DNA of 60,128 nt, filler included, from Asterionella formosa (Eukaryota): the NCBI GenBank assembly GCA_002256025.1. It is 6 parts of 6 records of this genome, joined end to end, with 100 filler letters (N's around TTAATTAATTAA, not from the genome) between each part and the next. Parts side by side here need not be neighbours in the genome. Positions count along the whole stretch, not along the records: positions 1 to 9,957 come from NKIB01010031.1; positions 10,058 to 20,009 come from NKIB01010042.1; positions 20,110 to 30,047 come from NKIB01010053.1; positions 30,148 to 40,084 come from NKIB01010055.1; positions 40,185 to 50,112 come from NKIB01010056.1; positions 50,213 to 60,128 come from NKIB01010074.1. One strand, 5' to 3'. Both the position numbers and the translations under genes were made by a program. Below, in pieces: positions 1 to 60,128 of this stretch (position 1 is the stretch's first letter; the number at the start of each line of letters is the position of its first letter). A model generated the notes under the pieces. It was not told where the DNA came from. It searched no databases and saw only the letters and a program-made list of their open reading frames with translations.

Positions 1-196
1 ACTGGTACCTGGTACAGGCACACCTGGTACAAAACTCTGAACACAGGTAACTTTATCGTGATAACACGGCTTGAACGATTACTATCCCCGATATACCGGT
101 ATCATCACATCATCCATCCATTACAATCCTCTGTTTATAATTGCTTGTGGTCGAGATTACAACCTCTGTACCCGTTGCCCCGTTGTTACTTACGTA

Positions 197-1510
197 ATGA
201 GAGCAACAACATTAGCATCATTGGAGACTGATGATAATGATAATGATGGTAATAATGATGGAATTCCGAATGGAATCGGCTCACCCTCCTCTCCACTTTT
301 AGTATTGCCATCCGCAACTGTAGCATCAATCAGCAACAACAACAGCAACAACAACCACAACGAGACCATCCCAGAGGTGCTTATTGCTCGAAAGCGTCCT
401 GCTTGTGAAGTGTTTGATCTCCCACCATGCGCATCCAGTGATGGATTGGCGGTTACGAAACAAACACCGGTAGAGAGCACTGGAGGGACAGCATGTAACA
501 CAGCAACGACTCCTGACGTTGACGTTGACACCAAGACCAGTAAAGACTATTACTTTGATTCCTATGCTCATCATGCTATTCACGAAGAAATGTTAAAGGA
601 TGATGTACGTACGCGAACCTACGAAACAGCTATTCTTCAGAACAAGCACCTCTTCCAAAACAAAGTGGTGCTGGACGTTGGATGTGGAACTGCCATTTTA
701 AGCATGTTTGCCTGCCAAGCAGGTGCCAAACATGTCATTGGCGTGGATTGTTCCAGTATCATTCACAAAGCTCAACGAATCGTTGAATTGAATGGCTTTG
801 CTGACAGAATTACGCTAATCCAAGGAAAAGTGGAAGAGATTGAGCTGCCAGTCACACATGTAGATATTATTGTTTCCGAGTGGATGGGATACTTTTTGTT
901 GTATGAAAGCATGTTGGATACAGTCCTGTATGCAAGAGATAAGTGGTTGGTCCCAGGAGGGATTATCTTTCCAGACAAAGCGACAATGTACATTTGTGCA
1001 GCTGAAGATGGTCAAGGCAAAAGAGATAGAATTGCCTTTTGGGAAAATGTATATGGCTTTAATATGATGCCCCTGCAGGAGGTGGCACTGCAAGAGCCTG
1101 TTGTTGATGTTGTGGCTCCAGATGCAATTGTGACAAACTCTGTTGCATTCTTGTCATTAGATATCTTAACTTGCACCAAGGAAGACTTGAGCTTTGAAGC
1201 AGATTTTGAACTGGAAGTGCAACGTAATGACTTTCTTCATGGCTTAGTGGTATACTTTGAGTGTGCCTTTACACAAGTTCACAAACCAATTGGGTTTTCG
1301 ACAGCACCCTTTGCTCGATACACACATTGGAAGCAAACCATGCTTTATCTGAAAAAAACACTGACCATTTGCCAGGGAGAACGAGTTAAGGGATCATTGA
1401 AATGTAAGCCTAATGCCAACAACAATCGAGACTTGGATATTGAGTTGTCTGTCAAGTTCGATGGTCAATACAGTAAAATGAATTCAAAGTCCGATTATAA
1501 GCTAAGATGA
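197..1510 (+). CDS. PRMT1: Type I protein arginine N-methyltransferase (PRMT1-like)
   Basis: DYYFDSYAH..IHEEMLKD, SAM motif VLDVGCGTAILS, double-E loop VSEWMGYFLLYE, THW loop YTHWKQT. First in-frame ATG at 197 (track start 71 is TTG). Confidence 0.95.
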   Translation: MRATTLASLETDDNDNDGNNDGIPNGIGSPSSPLLVLPSATVASISNNNSNNNHNETIPEVLIARKRPACEVFDLPPCASSDGLAVTKQTPVESTGGTACNTATTPDVDVDTKTSKDYYFDSYAHHAIHEEMLKDDVRTRTYETAILQNKHLFQNKVVLDVGCGTAILSMFACQAGAKHVIGVDCSSIIHKAQRIVELNGFADRITLIQGKVEEIELPVTHVDIIVSEWMGYFLLYESMLDTVLYARDKWLVPGGIIFPDKATMYICAAEDGQGKRDRIAFWENVYGFNMMPLQEVALQEPVVDVVAPDAIVTNSVAFLSLDILTCTKEDLSFEADFELEVQRNDFLHGLVVYFECAFTQVHKPIGFSTAPFARYTHWKQTMLYLKKTLTICQGERVKGSLKCKPNANNNRDLDIELSVKFDGQYSKMNSKSDYKLR

Positions 1511-1920
1511 TTACTTATATTATGTGCATGCCTTTCAATTTGTTTTGTTTAATTTGGTGGAAATGAAAGATACCAGGTATGGTACTGTTGGTACAAATGT
1601 CACTGCTGACATCAGACTATCAGTTCAGATTGTACCTTCAGTTGACACCATCTGCCATGGCAGATGCTTGAGGAATTCTCAGGCATGGACAGGATCATAT
1701 TGTTTTGTTTATGATGAGTTGAAATACACAGAAATTCCTGATTCCCAATTTGGTAATGAATGAGGAGGTGCAGTACAAAATGATTGTTGTCCTTGATTAT
1801 CGATCACCATGGGAACTTGCTCTGCCAAGAACTTACCGGCATGATATACTACCGGTAATAGCCTGTAAACCTTGAGACATTGGTAAAAAGAATATTCAAC
1901 GCCAAACGTGCAAAAACCCG

Positions 1921-2802
1921 ATGGACTTGATCGAGGGTAGTTCGTCCTCGTCAGAGAGCGTAAACAGCATTAGCAGCAGCAGTAACATTAGCGAAGATGA
2001 AGGGAGCGAGAATCAACGTTCTATTCCTACTACCGCTCATCATCATCTAACGTCGACGGCATTACCCAATAATAATACAGCTGATAGTATTAATAAACCA
2101 AAGAGCAGCATCATCCTCATTGACGCCGATGATAAAGATAAATCTGCCAGCAACAAGGACGTGTTTATCAGGACTACTCCCCACACTCGTGGCAATTGGT
2201 CTGGGCATGTGTTTTGTCAAGTACATCATCAAGATCAAGAAGAAGCATCATCATTCATGATTCAGGGCTTTCGAAATGAACTTGCTCGAGTGGGGTGGAC
2301 AGGAGCAATAATCCTGCATGCAAAGGACGACTTGCATGTTTCTCTATCAAGACCATTTGTACTACAACAGGCTAACATAGAAAACTTTGTTCGAGAATTG
2401 ACAAATCAATTAATGGGGGTTCCGAAAACAACACTTCATGTGATGAGCTGCTACCAAAATAAACATCCGCTCCTCCTTGTCAATGACTCTGGCACTAGGT
2501 CCTTTTGGGGATGGTCCTTGTCGACAAATCCCGTCATGCAACACATTATTGCATGCGTTGACAGGGCACTTGCCAAATACCAACAACCTGCATACTATGA
2601 CCCGCCTTTACTACACGTGAGTTTGGCATCCATACCCGGGGTGGTCCCACCCGAGTTCTCGACAGAGAGGATTGTTGATTGGATGAATATGAGCACTGAT
2701 ATTTGCGATGAGGAAGGGATAATACTACCCAATCCGGTTCCAGTGGAGCAGGTTATTTGCACATTTGGAACTACGAAGAAATACATCATTTCATTGTCAT
2801 GA
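1921..2802 (+). CDS. USB1: U6 snRNA phosphodiesterase USB1-like (2H phosphoesterase)
   Basis: Two HVSL motifs (LHVSLSRP, LHVSLAS), N-terminal PH.RGNW, and P.YY.P before the second HxS. Confidence 0.88.
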   Translation: MDLIEGSSSSSESVNSISSSSNISEDEGSENQRSIPTTAHHHLTSTALPNNNTADSINKPKSSIILIDADDKDKSASNKDVFIRTTPHTRGNWSGHVFCQVHHQDQEEASSFMIQGFRNELARVGWTGAIILHAKDDLHVSLSRPFVLQQANIENFVRELTNQLMGVPKTTLHVMSCYQNKHPLLLVNDSGTRSFWGWSLSTNPVMQHIIACVDRALAKYQQPAYYDPPLLHVSLASIPGVVPPEFSTERIVDWMNMSTDICDEEGIILPNPVPVEQVICTFGTTKKYIISLS

Positions 2803-3122
2803 GAAAGGTTGAATGACTAGATTTGGAACAAATCAATCTTACCTCGACTACATTTTTTGTGAATTATGAACGCTGAGCGAAATCCATGACTATTAATTCT
2901 TTCCTTCCAGAGACACCATGCCTTTTGACCATTACATGCCTGTCTGTGATCGCTGGCCCTGATAGCAGGCATGAACCAATTCCTTCATATCTTGCAAAAC
3001 AAACACAATGTGCACTATGGTAAAATGACGAAATACTTCTATACTATAAATTTACACCCCCGGTCCCCAGCAATAAGAATCAATGAAACTTGGTTCAATT
3101 GTATACCATCTCTCTCTTTCTC

Positions 3123-5035
3123 TTAAAAGCACCGATTGCAGCACGTAGGAAAAGTGCATTGAAGTTGGGGAACTGCACCACCACAATCTGCCCATAAATC
3201 TTCCAATATGGCCCCCGTTGCGTTGTTTCGTAATTTACAGATCGACTCCGGTACACTGCCGGTGAATTGATTGTTTTGAATCAACAACTCATTGAGCTTT
3301 AATAATTTACCGTCCGGTATAGTTGGGACAGTACCTGTCAAGGAGTTTCCATCCAGGAAAAAGTCCCGTAAACCCGGTACATTAGCAAATGATGCTGGGA
3401 AGGGTCCTGTCAACGAACAGTTGGAAAAATAGACAAGGCGAAGGTCTTCCATGAAAGAAAAAAAGTCTTGTGGGAAAGTTCCATTTATTGCACTGTTTGA
3501 GGACATGTCCAAGAATTGAAGTGAAAAAAGGTTTTTTAAATCATTTGGAATTTGATTCTCGATGTACATTTTGTTGAGAATCAAATTCTCAAGTTGATAG
3601 AGTGTCCCAAGTTCAGAAGGGATCGTCCCAGAGATCGGATTGTCGCCCAAACGAAGATCAGACAAATATATCAGCTTTCCGATGGATGTGGGTATGCTTC
3701 CTGTCAAGTCATTGACGTCAAGGCGGAGCGACAACAAGGACGTGAGGTTGAAGAATTCAGAAGGAATAGTTCCCGTTAATATATTGTAGCTCAGACTTAT
3801 CTCCATTAAGTTGGACATGAGTCCAATCTCAGAAGGAATAGCCCTGGTCAACATATTATTGTAAAGGAACACAGTTTGCATACTGGTCAACAATCCTAGT
3901 TCGCTCGGCAACGATCCAGTGAGAGTATTCACACTCAACCATAACTGTTCCAATCCAGTCAGACGACCGATATCAGATGGAATTATACCCTCGAAATTGT
4001 TTGACGATCCACGCAGAGCTATAAGCGATGTTAGCGAAAGTATTTCGGAAGTGAAGGGCGATCCGGAGAGAGAATTGTTTTCAAGATCGAGCAATTGAAG
4101 AGCGGTTAGGTTCCTGATTCCAGTAGGAATATTTGATGCCAGTTTATTCATATAAAATTCGATGCATGTGGCATCATAGAGGGTAGAAATTTCGTTGGGG
4201 ATAGTTCCAATGAGATTGTTCTTGTCTAGAGGACACACATTAGTTAGAGTGAAATATGGTGGACAAGACCGCAACAGACATTACTTCTTGACAACGTACT
4301 CAGATTAATCTTGTCGACAGTCACATTCTTGGCATCGCAAGTGATGCCAAACCATTGACACTCCGGCATTGCACTAAGCCACTCATTGTTATTAATCCAG
4401 TTTGCTCCTCCAGTTGCGAAGTATATTGTTGCCAACCCATACCGCTGCTCAAGGGTGGGATATACACAAGGGTCAATTTTTAGAGGGTCGTCAAGGGTGA
4501 TCCAATCAATGGCCATTCCTTGAGGTGTGCTGGGGTCAACAAGGAGTGCTGGGTCTGCAACCTGAGACAAAGATGCAAGAATGTAGGCTTCCCTCGTAGT
4601 GCCAAATAAACAGTCCCCAGAAGTGGGAGATAAAGTGCCTATAGGGGGCGACGAAATCGGACTAGATGTTGGGGAAAGAATAGGAGCTGCTGACTGGGAA
4701 ATAGGGGCAGGCGTTCTGGTAGGGGCAACGGGCTTTTTGGTGGGCATAGCCATACTCATACCCACGCTCATTGATAAATCCAGCAGGTATCGATCTTCAA
4801 GTATCTTCTCAACCTGTTCGTCGATTGCATTCATGGAGCGAGACCACAAGTCTTCAAGATCATGCTCATTCTTGAGCATGAATTCATCCTTTTTCACTTC
4901 AGATCTTTTCACGGGGGGTACTTCAAAAGCAACTCTCTTTCTTCTCAAATTTCCGGTCTGTTCGCAGTGTACGACTTGCAGACAAGTCGTAATCAACGCT
5001 GCAATTAGCAAGGTGTTGGAAGTGGATTTTCTCAT
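3123..5035 (-). CDS. Secreted leucine-rich-repeat protein, 2 exons (5035-4300, 4225-3123)
   Basis: Signal peptide MRKSTSNTLLIAALITTCLQVVHC, Pro/Ser/Thr linker, LRR N-cap (QRYGLATIYFATGG..W..EC.WFGITC), about 12 LxxLxLxxNxLxGxIP repeats. Intron 4299-4226 (GTACGT...CTAAC...CTCTAG) joins the two track ORFs in frame. Confidence 0.88.
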
Positions 5036-6339
5036 TGCTGTCAGATTGAATGATTCTTTGTCGACATGTACCAAAATTGTGCTTTGCAACGAAACAATTG
5101 TCTTGGTGCTTGGTATACCTCACTGGTTTTTCAACAATATTGTGAGTCGATGGCTCAACGCATCTGATTTCAAGAAAAGCAATCCAATCGTAGTGATTTT
5201 AAATGTACGATTACTACAGATTTGCATGCTACAACACATACATCCAGGTCTTGCTGTATACAAATCCTCTTATATTCGAACTAAATACACGAAGGTGTAA
5301 ATAACTCGAAAGAGGTTGAAAGAATCAATACTTATATCCTGCATGAGTGTAGACGAGTATAGCAATTAGTTTTGTGTAATTCCTACTGTTATTGCCCTCA
5401 CAAATTAGTTGGGGCTTAAGAACGGCTGCCTTAACGGTGCGCCAAGCACATTTTCCGGAATGTAAAAAGTAAAGTGACGTGATTGAATGAAGCGGCTATC
5501 GGTAAATGTCCCGACACTCACTGGTTGGACTCCGTACCAGGTCGGTACCAGCTACCAGGGTACCGTCAATGCTTAATTAAGTCGTAAATAGGCCTGATTT
5601 AGGGGACAACTTGTTTTGAGATTTTTTATGTATGTACAGCATGATCATATGTATGCATACAACGGTGAATAAAAAATCGCTTTTTCATTCTTGCACCTAA
5701 ATGAACGTCTGACATTCTATTTTCGGTATCAAACTAACCCGACATCAACGAAGCCGAGTTGATTCAATGGTTTTTCCGGTGAGGTATTGTTTTGTCGATC
5801 AATATGTATCCCTCGGAAGAGTTCAAGGGAAATCACTGCCCGATTTAAGTTTTTGGCATCCGTTCAATATTGAATGGCGAAGGCGAGTTCTCAAGCCAAT
5901 GTTCGAGAGACATTGTCGCTCATGGGCTGAAGGACAAATGCACGAATACTTCGTCTAGCAACCTCATAAGCACGGCAATCATATCAGTCTCCTCCTGTAC
6001 GACTCGATTCGAACCCATTCGTTTAAGACCCGCTTTAACGGAGATTTCCTATCGTTTTCCAGTGGTTCATAGTTGATATTATGTGATCCATTCTGATTAG
6101 ACATTAATTGGCACCAAAACACGCCTTAGCAATACATTGTTAGCTTGGCTCCCAAGAGCCCCAACTGGCCTGAAGTGTATTTCCAACATGGCTGAAATAT
6201 CGAACCTAAGTGCAATAATCAGGAACTGTAAAAAAGCATACAGAGTAATAGTGAAAATTCTAACAAATAAATCCACACAATTGGCACTCCATGTAGAGAA
6301 GACACAAATGGCACAATCTATAAATTTGGAAGCAAACAT

Positions 6340-7197
6340 TTATTCAACATTGGCACTTTCGTTAGCTCTGATATTGTTCCAATCTAAAGGCATTGTCATT
6401 GTGTGAGGCCGTCCATTTTCCCTCAGCACCAGGAGATATAAATCAAAGGAATTGTACATCATCGTCATCATTTCAGGAATATCCGGACCCAAATCAGTGA
6501 CAGGGAAAATTACTTGAAGTGTTTGAACCAAGTCTTCTATAGTCGAGTGAGATTTTGCGTACGCACTTTCTGCTGGCAGTTGTGGACGAGGATGACTGTC
6601 TATCAACCAAAATTGTCCGGAGCTTGACGATGGAGGCAGGCAAATCACAATTGTTTCCGGTACTTTGGTAATAAGTACAGCGGTCCATTGATTTTCTGGT
6701 GATCGCTCATGACATCCTTGAAGCATAGCTCCAAGCCCTAGTGGGTGCTGCCGATTCGACGAAAGTACGCCCTGTCTGATCCCGTCGGGTAGTAGCTGCA
6801 ATGGAAATGCTGGCAAATTTTGAGCGATCACTTCTTCAGCTGAAACGTGCTCCACGTTATTAGTCGAGGGAGATAGTTGCTGGTACGCAGATACTCCATT
6901 CAGCACCATTTGCTGTAAGAATGCAGGAGTCACGCTACTTGGGTCATTGAGAAAGAGTGTCGCGCCTGCCAGGGAAATGCAGGTGCAGGCCGACCTTCCA
7001 TTCTCGACACTGTATTGACTTATAGGCCCTACAACGAGAGAGCCTGATATCCCTGATTCATGCACGCCGCAGTCTCCGCCATTCAGTAGATACTCCACGG
7101 CGAGATCAGCATTGCCACCACAACTTTGTATCGCGTGTTCCACTTGCGCCCGTTCAAACCCCATGGCAACCAGTTCATCAGCGCTTGCCATTTTCAC
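6340..7197 (-). CDS. UBA-domain protein with probable viral-tegument-like (peptidase C76-related) deubiquitinase domain
   Basis: UBA: LVAMGFERAQVEHAI..CGGNADLAVEYLL. Downstream SQY....GRSACTCISL and FWLIDSH resemble the Q..C / D-x-H signature of herpes tegument-type DUBs (domain call is inference). Confidence 0.7.
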   Translation of the reverse strand: MKMASADELVAMGFERAQVEHAIQSCGGNADLAVEYLLNGGDCGVHESGISGSLVVGPISQYSVENGRSACTCISLAGATLFLNDPSSVTPAFLQQMVLNGVSAYQQLSPSTNNVEHVSAEEVIAQNLPAFPLQLLPDGIRQGVLSSNRQHPLGLGAMLQGCHERSPENQWTAVLITKVPETIVICLPPSSSSGQFWLIDSHPRPQLPAESAYAKSHSTIEDLVQTLQVIFPVTDLGPDIPEMMTMMYNSFDLYLLVLRENGRPHTMTMPLDWNNIRANESANVE

Positions 7198-7662
7198 TAT
7201 TTGATGGCGTTGGGAGAGCAGTTGTAAATGACAGAAGTATACCTTGTTCGAGAGGAGTCTGTGATGACGATTATAAGCTTCCCTCTTACCGTACTACGTT
7301 GAGTTCAATGGATGAACAACCGTACAAATTCGTTCTTTGTCATACATGTGTCATGCTGTCATGCAGCATGCATTCTTTATTTTGTTAGTGTTATGTCAGA
7401 ATATCCTCAGAGAAGATATGTGTATGTACGAGTTTTTATTTTATTTCATATACTCCGTATGTATGTATTTATTTTTTATGCCTCAGCACAGCACAAAATT
7501 CAAGGGCTCAGTTGTGATATCATACGACTCGGAGTACCGGGACATTTTATGGGTGTCAGTTGTCTCAAAACATCAATTCCATAAAACAATACGAACTACG
7601 TATTTGTACATATTCTTCATCAGCCAAAGTTGTGTTGGTTGTTGCGGTGATGGATGATCCTG

Positions 7663-9379
7663 TTATCCATTTCCAAAGACATTCTCAGTATCCGTTATGT
7701 CGCTTCTTCGGTTGCTTGAACTCAATTGAATGATTGGGGACTTTTCAACCTCATCATTATTGACCGGGAGCGCCGTCATGAGCATGCGAGGAGTGTTAGT
7801 CTCGAGTGCCTTTGGTATCGTTGCTTTGTTGCTACGCATTGATGAAATCCAGGAAGTTTCGTTCAATTCATCCGTCCTAGTGATCGATTTCTTACATTTT
7901 TCGAGGACAGGAGCACAACCCACCACCTCCTGGATAGGTTCGTTACATCCACATGGGGCTTTTGCACTGAGTCCACTTGCTCGCTTTACTGGGCGGAGCG
8001 AGGATTCTGCTAAAACATCAATACCTCGCTTCATTGTTTGCATTATTTGGTAAGAACTATTGCTTTGTTTCATGTCCTGAGTATGAAACTCCTGTGGTAG
8101 CACATGATTTTTACTGTATTCTTCTTTATTATGTGAAGTCATGCTAATGGCTGAGCGATTGTTTCCCATGTGATTAAGACGTGGATGCAGTTCAGTCTTG
8201 CCATCGTGGGATCTCTCATACATGGATGCTTCACTTTTATATAATTCCAACACGGAAAATTTTTTTGGGACCGAAGATTCAGCACCACTTGATTGAACTC
8301 TCCTCGCCGAACAAGTAGTAGCGATTTGATGTCGAACAGTTGTACTTGTACTTGTACTGTTGGAGCATCCCATTCTTGACTGACGGGATTCTTGAGTGTC
8401 GCTTGTCTCTTCTAAAACCAATAATTCATTAACGTGGCTGCTTTGTATAAAAGCTTCATGCCTTGCACGTCCTTTATCTGAAAGATGTGTATTGGCATGC
8501 TCCTTCATTGGTTCCTTGTTGTTGCATGCACTAGTACAACCGATAGTCATTTGAGCTGTAGTATAACCAGTAGTAGTGGTGTGATGACTCGTCGTCAGAA
8601 AAGCTTCAGTCAAACGAGTGATTTTCTCATGGGAAAGCTCCAGCAATGTTTGAATTGTCATGAATTGAGAAGAAGATTCCAAATTCCAATGAGAATCATG
8701 GGATCCCGGCACAGGACGAGACTTTGCATTTGATACCTGCAAGTCCTTAGGTAATAGATCACAGCAGTGATTGTTGTAAGCTCAAGCATGTACAAAAGGC
8801 GCAAGTGCAATTCATGAGGAAGCACGTACCGTATAAACTCCAAATCCTTTACGTGGTTCGACCTTTTTGGTTTCCTTACTTCGTCGGTGTTCTCGGAACA
8901 ATTGACATGTCTTTTCTTTGGCCCGGTCATCTCCTACGTCATTCCACAAAAGATCATCATCAATAGCCTTTTTCAAAAAGCGACCAGGGGGATCTTGCGC
9001 CCTCCAAGATCTTACAATGTCCATGGCTATGATCCCCCTACCCATACGCGTTCCGTTTTCATACTCTGTTGTCTTGTTTAGCACAAGCTTGCGATAATCT
9101 TTATTTCCAGGGTCTTTTGTAACAATAAACAAAGGTATGGTTGGTTCGTAGTTCATGCAGAGCAAATGAAAAAAGTCAAGCACCTGAGCAAGGCAACTTA
9201 CGATGATTTGTAGCTCCTCCTCGACCGAACAATACATCATGTTCACACGGATCCCTGATTCCGTTTGAGGGCCAATCAACGCTAGGCTGTTTTTTCTTTT
9301 CAGTGCCTTGATTTTCTTTATATGCTCTTGACGAATCTGCGTCATTTTCTGTCCTATCCTTGCTGTTTAACATGACCAT
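7663..9379 (-). CDS. DUF6824-type protein, 3 exons (9379-9202, 9113-8830, 8736-7663)
   Basis: Spliced product reads HDVLFGRGGATNHHPGNKDYRKLV...PPGRFLK...W.DVGDDRAKEKTCQLFRE. Introns 9201-9114 (GTAAGT..AAAG) and 8829-8737 (GTACGT..GCAG) are phase-compatible. Confidence 0.82.
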
Positions 9380-9957
9380 CTGCTATCTTCGAACTTAGTT
9401 TAGTCAAATTTATTCTTGCAATGTTGAACTTACAGTCCATACAGACAGGGAAAGTAGTTGGAGATTAGATGTCAAAGTTTTGCTTATTAGTTGATGTTGC
9501 TGCAAGCGAGCGCCAAATAATATATAGATTTGTGCAAAAATCTGTTCAAATTATTACCGCTGGGTTAGTCCCGGTCTTTATTGGTTCACGTTTAAGTCAT
9601 GTTCGAGCGAGTCATGAATTTAACCTGCATAAAAGTCGCTATCTACATATTACTTGCGTTTGTCATTGTAAAAATAAATGAATGAACAGATGATATATAC
9701 CGTTATGTAGTAAATATATTAACATGAATCCAGTCATGCTTGCTTGTCCTGTGTCAATTATTTCTACCGAGTATGTACATGTTTGAATCATGTGCCCGTC
9801 AACATGCAATTTGGAAAATATTCTTGTATTTCACATGCAGCCTATTGTGCTTGAAACTTTCATTGATAAAATGGTCAATTGAGTCATTGTAAAAGGAATC
9901 CTAATCAGTCTTCTTTTTTTCTTAGCTAAATTAATATTGAAATACCGATTGACCGCA

Positions 9958-10057
9958 NNNNNNNNNNNNNNNNNNNNNNNNNNNNNNNNNNNNNNNNNNN
10001 NTTAATTAATTAANNNNNNNNNNNNNNNNNNNNNNNNNNNNNNNNNNNNNNNNNNNN
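9958..10057. other. Artificial scaffold spacer (44N-TTAATTAATTAA-44N); same spacer at 20010-20109, 30048-30147, 40085-40184, 50113-50212
   Basis: Identical 100-nt six-frame-stop linkers. Flanked pieces are 9957, 9952, 9938, 9937, 9928 and 9916 nt, i.e. length-sorted. Confidence 0.97.
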
Positions 10058-10187
10058 CTTTCTCACGCCGCTCGTCTGCAGATTCTTCTGCTATATAAAT
10101 CCTGTCTATTTCCGTTTAGACATTCCTCAGACTACCTAGTCTTCGGACACCTGTCGACATCAACAGCCTAACAGACACACTCTGACA
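10058..10187 (-). mobile_element. Partial LTR (first 130 nt) of the TRIM-like family seen at 29506-30047
   Basis: Near-exact reverse complement of 29918-30047; begins TGTCAGAG at 10187 and is cut by the scaffold end. Confidence 0.85.
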
Positions 10188-10595
10188 GGGTCAGGCATCT
10201 GCATTTCGCTCGAGATAAGCAAAAGTGGAAGTCGAAAAAGCCGAAAAACGTTTTTTTCTGATGTAGTTGCCAATTTTAATCTTTCTATATATAATATATT
10301 CATGGATCACTATCTTAGAGCAAGTTGCACCATAGGGCTATTGAGCCGGAAAAAATCGTAGGAGTCAAAATGGCCCCGGATAAATTTGAATTATCGATGC
10401 AAGTGTTACTAGACAGAGGGAGTACCAGGTACTGATAAATAGCACCACTGCTGATGATGGGGGTCTACTGTACCTGGTACTTGTATTCTTATTATACCCG
10501 CCCTGTGTGTACTGGTACCGCTATGCCAACACTTCGGAAAAGGCCGACCTATTTTTAAAACACATAAAAATATATTAATAAACTGATCGAGACCA

Positions 10596-12758
10596 ATGTG
10601 TCGACCCGCAATACAATTTTCCAAATGTGTCCCGCATTTCAATTTGTACATCAGCACCAAAAGAAGGAGAATAGTAGCAAAGGGTCATTACCATCTGACT
10701 CAAAGATTCAGCTCGATTTCAGGCGATCCGTTTGCCTACTACAGAACACCATCAAGTGCTCTCTGGAACGAGCTTGACGCAGATAATGAACGCACCATTG
10801 GATGCATAGATTACAAGCTTCGGATGCAGCTTGAAAAAGAAATTAGTAACATACATGCATCTGTGCCAGACCCAGTGCCGGAGCTTGGACCGACTGGAAC
10901 GTATGTATATTTTGCGAAGGACATTGAGGGCGGTACTAGAGTTTATCGGCGGCGCAACGTAGCAACAAACCATGAACAAACTATTTTGGAGATTTCATTC
11001 CAACAATTCAAGCTTCACGCAATGTCCTTGTCGGTGGATGAATCGATGATAGCCTATCTTGTCAGCTCTGTCCTTGATTCGACCAGCACAATATATATTC
11101 GTCATATGGACAGTCAACGTGAGATCGAAGTGCCTGCATATAGTGAGGGAATAATGTCCGCGGTCGAATGGGGGCCCATTCAAGGAAACGGTGATCACTC
11201 CCTCTTCTTCACGACGCGAAATAATTTGCATCGACCTCACAAAGTACATGTGTGCACGGTATCAAAACGTCTCAAGCTATCTACTACAATGGTCGTCTAC
11301 TCAAATGATGACGAAGCAGTCATGGTCGACATTCAACGAACGAAAGGATGCCGGTATGTTGCTATATCGGCACGAACAAAAACATCAAACGAAATCCATT
11401 TAGCTGGAAATCTAAGCAACAATTTGATCTTGGTGCGAGCACGTCAACCTGGGATTCAGTACAGCCTAGATGTTGGCACGAATGATAATGTCTGGATTGT
11501 AGCCAACGCATCGGTGCCAAACCACGATTCTGGACTCGGGGAGGAAATGACAATATTTGAGACCTCGATCGACGTTTTGCCTCTCAAGGATACCTTTGGT
11601 ACACTGCGAGCTGAAAGCGAAGAATTCATCATTCACGATATTGACTTGTTTCAACGACACGTTGTTTACTATCAGCATTCGGTTACAGATGGAAAGCAGA
11701 GAATGCGATTTGATAATCTAGCTACTGGGAATTCAAAAATAATTGATCTTCCTGGAGGTAGCAGCTCGATTTTGTTGCCAAGCGGAAATATATTTTATAA
11801 TGCATCAAGTCTTCGATTCGGAGTCGAGAATGCATTCTCGAAAGGGTCAGTTTATGAATGTAACTTTGATACTGGCACCACCATGGAGCTTTCCTCATCT
11901 CCTACTGGCCAAAATCAACGATACATGCAACAACGAGTACTGGTCACAAGCCAAGATGGCACTCGAGTCCCCCTCACGTTGGTCCATTGCAGCTCAATCG
12001 ACCCTTTTGGACCTGATGAGTATCCTGCTGTCCTACACGGATATGGTGCATATGGCGAGCCAGTCATGAGAGGGTTCGATGCCGTTACTGTTTCTTTACT
12101 TGATCGAGGTTTTGTCATTGCATTTGCTCATACTCGAGGTGGTGGCGAATTGGGGCGCGCTTGGTACAGAGCAGGACGTTTGTATGAAAAGAGAAACTCA
12201 ATCGACGACTTCTTGGTCTGTGCTGAGTACCTCATTGAAAATGTTACTGCACCTTCATTGCTCACTGCAAAAGCTTTTTCTGCTGGTGGCGTGGTTGTGG
12301 GTGCTGCAATCAACGAGCGACCAGAGTTATTCGGCAGTGTAGTCTTTACGAATGCCTTTCTTGACGTTTCGTCCAGCTTGAATCCTCTTCAACCTCTAAC
12401 GGAGCATGAGTACGAGGAGTGGGGTAACCCAATGGTTGACCCAACAGCCGCTCTCTTGATTGCTTCATATTGTCCATTCTCGAATATTACACCATCAATT
12501 GTATATCCAAGAGCACTTATAATCGGAACTCTTGACGATGAAAACGTACCATTTTGGCATGCAGTTACATTTCAGAGAAAGTATCAACATTTGAAAAGTC
12601 AGCAAGGAGATAGTAGGGGCGCTCTAATTTACACTGTTCCATGTGGCGGCCACCATCTGCATGGAGTTAGGCTTGAGGTTGAATCGCTTGAGACCGCGTT
12701 TATCGTTGACAACATTATTCGTGTGAAATCGACGATGTTTCATATCCAAGAAATTTGA
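10596..12758 (+). CDS. S9A prolyl-oligopeptidase family serine peptidase (oligopeptidase B / PREPL-like)
   Basis: LHGYGAYG, HTRGGGELG..W, nucleophile AFSAGG, EYEEWGNP, Asp in LDDENV, His in GGHH. Confidence 0.9.
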   Translation: MCRPAIQFSKCVPHFNLYISTKRRRIVAKGHYHLTQRFSSISGDPFAYYRTPSSALWNELDADNERTIGCIDYKLRMQLEKEISNIHASVPDPVPELGPTGTYVYFAKDIEGGTRVYRRRNVATNHEQTILEISFQQFKLHAMSLSVDESMIAYLVSSVLDSTSTIYIRHMDSQREIEVPAYSEGIMSAVEWGPIQGNGDHSLFFTTRNNLHRPHKVHVCTVSKRLKLSTTMVVYSNDDEAVMVDIQRTKGCRYVAISARTKTSNEIHLAGNLSNNLILVRARQPGIQYSLDVGTNDNVWIVANASVPNHDSGLGEEMTIFETSIDVLPLKDTFGTLRAESEEFIIHDIDLFQRHVVYYQHSVTDGKQRMRFDNLATGNSKIIDLPGGSSSILLPSGNIFYNASSLRFGVENAFSKGSVYECNFDTGTTMELSSSPTGQNQRYMQQRVLVTSQDGTRVPLTLVHCSSIDPFGPDEYPAVLHGYGAYGEPVMRGFDAVTVSLLDRGFVIAFAHTRGGGELGRAWYRAGRLYEKRNSIDDFLVCAEYLIENVTAPSLLTAKAFSAGGVVVGAAINERPELFGSVVFTNAFLDVSSSLNPLQPLTEHEYEEWGNPMVDPTAALLIASYCPFSNITPSIVYPRALIIGTLDDENVPFWHAVTFQRKYQHLKSQQGDSRGALIYTVPCGGHHLHGVRLEVESLETAFIVDNIIRVKSTMFHIQEI

Positions 12759-13006
12759 TATGAAACTGCTCAACGTGTTACGTTGTTCCTAATGTACCAT
12801 GCAGCTAGGAGTGGTCCTGCTGAGGGCCAAGACCATTTAACTTCAGTTATACTTTGGTTCCCGTCGACAGTTTCATTATCACTTCCTAGTTTCAAACTTG
12901 TTTCAAAAATATTCTCGCCTTTGCTCCCTCCCATTTCTGACTGAATACAATGCTATTTCTTGGCTCACAATTCCAACTATCGCATCAAGTACTTGCTGCA
13001 ATTAGA

Positions 13007-15524
13007 ATGCATTCCTATTTTTACACCGCCATCTCAGTTCTGTTCTGTACACTTCATATATTCTGGGCTGCCGCAGCTAGCTCTGCCCCTGTCCGAGGAA
13101 AAGTAAGTAGGTTCAATCGGAATGCTGCAAGCCATTTCATGATTTCCAAGGAGCTTATTCCCTCTTTTCAATTTTGACAATAAATAGAGTTATCTTGATT
13201 TTGTCCAGGTCGGCTACGATTTGTTTGGAACTCCGGCTTGGAACACAACACAGAAGGTCGAGTTTGGAACGGCGGTCCGGCTCTCCTCTGCGAATGGAAA
13301 TATCCTTGCGGTTGGTGCACCTCATCACAGCTACAACTTTTCCACCGCAAATCCTGCTAATCTCAACGACGAAGGTGGAGCTGTCTTCCTCTACAAATTT
13401 AACGGGACTGATTGGAACTTGCTCTCCTCTTTCTTTGGCGACCCCGGCGAACAGATGGGTGACTACCTCGCTCTCTCTGCTGGTGGATCTCGCATTGCCA
13501 TCCGCCGCTACAACAACACCCTCAAAAGCATCAATCAAGTTGAGGTATATGGCATATCTATCAACGGTACTACTACGAAGCGAGGCTCAAATTTGTCATG
13601 CGGAGCCAATGGTAATTCTGTCTCGTTATCCCCTTGCGGCAGTCGAATCGCTGTGGGCTGCCATACTTTCAACAGCGGACGAGGATTGGTAGAGATATTT
13701 GATTGGAGTGCTGGTCATGCAAACTGGGTTTCCATCGGAAAAATCCAAATGAATGAAACGCTCAATAACAATGCCTTTTTTGGATGGAGTTTGTCCTTCG
13801 ATGCAACTGGTAATCGTCTTGCTATTTCTGCTCCGAAGTACGACTGGAAGCGTGGTTTGGTTCGAGTTTACGATTATGTTGGAGGTAGCATTTGGAATCA
13901 AGTCGGCGCTGACATTCGTGGTTTAAATGAAGGAGAAATGTTCGGTTTCTCCATGGACATCTCTGGAGATGGATTGTCTGTTGTTGCCGGTGCACCGCTA
14001 ACTAATTTGAGTGGAATTTCCTTTTTCTGCGGAGCAGTGTCCGTCTTTGGCCTTGATAATGGTACCAGCCTTTGGAGACCGATCGGAAAACGCGTCGCTG
14101 GTGTTAAGACGTTGGATCGTTTGGGTCGATCCGTTTCTATCGCTCGGAATGGACGTCGCATTGCAGCCAGCAGTTATCTCTTTGGGCGAGGGGACGTCAA
14201 ACTTCTAGATTTTGTAGGTGGTCAGTGGGTGACTACTGGTGCAATCACAGGAACTAGCAACCAAGATCGTTTTGGTTTCGGATTGCTGAGTGTCACGTTA
14301 ACCGCCGATGGAAGTCGTTTTGCTAGTGGCTCCGTATGGGAAAACAACGCAGCTTTAATTTCGGTTGGTCGAGTTCGTGTATATGATGATGTTACTGCAT
14401 CCAATACTACACCTTCCATATCCCCATCCATTATTAAAAGTTCTTTTCGAAGTACTTCGCCCAGTGACACTGTCAACAGTTTGACTGCTCATCTGGGCAT
14501 TCCATTATCGAATCCAACCGAAAAATTAGAGCCTTCGGACTTCCCTACAATCGTTGAACCCACTTTACCAATGTTTCCGCCCTCCGCATCCTTCCTTACG
14601 CCGACTGATTTTCCATCGGCTAACTCGCTCATGACGACACTCCCCACACTTGTACTTTCTAAATTTGATTGGGATCTTGAACGTATAGGCGATGCTGTTG
14701 TTTCTTTCAGTGGTTTAACAAGTGACGCAGAGATTACTTTGAACTACAACATCTCAAATCGCCTCCCTGTGATAACCGTGTGGGATAAAAATTGTTTTGC
14801 ATCGGTGCTGCCCTCTACTGTTGGCGTTACTTCTCAGATCACTATCGAGTCACCTACGCATTCCAACCTTGAAGTTTCCCTGAATGTAAAGCAAGACACC
14901 ATTGTCGGAAGTGCTCTTTGGAGTGCTGATGGTTTTGGTGTCGGATTCGTCAACTTGTGCGTCCGTGTCGACCTTGTCCTCGACGATCTCAACTTATCCT
15001 CTGTGAATTTCTACGAGCAAAAGATCTACGTTTCCATTGGGCTTCAGCAGGGTTTTTCTGTTGTAGACATTAATCTCAATCGGGACGAAGCCAACACGAC
15101 AAATTACAAAGTCAATGTCAATTATGACATCCTTGCCTGCCAATGCAATGAATATTTCATCTGCGTCAATGACGTTCTGGTGCACGGTTCAGATGTCTTC
15201 ATCTGTGTGTACTCCAACACTTCAAACGTCAAAGTTGCTGAGATCTCCGATTTGACCTTCCGTCAGGACGAACTCTCTTTTTCACCTATATTCAATTTTA
15301 CTGAAGATGCCATCACTACGGTTGTTGTGACGCCGCAAGGTGCCTTAATTCGCTCACAAATGAGGTCTATTTTCTTTGGAAATCTCGTGACGGGGAACGT
15401 TTTCGTTGAGGGAACCGCAGTTTTGTCTTTTGCAGAAGGCAGTTATCGTGCTCTTTATACTTCTCGCTTTCATGAGAGCACCGCGCCATCATCCCGAAAT
15501 TTCAGACTTACGATGATGGGGTAA
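13007..15524 (+). CDS. Secreted FG-GAP-like beta-propeller protein, paralog 1 (exons 13007-13102, 13188-15524)
   Basis: Signal-peptide exon, phase-0 intron 13103-13187 (GTAAGT..AATAG), repeated FG.S..LS.DG..IAVGAP...G.V.VY blades, S/T/P stalk, Cys-containing C-terminal domain. Confidence 0.82.
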
Positions 15525-15565
15525 CATACCCTTTCATCAAGCATTTCGGCTGGTAAAGGAAAACA

Positions 15566-15772
15566 ATTTTGAGTTTGGAGAGAATAAAGCCAAGTAAATA
15601 AGCCTTCTGTACTTTTGCGTCGGGCCGCCCCTCTATTGCCCTGGTCATTGTTGTGTTTTACCGTTTAGTACTGATTTTGAGTTTGGAGCGAAAGAATAAT
15701 GCCAAGTAAGCAAGCTTTGCTAACTTTTGCTTCGGGTCGCCCCTCTATTGCCCCGGTCATTATTGTGTTTTG
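15566..15772 (+). repeat. Imperfect tandem duplication of about 100 nt
   Basis: ATTTTGAGTTTGGAG...GCCCCTCTATTGCCC.GGTCATT.TTGTGTTTT at 15566 and again at 15674. Confidence 0.8.
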
Positions 15773-16033
15773 CTGTTTCCCTGTTTCGAAGAATAAAAAT
15801 AGCAAAAGCCTACGTCACTTAGTCGTAATCATACGTACGTTCTTTAATGAGTGAATTGATGACGTTTTCTATATATTACAACGCCTGTCCTGCGTCACGT
15901 TATCAATTTCAGCAAAATGACCGCAACTTGCTACCGGTAAACCCTAATCAGTGTCCAACCTTTTTGTTTCATAACAAACGTTGCAAGCACATGCTTAATA
16001 GTCGTCGTATCTACTTTCAGCGTTACTGTTACC

Positions 16034-17305
16034 ATGCCAAAAGCCGAGAAAGGATCGGCTAAGGACATTGGCATTCGAATCAAGGCGAAAGGCCTTCAAA
16101 AGCTCAAGTTCTACTGTCAAATGTGCGAAAAGCAATGCCGCGACGCCAACGGGTTCAAATGTCACATGACTTCCGAGACTCATCTCCGCAATATGAAGAT
16201 ATTTTCTCAGAACGCTTCTGGCATTATGGATAACATGTCGAAAGAGTTCGAGAGAACGTATCTAGACACGCTGAGAAGAAGGCATGGAACGAAACGAGTG
16301 AATGCAAACAACGTCTACCAAGAACAAATAGCCGACAAGCAGCACATTCACATGAATTCTACCAAATGGGCGACTTTAGCTGATTTCGTACAGTATCTTG
16401 GAAGGACGAGTAAATGCGTCGTCGATGAGACAGAGAGAGGGTGGTATGTACAGTACATTGAGCGAGACACAGGCATCATTGCTCGCCAAGAAGCTCAACA
16501 AAAAAGGGTCGAAGCAGAAAAGGCAGCCGAAGGCCGTTACTCCAAGCAGATGGAAGTCCAAAAAGTGGAAGCTGCGAAAATGTTGGATAGAGCTGGTGGG
16601 GTATTGCATACTGTGGCTACAAATATGAACCGGGAAGGGGGCATTTGTATCTCATTGTCATTAGCTGGTTCCAAGGCCTCATCGACGACTGGGTTCGCTT
16701 CCGTCAAGGCGAAGTCTGTCTTTGGCGGTGATCAAGACGAAGAGGACGAAGCACAAGCATCAAGGATAAACGAAAACTTAGAGACTGCGAAAAAACCAAT
16801 AATGGACAGCAGAACTCTACTTTCTTTCAAGCCGGAAGCCAATGCTACGAACGCGGCGAAACGCAAGGTGGTTGATGGCGTCACCAGAATTCTGCCTAAC
16901 AAGAACGCCAGAAAAGAACCCAAAAATTTGAGGAAAGAAAACTGGATACGTCGGGGTATTCTTGTTCGCATCGTATCTAAGAAACTTGCCAATGGGAAGT
17001 TCTACAACCGGAAAGCTGTCGTTGAGAGGGTCCTTGACGACAAATTCACTGCCGAGATAGAAGTATTAGATTCTGGACCAAATGAGTGCGACGGAGGTGA
17101 TCTAATTCGAATTGATCAAGAGGATCTAGAGACAGTTATTCCCAAAGAAGGGAAGAGGGTTCGTATTCTGAATGGACCAGGCCGCGGGGATATTGCTACC
17201 ATTTTTGCGCTCGATGGTGGTAGACTGCAGGCAACGCTTAAGCTGGAAGATGGAACGATCGTCCAGGGCATGGAATACCGCGATATTTCGAAGATATCTT
17301 CCTAG
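16034..17305 (+). CDS. KIN17: DNA/RNA-binding protein KIN17
   Basis: KAKGLQKLKFYCQMCEKQCRDANGFKCH zinc finger, HIHMNSTKWATL winged helix, C-terminal KOW/SH3-like region with DLETVIP. Confidence 0.96.
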   Translation: MPKAEKGSAKDIGIRIKAKGLQKLKFYCQMCEKQCRDANGFKCHMTSETHLRNMKIFSQNASGIMDNMSKEFERTYLDTLRRRHGTKRVNANNVYQEQIADKQHIHMNSTKWATLADFVQYLGRTSKCVVDETERGWYVQYIERDTGIIARQEAQQKRVEAEKAAEGRYSKQMEVQKVEAAKMLDRAGGVLHTVATNMNREGGICISLSLAGSKASSTTGFASVKAKSVFGGDQDEEDEAQASRINENLETAKKPIMDSRTLLSFKPEANATNAAKRKVVDGVTRILPNKNARKEPKNLRKENWIRRGILVRIVSKKLANGKFYNRKAVVERVLDDKFTAEIEVLDSGPNECDGGDLIRIDQEDLETVIPKEGKRVRILNGPGRGDIATIFALDGGRLQATLKLEDGTIVQGMEYRDISKISS

Positions 17306-17783
17306 AAGTTTTGAAAACTGTTATTTTTCCACGGTTTATTGAGGTTTTCTCGTATATTCACTTACTCCATGCTAAAGGCGTCGACATTCTTTCAAGGTAC
17401 AGCGCGAGGTCTTCCATAGAAGGTCCGTTTTCCTAGTTGATCAAAATTGTGATCGAATGACGATACTAACGGGAAAATTGCAACGAGAGGCTTCCATACA
17501 AGATACGTTTTCCTATTTGAACAACGTTGTGATCAAAGGGCACCGGTTCACCACGACGGGTTGTTGCGGCAATGCTGGCAGTTTCAGGTTGTTTCACAGT
17601 TCTAAGCTGTTTTCAAAGATATTTTATGTACGAATATCGTATAAGCTGCTATGAACAAGATGCTCTATCGACGGTTTCTCTCTCGCATTGTACCTATTTC
17701 GGAGGTGCACAAACAACGCCGGTTTGCTCACAATTCCAATAATATTATCAGACAATCGTCTCAGTTTCGCAAAGCTCATCATC

Positions 17784-20009
17784 ATGTGTCGCAATGTTTT
17801 TGCCGCTCTTTCCGCGGTTATCATCGCCGCCCAAGCTAGCTCTGCTACTGCTCATAACACTGTACGTATGCAAAATTGAGTGCACTGCAAACCATTATTT
17901 AACTTGTCAAGCTAATCCTCTCCTTTCGTGAAATCAACAGCGTTATCTTACCGCTATTGAATTCGGTCGGGTCGGAAATGATTTGTTTGGCACTCCCAAT
18001 TCAAACGTGACAAAAAAGGTCGAGTTTGGAACGGCGGTTCAGCTCTCCTCTGCTAATGGAAACATCCTCGCGGTTGGTGCACCTCATCACGGCTATAACT
18101 CTTCCACCGCAAATCCTGCTAATCTCAACGACGAAGGAGGAGCTGTCTTCCTCTACAAATTCAACGGAACGGATTGGAACTTGCTTGCCTCCTTCTTTGG
18201 AAATCCCGGCGAGCAGATCGGTGACTACCTCACAATCTCCGCTAGTGGATCTCGTATTGCCATCCGCCGCTACAACAACACCCTTAAAAGCATCAATCAA
18301 GTGGAGGTGTATGATGTCGCTGTTACAGGTACTGCGACTAAGCTTGGCTCCGGGTTGTCATGTGGTGCCAATGGGAATTCTGTCTCGTTGTCTTCCAGTG
18401 GCAGTCGCGTCGCGGTGGGCTGCCATACTTTCAGCAGCAACCGTGGATTGGTCGAGATCTTTGATTGGAATGTTGGTCTCGCAAACTGGGCTTCCATCGG
18501 AAAAGTCCAAATGACTGAAAATACCACTGCCTTATTCGGTTGGAGCGTTGCCTTCGACGACACTGGTAACCGTCTTGCTGTTTCTGCCCCTAACTACGAT
18601 CGTGGTGATGGTATCTTAAAACGTGGTTTGGTCCGTGTTTACGCTTTTGCTGGAGGTAACACTTGGGATCAAGTTGGCGCTGACATTCGTGGCTTGACTG
18701 CAGGTGAACAGTTTGGCTTCTCCATGGATATATCTGGAGATGGATTGTCTGTTGTTGCCGGCGCGCCTAATAGCCAAGTAAGTGGAACTACCTCGTTTTA
18801 TGGAGCAGTCTCCGTCTTTGGCCTTGATGCTGGTACCAGTCTTTGGAAACCGATTGGTGAACTTGTTGCTGGTGATAATCTATTGGATCGTTTTGGTCGA
18901 TCTGTTTCTATCTCTCAAAACGGAAGGCGCATTGCAGCCAGCAGTTATTTTGCGAATGCTGGCCGAGGGGTTGTCAAGCTTTTTGATTTTGAAGGTGGTC
19001 AGTGGGCGACTACTGGTGCAATAACCGGAACTGGCAACCAAGATCGTTTCGGTTTCGGATTGCTAAGTGTCACATTGACCGCAGATGGCAGTCGTGTTGC
19101 TTCTGGTTCCGTGTGGGGAAACAATACAGAATCAATCGAGGTTGGTCGGGTTCGTGTGTATGACGATATCACTGCACCCAGTGCTGTTCCCAGTTCGTCA
19201 CCGAGTATTTCTGCCTTTGTTATCGCAGCCTTGACCCCGACGCAATTACCTACTTCGCCGCCTACTCAAGTCCCAACCTTGAATCCAACTGTGATCCCGT
19301 CTCCCATCCCAACCTCGCTACCAACTCAAGGACCTACTCTGACCCCGATCCCTATCCCTATCCCAACCACTCTCCCAACTCCAGGACTTACTCCTGCCCC
19401 GACCCCTATCCCAACCTCTCTCCCGACTCCAATCCCAACCTCGCTTCCTTCTCCAAGACCTAGTTCAGCCGCGACTTCTATCCCAACTTCCCTTGCGACT
19501 CCAGGACCAACCTCGAGCCCAGCTCCTTACCCAACCACTTATCCGACTCCGCGGCCGACAAATCTACCAATTCCAAGCCTAGACTCTCCTCCGACTCCAG
19601 GACCTTCAGCCCCAACTCCTATCCCAACCTCTATTACGATTCCACGACCAACAAATCTACCAATTCTAAGCCCAGGCTCGTTTACTACGCAAGCACCAAG
19701 TCCTAAACCCATTGTCTCAGGCTCACCTGGACCCTTTGCTCCCACTACGTCAATCCCAACAATTATACTTTCCAAATTTGACTGGGATCTTGAACGCAAT
19801 GGAGATGCTGTAGTTTCTTTCGGTGATTCAACCAACACGAACGAGATTACTTTGAATTACAACATTTCTAATCGTTTCGCTGTTATAACCATTTGGGATG
19901 AAAGTTGTATCACACCTGTGTCGTCCTCTGTCATTGGTGTTTCTTCCCATACAGTCATCGAATCATCTACACATTCCAACCTTCAAGTCTCCCTGGATGT
20001 AAAGCAAGA
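17784..20009 (+). CDS. Secreted FG-GAP-like beta-propeller protein, paralog 2, 3'-truncated (exons 17784-17861, 17941-scaffold end)
   Basis: 26-aa signal exon, phase-0 intron 17862-17940 (GTACGT..AACAG), close similarity to paralog 1, long PT-repeat stalk. Confidence 0.82.
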
Positions 20010-20244
20010 NNNNNNNNNNNNNNNNNNNNNNNNNNNNNNNNNNNNNNNNNNNNTTAATTAATTAANNNNNNNNNNNNNNNNNNNNNNNNNNNNNNNNNNN
20101 NNNNNNNNNGCATCCGTATACTTAGATCCTATCCACTGTATAATACTATCATATTAACTGTTGACTTTAACTGTATACATTAAACGACAAACACATATAT
20201 TAATTAACATACTTTATGATTGCTTGATTTATTTTCTATTATGG

Positions 20245-21751
20245 CTTGGTAACACTTGCGTACATTATTTATCGTATTTTATTGTCATTGTCTTATTTTT
20301 AAAATGATCATATTTTGATCAAAATTATATCATAAACATTTTATAAAATCATCATAATTTTATTATCAATGTATCATAGCTCTGTGATATTTTTTATTCA
20401 ATATTACGTATCATACTTTGGTGATGTATGCATCGATGTAACCTTATCATGATATCACAGTATCATCTTATCAATCATGATGAGATGATCGGGAAGCAAC
20501 TGTATTCTGCATCGTGCTACAGGGTATATTATTATATCACGCAATTTAGTAGCGAAGTCACTCCGCCTGTTATGTACTAAAGTCGACAGTGCACATACCG
20601 GGTACCAGTACTCAAACGCTAATCAGGTTTGAGGCAACGGACAGTGGTTCCAACGAGCGAATGATGATACCACGGGTACCAATTTTTCCAACGAAAGAAC
20701 TTGTCTCTCTATTGATGAGGATGACACGGACACGGACACCGACTTTTTCAGGAGCAAACAACAATGAAGAGACCCACTTGTCGCTCTATTGATCATGTTA
20801 ACAAAGATGCGGACAAGTTCAACAGTGAATACAAAGAACAACATACCATTGAAAACAAGTCGACAGTGTGTGCACGCACACGCCAAGCAAGTTTGAGGCA
20901 ACGGACCATTCCAACAAGCAAATGACGATACAGATATCAAATTCTTCCTATGAGCAAACAACAATGAAAAGAGCCACTTGCTTTCGCGCTCTTGATGGTA
21001 TCAAAGATGCAGACAAGTTCAATAGTTAATTCAAGTACAGTATACCAAATGCAGAAACGAGCGAGCGATATGAAAATGAAATACATTCTAATCAGAATCA
21101 TTCTATAACTATAGCTATGTGGACAGTAGTCTGTTACGCAGATTTTCGTATCTCCTTCTATGCTGAATCTCAATAGTAGATGTAGTATCATGTGAGAATT
21201 GAAAATGTCAACGAGAGCAAGTAGAATGTGTTTGTTTACGGGTTGATTGCCGAGATCGTCATGCTGAAGTGGACGAAACGGATATACTTTGTGCGCTGTG
21301 TGCGGAAACATTACGAGTTCGAATGGTTTATTCTCTCCTGTAAACTCTTAATTAAATGATTATGAACAAAGCAAGGTTCACTGCACATGACGATTACTCG
21401 AAGATATAAAGATCACTTGACCAAAAAATTGAAGACGCACGTTATCGCAAACATTCATTCTGCTTGTCATTATTTCGTTGTTGTTGCAAAAATCGGAGTG
21501 ATGAGGGGCAGATGGAAATGACGAGCCAAATTACATTACTTGAACTGGTACATTATCCTACCAAGAAATTCGAATACAGGAATCAAATAGAAAAAATACA
21601 TATAATGATTAAATATATGTAGTCAAAAGGGTTACTATTTAAATTACGAGGGCATTTATCACAATTATTAGATGATATAACGAAAAATTATGATCAGATG
21701 ATCATAATCCTATGATGCATCATGGAAATATTATGGTTTTTATTTGCAGAC
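20245..21751 (+). repeat. Unclassified dispersed repeat (about 1.5 kb) with internal tandem duplication
   Basis: Colinear with 56315-58015; ends sharply at TTTATTTGCAGAC; internal units start AGTCGACAGTG at 20581 and 20858. Confidence 0.9.
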
Positions 21752-21752
21752 G

Positions 21753-22010
21753 CTAGAGAGCCTCTGCAATGGCCTTGGCTCCGTCAACACCAATTGAATT
21801 ACCTTGGAGAGAAAGTTCAGTCAAGACAGTATTGTCCTTGAGAGCCTCTGCAATGGCCTTGGCTCCGTCATCACCAATTGAATTACCACCGAGAATAAGT
21901 CTAGTCAAGACAGTATTGACCTTGAGAGCCTCTGCAATTGCCTTGGCTCCATCATCATCAATTGAATTATTAGAGAGTTCATGTTCAGTCAAACTTGGAT
22001 CATTCTGTGA
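21753..22010 (-). pseudogene. RNI-like (NLRC3-type) 28-aa LRR gene fragment
   Basis: Three NSIGDDGAKAIAEALK.NTVLT.L repeats, cut at the boundary of the dispersed repeat. Confidence 0.8.
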
Positions 22011-22517
22011 GAATATTCGAAGTTCCTACGGGTGAATAGTCGTGCGATCCCGGTATGAAAGTATCTGATGGGTTTCCGGGTTTTTTCGGTTGTTGTTGGA
22101 TTCGATTTGTAACGTGCTTCAGATGCCGATGCCGTTTCCATCAAAGCTGCTGGGTCCTCCTTGACAATGTTTGGTGGCGATATCAGTATCGATTTGAGAG
22201 GTGGTATGGGCGATGTTCCAGGTGTCATTCATGTAAATTCGAATTTTTCCGGTCTTCTCTTGTTGCCGTATTGTGAGTGATCCAACTGATGGTTGATGAG
22301 TTATTTTTTGTTGAAATGACAATACTATCTCATATAACTAAAATAGATTCGTTCGATATTGATCCTCTCTTATTGGTTATTAAACTTTTTTTTTTGTATT
22401 TGTTATTCGGTGGTTTCCCTCACGCTTCCACTGCGCTTACAACGACAAAACGTCGTCTCCAGATTTACTTCTAACATTCTTCGTCGATCTCCTTGACTTC
22501 GCGGACTCGCTCCCAAC

Positions 22518-23015
22518 ATGGCTCAAGCAATCAATGCCCCTGCGGCCTTCGTCTTTGCACTCACGCTGGCTCTTGCCAACCCCGATCCTGTGGATTACAA
22601 CTCCAACGAAGGGATGAAACTGTACAAGTCTGCTACTGAGAAACTCAACCATACCTTCGATGGTGAAACAGGAAGTCTCCGCCTCTTTCTTCAAACCTTG
22701 CAGCAGAGGGTGGATGCGTTCGGGTGGGCATCCATCCTTACTGTCCCCGATGACCAGAACATTGGGAGGAACCTGATTACTGAATATGGGAGAGTGTCTA
22801 TGGCAAATGTAGTGGCTCACGCAGCCGCACATGTGCATACGCATATGCGTGACGCACAGAACAGTGCACAACTATTTATGTGCATCTATGATTCTTTATC
22901 ACTTGAGGCACTACTAAAAGTCTCCACGGACTCCGCTGCGTACAGACTGGTATCACCTACTGACCACACCTTTGTGGTAGCCAGTGGAGTGGCATTCTTG
23001 AAACTCCTCATCATG
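22518..23015 (+). mobile_element. Truncated gag-like ORF of a diatom LTR retrotransposon (CoDi-like)
   Basis: FALT.A...VDY...EG.KLY..AT..L...FDG...L.LFL...GW..IL.VP...NLITEYG...R.AQNS pattern recalled from diatom copia gag N-termini. No pol follows. Confidence 0.6.
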
Positions 23016-23189
23016 ATTATCCGGCTGGAGGAGGAGCTTCACCCATGGCTCCAGAAGTAATGGAAGTCAACCGAGCAGGCAAAGAAAAGGGAGGGACTGC
23101 ACAAATACTTTTGGTCTCACGATTCCAGACAATGTATATCCAGGAATGCAATTTATGGTGGCAGTAGAAGGACAGATATTCATGGTTAC

Positions 23190-23800
23190 ATGTCCTGCGT
23201 TGATGCTGGTGGGTTGGAAAGGGAGTGGTTTGAACATGTCTCAGAACAACTATTTGATACTGATAGGGGACTTTGGTTGTCCTCGGTACACAATCAAATG
23301 TGCATGACTATTAATCCACCAAGCAGTGAGCGAGTCATGGTTGTAGCAATGTTGTTTTGGATCAATTTTTTGTTGTTGTTCACATCATGAATATATCCTC
23401 CTTCCCATGATACAGATATATCCTGCCCTGACGATTACCTTGTTTACTATCGATTCCTTGGCCGTGTCATGGGCCGAGCACTCTTTGATCGGCAACTTAT
23501 GAAAGGACCTCTGGTCCGTCATCTCTACAAACATCTGCTGGGCTTGCCAAGGCTCGATTGCTGCAATTTGTCACTGGAACATCAGGGGTGCCATCCCGAG
23601 GGTTTTCTGTACTGCAAGGAAATGATGGAAATATCAAAAAGTTTGCCATTCATGGAGTGGATAAAAATTCCTGTTTTTACCCACGAGCACATACATGTTT
23701 CAATCGTCTTGACCTACCCGACTAACAGTCAAAGAAGGAGCTTGAAGAGAAACTTAGGCTGGCTGTGACCACTTCTTGCATTGGTTTTGGGTTGGAGTAG
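23190..23800 (+). pseudogene. HECT E3 ubiquitin ligase (NEDD4-type) pseudogene fragment with internal deletion
   Basis: DAGGLEREWF, intron 23326-23415, [21 protein letters not shown], then a frameshifted jump to [14 protein letters not shown]...[13 protein letters not shown]; premature TAA at 23723; ends GFGLE* at 23800. Confidence 0.88.
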
Positions 23801-24039
23801 GCAGAATGCAAAAATTATGACTAGCCTCCCATTTTTGTATGGCTGTATTGGTTGTAAGCACTATAAGCTGTCCATTTTATGTGTTGAAACATCATTTAAA
23901 TAGCCTAAGTAATTAGGGTTAGGTAAAGGAAGGAGCTACAATGATAATTATCCAATGACAATGAGATGACTAGTGAAGTTGCCAAAAAGTAATGAGACCA
24001 TTTGACTTTTCGCCTGAAGCTAGGGTTAGGGTTAGGTTG

Positions 24040-24330
24040 TAATGATACCATCTTCTGCAGCAATCGTCAACTTGTTTTTGTCAGTATTCACAACCAATTT
24101 CTGAAGTGCTGTGCAACCATAGAGTACTGCACAGTATCATTCGATATTCATAGCAGACAGAATTATAGTGATACCTTGATTTGCAGCAATTGTCGCTCTG
24201 TTGTTGTAATTCACAGCCAAGTTCCCAAGCATTGAACAACCATATTCTTGCACAGTAGCATTCTTTGGACGTTCTTCCATAGCAGAAAAATTGTAGTGAA
24301 TTCTCCTTACAACAAAGTTCTGAAGCTTCA
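24040..24330 (-). pseudogene. Armadillo-repeat gene fragment
   Basis: AMEERPKNATVQEYGCSMLGNLA..NRATIAANQGITIILSAM then GCTALQKL..NKLTIAAEDGI, with an in-frame stop. Confidence 0.7.
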
Positions 24331-24469
24331 TAAGACTTTCTTCTTGCCCTGCCTGTAGCATTGACTAAAGAGATCATCATCATAGAAGACAGAATTGTTG
24401 TAATTTTTTCTATATTCAAGTTAGTATTGACCTTGTGGATACAGTTCTTGTTTAGATTTCACTTGAGAA

Positions 24470-24700
24470 AAAGTGAAATCCAGACTTTATTGTCCTTGAT
24501 TGCCTCAGTTATGATGGCCTTGGTACCCTCATTACCAATTGAATTACCATTGAGATATAGCATACTGAGATCATGCATCATCACCAATTGAATTATAACT
24601 GAGACTAAGTTCAGTCAAACTTGGATCATTTTCTTTCAACCATTTGACACATCTTTCCAATTCTGTTACTGTTTTCCCTCCAGATGATAGTCAAACCATT
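24470..24700 (-). pseudogene. Second degenerate RNI-like LRR fragment
   Basis: Shares GTTCAGTCAAACTTGGATCATT and AATTGAATTA units with 21960-22005 (NDPSLTELS..NSIGDD). Confidence 0.65.
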
Positions 24701-25794
24701 GTCAATCTCATCTTGAATGTAATTGAAGTTTGTTTATTGTTTTTTCAGCGATTTGATCCCCATCCCTGTATAAAAGTGTCAAGTGTTACTGACTTGGTAT
24801 ATAACAACAAGGTTATTAATGCTGCTTTACTATAATAAACGTTGTTATTTGTCATCAAGTCTGACTTGGTGGCATCAGACTTTGGACTTATAGTTGCAGC
24901 CCTGCAGTTACACATCGCGAGGTCTCTATTCTTCCAAAATAATTTTTTTATGTACTTCAATCTACACAGTACATACAACTAAATAAAATATTTCAAGGTA
25001 AAATTAGCTTTCACCAATACGACCACTTTGCATATGCTTAGATACAGTCATTCCTCGACTTCGGGGTATGATCTATATCCAGATATGGTAAGGACCTCAT
25101 TTTTGGAGAAAAGTGGCAGTTATCCCTCTTGGAATCGAAACTTTCCAAAAAATAGTCATAAAAGGGGGCTTCAAGCTTTTTTAAAAATCTACGAGGGATA
25201 ACTGCCACTTCTCTGCAGAACTTAAATCCTGATGTTATAGGGTACACGGCTATCTATTTTATTCCTTATGAAACCCCGTAGATGTAAGATAGAGCAACCC
25301 TCCTCAAAAAAAGTCGACCCGATCGGCTTTTTCAACAGTCGCAAAAATATTGGAATCAGAATTTGTACGTGCAAAAACCTAGACTTAGAGTCTTGCCCAG
25401 TATGTTTCGCTGAATAATTCTTAGTCCGAAAAGACTCCAGGGAAAGTTCCCGCGTCACTACACATATTCTGATTGGTTGAATTGAATTTACTCACCTGCG
25501 CCGAATTCGCTAACGTATCCCGGTCTTGCAAAATCTCGCCAGCCACACTTGAACCACACGTATTTGATATACTGAATACTGGTTGGCAAAATCATTACTG
25601 GTACTACCGGTCGTTTCATCCTGTCTTCCATCATGATGAACCAAGATTATGTACTACCTGCAACTCCGAGTACAGAAATACCTTTACCGGTACTCTGCCT
25701 GGGACTCCCGCACTGATTTACATACCGGTATATACCTTTGTGCATGGAGTGATATTGAAACTACATACAGCAACGAAGATTCAATATTGATGTA

Positions 25795-26054
25795 TAAACA
25801 CGACCCATGAGCATGCATGTTGGCATACTCCTAATTTATTTATGTGTTTTGGCGTAAAGCAAAATTATGTCTACATTCATTTTTGTTTGTTTAAAATGGA
25901 ACTCTATCCATCTGGCGCCGATTCCTATTTAATTCAAATACTCAAATGGACACTCAAATCATGGGAATTCATAGTAGGAAACTCCTTGTTACCTGCCGTT
26001 TTTACAACCCTATTGATGTTTTCTCCGAACCAGGGTTAGCCTGGGGCCGCAACC
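25795..26054 (-). mobile_element. Terminal fragment of TTAA-targeting Kolobok-like element A
   Basis: Reverse-complement homolog of 44856-45135; both copies end GGGGCCGCAACC|TTAA. Confidence 0.72.
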
Positions 26055-26058
26055 TTAA

Positions 26059-27115
26059 GGTTCCTGCATTTCAACCCTAAGGCAAAAATTCAAATATTGC
26101 TTAGGGTTGCCGAAATTCCCTGGAACTAAGAATTCATAGGAGCTTTTTTTGAATGACATGATTCCGTTTGAAATATTCAAATCAGTGGAAATTAGAGCAT
26201 ACGTACATAGATTCCTTTTTGAATAGCTAAATATATATATATAAATTGTGCATCACTGTATATATATGTACCAATGATTAATTTTCTTACATACAACCTG
26301 GCGGCTTGGCAAATATTTGAAGTGCACTCTAGGAGTGGTACACGTGTGTCAAATGATAATCATCTACCAGTACCCATAGTGGATATGGTAACAGATACCG
26401 GGGTACCAGTGATCATCCAAGAAATTTTTAAATGTGTATCCAGTGTGGCCAATGTGAGTTTGCAAGACCTTGCAAACTGGGCCAATCAAATATCGGTATG
26501 TAATTGAAGTTGACCAATCAAAATATTTATAGTGAAGCTGGCACATACAATGGAATTTTATGTACAGGAGATTTTACCACTAATTATTTTAGCACAAGAG
26601 TACCATTCCAATGATGACATTTTGGCAATTAGTGATTCTGATTCCGACATTTTGGAGACGATTGAAAAGGCTGATTTTGTCAAATTTTTGGGGGAGGACA
26701 GCTCAATGTTTGCTGGGTTTGAAGAAGAGTTAAGTACGTAGGTAATCTTCTTATAGCCCCAGAAGTTAACTTTTGGCAAGAAACTGCAGAAAGGAACTTC
26801 GGTTTTTTACTAGGCCAAATAAATGAGTTGGCCTGGTAAAATCCACTATTTTTTCAGCATAGTTTAAAAACCGAAGTTCCTTTCTACAGTTTCTGGCCAG
26901 ATCCTACATACTGACGTTATATAGAGTTGACCAATACCCCTACTTCAATCAATGACGGTATCTAAGCACATGGAAAGGGTGTCCAATGGTGAAAGCTCCA
27001 AGTAGTGGCAAACATATTTAGTTTAGACTGAGAAGTATGTGTTTGATTACCGGTAGTCTGATTCAATATTATTTTTTTAACCCTATCTCTAATCTAGGGT
27101 TGAAATGTAGGAACC
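26059..27115. mobile_element. Non-autonomous Kolobok-like TIR element B (1057 bp)
   Basis: 21-bp TIRs GGTTCCTGCATTTCAACCCTA / TAGGGTTGAAATGTAGGAACC (1 mismatch); TTAA on both sides (26055-58, 27116-19); GG...CC ends. Confidence 0.85.
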
Positions 27116-27274
27116 TTAATGACAAGGTTCCCCTCAACAACCTGCACCTATCATAGAACATAGGTATACCAGTATATGTACCACCGTACATGCACTTACA
27201 ATGGAAGTATCACACCAGCAAGAACAATAGTATGCTGCCTTTTCTCATCATTGACAATATGTATCTGTAATATC

Positions 27275-28339
27275 TTAAAATGATTCTCGAGTCCAGATTA
27301 TGATCAAATTTGAACTTGTTTTCCAAGTTATACTCTGACCAATTCTTGGACCCTTGGGTTGAGCCTCCAGGTCGATTCCAGAAAGTGCCTTTTGCAGGAC
27401 ACTATTAGGCCAATAGAATTGCGGTTGTCTTGGATTGGAAGTGTCAATTTGGTAAGTGAATCCCAAATGCGTAAAGATAGAACATTGAACTTGAATATGT
27501 GCAGTTGGATTGACCAACCCATTCCACATGCTACCAACCACCCAGTCCGAATTTTGTTTTTTGGCCTCCTCTGTTTCTTCAACGCAGATCTCCAGTTGAA
27601 CGTTAATTTTACTCCCCTTGCGGAGCAGTGTATCCTTCTTTGTCTTGCCGAATAGCGCCAACCCTGCATGTTTGGTTCGCTGTACATTTACGTCTTGATG
27701 GCACTTGTTAGATGAACTCTGAAAGCCTCCCTCGAACGTCCCCAAAGGAACAACCTGCTCCAAACCGGCATGTAGTTTTGCTGTTAACTCATTGCCGTAG
27801 TTGGAGGCCACTAACCTGCGAATATCTTCCTCGTTGTTCGCTTCTACATAGCGTATTGATAAGCTAGCACGCTGTATCACTGGATCTGTCTTGTATCGAA
27901 AGTCTTTGTAACGATAACCTTGTGGTATGTGGAATACTACTGTCCGTGTGTCATCACTGTCAAGTGTCATGAAGGGCCCTTTAATCCATCCTCCTTCTCC
28001 TGGTGACGGCACTTGTTGCGTAGGCCTGCCCCCCAACAAGCCGCACTTGCCCAAGTACACACATGGCGTGTAGGGAGGATTGGCAGTATTCATGATATGA
28101 ATGCGAGATCTACATGCCCAAACGTCTTGGCGCTGCAAACCTACAAGGAGCATCCTAATGTCTCCGGAGCTCACCACAGGTAGGGTGCTCTTGTGCGTAG
28201 TAGAGGTACCAGTGCCAACCTGAAGTACTGCCTGCCACTGACCACCTACTTGCCTAAACAGGACACGTTCGCCAGAAGAAGCAGTAAAAAGCCTGGAAGG
28301 GGTCTGGGCATTGGAGATACTATAGCCCGAGAATGGATA
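27275..28339 (-). CDS. Hypothetical protein, 5' structure unresolved
   Basis: Frame open from 28339 to the stop at 27275 with globular-looking composition; may join upstream ORF 28246-28857 by an intron or frameshift. No family recognised. Confidence 0.5.
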   Translation of the reverse strand, partial: YPFSGYSISNAQTPSRLFTASSGERVLFRQVGGQWQAVLQVGTGTSTTHKSTLPVVSSGDIRMLLVGLQRQDVWACRSRIHIMNTANPPYTPCVYLGKCGLLGGRPTQQVPSPGEGGWIKGPFMTLDSDDTRTVVFHIPQGYRYKDFRYKTDPVIQRASLSIRYVEANNEEDIRRLVASNYGNELTAKLHAGLEQVVPLGTFEGGFQSSSNKCHQDVNVQRTKHAGLALFGKTKKDTLLRKGSKINVQLEICVEETEEAKKQNSDWVVGSMWNGLVNPTAHIQVQCSIFTHLGFTYQIDTSNPRQPQFYWPNSVLQKALSGIDLEAQPKGPRIGQSITWKTSSNLIIIWTRESF

Positions 28340-29505
28340 TCAGCAACTTGAACTTTGGTAACATATGGCGCCGGTGGCAAAGACTTCACCCCATCAACAC
28401 GTGCCAGCGAGGCCGATCCCACAACCGCTTGCTGGGTTGTGCGCAATAGATGCTCCTGGGTTGCTTTCGGGTTTTTGGTGGTACCACCAGAGGGTGTGAG
28501 TTCAGAATAGGAGGAGGAGGAAAGATGCTGGTGCGGAGATGCCGTCTTGTCGTTGGATTCTTTCTCCCGCAGCTCGACGCACAGCTGCAAGACATTCGGA
28601 ATCATGGTTTGTTCCATGGTGGGCGCTTCTTCGTCGACTGCCGGAGCGCGAGTCCTATCCAGAGCTCCTTCTCTGAGGTCGCACAAGGCAGCACGAGTAC
28701 GCTCATTGGCCAAGACGGACAGGGGCTGGGGACCTTTCAGAGGAAAGGCAGGCTTCCCCGCGCCAGTCCCCAAGTCGCCCAGACTGCTGCTGATACTGGC
28801 ATCGACTTGCGCCCCCTTTGCGGGGAGGCACAAGCGAGTTGCTCCGTTCGCAAGCAAAGTCCCCGGGAGGTTGCTCGAACGTGGGGTCGCTTGTAGAGGC
28901 GGTGGTCATTGTGTGAGAGCACTCGGTCAATCGAAGGGATGGACGGATAGAGGAGAGAACGAAGAGTGTGATTTGAGGGTAATTTTTGAGACATGTATCA
29001 TTCCCAGCAATTCCACTCACAGATTTAAACGGTTTCTTTACGTGCGTTTAATCCAGTCGTACGCATGAGAGCAAGATGCTGCTAATTCATTTATTCGAAT
29101 GACATACGGAACTCAATCTTGACCATCTCTTTTTGAGGTTACTTCGTTTTCTTTGTAGGCTTGTTCAAGATGTGAAGACATATCACCACGTGATGGAGTT
29201 CCGCACTGTGTGGCAATGACCGAATGATCGAAGGGCTGACTATGCGGTAATTTTGCTGAATCAAATATTTAGCTACCTTTATCCCCGATTAAATTGTTTA
29301 TTTAAGCAAACTACCGGTACCACAACTTGCTAGTGGTCAAGTTGTGACTCATGGTGGGTCCGCCAGCGGCAGGAGTCCGTTCGGTGAAAACCGGCATGTC
29401 GAGATGTACAGGACATACCGGCAACAACTGGAAAATATATTAGAGTACCAGGAGGTCCTGGTACCGTAACTGATGCTGGTCCTGCAACCAGTGCCAGGGC
29501 AGCTT

Positions 29506-30047
29506 TGACAGAGTGTGTCTGTTAGGCTGTTGATGTCGACAGGTGTCCGAAGACTAGGTAGTCTGAGGAATGTCTAAACGGAAATAGACAGGATTTATAT
29601 AGCAGAAGAATCTGCAGACGAGCGGCGTGAGAAAGATCTTGACCGGTCATTCCAGGGCAGTACTGGAGCGCGCTAGAGTTGCGCCATATATTTCAACATG
29701 GTAGCGGGCTCGTTAGTACAAGTGGTACGAGGAAGAACGTGAAAACCAGAGGTCGACAGTTCGAGTCCATCAGCAAGAACAGAAAGAGAAAAGAGAAGAG
29801 AAAAAGAAAAACAGAGACGTAGAAAACGAGAAGGCACTATGAGAAATCCTGTAGGAAAGGATGTGTCGAGCATACACATTAGGATGATGTGGTATGTCGA
29901 GCATCAACAGGGGAGGGTGTCAGAGTGTGTCTGTTAGGCTGTTGATGTCGACAGGTGTCCGAAGACTAGGTAGTCTGAGGAATGTCTAAACGGAAATAGA
30001 CAGGATTTATATAGCAGAAGAAGCTGCAGACGAGCGGCGTGAGAAAG
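29506..30047 (+). mobile_element. TRIM-like miniature non-autonomous LTR retrotransposon (3' LTR cut by scaffold end)
   Basis: 5' LTR 29506-29698 (TG...CA, 193 bp), PBS TGGTAGCGGGC at 29699, 219-bp non-coding interior, PPT AGGGGAGGG 29909-29917, 3' LTR from 29918 with 2 mismatches in 130 nt. Confidence 0.88.
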
Positions 30048-30711
30048 NNNNNNNNNNNNNNNNNNNNNNNNNNNNNNNNNNNNNNNNNNNNTTAATTAAT
30101 TAANNNNNNNNNNNNNNNNNNNNNNNNNNNNNNNNNNNNNNNNNNNNCTGGCCAAGGAAGCATCACGTCTTTCTCTCCACTCGAGAATTTTTGCTCGCAT
30201 GATGGGTGAAGCGGATGCTGCGGCCTTGTTACGGCATTCGGAACTGCGACGATGTTCAGGAGATCACATTTATAGAGTTCGGGCTCAGGCACTACATAGG
30301 TCGTCGTCACTCCCTTCTCAGGGACTGGTTCGTAAGACACTTTGAGGATATCAACGACGATGTCACTAATGACTGAAAGGACTTTCACCCTAGGTCATAA
30401 AATCGAAGGATGGTGATTATTTTTAATGCCCCCATGTATTCGCTACCACGAGGAGTGCTAATATGATCGTTCACCCCGATATAAAAAACCAATGTTTAGA
30501 TATCAATTGTAACACCCTTTTGTTTATACATATATAAATGATAATAATTTTTTTGGTTTCCCTTGTCCATGATGGATGGGTGTATCGTATGGACTAAAGA
30601 ATCGTAATTAGGTATGGTTCTCAAACTGTTTTTATTTTCTTAAAATACATCCATATCTATCGACCTGCATCGCCGCACCCATGATTTTCATGCTGGTATA
30701 AATTCAATCAT

Positions 30712-31185
30712 TTATTCATCTAGTGCTACTGATGTTGATGAAAACAAATTACGAATGCTGGATTCTCGATGATTTGGTGCAAATTCCAAAAGTCCTTCAA
30801 TGAAATGTCGTGTTGACTTGGAATCTGATGTGAGTCCGGGTCGTTCAGGAAACAGGTCCCAATCCACAGTCAGTTCAATACTGCTACGACGGAAGCTTGT
30901 ATCATTGTTATCTTTCTCATACTCTCCCGAGCATAATGTTGCTGAAGTTACATTCGTGGTCGACTGCCATTGGATATGCTTCGTCGCGCTGCTACGTCGC
31001 CTTGCGATTGACTGATCATTGAATGGCGTCTGACTTGACGCCGATGATGATTTCAATTTAGCAGGCGGTGCCTCTGCAGGATGATGACCATCAACGGAAG
31101 ATTTGGATTTCAGTTGCATTCGTTGTTGGGACATGACTTGGATTGGATTGAGTATCGCAGTCAATTGAAGAGGAACGACAAGCAT
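30712..31185 (-). CDS. Small Ser-rich hypothetical protein
   Basis: 157-aa ORF only; no recognisable domain. Confidence 0.3.
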   Translation of the reverse strand: MLVVPLQLTAILNPIQVMSQQRMQLKSKSSVDGHHPAEAPPAKLKSSSASSQTPFNDQSIARRRSSATKHIQWQSTTNVTSATLCSGEYEKDNNDTSFRRSSIELTVDWDLFPERPGLTSDSKSTRHFIEGLLEFAPNHRESSIRNLFSSTSVALDE

Positions 31186-32416
31186 TCAAAAGAGGAAAAT
31201 GTGGGTACAAATTTATTTTGTAAAATACCGGTACCAGGTAGTACTCCTGGATTACCTACCCCCACTGCAGTATAAAGTCTAGATGGTGATGTCTGCATCA
31301 CTCTTTCCGAATCCTCTTTACGATCACTTCATGATGCAAGCAGCCCCCGTGTCAGTAAATATGTATACATGGCTATATATAAATCAATATTTTGACCAAG
31401 ACAAGCATATATCATTTCTCAGATTTACGATTAAGAATGACTCCAGGTGGCTACGTATACATAGTCCGTACCGGTATCCTATGATATTGACATTTAATTA
31501 CGGTACTATTTCCGGGAGTAAGTACACACAAGGACGAGAATGCCCTCAATGCCTGTCTGCAATGACCCCCCATGAAGGATCGTGAAATACCGGTAGCTAT
31601 GCAAATCTAGACTGCATAGGCCTGTAGTCCATTTGTTCCTGGAACCGATTGGTCATGATGACGGCAGGTACTAACAAAAGTCCAAGGACTGTATGCATAT
31701 GTGTTAAGACGACCATTGTGATCACACTCCTGGTACCAGTTCCAGGTACCAGGCACCAGTACCAGTAGGCCGGCAAACACACTTGACCGGCCTACACATC
31801 CACCGCCCATCAACAGGCACGCACCCCCGCCCAGCACCATGCTTAACGATCAGAATCATCAGACCATCATTGACTGACCGCGTACTTACGTACATCTTCC
31901 AGTAGAACCTACATACCGGTGCTGCTCCCGTTGGTCCAGTAACAGCAGAGGCATTGACAATTAAAGTTTATCCGGCGACATTTTGACTGCTAGTGCGTAC
32001 GATTTTCTCCGGTTTAATTGTCCTTTGCAAAAGCTACAGATCCTTGGAAAGTTCAACAGGAACGTACTATAAAATTTACTTAAAAGTTTATATTGATACA
32101 TATATAGAAACATATAAAACTTGGTTTTGTGCTTTGTTTTCGATTAGTTTACTTCTTTTGGCCATCTCAAGCAAAATGGAGATGCATGAGGACCCTTCTC
32201 TCTTACCAACACCTCTTCTCAACAAGCATGTTAGGAAGTATATAACAGTAGAACAATGGCAACTTGCCATTAATTATGGATTGTGCAACCATGAAAGTGG
32301 AGATGACGTGGGAAGAAAACAAGAATGGTGCGCTCATTTTGATGGTTCATTTAATTGTAACCACTAAAGACAGTAAATGGATAGACTGAGATTCTATCAT
32401 GTTATAATTATGATAG

Positions 32417-32665
32417 GGGAATGACTTAGTAGTTAGCACACCTCATGAGGTGGCGGGTTCGATTCCTGCATTCTATACCTTTGTCCTTTTATGTAGTAGC
32501 TAGTCCATGGGGTTCTGGGTGTGTGGCTGACAAGGAAACAGGTCCTATTGTACCATACAGCTGGACAAATATTGATAAACCAGTATAATCATTGTGTCCA
32601 TTTATTTGGGCATGAGTGCAACTATTGGATAGCTTTGACATACTGTAAGATTTAATTGACAATTA
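32417..32665 (+). mobile_element. tRNA-derived SINE (about 250 bp) with 21-bp target-site duplication
   Basis: tRNA-like head with A-box-like TGACTTAGTAG and B-box GGTTCGATTCC; exact flanking direct repeat ATCATGTTATAATTATGATAG at 32396-32416 and 32666-32686. Confidence 0.8.
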
Positions 32666-33419
32666 ATCATGTTATAATTATGATAGTTACATGGTTATTC
32701 TGTTTCCTGCAAATATTTAAGTGGCCAGCCAATTGTTAATTCTACCGTAGGATTTGCCCAACAGGAGTATCTGCTGTACACCCCCCACTCCCCTTCATCC
32801 TCTGTGATGGCCGTTAACACATGTGTGTACAGCATCTGATGGATATTGTGGTTATATTTTGTCTACCGCATTGTATGCTATGCATATGGTGACCGGTATG
32901 GTGTCTCAACCGACAAGTAGCCACATGTATGAGGCATTTGTGTTCATCAGTGATAGATGCTGGTACCTGGTACCAGGTTGTCTATGAATATTCTATACAT
33001 AGACAGGCCTTTGTCGGAATCGGTATACCGGTACCAGGAAATCTGTGTACCAGGTGCTGTATAATAATATAGGTAATATATACGCCACACGTGATGTGCG
33101 TCCGGCAGATAGAGTGGTATGCCTATACAATACTGGCTGTTTGTAGGCTGCAGCGCCGGAATATTTGTCTGGTCGGTGATGCAATGGTTTTATGAGTTCA
33201 TGTGGATTTTGGAAAACGCGATGTCGGCGTTTGTTGGTTTTGTTGTTGTTTTGATGGAATGAAAGGGCATCGTTGAATAAGGGTTATAGCGGAACGGTAC
33301 GTCGTCGTGGAGGTGGAGCGTACTGAGCAAATAAACGCGATTTCAATGGGCTGGTGTTGCTCATGCGTTGCCATCGTTCAGGTGGGTAGAGGTGGGATAC
33401 AACCAGAGTCTTTCACATT

Positions 33420-34330
33420 GGAGTATGCAGTCGTGCTATTGATGGCTGAGACTTGTTGTTGGGCCATTGCTGGGAGGTGCCGGAGGTATTCTTTCCAGGA
33501 GTCACTCTTCCAATGAAGGCAGTATTGGATGATGTCTTTTGGCATGTGGGCCAAGAACAGAAGAACACAAGTGCCTACTTGTGCAGAGTGAGTTGATTAT
33601 TTTACTAGGTCAAGGGGGTTATTGACTTTGTGTACAATGCTTGCTAAGTTTTTCATCTTTTCTGGTATTTCCAGGTCATTAATGAGTTTTACTGTGGAGG
33701 TTAGATGACAATCCACCACGGTGTATATACAGAGTGGGTGTAGTGGGGGTATGTGATGGTCTTTTGCTCAAACAAAAATTCGAAGGATAGAGCAGATTGG
33801 GCAACGTTCAGGATGGTTGTCATCTTTTACTAGGTTGCGGGTTTGATCAACTTCTGAATTTTTTTTGACGTCGCCAGTTTATTTCAATTTTGGAGATATT
33901 GAAAGGCGATAATATGATGGCTTGTGTTGCAGAGATTGTGTGTTCATCGGCGACAAAGAAACGAAAATCTTGTGCAAAGAATGCCTTTGGCTCATTGTTA
34001 ATGTTGTAAGCTATTATGCCCCTGTTTGTATGTGTTGAGTATTGGCAATATTCAGACAAGCGTAAACCAGTGTATAGGGCCAGGGTTAGCCAATCAGCCA
34101 AGGATGTGGTGAGGCTGTTTGGATTGGATTCTTTTTGTGCTTGTTTGCAGAGGAAATTATGCATTTCTTTGGTAAAAGGGTTTCTTTTTGGGGCTGGTTT
34201 TCCCATCGAGCGATTTCCTCAAGGATTGTTTGCAATTCATAGCAAAGTCCTGTGTGTTGAGAGGTGATCCGAGGATCTAGGAGAATTTTTGTGTCATCGA
34301 CAATTAACTGTCGGCAATGGTTTAGTAAGT
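33420..34330 (-). pseudogene. Decayed tyrosine recombinase of a DIRS/Ngaro-like element
   Basis: Across frameshifts: DPR..ILEEIARWE, ADWLTLALYTGLRLSEY, CPI..ILRI, HSAQVGTCVLL...HWKSDSWKEYLR. Confidence 0.78.
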
Positions 34331-34399
34331 GTTGAGCAACATGATGGTTGAATCCACCAATTGAGTCTCATTTCACCAATGTGCCGTGGATTGTGCTTT

Positions 34400-35085
34400 G
34401 TCTGCAAATAAAAACCATCATATTCCTATGATGCATCATAGGATTATGATCATCTGATCATAATTTTTTGTTATATCATCTAATAATTTTGATAAATGCC
34501 CTTGTAATTTAAATAGTAACCCTTTTGACTATGGAAATTTAATTATTAAATGTATTTTTTCTTTTAGTTTCCTTTATTTAAATTTCTTGGTAGGATAATG
34601 TACCAGTTGAAGTAATGTGGTTGGGTTCATCATCCTCGCCAGTCCTCACTCTGATTCTTGCAACAACAACAAAACAGCCATGTCGAGAGGAATGAGTATT
34701 TGTGATAAAATCTTCATTTGTCGTTCAAGTCATCATATGTCTTCAATGAATCATCATCTGCATTGTACAGTATGTTTGTATGCAATCCGTTAAGAGCTTG
34801 AAAAGAATAAATCCAATGAAAGCAAACAAAATGGCTCATCACACAAGACGAATATTTCCGGTCTGTCACCAGAGCATCAATCAGTGTTACAACCTCAATC
34901 ATAGCTAAATAGCATCCATTATAGAACAGCACAATCTACTTCTCTGTAACATTGTCTCTCTAACAAGAATGTAATACATCTAGAATTGAAACGCAGCCAG
35001 CATAGCAGGCGATATTCACAAAGAAGCGTGAGACTATCTATTTATAGTAGCACAGTGATTCTGGTTTCATAATTTTCATGTCTCA
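34400..35085 (-). repeat. Diverged inverted copy of the 20245-21751 repeat family
   Basis: Starts GTCTGCAAATAAAAACC (reverse complement of the shared terminus); strong match for about 300 nt, patchy to about 35085. Confidence 0.75.
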
Positions 35086-35149
35086 TCAGATTTCCTTTGT
35101 TATCGTACTATTTCCCTACCTTTGAAGACAGGAGCGTATTCTTTGATGT

Positions 35150-36330
35150 ATCTGGAATGTTTCAATGGATGGCAGGTAGCAGTTGGATCTAGACACAAAC
35201 CTTGACAAAAGCACTACTTTGTAGATGTTCATAAAAAGCCTATCGACCACCAGTCAGTCTATACTGCAAAAATGCAAGAAGCACAAGATGAATGCCCATT
35301 TATGGATTCAAGTTTCAGTATTGCAGCAATGTAAAATATTAGAAAACGGAAGTCACATTTCATCTAATTACGGTTTTCATTAGCTATACTAGCTAGTATT
35401 GATTATGAGGAAGCAATGGTAGAATGCCAAACAGGCGGGGGCAAACACACCAGAGAATCCTACTAATTTTTCTCCCCAATGATCCCAGACCTTTCTTGAA
35501 TGTCACTTACTACAGAAAATGGAGAACAGCCGCCATGGTCTGTTGATTGTTGCTTGCTATTATGCTTGGTGCCACTGAACCAAAACCTTTAGAAATCTCA
35601 ATGATTTGCTTGTTTCTTGACTTGAATGCAAAAGGGATCGAAACCAGTGAAAAATTCAAAAGGGAACTAAAAATGCTCTGCAAACATCAGGACAATTGTG
35701 AAAGAGAAATGAAGGTTCTTGGTGGGAGAAGTAAAGGGATAATTGCTTCTGGTCTTGCGGGAACAAGAATGGATTGACCCAAACAATGTTGACAAATAGG
35801 TACCTATGGAAAAAGGAAGCAATGATTTTGGCATCATCAATCTATACACAAGCCTGCGCCATCTGACATCAATTATAGCTACCTTGATTCCTTTTTCATC
35901 AATGAAGAAGTCAATGTGTGGAGCATGTGAGGAAAATCGGGGTTAAGACTTTCTTGATGCCAACGTGCTTGGCTGAACTTGCAGATGAAGGCATTGAGTA
36001 ACCTGGGCCTGCATGTGAAGCCAAAGGATAAAGTAAAATCCATGACAAGGGTGGTGAGATAGTGTTTAGGAGGGGGGAGCAAAAGTTATCATAGCTGAAC
36101 GCATTCGAAACTTGTATAGACAATAAATGGTGGCATACCATGGCTGCTCTTGGCTGACAGTTGCCAAGTCAAGTACAAACACAACAAGTGTGCACAAAAG
36201 ACAGTCCAATTTTATTCAACTGGCTGATACTTAGTTGTGAGACTCACCATTCTGCAAAGTATTTTGTGAAGAACTTTTTATTTAGGGGCAATATGGGGCA
36301 CATCCAATGTTTTGGCAATAAAATTGCTGA
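35150..36330 (+). pseudogene. Heavily decayed IS630/Tc1/mariner-like DDE transposase
   Basis: Fragments KHYFVDVHKKP (cf. YYVDGHE.P), HLWIQ, LVLREQEWIDP (cf. VLWERGWID), MPTCLAELADEGIE (cf. PK.H.E.AGEGIEY), broken by stops and frameshifts. Confidence 0.62.
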
Positions 36331-39300
36331 TTTTAGCATGACAGCCAGAAAAACAATAAAATACATAAAAATGGTACATCAAGCGTAAAATACACAAGAA
36401 TGATTGTAAAATGCAACATCAATGAAAATTGAACATGATGTTTGGAGCAACCAAAGTATGAAATGCGACGTAATAAGTAGCAAAAAAATGTTTTGGGTTA
36501 GAAATGAAGTAAAAAAAGGAGTTTCAATGGAGATGTATGCATTGTGACATTGTAGTACTTTCACAGGCAATTGACTTTCCATCACCCCACAATCAAAGAC
36601 CAAAATAAGAAGAAAAATGCTTAACCCAATTAAGACCTGCATGGTAATGTAGCATAGATGATCTGGTTGCTGCAACCATGCACATCGCTGTACACAAGTT
36701 GCAGTGGTCCTTCCGCCCACAGTCATTCCTCTCACCAAAAAACCCTGATCATCATTCCGTTCCAATCCATTCTGATTGAGTATGATCGCCAGGCTGCTCC
36801 AGCACTATCGACTCGCTCCCTCTAGCTGAATATATGTAGCTTGTGATATGAACTCGTAGTAGAAATGTAGCAAAGCGCATTGGTACAAGAAAAGCATTGC
36901 TTGGCGGCAATATTGACATCATTGTCAACGACTATACAAATCAACAAATACGATTGACAATGGCACAATGCCACATCTTCAAAGAGTAGTCATTGATAAA
37001 TACATTGGTTCTTATGCAGATAGATACAATCAAATCAAAACAACAGTGCGGAACGAGAAACAACGACAGAAGCGATCAAAACAGACCATGGAAGCAACCA
37101 AATCGGAAATTCGATAAATAGGAGGATCTACAATCCACATTCAGTGTTTCACTGTTGTACTCACCGATCCGCTTCAACTAGCATAACAAGAAGCAGACAA
37201 TGGGATCAAAGAAAGACGAATGTTGCCAGTTACAAGCCAGAATAGAGCAACGGCAGGCAGGATAGGGTGAGAACTATAATTGTGAGGACGAAATCAGGCA
37301 TACGTAAAATCAATCAATATATGAACAATATAATTTAACATTCTGGTCTCGTAAAAATAATACTGAGTCTACAGCGATAATATTATAATGTGTTCAAAGT
37401 AAGCGTTAAAGTTTAGGTTAAACCATGCATGGTTGTTTCGAGTACCATGTATGTATGTAGGCTAGTACTAGATGACTACTAGTACCGGTAGTATATCCAT
37501 TACTAAGCATCATCACATATGTATGCCTGATCCAGTGATACAGCTGTTAATTAATGAGTATCACATCCTTTGGCACTGACACAATAACTGTCAACTCGGC
37601 AGCATCACACTAATATTGCCAATTTCAAATGAATTCCTTTTTTGTTGGCTTAAAAATCAGAATCATTCCAACATGAAGAAACTACTACAATCGATTGGTC
37701 AAATGGATATAAAATCTAAATCGTAACCTTGCACCACTTTTGCTTGCCCTCTAGAAAGTACTAGTACATTTAATCGTAATTTTGATTACATGAAAATCAT
37801 ATGTTTAGAGCAATACAGCATAGATTATCATATAGTAAAGTTGTTGAATACAATTTGATGCAAAATGATTCGTATTTTTAGCTGTTTGTGGTCGTTATTT
37901 TGGTGTTTGTATTATCATGGTGCACATTGTTGCATTCTTTGTTACAAGAAGGAACGTTTCAAGACAAGCACGGCATCATCTCCAAATAGCATGTTCACAA
38001 CTACCAACTGCTACCAAGATACTGGTAGTTGTGAACAATTGCGTACATCATCTTGAAGGACATGAGATGATGGTATATGTAGTATGATCCTTACCCAGTA
38101 TATAGTATATATCTATATATGCATATAAATAATCTTTGTATCTTTCTTCATGTGCTGAGTACTACTATGTTCTTTCTTCATCTCGGCTGGGTCATGATGC
38201 CACTATAGTACTCCCATGCAACGCCTTGACCAAAACCAACCGAGTTTCTTGTGTATCATCAGTTTTATGAAAAAGAGAAGAAAAGGACCAAAGTCTTCTT
38301 TGGAAAATGTTTTTCCTTATATTGCAAAAGCGAATGGATTACAGCAAGAACTGGCGCTCACGTTTTGGGACAAGTGTCCCGATACGTACGAGAAACTGGC
38401 ACTGGCTTGACGACAGGACCAAATCAGTTTTGACATTCTCAGGAGAAACAAAAGCCTTGGGAGCATCCCAAGTGGGATGGATGAGGTGAGATCGGTCCAG
38501 ATGGAAGTATTTGGATCAATTTGTCTTGCTTGTTCTTTATTGTGGAATCATCATCACAATTTTCTTCTCTCAGCTCTCTCAATTCCACCTTTGCTTCTTG
38601 CCCCATTTTAATTATTTCTTATTGCCGTTGTTTTTTCTGTACACCAGGAACAAAGAAAAAACAAATGGCATTTTTTGCATAAATGGTGAACCTCTTTTTC
38701 GCGTTTCACCGAAGTTTTAGTTGAGCCTCTCAACAAATGCCTACAGTACTTTATGTTAATCCATTCTTATTACCCGTTTTTTGCTTCCCCTTTCTTTGCT
38801 GCTCAGTTGATTGTAATGTTTCTTGAAATCTCCGCCAATTGGTTCCTTGTCTGATTGGCGATATCCACCTTGCAGGATGTTTCTTGGACTTTCAATATAC
38901 CAGTTTTCATCGTTATCGCTGCTTCCACAAGAAAGAAAAGTAATGAAAATGACAACTGAGTGAGATTCTGGTAGAAGAAGTTGTGCAACAATATTGGGTC
39001 GGTTGATCATTACATTCTGTTGGAAAGTTACTACTCTGTTTGATTGTCACATCGGGGACACTGTGCACCATTCCCTCTGCTCTTGAAGAAAGCTGAAGTC
39101 TGGAATGATACCAAGAATCGCCAAGAGATGAATAAATTGAAAGTTGAAATGCAGCAATTGATCCCTCATTTTGCTTCAGTTGATTGGCATCATGAAAGCA
39201 ATATTAATTCAGCTAAGAAAAGGCAAGACTGCTGATTAGTTTTTTCAATTGCCCATTTAATCAACAAACATTTGAAGCACTAACAATGGTTGCATGTATC

Positions 39301-40730
39301 ACCAGGTTGGCATCCTAGGTGATTTCTTGACAAGGCTGTAACTGTTTAGAAAGTGGTAAAGTAATCTTGCATCTTGTTCAATAATTGTAGATTGCATTGC
39401 ACACCCTTGGAAGGATTTGTCATTCTGATTGTGATCAATCCATTGTTTCTTGCTGGTTGGCATGTCCCCTGTTAGAAATAAATGTTACAATCAACACAAC
39501 CTAGTAGTATGGGCTTAACTTAAAACCGTTTAACTAAAGAAGGTTTCCAACATAATATACCAGCAGTTTGGTTCCAGGTGTACGCAGTCTTCATGCCTGG
39601 GTATTTGAGAAGCTTCTGCGACATCAACGACAATGCTTGCCTTGAATTTAATAAGAGAATCTGTACTGAACAGTTGAGATACCCCATTGTTCCATTTTTG
39701 CACCTGTGAGTTAGCTAGTTTGGTTAGGAAACCTTGCATCCCTTTTGTTTGCTACAAGGTAAGTGGTCTGAACCCAAACATAGCAGGCACACATGGCTGG
39801 GATCAAAAAGCTGAAGAGCCCACTTGACATTCTTATAAAATGATGAATCATTGAGTTGCGGAATCATCATACTATGATCATGCTTTGGTTTCATTACCAT
39901 AAGTTTCAGATTAAAAATATATGGGGAGAGGAAGAGAATCATGCAAGTAACATGGGTGACACCAGCAAAAAGAGGCCAAACTGTCAAAAATGTATGCCCA
40001 GAATGTACCCATGTCAGTCATCATCTGCTCATTGAATTCCTGTAGAGGGATGTCTGGCATCATGATGGTGAGCACAAAGGGAAGNNNNNNNNNNNNNNNN
40101 NNNNNNNNNNNNNNNNNNNNNNNNNNNNTTAATTAATTAANNNNNNNNNNNNNNNNNNNNNNNNNNNNNNNNNNNNNNNNNNNNCTGGTTTCCTGTTTTT
40201 GCTACTCCCACAGTCACAATATCATGTCGCTAAACACATGGTATTGAAAGGAAGCAAAGGGAAGCAACAAAACACAACTGACATGGTGATAAGTCACAAC
40301 AAGAGACAGATTTGTTGCGCAAATATATTTTGTGCTATATTTTTAGAAAGAATTTGTTCCAGGCCTAGTACAAGAGGGGTACTACCCGGTATACGTATGT
40401 TTTTGATCATGCACCCAGCCATAGTACTGGTAACATACCACAGTACCGAGCACATTTTCGGGTTTTCCATCGAGTGAATACATTATGATGTACATAACCA
40501 AAATAAATTCATGTTTTTCTTCCTCTATAAACATTTGAATACCGATATTACATAAGAATAAGCATTTATAAATACGGTGTGCATTTAGTAAATAAGCATT
40601 GATTCTACATTCATGGCTTCATTCATGACGATTTACCAGCACAGAACTGTCATCCATCAACAAGGAGGGTTTCGTTTGAGGTGAATGACGTTTACTATTA
40701 TCTATCTGTGACAAACAAATCCGCCTGATC

Positions 40731-41939
40731 ATGACATTTCCAAGGGCATTGGTTCGATGGCATTTACTTTGTAGCCTTGCTTGTTTGACTTTTCTATTTA
40801 ATTGCTTCACAAATTCAGCTGCCTTTTGTCTATCGACGTTGCCGCATCAACGGAATACTATTCAAGGATGCCGTCATGTGGTGGGTCTGTTATCGGCCAA
40901 AGAAGAGTATGATGTAGTCGAGCGCTATCGAAATCGGGCTGCCCTGACCGAGACAATCTTGAAAGAAAAGGTGAAGGAGGTGAAGTTGTTGAAGGGCAAG
41001 GTCAATGTTCTTCAAGATGTTGTCAAGAAGCTCCAATTATTAAACAAGAAATCAATTGACAATGCGGAATCAACAGCCCAGGACTTGAACGATAAGCTAC
41101 AGAGCCAAGAACAGCAACGAGATGCTCTGACGAATCAAATTGAAACCCTTAAACTGGAATTGAATAAAGCGAAGAGTGAAATCGAGGCGCAAGCAAATCA
41201 AAACACCGTTCTTGTGCAGCAATTAAAGTCCAAGCTCGAGCATGAGCGTAGCAACCAACAACAACTGTCAAAAGAGCACCAAGAAAATTCTAATCTAAAT
41301 CAACAGAAAATAAAGGCGCTGCAACAGGAGGTTCTGGATTTGGATCAATCTTTGGAAGTGACTCAATCTGAACTGAAGAAACTCAATCGTCAGCTGGCCG
41401 ATCGAGAACAGGAATTGAGGAGTATGCAGGGAGAAAGTCACAGACGCCAAGAGTTGCTTCAACACAAATTGGAAAAGTCTCTCATGGAAAAGGAAGTTGC
41501 GATTAAAAATCAGACACTTGCGGAAGCGCAACGGATCGAATCGGTCGAGATCGCTACTTCAGCAGTCAAGGCCGCGGAGAAACGAGAAATCGCGTTACAA
41601 CAGCAATTGAATGATCTCCAGGCTAAATATGAAATTTTATTGAATGAGAAGCAAATGATTGCAACTGAAGGGGCAAATAATTCAGATGATGAAGTTTTCC
41701 AGCGACAAGTGGACGCGCTACAGGAGCGTTTACAAAGAGACCGTCTCCTCAGTGAATCGATTCGAAAGCTGGATCAAGAACGCTTCGAAGCCATTTTGAA
41801 GGCTGAACGAACCAAGTTTGAAGACCAGCTTAAGAGGTTACAAATTCAGAGTGTTAAACGAGTGGGAGATACGCCAGTGTCTAATAATCGCATGGGACAG
41901 ATATGGAATCGATTGAGGTCGCCGTTTCGGAGAAAGTAA
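40731..41939 (+). CDS. Coiled-coil protein with bipartite plastid-targeting-like presequence
   Basis: Hydrophobic leader ending NSAAF (ASAF-like), transit-like segment, then about 320 aa of E/Q/K/L heptads. Confidence 0.8.
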   Translation: MTFPRALVRWHLLCSLACLTFLFNCFTNSAAFCLSTLPHQRNTIQGCRHVVGLLSAKEEYDVVERYRNRAALTETILKEKVKEVKLLKGKVNVLQDVVKKLQLLNKKSIDNAESTAQDLNDKLQSQEQQRDALTNQIETLKLELNKAKSEIEAQANQNTVLVQQLKSKLEHERSNQQQLSKEHQENSNLNQQKIKALQQEVLDLDQSLEVTQSELKKLNRQLADREQELRSMQGESHRRQELLQHKLEKSLMEKEVAIKNQTLAEAQRIESVEIATSAVKAAEKREIALQQQLNDLQAKYEILLNEKQMIATEGANNSDDEVFQRQVDALQERLQRDRLLSESIRKLDQERFEAILKAERTKFEDQLKRLQIQSVKRVGDTPVSNNRMGQIWNRLRSPFRRK

Positions 41940-42594
41940 CAGCATTGAGATATATTCAAGATGATCGAATTGGATGCATGTGGAATTTATTTACTTATTT
42001 GAGTTACTTTTCCAGTTATAGTAGTATATCACGGCAAAGACTAAAGTCTATGTGCCTCAAAATTGATTAACAGTTCCTGTTTGCTTGTTTCATCCAGATT
42101 TGTGGGTTTCGTGAAAGTTTTCGAATCTTGTTTTAGTCATGAACATTCGACCAATAATATCTGATGGTGAGCCAGCTGACATCGAATTCCTTCTCTCGTT
42201 TCTAGGGTGAACACACTCCATGCCGTATGTTACATTCGTCCCGAGCATTATGTAGGAGGATGTGAACAGTTTCCCCTTTTTGGTTAGGAAAATGTGACAT
42301 GTGCGGATGATGTCGTAGTCCAGCCAATTGCCTACGAATCGTGCAGTTACTAGAGTACCTGTTTTCAGCTGTTCACCTCGTTTGAATCACGAACTTAGCA
42401 ACCAAACAAAAATAGTTTTCGTGTGATGTGTGTTCATTATGAGTATGATGTCGAGGAATGCATCATTGCGCTGACTAGAAGGTAACAAAAACATTACATA
42501 CCGGTACTTCGAACAAAGCAAGGCACAAGCAACAAAGTATGCCTCATTTTGCTTTCAGCAATTGTATAAGCAAAAATTCAATGTGAACTAACGT

Positions 42595-42668
42595 GCCCAA
42601 TTAGCTCAGTTGGTTAGAGCACATCATTAGTAATGATGAGGTCCATGGTTCGAATCCGTGATTGGGCT
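42595..42668 (+). tRNA. tRNA-Thr (anticodon AGT)
   Basis: Acceptor GCCCAAT/ATTGGGC, D arm GCTC/GAGC, anticodon arm CATCA-TTAGTAA-TGATG, T loop TTCGAAT, T5 run just downstream. Confidence 0.96.
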
Positions 42669-42958
42669 AAAAGTCCTTTTTAAGTATGACTTATTTTGTT
42701 GAATCGTCACGCGTATTCATGATGAAAAATGTGTTACGAATGTAATGATATATGCTGCAGGTCACAGATACTGGTACCAGGTAGTACCATGATCCATTAA
42801 ATATTCCAGTGGTAACGTGAAAAAGTATACTGAACTTTGTTTTGAGGAGGTAACCTTAAGAAAGAGAATTACCAACGTCTGTGTTGTAGGATCAACATTT
42901 TATGCCGAGCATCCATGTGAAGTCTATGAAAGTCAATCATAGGCTACAACAAACTGTA

Positions 42959-43427
42959 NNNNNNNNNNNNNNNNNNNNNNNNNNNNNNNNNNNNNNNNNN
43001 NNNNNNNNNNNNNNNNNNNNNNNNNNNNNNNNNNNNNNNNNNNNNNNNNNNNNNNNNNNNNNNNNNNNNNNNNNNNNNNNNNNNNNNNNNNNNNNNNNNN
43101 NNNNNNNNNNNNNNNNNNNNNNNNNNNNNNNNNNNNNNNNNNNNNNNNNNNNNNNNNNNNNNNNNNNNNNNNNNNNNNNNNNNNNNNNNNNNNNNNNNNN
43201 NNNNNNNNNNNNNNNNNNNNNNNNNNNNNNNNNNNNNNNNNNNNNNNNNNNNNNNNNNNNNNNNNNNNNNNNNNNNNNNNNNNNNNNNNNNNNNNNNNNN
43301 NNNNNNNNNNNNNNNNNNNNNNNNNNNNNNNNNNNNNNNNNNNNNNNNNNNNNNNNNNNNNNNNNNNNNNNNNNNNNNNNNNNNNNNNNNNNNNNNNNNN
43401 NNNNNNNNNNNNNNNNNNNNNNNNNNN
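42959..43427. other. Intra-scaffold assembly gap (second gap at 46447-46694)
   Basis: N runs without the TTAATTAATTAA linker. Confidence 0.97.
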
Positions 43428-43700
43428 TCGTTATTGGGATAGTGTCCAGATATCTGCAGTCAATCCAGTATTGATACAATTTCCACCACATTATATTGGA
43501 GTAGTGACTGCATTGAGAATGAAGCTTTATGTTTACAGAAGTCTGCTATATTCATGTGTTTTCTGTTGAAAATGGCCATAGGCAACATGCTTCAATGCTA
43601 GAATATAAGTTCATGGCTCATGCCGGAAATTGTCATTCCATGCATTAAAAATAATCAAAAGCAGCGAAATAAGGTAATAATCAAAAGTAGAGTCAGATAA

Positions 43701-44414
43701 TTATTTACGTCCCTTCTTTCCTTTCTTCTTCTTGTTGTTTCCTCCAGCAGCACTTCCTACTGCTGACACTGAAGCCGCCTTGTTGTTCAGCGCAGCTTCC
43801 TCCTCTATTTTCTTCTGCATGGCTTCATCCTCTTGTGCTTGGCGCTCCAACCTCATTTTACGCTGCGGCAGCTCCGCCACAATTCCGGCAATGGTTCGTA
43901 AGAGTTTCTTTTTCTTCACTTCACAAGGGTCGCTCATGTCGGGCATGGCGTCTGCATCAAATCGGCCCAACGCATCCATTTCCATAAAATCTTTCTTCGT
44001 CATATCAACTAGCACTCGTCCTGAATTACCCCAGTGTGACTCTGGATCCCGCGGATAACCCTTGTAAGGTTGCAAGACGTGCTTCATGTTGAGTGATTGC
44101 AGTGCCTGACCAATGTCAACAACTGTCGGTGTGTCAACTGCATCCGCTGCAGCAATCCGACGTCCCCGTTTGACAGACTTGGAGGAATCCAAATAATTGG
44201 GCCAAATGACACTGAACCCGTCGTATTTAAGAGTAAAGGATTCGGAGATTGGCCAAATGATGACTGTGTTGGAGTCGGGCTTGGGAGGCATATAAACTTG
44301 GCCTTGTAACGCAGGATTTTCCATCAGGTCGGCCATGGGGTTCAAGTCCTTCATGGTGGGCGCCTTGCTGTTACCGACTTGCTTCAAGCGAGGGCGGCCT
44401 GCTTTCTTGCCCAT
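43701..44414 (-). CDS. SRP19: Signal recognition particle 19 kDa protein
   Basis: VIWPNYLDSSKSVKRGRRI, PT..DI, KGYPRD..GRVLV, K..LL..IA and a Lys-rich C-terminus. Confidence 0.9.
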   Translation of the reverse strand: MGKKAGRPRLKQVGNSKAPTMKDLNPMADLMENPALQGQVYMPPKPDSNTVIIWPISESFTLKYDGFSVIWPNYLDSSKSVKRGRRIAAADAVDTPTVVDIGQALQSLNMKHVLQPYKGYPRDPESHWGNSGRVLVDMTKKDFMEMDALGRFDADAMPDMSDPCEVKKKKLLRTIAGIVAELPQRKMRLERQAQEDEAMQKKIEEEAALNNKAASVSAVGSAAGGNNKKKKGKKGRK

Positions 44415-44855
44415 TCTCGTTGCTGCGATTGCTGGGTTGAATTGTACAACAACGAGTGCGTCTGTATAATAGATAGTTTCGTTTGAGCAAGAATCCTCGA
44501 AATGACAGAAAATGTAAGGCTATGAAATGCAGGTATACGGTAGAAACACATGATGTTCCAGCAAAACACACTGCGATGATGATACAACAAACCGCATGAT
44601 ACTACCTACTCGGTACTAGATACCGGTAAAATATTACCAGCTGTATTTTACCAACATCATATGATACTCACAGTCCCATGGTGCATAAAGTGATAATATA
44701 TATATGACGTATTTTAATAAATATGTACTCCGATGTACATACCGGTATTTATCAATTTTACACCAAATTCTTACTTCCAGGTACCACCAGTATAGTACTG
44801 TAGTGTATTTCTACGTTCGCTGTCGTGGGACTTCATGGCACAAATAATATTTTAA

Positions 44856-46446
44856 GGTTGCGGCCCCGGCTTAACCCTAGTTCGGAGAAAATATCGCTAG
44901 GGTTGTAAAAACGACGTGGAACAGGGAGTTTCCTACTATGAATTCTCATGATTCGAGTGTCCATTTGAATATCTGAATTTAATAGGAATCGGGGCCAGAT
45001 TGATAGAGTTCCATTTTAAAAATATATGATATTTAAACGTTTATACTTTTTCTACGTTGCTGAATGTAGACATAATTTTGCTCTATACCAACACACATGT
45101 ATAAATTTGGAGTGGTCAATATGATTTTGACATGGGTTTTTAGGCGCAAAATAATATAATCAGTAGGTTCAGGGGTTTTGCTACTAAGACCATTAGTACC
45201 TCATTATTTTTGGAATCCTCAAGACTTTTGTAGTGTATAATAGATGATGGAGGTTTTAAGTTTCGCAAACTCATCGCAATTGCATCATTTGTCAATTTTT
45301 GGTCCAGCAAGATGAAGGAGCTAATCGCTTCTGGAGAGCGAACTCTTGATTCTTGGCTGTAGCCATAGCAGGAACAAACCTCATTTATGGCCTTGTCCAA
45401 TCTCTGTTAACATTCTCTAGCCCCTAGATTTGCATTAATGCCATGAAGATCTCTTCACAATCATCCTTTTTATCATTTGTCATTTTTGCCATAAATCTTG
45501 GACTGGCTTGCCTTTATTGCTGTAGTTCCAGCAGGTACAAATAGTTAAAATTTGCTGGTAATATGAAGAGGTAGAGCTTTCTGATTTCCATTTGCAATTG
45601 AGCCATACAGCGCACATGCAATGACCATTGGATTTATGCTGAAAGCTGAATTTTCAATAGTGAGGGCTCGATAGTTAGGCTTGCCGTTTTTCAATTTGCT
45701 TTGAATGTAAAATATCGTTGGCCTGTTGTGTTAAACCTTTAGGACTCCGAAAAATATATTCTTTGTCATCTCTCCTTTGTTGATATACTTTTGAATTGGC
45801 TTTGTATCCATGGAGGCTGAAAATTTTTCATTTGTGCATGATGTAATAAGGGGGATGGCAAATTCTGTATCCTGAGGATGAATCATCACTTGTAGTGAAT
45901 GATTTGAGGGCTGCCTTTAATGTTGTTCTTGCCGTTGATGTAATGGACTTGTCAGATGCTACTATATTTTCATTCGGGAAATTTTAATGTCCATATAAGA
46001 TCATATTTATGTCTTTGAGTGCACTTGCACTTCCTCGGTGCCCATGTCCAAGATTTGCTCTGGTTTTTTTCTAAGAAACAAAAAACGCAACAATCAACCA
46101 ACAATCAACCAAGTGAATTCTACTGGTATTTATATAGTACTGGCAATCACCCAGCAAGATCATATGACATGTGTGGTGGTATCCAGTGTGGCAGGCATGG
46201 GTTTGCAAGATCTTGCAAACTGGGCCAATCAAACAGGCTAAGCAATATACAATTATCTATCAGCCTGCTGTAAATAATGCAGTGAATACTTACCATGGAT
46301 TTTTTGTACAGAAGATTTCATGATGAAAAATTGAATCACAAGACTCCTATTCTGATGATGACATTTCAGCAATAAGTGGTTCTGATTCCAATTTTTTGGA
46401 GACAGTTGAAAAAGCTGATTGTGTTGATACAAATGCTTATTGCTAA
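44856..46446. mobile_element. Decayed Kolobok-like element (other end not seen, possibly in the gap)
   Basis: TTAA|GGTTGCGGCCCC terminus shared with 26054; 46180-46430 is homologous to the interior of element B (26435-26680); broken coding-like sequence on the minus strand. Confidence 0.6.
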
Positions 46447-46797
46447 NNNNNNNNNNNNNNNNNNNNNNNNNNNNNNNNNNNNNNNNNNNNNNNNNNNNNN
46501 NNNNNNNNNNNNNNNNNNNNNNNNNNNNNNNNNNNNNNNNNNNNNNNNNNNNNNNNNNNNNNNNNNNNNNNNNNNNNNNNNNNNNNNNNNNNNNNNNNNN
46601 NNNNNNNNNNNNNNNNNNNNNNNNNNNNNNNNNNNNNNNNNNNNNNNNNNNNNNNNNNNNNNNNNNNNNNNNNNNNNNNNNNNNNNNNNNNNNNGGTCTC
46701 TACATGTAAAGATAATAATAAAATATCAGTAGTAAAAACAAGAATCATTCAAAACAAAATTTTGCAGAGTCAAAAGGTACATCTAGGTCAATATCCT

Positions 46798-49101
46798 TCA
46801 TATCATCATGGTGTCAATCATGCTGGGATCGGCCATGGGGTCGGCTGCCATTCGACGCCTTTCGGGATCATTCGTTAATCGTTGATTGGTTCCTTCGAAA
46901 CCAGCTGCTCCCTCGCTTACAGGTTGTTTCACTATCGATGATATCACGTCTCGTTTCGAAGCCGACAATTTAGTTTTCGTTGACTGGTCCTGAACAGGAA
47001 TCGATGTGTCATTTCGTCGTTGCACTCGGTCTGGTGTCGGGGCGTCACTGATGGAAGTCTCAGAGACTGAGGACTCTTTGACCGATCGATCCACTCTTGC
47101 CTTGGCCTTTTGTAAATAGGATTTGGATGCGGCATTGTCGGGATCATATTGCAAGGCACGAGTGTATGCTTCGACAGCGCCTTCGTAGTCGCCCATAAAA
47201 AATCGTGACAAACCCAGCCTCGCATGTGCCTTTCCATAGGTCGGGTTTAGTGCTAACGACTGTTCTGAATCGTGTTCCGCCTCCTCGTATCGCTCCAAGT
47301 AACACAATGCGGCGGCTCGATTTGAGAAATAAACGTGTGACAGCTCTCCGTTGGGGCAAAGCTCCAATGCACAAGAATAAGCCTCCAGGGCTGACTTATA
47401 GTCTCGATTTGCCATGAAATTATTTCCCTTAGTCTTGAAGCGTTCAGCCTCCTTCTCATCGACGAGCCTTCTTCGTTCTGCCTGCAAGTCCATGACTGTC
47501 CCGTGGGTCCTCCCTGCTTCCGACTTGTCCCATTCGCTGACTATGGAAAAGCTAGTTGCTTCATCATCTCCTTCTTGTTTAGCCAATCGTTTCGTGGCTT
47601 TTGCAAGATACGACTGACTGGACTTGTTGTCGGGCTCATATTTCAATGACACGGTATACGCTTCCAATGCTTGCCTATAATTGCCCAACAAAAAGTGTGC
47701 CAGTCCTAATCTCGCATGCGCCTTCCCATAGTCTGGTTTTAATGCCAACGAGCGTTCCGAATCCAAAATAGCTTCATCGAACCTCTTCATGCTCAACAAT
47801 GCTGCCGCTCGATTAGAAAAGTATACATGTGACTGTGGTCCAGCCGGGGAAAGCTTCAATGCAGCCGTATATGCGTCGGCCGCCACTTGATATTCTTTCT
47901 TTTGCATCGAGTTATTGCCTTGTGCCTTCAGGCGTTCTGCTTCTTCCAAATCGATCGGATTCTGCTTCGATAATCGCACTGACGGTGATTGAGGTGCTAA
48001 TTTCTTGGAAAGTGATGAAACAATGCTCTTTTCTGGGGACGCAAGGAGAGCCCGCTCCGGAGTTATTACTTCTCTGGAATACGAAGCAACGTTTGAGCCT
48101 CCTTCAGGGTCCGTTCCATCTGCTGACACCTCAGCCATCGGTGACAGTGGCTGAGAGGAAGTCCTCTTCTTGGTGCGGGCCAATTGAGTGCGGCGGACTC
48201 TACGTCGTTGCTGTCTATCCACAGCCGACAAAGCAAGCAAATTACCTGACAATGACGCTCCCAAAACCGTCGAGTTATTCACTTGGCCATCTTGCATTGC
48301 TTTGGTGACTAATTTGGTCCGAAACTTGGCCACGACCTTGCGATACCGATCATTGTAAATTTCGGTCGCCTTGCGTTGACGCTCCCTCTCTTCCTCAGGA
48401 TCATCTTTGGGTTGCTCAGTATCAGGGTCCCGGAAAAAACCCTTAGCTTGTACGGCCCCGATAAATTGTTCAAAGAGTGGAGATTGAATCATTTCTCTTT
48501 CCGCGTCCAATCTAGATCTGGCTTCCAAGCCAGCAAGACCAGCAGCGGCAATTTCTCCCAACGTCAACGGTCCCTTGGAAGACAATCCAGTTGCTAGCCC
48601 CTTGAGCCCATAAAAGCGATGCGTATTGCTGCCATGGGCGTCGTCGTACTTATACCAGTCGTCGTCGTCTTCCGAGCCAAACTCGGCTGGTTCGGCGTCT
48701 GCTGCATTTGGATTCCTGGAATACAAAATTTCTCTATTGATCGTAGCCAAGTCAGGCAACTTGGTGGTGATGCCGAGATTCGTCGGGAAACTGCCCGGCG
48801 CGAGGATATTCGCCTTGCTTCGATCCATCCAAGGGTCATTGCCTTCTGCTCTCGAGAATACGAGTTGCTGCGGTCTGAGGAATGCCCTGGAAAGCGAGTA
48901 GATGGCCATGGAAAGGTGATCTGCATCGATGCCTTCTGCCAAGGCCAAATCTTCCTTGTTGTACGATCGTCGAAGGTCTCGCAGGAAATCCAGGCAAAGC
49001 AAGACCAACTGGCCTTCAGATGGAAGACCTTCGGCAGCTACATTATTGCGCTCCTCGGTAGCTTCCGTCAAGTCATCCTGATAGGCAAAGCTGCTTGACA
49101 T
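46798..49101 (-). CDS. SGTA-like co-chaperone with two 3-TPR clusters
   Basis: AERLKAQGN..YT.AL...YFSNRAAA...YGKAHARLGL present twice; C-terminal DP-rich (STI1-like) tail. Confidence 0.88.
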   Translation of the reverse strand: MSSSFAYQDDLTEATEERNNVAAEGLPSEGQLVLLCLDFLRDLRRSYNKEDLALAEGIDADHLSMAIYSLSRAFLRPQQLVFSRAEGNDPWMDRSKANILAPGSFPTNLGITTKLPDLATINREILYSRNPNAADAEPAEFGSEDDDDWYKYDDAHGSNTHRFYGLKGLATGLSSKGPLTLGEIAAAGLAGLEARSRLDAEREMIQSPLFEQFIGAVQAKGFFRDPDTEQPKDDPEEERERQRKATEIYNDRYRKVVAKFRTKLVTKAMQDGQVNNSTVLGASLSGNLLALSAVDRQQRRRVRRTQLARTKKRTSSQPLSPMAEVSADGTDPEGGSNVASYSREVITPERALLASPEKSIVSSLSKKLAPQSPSVRLSKQNPIDLEEAERLKAQGNNSMQKKEYQVAADAYTAALKLSPAGPQSHVYFSNRAAALLSMKRFDEAILDSERSLALKPDYGKAHARLGLAHFLLGNYRQALEAYTVSLKYEPDNKSSQSYLAKATKRLAKQEGDDEATSFSIVSEWDKSEAGRTHGTVMDLQAERRRLVDEKEAERFKTKGNNFMANRDYKSALEAYSCALELCPNGELSHVYFSNRAAALCYLERYEEAEHDSEQSLALNPTYGKAHARLGLSRFFMGDYEGAVEAYTRALQYDPDNAASKSYLQKAKARVDRSVKESSVSETSISDAPTPDRVQRRNDTSIPVQDQSTKTKLSASKRDVISSIVKQPVSEGAAGFEGTNQRLTNDPERRRMAADPMADPSMIDTMMI

Positions 49102-50212
49102 GGTGGTGTTGTGATGCCACTGCCTGTTTACTTCAGTATATTGTCAATCTTGAGTGTGACAAAATTTAATAACTTCCCATCGACAAAAACTGATTTTCAA
49201 AACAGAGGGCGGAGCAAAAGCAAGCATGCGAGCAAGGGAGTAACAACAAGGAGCGTACGTGAAAGTACCATGCTCTAGTATTACCGGCTATGTACTGGTA
49301 ACTGGGAAAGTAGTAACCGCCGATGATGCACTCAACGGGCACCCTACATACATATGATCATTTCCCCTCGTGCCCTGATAGTTCGGCTTTCCAAGTTGGA
49401 CTTTCCACTAAAATCATCTTTATGAATGAATATCATCAATATCATACGTAAAACCATGTATTACAAGCTACGGGCAAGATTTCGTCGATGACGTGCTGAA
49501 GGCAATTCATGCGTAGAACCTCCACGCACGATAGTGCAGCAATACTCTGCCTTCATGATGATCTGCCACACAATGAGCGTCGGACTTGCCAACGACTTCC
49601 GGTCAAAGTGTCCGAATTAACCAGTACAAAGGTATGTGGGGGAAAAGTAATTCGAACCAGGCACCGTTAACGGTACCAGTACAGTGCATGCACAACAACC
49701 ACTCAATACGGCACTGCCTCGTGGAGTACCAGGAAAACTCATAACTCGGCATCGTGGTACGTGCGTGCCACCTACCTCGGTTTGCTATCATGCCGGTAGT
49801 AGTAGACAACCTGGTACTGGTACCAGGTACCAGGTGGGTACATGCTGAAGCAGTATCAAACTATAGAAGTACGACAGATAGCAGTACCAGGTGAAAAATC
49901 TAACTAGAAGTAGTAGTATTTGTTGAATATATGAGCTAATTAATCTTATGTACAACTTGTTTTCCCAAGTTGACATCAAAATATACAACAGGTGTTAGTC
50001 AAGTTCTGATATATTTGATATAACCCTAACCCGATATACATCTGTATCAATGTGCAGGATCGCTCGCTCTCCCACACTTAGGGGAAAACCTTTTACCTAT
50101 GAAAAGGTTTGANNNNNNNNNNNNNNNNNNNNNNNNNNNNNNNNNNNNNNNNNNNNTTAATTAATTAANNNNNNNNNNNNNNNNNNNNNNNNNNNNNNNN
50201 NNNNNNNNNNNN

Positions 50213-50278
50213 CCTAACCCTAACCCTAACCCTAACCCTAACCCTAACCCTAACCCTAACCCTAACCCTAACCCTAAC
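50213..50278 (+). repeat. Telomeric repeat (CCCTAA)n at scaffold start
   Basis: About 11 perfect CCCTAA units in chromosome-end orientation; degenerate units at 50321 and 50428-50446. Confidence 0.92.
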
Positions 50279-50492
50279 AGATGCTCTATGGGGATGGCGC
50301 CTAGAGGCGTCGTCCCTTTTCCCTAACCCTATCAGACGAGGGATGTACAAAAATAATCCCAATTTCTACACATTTACTTCTCATGAATATCATCGACATT
50401 TTCCTTTACTTACGCAGCAGGAGTCATCCCCTGACCCTAACCCTAATTGTATAGGATCAACCTGGTTGTCGTAGACACATTACAAACATTTA

Positions 50493-53360
50493 TTAGTGAT
50501 TTGGAGAGCCCCGAAGTCTCCTTCCTTCACTAATAATTGAAATTCCATCACATTTGCTGGGATTGCACTTCAAAACATAGCGAAAGTGACACAATTTAGA
50601 AACATTTCCGATGCTGTTGCAAGCCTCAGGAATCACTATTGGTGATCCATCAGCCTGTCCAAAAGAAACTCCATAAGCATACAGATCTACAATCGTAGCG
50701 CCATCAACACACATAGCAATATATTCATTGGGAATGCCACACTTAAGGGTCTGGTGACAAATGAGCTTGTTGTCTGCAGCAATGAAGTCTGTTGCTAGCC
50801 ACTCACTTTTACAATCTTGGGTCACAGAAAAGGTTATAGTACCTCCATTTTGAGACATGATCTTGATTGGATTCACTGTCATCTTCTTAATGCAATTGTC
50901 AACAGGAATATCGTGTATGTCCGTGGACTTTGACTGCGACTCACAGTTTAATTCTGCATTTGTTGAAGCACCGAGACCATGTGTCACAGTCCCCAGTAGG
51001 TGGCGGGAACTAGTAGGATAACCATTATCTTTGGCAATCGGCCCTGGTGATGAACCTGTTGGAACCGGAGTAGGTGCCAATGTTGGTCCAGCAGTTGGTA
51101 CTTTTGTCGCAATGGGCAAGCTGCTAGGTGATGTGCTTGGATTCACACTCATGCTTGGAAAATAACTTGGCACACCAGGTGTAGGTGTTGGCAAAGGTGT
51201 TGGTCTTGGATTTTCTATCTCAGGCTGTGGTGGAGCAGTGGATATAGAAGGCAATGGTCCTGGTGTTGGACCTGGCGTTGGGACAGGCCATGGCGTTGGG
51301 ACAGGCCATGGCGTTGGTGGCGGTGTTGGTCGCGGTGTTGGTGGAGGTGTTAGATCCAAAGGAATAGGCATTAACGAAGGAGGATTAGTATCACACTTGT
51401 CAGGTTGAGTTTTGCTCTTGCTCCCTTTACTGCCCTTACTTGATCCTTTGCTACCTGATCCTTTGCCACCTGATCCTTTGCCACCTGATCCTTTGCCACC
51501 TGATCCTTTGCTACCTGATCCTTTGCTCTTGGCTTCGGAAGTTTCAAATGAAGAAGCAGTGGTTCCTTTACTGCCGCCTTTTCCGTTATCAGCATCAGCG
51601 GGTGAGGGGCTAGCACCAGTGGTAAAATTGTTTGGTGTATCGAGAGTAGCGGGTGAGGGGCTAGGACCAGTGGTAACACTGTTTGGTATACCGGGAGTGC
51701 TTGCTGGCTGACAATCTGCTAGGTCGTTACTTGATCCTTTGCTGCCTGATCCTTTGCTGCCTGATCCTTTGCTGCCTGACCCTTTGCTGCCTGACCCTTT
51801 GCCACCAGATCCTTTGCTACTGGCTCCGGGAGTCACAACTGGAGAAGCAGCGGTTCCCTTGCTGCTGCCTGATCCTTTGCTGCCTGATCCTTTGCTTCCT
51901 GATCCTTTGCTTCCTGATCCTTTGCTGCCTGATCCTTTGCTACTAGCTCCGGGAGTCGCAACTGGAGAAGCAGCGGTTCCCTTACTGCTGCCCTTTCCGT
52001 TATCAGCATCAGCGGGTGAGAGCTGAGGACCAGTGGTAACAATGTTTGGCATATCAGGAGTGCTGGCTGGCTGAAAATCTGCCGGGGGGCACATTGAATC
52101 AGGCAAAATCACAACTGAAGCACTCTCCAAAGTATCGCTTGAAGTAGAATTCTGGGTAATCTCATAACCAGTGTCGGAGCCTGTCTTGGAGCCTGTCTTG
52201 GAGCCTGTCTTGGAGCCTTTCTTGGAGCCTTTCTTGGAGCCTTTCTTGGTTTTGCCCTTCTTTTTTCTTGCACGTTGGAGCTGCTCGCCGTAAAAATGAG
52301 GCGTGTACTCAAATCCTTCTCTGCTACCACTTTTGCCCAATATGCCAGACTTGCTAGAGAAGCTCGACGTGTTATTTGTGTTCGTGTTCGTGTCGAATGA
52401 GGTGCATTGGTAGTTCCACAATGGGGCAGTATAGGATTCGCCAGGACAAACAAAAATCACGTTCTTGCAAGCAGGATGGTCGGAGGGAAGAATAGTGCCA
52501 TCAAAGCTATCCGAACTTGTCGAGCCTTTGCTCCCTTTACTTGGGGATTTGCTCAATGTGCGAGTCCCGGACTTTCCTGACGAAGATTGGTCTTTTCCAG
52601 ACTTTGACTTACCGCTATCGCTTTCAGGAGTCGTGTCAGACAGGATTTCGCCTGGATATTGGCATCTGCAAACATATGCATCTGTTGCATAGCCGCTGAC
52701 GTCACTGTCATTGACTCCCATACTTCCCTTTGATTTACTTCCGGTCAAGACACGATGATATCCAAAGCCAGCAATATCATTTTTGGTCCTTATTCCTTTC
52801 ACCATTTCGTCATCGACCACGGTAAGGTGGTCAGACGATTTCGTGAAGCGAGTGGCGGCACTCTCGCCGTTGTTGACAGTGTTGGTGTTCTTTGCAACAG
52901 AAGCAATTGGGCCTCCTCTTGGATCAAACAATGATCTATACTTCGAATAGAGCGAGGCAGAGGTGGAAGAGATGAAGTCGGGGAGCAAAGAATGGTCGGT
53001 ACCAGAGGGGGTCAAGGAATTCCCCACATCCTTATCTGCACTCTTGCCTTTGGCTTGTTCGTTGAATAGCCCCTTAATGGTCATGTCATTGGATCCAAAG
53101 CTCTTTTCCCGCATTTCGGCTCCGTCAGCAAGCGATTCAAAGCTCTTGGGCTGTGTCTTGGATCCGTCAGCAGGTAATACGGTCAATGTGGTTCCAACTG
53201 CAAGCTTACCAGAAGAAGCAATGTACTCATCGCCAATCATTTGGCCTCCAAGCTGTGCAGCTGGCTCTGCATTACTGGACAAACAAATATATAAGAGCAA
53301 AAGACTACAAGCCAAAAACTCAACTTTGTTTTTTCTCCTCACAACAACCATGCCACTCAT
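50493..53360 (-). CDS. Secreted Ser/Lys/Gly-rich, Pro/Thr-repeat protein (cell-wall or EPS candidate)
   Basis: Signal peptide, RxL motifs (HRVL, RHLL, RRL), (GSKGS)n arrays, KKGSKKGSKTGSKT cluster, PTP repeats, Cys-rich C-terminal domain. Confidence 0.85.
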   Translation of the reverse strand: MSGMVVVRRKNKVEFLACSLLLLYICLSSNAEPAAQLGGQMIGDEYIASSGKLAVGTTLTVLPADGSKTQPKSFESLADGAEMREKSFGSNDMTIKGLFNEQAKGKSADKDVGNSLTPSGTDHSLLPDFISSTSASLYSKYRSLFDPRGGPIASVAKNTNTVNNGESAATRFTKSSDHLTVVDDEMVKGIRTKNDIAGFGYHRVLTGSKSKGSMGVNDSDVSGYATDAYVCRCQYPGEILSDTTPESDSGKSKSGKDQSSSGKSGTRTLSKSPSKGSKGSTSSDSFDGTILPSDHPACKNVIFVCPGESYTAPLWNYQCTSFDTNTNTNNTSSFSSKSGILGKSGSREGFEYTPHFYGEQLQRARKKKGKTKKGSKKGSKKGSKTGSKTGSKTGSDTGYEITQNSTSSDTLESASVVILPDSMCPPADFQPASTPDMPNIVTTGPQLSPADADNGKGSSKGTAASPVATPGASSKGSGSKGSGSKGSGSKGSGSKGSGSSKGTAASPVVTPGASSKGSGGKGSGSKGSGSKGSGSKGSGSKGSSNDLADCQPASTPGIPNSVTTGPSPSPATLDTPNNFTTGASPSPADADNGKGGSKGTTASSFETSEAKSKGSGSKGSGGKGSGGKGSGGKGSGSKGSSKGSKGSKSKTQPDKCDTNPPSLMPIPLDLTPPPTPRPTPPPTPWPVPTPWPVPTPGPTPGPLPSISTAPPQPEIENPRPTPLPTPTPGVPSYFPSMSVNPSTSPSSLPIATKVPTAGPTLAPTPVPTGSSPGPIAKDNGYPTSSRHLLGTVTHGLGASTNAELNCESQSKSTDIHDIPVDNCIKKMTVNPIKIMSQNGGTITFSVTQDCKSEWLATDFIAADNKLICHQTLKCGIPNEYIAMCVDGATIVDLYAYGVSFGQADGSPIVIPEACNSIGNVSKLCHFRYVLKCNPSKCDGISIISEGRRLRGSPNH

Positions 53361-53972
53361 ATTTTAATACGCTATGTTTGTGAACGGAGAAATTTTAAAA
53401 TGGTATCTGATCTTTTCGCGTGAATGTGTTAATCAAAATTTTGATTGCTCTCGATAGTATTGATCAATGCACAACAACAGTGTTACTCGTTCTGCATCAA
53501 ACTTTGCTAATTTTGTGATGCTTCGAATGGACTTGACAGTAAAATGTGTTAGGTGCCCTATTTTTCAACGGTTGTGAAACAGATCCTCCGTTGCACACAA
53601 TTTTTTATCCAGAAATATTTCCTCTTGTTGTTCGGCATATATATCTATGCGTTGGATTTCAAACTCCATTGTCTGAAACGTGAATGACAAACAAGGAGCA
53701 AATTGGATTTAGGGGATCCCATGCCAGGGCAATACTTTAAGTGCGTTGAGAATAGAAAAACTTGCCCATTGACAAAAAACAATTATTTTCTTATATATAC
53801 ATCATTCAACGCTAAGGGCCGTTCTCGACATCCCCAAATTTCAAGGCCTAGGCACTGGCTCTGGTACGCGAACGTCCATACCCGAAATATAATCAAGTCT
53901 TACCTAAAGGATGAATATTGAACAATCTTTAATGAACATGCGGTACCAGGTACCAGGTACTGATTACTGGTA

Positions 53973-55488
53973 CCACCTAAAAACTGAGAATTATCCTTTT
54001 TTAACCCTTTGTTACGACTCAATTTATTTTAGTCCGATTACATGATGATGTTGAAGCAAGTACGAAGGCTGTTGTAGCTCATCCTATCAGGTCCTACAAG
54101 ATCTAAATGTTACCAGGATGAACTCAACATTTCTTGAGACATAAAAGTTACTAATGCCATCGTTTTGCCGTATTAGGACTCTCAGTATATTGGTTTTTAA
54201 TACATACCAAAGGAAATTTTAATATTCTATTTTTTCCTGACCCGCCAATTGTTGCCACAAAATCTTTTTTTTGCCACAATATTATTAGTCCGTTACAAAT
54301 TACTACCCTTTATTTATTGTCCCTTTCGATGTTTTCTTCCTGTAAATACCGGTAGTCGGTTTCGACGATACTCCAGATTTATTACCGGTAGTTGGTTTCG
54401 AATCAAATGCAACGTCAGTTATATATTTTAGTGACTGTTTAAGTAATATTTAATTATGTCTGTTGCGTAACAGACAACCACTTGTTGTTTGACAATCCTC
54501 ATACAGAAAATATGTAGGCCATGCAATAACTGCTGGCGATGAAGCTGTGAACTGGTGGTACCTACTAGGTACCACCCAAAAACTGCGAAGTTTCTTAAAT
54601 GATAAAATTCGAACCAAGTACGAACTTTACTGTAGTCGATGGAACGGGGATAGTTATCATTTAATCAGTTCGAAAGTAGAACATAGAGTTATGGAGATCT
54701 AAGCAATTTAGTCTTACCCATTTTGACTGGTAACGTTGACTGTCAGTATATATTTTTTAATCTATATATGAAGATATTTTACCCCCAAACCGGTTTTTTT
54801 AAACTCGATTGTACCACAAAAACTAATTTCTATTACTTTTGTTGATCCTATAATTAGCGTTACCAGCTACCGGTGCCAGGTACCAGGGTTTTAAGTGCCG
54901 ATGATAACAGTACTGGCAGCATGTTTGTCAAGTATTTGTTCAGACCACGAATATCATTCTTCAAGTTCTCATCTGTCCGGTAGTCCTCTCCTTGTTTCAA
55001 TTCATTTCACGGGTGATTTTTGTGATTTCATGACAAATCCTCGTATGTAGTGTTTCAGGTCTTCACGCCGAGAGGTTGCAGCTGATGTTCTCCATTTAAG
55101 GAGAGGAGAATGCAAAATGACATCATTTATATTTTACCATAACAAAAAAATCTATTCGGACACTGAATGAATCTACCGACAGAAATACTTTCTAATACCT
55201 GAATACATATATAAAAGGTGATGCCAGCTGAATGGAGTAAAAAATTATTTGGCTGTTTAATTTCATTTCTCGTCGACAGCAACCTTTGGGACCAAATACA
55301 GAAGTAACACTAGCTAATTGACGAGTTCAGAGCACGATCATTATTGGTTACTACATAAATCGCTACAACATTGCTTGAATAATTATGTTCGTATCTAGCA
55401 TATTTAGCCCAAATCGTGAATTTTACTCGATTTAACGTTGACTCTCAGTTAAAAATCTTTCAAACGTTGACTCTCAGTTTTTAGGTGG
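53973..55488. mobile_element. Non-autonomous TA-targeting (Tc1/mariner-like) TIR element(s)
   Basis: TA|CCACCTAAAAACTGAGA ... TCTCAGTTTTTAGGTGG|TA perfect 17-bp TIR; second left-TIR variant CCACCCAAAAACTGCGA at 54572; subterminal AACGTTGACTCTCAGTT twice near the right end. Confidence 0.8.
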
Positions 55489-56314
55489 TACCGGTTAAGT
55501 ATCATGATGATATTGCCGATTGGCAAAGCCATGACAATGACGAAAAAGTACGGCGCACATGCAAAGAGGCGCCTGATGAAACCATTTGGTTTTACGAGAC
55601 AGAGAAAATTAAGGATACAACAGAACACACATCAGTTACAGATACAACAGAAAACACATAACCCGCAATGAATCTGAGCGAACATTGTTTATTGTCTGCA
55701 GAATCATTGCAGCAGTTTATAGCTGTAGTAAATGCAGTGAAAAGTTGAGATTGCAAGCGAAAGACAAAAGGAAATTATATAGTAGTAGCAAATCAAAAAA
55801 GCCAAAGAATAAAATTTTAATTTAATATTATCAAACATGCTTTAACTTGCTTCGCTTGTGCATTTCAACCTGCATCAACAATTCAATGACTTCCTGCAAG
55901 CAGGCCTACCAAGCGACATAAGCATTCTCCAAAAGAATGATTAATTTATGCAGCCATCAAGTCTTGCAGCAAATGAAATGATGGAACACTTGATGCCATG
56001 GTGTGTAACTGTGTTGATCATGATGCATGTATCAAAATTCTTTCAAACACACTTGAACTCACGAAAACCTTATCCGTGAACACAATAAAGAATTCCATAA
56101 ATTGGTTGAGCCTTTGGTAGGATGCTACTACAATCTAGAACCAGGGTGGTACATGCAAAAAATTCAACCCCCAATGCAACCTTTTGAGACCGTAGTGAAA
56201 GCTAGTGTACTAGCAATCAACTAGCACTGTGTACAAACGTAAACTAGTACAAGCTACCCTGGTACCGGTATTCTAGCGATACAGAATGTAGCATGGATGT
56301 AAATTCTATGATGT

Positions 56315-58015
56315 CTTGGTAACACTTGCGTACATATTTTATCGTATTTTATTATCATTGTATTATTTTAACATGATCATATTTTAATCAAAATTATATC
56401 ATATACATTTCATAAAATCATCATAATTTTATGATCAGTGTATCATAGTTGTTCTGTGATGTACTTTATTCAATATTACGTATCATACTTTGGTGATGTA
56501 TGAATCGATGTAATCTTATCATGATATCACAGTATCATCTTATCAATCATGATGAGATGATTGGGAAGCAACTGTATTCTGCATCGTGCTACAGGGTATA
56601 TTATTATATCACGCAATTTAGCAGCGAAGTCACTCCGCCTGTAATGTACTAAAGTCGACAGTGCACATGCTGGTACTCACACGCTAATCAGGTTTGAGGC
56701 AACGGACAGTGGTTCCAACAAGCGAATGATGATACCACGGGTACCAATTTTTCCAACGAAAGAACTTGTCTCTCTATTGATGAGGATGACACGGACACCG
56801 ACTTTTCCAGGAGCAAACAACAATGAAGAGACCCACTTGTCGCTCTATTGATGGTAACAAAGATACGGACAAGTTCAACAGTGAATACAAGAACAACATA
56901 CTATTGAAAACAAGTCGACAGTGTGTGCACGCACACGCCAAGCAAGTTTGAGGCAATGGACAATTCCAACAAGCAAATGACGATACAGAAATCAAATTCT
57001 TCCTACGAGCAAACAACAATGAAAAGAGCCACTTGCTTTCGCTCTCTTGATGGTATCAAAGATGCAGACAAGTTCAATAGTTAATTCAAGTACAGTATGC
57101 CAAATGCAGAAACGAGCGAGCGATATGAAAATGAATTACATTCTAATAAGAATCATTCTATAACTATAGCTATGTGGACAGTAGTCTGTTACGTACATTT
57201 TCGTATCTCTTTCTATGCTGAATCTCAATAGTAGATGTAGTATCATGTGAGAATTGAAAATGTCAACGAGAACAAGTAGAATGTGTTTGTTTACGGGTTG
57301 ATTGGCGAGATTGTCATGCTGAAGTGGACGAAACGGGTATACTTTGTGCGCTGTCTGCGGAAACATTACGAGTTCGAATGGTTTCTTCTCTCCTGCCAGG
57401 AGAGACGAAACCATTTGTGAGCTTTCTGCCTTGAAACCCTTTCATGGTTGTTCATTGGCTGATCAACTCTTCCATGACTTTCTCTTGCATGGCTTACTGT
57501 CATTCTCTAGCCATCAAACCTCATCTTCATTTTTGGCTAGACAGAGCGAATTGGCTCCCGCAGTTGCTAACTCGTCCTCCTCCTCAAATTTCGCTTGATC
57601 CTAGCTGTAAACTCTTAATTGAATGATTATGAACAAAGGTTCACTGCACATGACGATTACTCGAAGATATAAAGATCACTTGGCCAACAAATTGAAGACG
57701 TTATCGCAAACATTCATTTCGCTTGTCATCGCTAGTATTTCGTTGTTGTTGCAAAAATCGGAGTGATGACGGATGGAAATCACGAGCAAAATTACATTAC
57801 TTGAACTGGTACATTATCCTACCAAGAAATTCGAATACAGGAATCAAATAGAAACAATACATATTATAATAATCAAATATATGTAGTCAAAAGGGTTACT
57901 ATTTAAATTATAAAGGCATTTATCAAAATTATTAGATGATATAACGAAAAATTATGATCAGATGATCACAATCCTATGATGCATCATGGAAATATGATAG
58001 CTTTTATTTGCAGAC
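56315..58015 (+). repeat. Longer copy (1.7 kb) of the unclassified dispersed repeat
   Basis: Colinear with 20245-21751 plus about 210 extra nt (about 57396-57606) absent from the other copy. Confidence 0.9.
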
Positions 58016-58175
58016 ACACTTTTGGAAGAACTTCGACAGGAAATTGTTGCCATCGCCACAATTGATGATGTGGAGGACAAAACTTTGGCTTGTTGCTACA
58101 TGATTGTAGAATATTGAAAAATCTAGTATATATTTTAGTGTTAATGATAGTCGATGTATTGTTATTTCCAGGAAC

Positions 58176-60128
58176 CTAAACTTGTAGAAGTGGATGCGCA
58201 CCATTGCGAAGATCCTTCATCATTTGGTTGATTATCTGGGAGACTGTTTTGTCAACACCATGTGGTTCATAATTTCGGTCAATGGCAACATGAGCAGTAT
58301 ATCCAGCTCGAACTAAGTGTGCCACTGTTTCCCACAAAACCTTGCGCCGACAATAGAGGCACTTTACACACCCCCTTTCAACCCTTGTAAATAGCCTAGC
58401 AGGCTTTCGACCACCAATTCCCACTTCAAACTCCTGCCAGAGTACAAAGAGTGTCTTTGGGGTCTTACTAAGACTGCTGTGGTATTTTGGCTCCACAACC
58501 ATTACACCCACATCAAATCCGAATTCATTTTCGACTTGTAGTTCATTGTCGTTTTGATTGTTATTCACTCCTGGAGCCTGAAATTCGAAATTTTCATCAT
58601 TGAAAGTTGGGGGCGCAGCTGTAGGGGCGACCTTGAGACCATCAACTTTAAACCTTTGCCATGACATTCTTGTAAGGCGATTGAGACTTGTATTCAACTT
58701 CGTCATCCCCTTTTGCATAGCTGACTTGAGTACCACTATTTGCGCCTGCATCTCTTTCATGTCTCGTTGTGTTTCCTTCTGCAGTGAATACAGCCCAAGT
58801 ACCTCATTCCTCTGCTGACCAGCTAGACGTCGTTGTGCTCCACCTGCCGGCTGTTCCCCTTGTGGTACCACCTTGCATACACCTTGATCGAGATCTGCAC
58901 CAATTTCGTCAATATATACCTCACCTTCTGCACCAGTAATTATAATAGGAATTTTTTCCACTGGATTGGCTGCTGCTGGAAGGCGACGCACAAATGCGTA
59001 TGCCGACCTGACGCGCTCTGTCAGTGTATCTGGTAGGTAGCCCTGTAGGTGTGGCTCAAAAACGGCCCATAGTAGTGGCCGTGCTAGCGTCAATGCTACT
59101 TCACGTGGGAACTGCAGGAGAATATTTGGAGCAACAGTTTCCAAAAGCCAATCATCAGTCACACCGCAACTCTCTTTGAGCACATACTTACATGCTCCTC
59201 CAATACACAGGGCTGCTGCCACCTTGGCATCAGGATATGGAAGATCAACATCAATGTAAGTGTCTACTTGCTTTGTGTGTCGTTTCCAGCGACCGCGGAA
59301 ATCTATATCATCGCGGGAGCATCCATTCCTTCGTGCATGGGTTGAGGGATATTTACGAAGGCTGTGTGTTCCAATTAATCCAATGATGCCAAGCTTGTTG
59401 AACTCACTACCTGACCAAACTTCATCTCGCAGGATACGATATGCCTTATTTTTTGCATTCCGAGGATTATCGGTTCCAAGAGGAAAAACCCAGTCATTCT
59501 CCAATGAGCTGCCATTGGACATTCCTTCTGTCTCGAGGTGGATTGCCAAGTTAAGTAGTACACAATACTGTGGGTCCATTGCACCCATGAGGAATTGATC
59601 TGGTGCATCCCTCTCATCCTTGACATTCTTGGACCAACACAGCTGACATATCAGGGTAAAAGGAAAACGAAGATTGGGTTTCAAGTTTTCCTTCTTCAAT
59701 TGGACACAATCGTCGATCCGGCCGACCATGTGGAATTGGAAGGAACATAGAGAAACCATCTGGTAGCGGCGGATACTGTCTTTGCATCGTCGAAGTGCAT
59801 TTATTGTGTTGGTAAATTCTTGGGCTTCAAGTGGACGACGTGCTGCTGATGCTTTTCCCTGCTTGCGGACCTCCTTTTTCTTTACAGCCTTGATTAGGTC
59901 AAGAACAAGCACAGATCTGGTTGGATTTCCACAGTTGATCATGACATTCCAAGTCGAGAGCCGGAGTGGCATGAAGTAGGACAATGCCTTCTTGTAATAT
60001 TCCAATGAGGTTGATCTACCATATGTTGGATTGTCGTTTTGGCTTGGGTTTGGTTTACCATAAGTCTTCACAGCCATCCATTTGTATATGTGTTCAGGCT
60101 TGATGTCTGCTAGCTGCTCTAGACTAAA
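58176..60128 (-). mobile_element. Crypton (CryptonS-like) tyrosine-recombinase transposon ORF, 5'-truncated by window end
   Basis: GRIDD (R), WSKNV (K), GTHSLRK (HxxR), RGRW, VDTY (Y); C-terminal GCR1_C-like PKTLFVLWQEFEVGIGGRKPARLFT; frame stays open upstream of ATG 60077 to 60128. Confidence 0.88.

Follow-up and report, generated by a model that had tools for sequence, protein, structure and literature searches.

Short TA-flanked words in the non-coding DNA of Asterionella formosa are probable scars of two transposon families, one of which appears to recreate its own target

Several described systems resemble the words reported here. Tc1/mariner excision footprints likewise consist of a TA duplication around element-terminal bases and arise by end-joining of 3′ overhangs; for Sleeping Beauty they read TACAGTA or TACTGTA, the filler being the first or last 2–4 nt of the element (parts of PMC6943129). 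Stowaway MITE footprints in a Triticeae β-amylase intron, which are also natural, combine 2–4 bp of one end with 1–2 bp of the other, and at one TA there an element had inserted next to a footprint left earlier at that TA (excerpts of PMC1925063). The pogo element Passer has a TA target-site duplication (TSD), short terminal inverted repeats (TIRs), a DDD transposase, footprints of 0–4 bp and a bias towards transcription start sites (TSS) and promoters (sections of PMC9976928), all features with parallels here. Phytophthora, another stramenopile, contains the abundant TA-flanked promoter palindromes TACATGTA and TACCGGTA, one of which is identical in sequence to a word found here (PMC3520976 and PMC3597505, in part).

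The window (the whole stretch of 60,128 nucleotides from the A. formosa genome that was analysed, comprising six scaffolds) contains 18 copies of TACCGGTA, seven of TACCAGGTA, three of TACCTGGTA, nine of TACTGGTA and five of TACCAGTA. A preliminary description had placed such motifs in intergenic DNA of all six scaffolds and almost never inside ORFs. The single sites that it cited are present where it placed them, and just one of 40 sites or chains falls inside a stop-to-stop ORF of at least 600 nt; this exception, at position 94, is upstream of the first ATG of that ORF (197). The chain proposed at 32964 contains one exact unit, but its neighbours are near-units only. The words are short insertions at TA and the likely scars of two separate TA-targeting cut-and-paste families. 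One of these, the CCA-ended family, inserts mostly at GG-TA-CC, which its likely scars recreate; repeated visits would then produce the mixed chains. The sites are as follows, with 'scar' denoting this preferred reading and no strand assigned.

6..14: CCWGG-class scar; others at 1571, 10423, 10471 and 32964
5553: CCAGGG scar
10510, 25596, 26365, 27167, 31760, 38020, 40425, 46121, 49293 and 49674: single CCAG/CTGG scars
94..101: CCGG-class scar in ordinary TA context; others at 1850, 15932, 25685, 25723, 27048, 29312, 31469 and 31588
33026, 37483, 42499, 44621, 44740, 54347 and 54383: further CCGG-class scars
40383: CCCGG scar
20596..20610: two-unit chain, CCGGG and CCAG, within a multi-copy repeat
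31226..31240: mixed chain, CCGG and CCAGG
42769..42783: mixed chain, CTGG and CCAGG
49815..49829: mixed chain, CTGG and CCAGG, in GG..CC context
56255..56270: mixed chain, CCCTGG and CCGG

Genome-wide, TACCWGGTA occurs 26,886 times and TACCGGTA 28,528 times, against 902 and 1,718 for the respective reversed-pattern controls. Both words head the non-coding k-mers and are scarce in ORFs. Enrichment was assessed in a separate sample of 200 kb (seven contigs, chosen non-randomly for length and a MITE match), in which ORF length served as a proxy for coding DNA without gene models. Over both strands of 83 kb of non-coding DNA, an order-2 Markov model predicts 1.8 copies of TACCGGTA, 1.1 of TACCWGGTA and 4.7 of TACTGGTA/TACCAGTA, and 62, 65 and 39 are observed; the counts in 72 kb of coding DNA are eight, four and two. 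The words are thus enriched over a Markov background, as the preliminary description had anticipated, and mainly in non-coding DNA, although an order-5 model takes up much of the enrichment (TACCGGTA 62 versus 49, TACCWGGTA 65 versus 27). The accompanying rule, by which every variant is TA, a prefix of CCA, a suffix of TGG and TA, is only approximate: CCAGGG/CCCTGG (18 versus 0.4 expected) and CCCGG/CCGGG (9 versus 0.7) fall outside it yet are enriched, and CCA/TGG alone, which fits, is not (53 versus 44); TACCATGGTA is present at one site. CC/GG fillers number 86 versus 92 expected. The filler spectrum tracks element ends, with CCWGG at 112 versus CCSGG at 9 and CTGG/CCAG at 72 versus CAGG/CCTG at 20.

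Resident families with CCA ends and with CCG ends were found, and the main fillers and their contexts match them. A member of the former lies in the window.

53973..55488, no strand assigned: non-autonomous composite element of the CCA-ended pogo-like family, target GG-TA-CC
53971-53972 and 55489-55490: TA flanks of this element
53973..53989, + strand: left 17-bp TIR, beginning CCACC
55472..55488, − strand: right 17-bp TIR
54572..55488, no strand assigned: inner MITE of about 920 bp, with its own degenerate left TIR and GG-TA before it
53944..53972, no strand assigned: scar cluster beside the element, with CCAGG as a double chain at 53944-53959 and CTGG as one unit at 53965-53972

Some 600 bp separate the element from the 5′ end of the ORF at 50493-53363 (− strand), upstream of which it lies. 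The CCA/TGG ends, TA flanks and GG-TA-CC target first ascribed to it stand, but a second TIR-like end, at 54572, makes it a composite, and the inner MITE has a separate family of matches (query 614–1516). The 17-bp TIR is perfect and has 161 exact copies genome-wide (control 0). The element had also been said to abut a chain; one TACTGGTA unit (53965-53972) does adjoin it, the TA of this unit being the left TSD, but the double at 53944-53959 lies 5 nt further out. A paralog (L002) carries the same insertion with a different scar cluster in front.

A TA TSD is seen across the CCA-ended family, with T at −2 in 56 of 62 ends and A at −1 in 58 of 62, and variable bases at −3 and −4. TA is present on both sides in 16 of the 24 element pairs examined, 11 of these 16 having GGTACC (L001 is counted twice), and GGTA precedes 46 of 70 TA-flanked ends; the suggested GG-TA-CC target preference is therefore evident in the target logo of this family. 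Metagenome relatives have CCA ends with TA in 45 of 47 cases, and in two of them (L187 and L191) CCWGG chains directly adjoin the element; GGTA is found at just 17 of 45 of their ends, which counts against the proposed explanation. Full-length elements with TIRs measure 3.76 kb (L132) and 3.5 kb (L134), and only L134 retains an intact-looking frame, of 779 codons, between the CCA TIRs. The motif pattern matched 108 proteins, 102 of which have D-x37-D spacing, and three Asp residues are invariant across 63 aligned homologs. The closest folds to the predicted structure model (pLDDT 90) are Mos1, SETMAR and Sleeping Beauty, all weak matches (best E 9.6 × 10−4, TM 0.27/0.43), and the nearest Atlas clusters are DDE_1 (0.97). 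A general Pfam scan gave no transposase match in eight of eight ORFs and no match on the full ORF to an HTH such as the CENP-B-type DNA-binding domain of the pogo superfamily, and a PDB sequence search did not recognise the transposase. The residue pattern and the model together point to a putative RNase H-like DDD/E transposase. The family is pogo-like, of DD37D type, and prefers GG-TA-CC.

The two main words differ in their surroundings. Full GG..CC context is found genome-wide at 9,910 of 26,886 TACCWGGTA sites (36.9%) versus 901 of 28,528 TACCGGTA sites (3.2%). C occupies +1 at 72% of single CCWGG words and 80% of CCA ends, versus 22% of single CCGG words and 24% of background, and a GG-TA or TA-CC half-site accompanies six of six polymorphic CCWGG gains versus one of 13 CCGG gains. 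CCWGG scars and most CCAG/CTGG scars match the CCA-ended family, with the CCAGGG filler requiring a CCAG end (as in L134 and L140); TACCGGTA occurs at TAs of ordinary context and agrees with CCG-ended elements. A CCG-ended MITE (650 bp, 301 exact ends) has GGTA flanks at 0 of 45 ends. Its K-W-Y logo is found on 30 of 118 CCGG sides versus a 15.6% background (p = 0.005) and accounts for only part of the CCGG contexts (25% versus 58% at its own ends); an autonomous partner of this MITE was not found. The view that all variants derive from CCA..TGG ends had to be abandoned: flanking context rules out a one-family model because TACCGGTA, the main motif of the preliminary description, falls outside the CCA-family target context. 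Similarly, the likely scars of the CCA family rebuild the GGTACC target as had been supposed, but the TACCGGTA class does not.

Scar words arise as gains of 6–7 nt at plain TA. All-versus-all alignments of fetched repeats gave 828 clustered indels, including 13 TACCGG and six CCWGG-type gains at TA. Sister copies of the site at 20596 carry plain TA, one CCGG unit, or CCGGG plus CCGG; with the window included, nine copies have plain TA, 13 one unit and four two units. In one MITE copy (L013) a 28-nt chain, absent from its sisters, occupies an internal GGTACC. Such empty and filled alleles, with the TA duplicated, uphold a footprint origin. The comparison of TA, element and footprint alleles proposed at the outset, made here on repeat copies, yielded TA against footprint but no element and scar alleles at one site among the fetched loci. 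For the element at 53973-55488, the left flank has a single paralog, which carries the same insertion, and searching with the flanks of 24 element pairs produced just one match, too weak to use. A gap search (covering 25 of 194 gaps without a TIR) gave no empty/filled pair for a CCA element; pairs were recovered for the CCG MITE, with TA duplication, and for a TTAA element. Among 26 stretches screened, L070 had the most sites (23), but contigs of four public runs were uninformative there: they break at chains, a listed piece bridges only seven of the 23 sites, and none of the indels among those listed falls on a scar site.

The lack of an element-to-scar allele pair among these loci is what would be expected if a host repair or terminal-transferase-like process added CC..GG fillers and a TA duplication at breaks without any element, the match to element ends being incidental. 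Scars also outnumber surviving ends about 100-fold (26,886 against 161 exact ends of one subfamily), so that a transposon origin needs very high element turnover, which counts against it; and micro-insertions of fixed form are widespread in this genome, as a third class with constant filler, XY-GC-XY, accounts for 95 of 177 clustered 4-nt indels. However, each filler class bears the flank signature of a resident family with matching termini, and even for XY-GC-XY there is a candidate element, whose 2-bp duplications are not TA. No repair enzyme is known to write such fixed words. A repair origin is distinctly unlikely.

The distribution around genes raises the question of promoter function. 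Around 52 long ORFs, CCWGG occurs 73 times in 31 kb upstream versus six times in 21.5 kb downstream (p = 4 × 10−11), and CCGG 29 versus six times. Such a strong bias would suit dimeric transcription factor sites under selection, on which a transposon merely lands; moreover, TACCGGTA and TACATGTA are listed as high-confidence promoter motifs in Phytophthora (part of PMC3597505), and the part of PMC3520976 that deals with TACATGTA turned down a Tc1 footprint origin. Against this, the words appear as fresh insertions within repeats and MITEs, CCWGG density is flat over 0–600 nt from the ATG, and several lengths coexist and track element termini. The non-TA XY-GC-XY words share the upstream bias, more weakly, and Passer too favours TSS and promoter chromatin (sections of PMC9976928). 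Selection for promoter sites is thus a very unlikely source of the words, although some scars may have been co-opted later as putative binding sites. The suggestion that chains act as safe landing pads is unsupported because the scars, while shifting targets out of ORFs, crowd upstream of genes.

Within chains, units and orientations form a random mixture, with 12 identical pairs among 58 neighbours (12 expected), and chains extend at a rate of 17%, then 35%. A scar adjoins 17 of 70 CCA ends and 0 of 45 CCG ends; for TAs the share is 1.8%. The excess is small among GGTA-flanked CCA ends (16 of 46 versus 22%, p = 0.05). In simulations (12 runs per setting, hand-set rates, logo from surviving elements), chains of at least three units numbered 0.1–0.2 without re-use and 12–20 with it, against 14 observed. 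A model of purely exponential doubling based on the measured logo was rejected because it overshoots: full-logo target doubling gives 134 singles versus 170 observed, and a fit was obtained with one target retained or a weaker preference. As modelled, the counts would need re-use of scarred sites, and the simulations cannot show runaway growth. The earlier idea of repeated insertion at scarred sites is borne out by CCA ends adjoining scars, chain extension, the unit series and the simulations.

The chains could instead be GGTACC-W microsatellites grown by slippage from chance seeds, with single words as decay products, as homogeneous runs (e.g. three CCAGG) and the two of six polymorphic CCWGG gains that are also perfect tandem copies would allow, but this is extremely unlikely, given that random mixing of units and orientations argues against slippage, neighbour identity is at chance level, the spacer is A/T in 126 of 127 GGTACC-N-GGTACC (C/G are 24% of bases beside lone GGTACC), spacer and flank match only at chance (18 of 29 versus 18.0), the spacer of 11 of 29 isolated doubles is absent from both flanks and the 13 CCGG gains include no tandem copies. 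Slippage as the main source is largely refuted; a minor share of long chains may be due to it. The resemblance of the scar words to Dcm and restriction sites (CCWGG, KpnI, AgeI) is set aside as coincidence because such sites are not known to arise as TA-duplicating insertions.

Scar formation by the two families can be modelled as follows, with cleavage geometry and repair belonging to the model only. Excision would leave 3-nt 3′ overhangs on the flanks. CCG overhangs could anneal by the CG at their tips, giving CCGG on closure and more rarely CCSGG, CCG or CGG, and CCA overhangs, unable to pair, would be trimmed and closed as CCWGG or CCAG/CTGG. Each scar would put a TA-CC and a GG-TA half-site in place of one TA, and where that TA lay in GGTACC the outcome would be two full sites. 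CCA elements might then revisit such places and leave one more unit, oriented either way, and CCGG scars could seed half-sites for the CCA family without rebuilding their own target. Because the scars of the CCA family recreate its preferred target, they would stack into short mixed arrays, mostly upstream of genes. An insertion bias to promoter DNA together with selection against ORF hits may produce the upstream non-coding distribution. A broader picture, to which we give an even chance, is that the non-coding DNA has been written by transposon traffic, with at least three families leaving stereotyped scars (CCWGG, CCGG and XY-GC-XY) in some 100,000 marks and one engaged in a feedback loop at sequence level, its scars and those of a second family making most of its targets (141 of 198 sampled GGTACC) and steering it to promoters.

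Footprints, and re-insertion beside a footprint, are already known; no publication describing such target-rebuilding scars was found in the open-licence literature (supplements excluded). Most studies of footprints cover a small number of loci or use assays. In this diatom the leading k-mers of non-coding DNA, across an entire eukaryote genome, act like footprints; their flank logos allow assignment to element families, and those of one family rebuild its target, which offers a route to short tandem arrays besides slippage. The natural events number in the tens of thousands and make cleavage geometry, end-joining outcome and target choice readable. If the broader picture is true, excision chemistry and earlier activity are recorded quantitatively in the scar spectra, and TA-flanked 'promoter motifs' of other stramenopiles (TACATGTA and TACCGGTA) may also be scars, a caution for motif discovery in stramenopile promoters.

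In contrast to Tc1/mariner footprints, the filler here is a 4–5-nt composite of both ends, these dominant forms departing from the canonical Sleeping Beauty type, which counts against the reading as scars; there are about 55,000 natural sites for two words alone, and the filler of one family recreates its preferred target. The Stowaway case concerns one locus, and target regeneration at sequence level is not named in the excerpts of PMC1925063, whereas the present footprints are genome-wide, form multi-unit chains and have a measured target logo. Passer is DD35D (sections of PMC9976928), whereas the CCA-ended family is DD37D, with CCA termini and a GG-TA-CC preference, and unlike pogo it has no Pfam DDE_1 match at the sequence level. 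Finally, the Phytophthora motifs are read as transcription factor sites, a Tc1 footprint origin of TACATGTA being rejected because of abundance and conservation (PMC3520976 and PMC3597505, in part); published work has thus counted high abundance against the footprint explanation of promoter motifs, and in A. formosa it is the footprint-like words themselves that are most abundant among non-coding k-mers.

All sites cited in the preliminary description are present in the window, and 39 of the 40 sites or chains there fall outside ORFs of at least 600 nt, ORF length serving as the proxy for coding status. In a 200-kb sample separate from the window, TACCGGTA and TACCAGGTA-type words are the top non-coding 8- and 9-mers against a Markov background, reaching ∼35–60 times the order-2 expectation in non-coding DNA, with a density 7–17 times lower in ORFs. 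Over the whole genome (68.4 Mb, 15,436 contigs), TACCWGGTA occurs 26,886 times versus 902 for the reversed pattern, and TACCGGTA 28,528 times versus 1,718. When every TA-x-TA word in 259 kb is counted, CCWGG is the strongest filler (112 versus 2.3 expected), with CCGG (68 versus 2.0), CCAG/CTGG (72 versus 9.6), CCAGGG/CCCTGG (18 versus 0.4) and CCSGG (9 versus 0.7) also in excess; CCA/TGG alone and CCATGG show no clear enrichment in this count. The words are a real genome-wide feature assembled from known parts and are most probably excision scars of transposons.

Upstream of long ORFs the density of CCWGG is ∼8 times that found downstream and stays flat across the first 600 nt, and GGTACC has a ∼5.6-fold higher density outside ORFs than within them. 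It is chiefly this upstream bias that favours reading the words as promoter motifs, and two Phytophthora studies point the same way: the same word is called a promoter motif in one (PMC3597505), and the other, citing abundance and conservation, dismissed a footprint origin for TACATGTA (PMC3520976). A pogo element favours TSS regions (PMC9976928), so that the bias is compatible with both readings; a promoter-motif origin is considered very improbable. The chains had also been proposed to act as safe landing pads; scars do shift targets away from coding DNA, but because they move them into promoters their safety is not established.

Aligned copies of multi-copy repeats show the TA and footprint alleles that were sought, differing by the gain of TA plus a unit at a TA. 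The 828 clustered indels of 3–40 nt from all fetched loci, with direction inferred from the majority state, include 13 CCGG, six CCWGG-type, two CTGG, one CCGGG, one CGG and one mixed double event. At the two-unit chain at 20596–20610, sister copies carry plain TA (n = 9), one CCGG (n = 13) or two units (n = 4), window included, besides a few rearranged forms. One copy of the inner MITE of the window element (54572–55488) has an extra CCTGG unit at a GGTACC and another has a 28-nt chain at the next GGTACC. Slippage does not account for the gained units: adjacent units are identical only at the level of random draws (12 of 58 pairs), and the base between two GGTACC is A or T in 126 of 127 cases, independent of the flanks. 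Dense tracts of mixed chains, the chains having up to seven units, occur in three fetched loci (L063, L067 and L070, the last with 33 units in 10 kb); contigs of public runs break at mixed chains in such tracts, so long chains may be under-counted in short-read assemblies.

The window element (53973–55488) belongs to a family with termini CCACC, CCACT and CCAGT, one TIR of which has 161 exact ends genome-wide. Its target-site logo bears out the proposed preference: the flanks are GG-TA, and GGTACC is the target at 11 of the 16 sites that are intact, a count in which one element appears twice. Copies long enough to be autonomous encode a DD37D protein that Pfam and PDB sequence searches did not recognise; the nearest structures to its predicted model are those of Mos1, SETMAR and Sleeping Beauty, its language-model neighbours are DDE_1 clusters and the transposase homologs include ones named from Fragilaria. 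Freshwater metagenomes are among the holders of related sequences, and metagenome relatives keep the CCA ends and TA with a weaker bias to GGTA (17 of 45). CCWGG chains lie directly against the element ends in the metagenome loci L187 and L191, which come from marine samples and seem to represent a single element; L187:1–75 is presumably sequencing adapter, so the real flank of L187 is only a few bases beside the TIR. CCA-ended elements often lie directly behind another element's end (L020:2407, L011, L058:1501, the right end of L191 and window 54558–54572), the neighbour's terminal GG plus TA forming a half-target; such insertion may be the origin of tandem and composite elements, including that in the window.

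A single CCA..TGG-ended family had been proposed as the source of all variants, in place of which two families are found. The flank profile of the CCA-ended family is shared by single CCWGG words, intermediate for CCAG/CTGG words and absent from single CCGG words, and the full GG..CC context surrounds 36.9% of CCWGG versus 3.2% of CCGG genome-wide. The second family is a 650-bp CCG-ended MITE (301 exact ends) with a TA duplication in an empty/filled pair and GGTA flanks at 0 of 45 ends. Since CCGG seldom has the full GG..CC context and the CCG-ended logo is enriched, though only partly, around CCGG words, TACCGGTA is best assigned to the CCG-ended elements.

Tc1/mariner transposases are known to cleave the non-transferred strand a few bases in from the end of the element, and when the broken ends are joined, terminal bases of the element stay behind between two TAs (PMC6943129). 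Excision would here leave 3-nt overhangs; CCG overhangs could pair via CG to give CCGG, and CCA overhangs, unable to pair, would give CCWGG or CCAG/CTGG. This scheme would account for the excess of CCWGG over CCSGG (112 versus 9) and of CTGG/CCAG over CAGG/CCTG (72 versus 20 TA-x-TA words). CCAGGG would tentatively be put down to CCAG ends that leave a longer overhang, or to a slip. Every CC..GG unit is bordered by a TA-CC and a GG-TA junction and hence offers half-sites to the CCA-ended family; a unit inserted in GGTACC yields two full sites.

Re-use of scarred sites is supported. Units include 141 of 198 GGTACC in the sample, and adjoin 17 of 70 CCA ends; the corresponding figures are 0 of 45 for CCG ends and 1.8% for TAs in general. 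Given GGTA, the excess of CCA ends beside units is only marginal. The probability of chain extension is 17% and then 35%. Three-unit chains hardly ever arise in simulations that lack either re-use or target preference, and histories with re-use fit if one target is kept at full preference or if targets double at weaker preference. Doubling at full preference overshoots. The idea that chains grow through rebuilt GGTACC is thus supported as re-use of sites but not as runaway growth. Scars are ∼100-fold more numerous than surviving element ends; an element allele and a scar allele at one site were not found among the fetched loci, the window-element flank and the element-pair flanks.

A third class, XY-GC-XY at many dinucleotides, comprises 95 of 177 clustered 4-nt indels, and XY-G/C-XY fits 179 of 274 3-nt indels; XY-GC-XY words are 1.43-fold enriched. 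A candidate source of both is the TIR family with C..G termini (CGTCTG; 467 exact ends genome-wide) that includes the repeat holding the chain at 20596–20610.

CGTCTG-ended TIR family, positions
Window 21752 (−)
Window 34399 (+)
Window 58016 (−)
Fetched loci L079, L112, L269, L270 and L281–L289

These elements span 2.4–6.6 kb, with a non-TA 2-bp duplication in eight of ten full-length copies (one inner duplicate end dropped) and no 200-codon ORF in seven pairs that were scanned. The filler, G followed by C, has the order complementary to the element's ends, which a hairpin-type excision might produce.

The window, six scaffolds of ∼10 kb with N spacers between them, is gene-rich eukaryotic DNA and encodes a DUF6824 protein, typical of diatoms. 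Taken with the Fragilaria transposase homologs and the freshwater metagenome holders, this protein suggests a freshwater diatom.

Other features of the window
10058–10187, 29506–29635 and 29918–30047: 130-bp repeat, 98–99% identical, at two scaffold ends and one internal position
13188–15524 and 17932–20010: FG-GAP repeat genes, tandem paralogs ∼85% alike
21753–22004 and 24514–24630: 84-bp tandem repeats, directly after the CGTCTG element end
26055–27119: element of ∼1.06 kb flanked by TTAA, termini GG..CC
50213–50278: telomere repeat TTAGGG/(CCCTAA)n, start of scaffold 6

The second FG-GAP gene has a Pro/Thr-rich repeat region, and the 84-bp repeats are likely leucine-rich-repeat coding remnants. 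The element at 26055–27119, which we take to be Kolobok-like by its features, has a 500-bp relative inserted at a TTAA in the fetched locus L016, where sister sites are empty. An ORF at 50493–53363 (−), which contains tandem repeats of 12 bp and more, runs toward the telomere repeat; a Pfam search with it gave no match.

Parts of this scheme are already known. In the literature text open to the search, footprints at genome scale, or footprints that regenerate their target, were not found described. Stowaway footprints combine bases of both ends (PMC1925063), and the scars proposed here likewise draw on both element ends.
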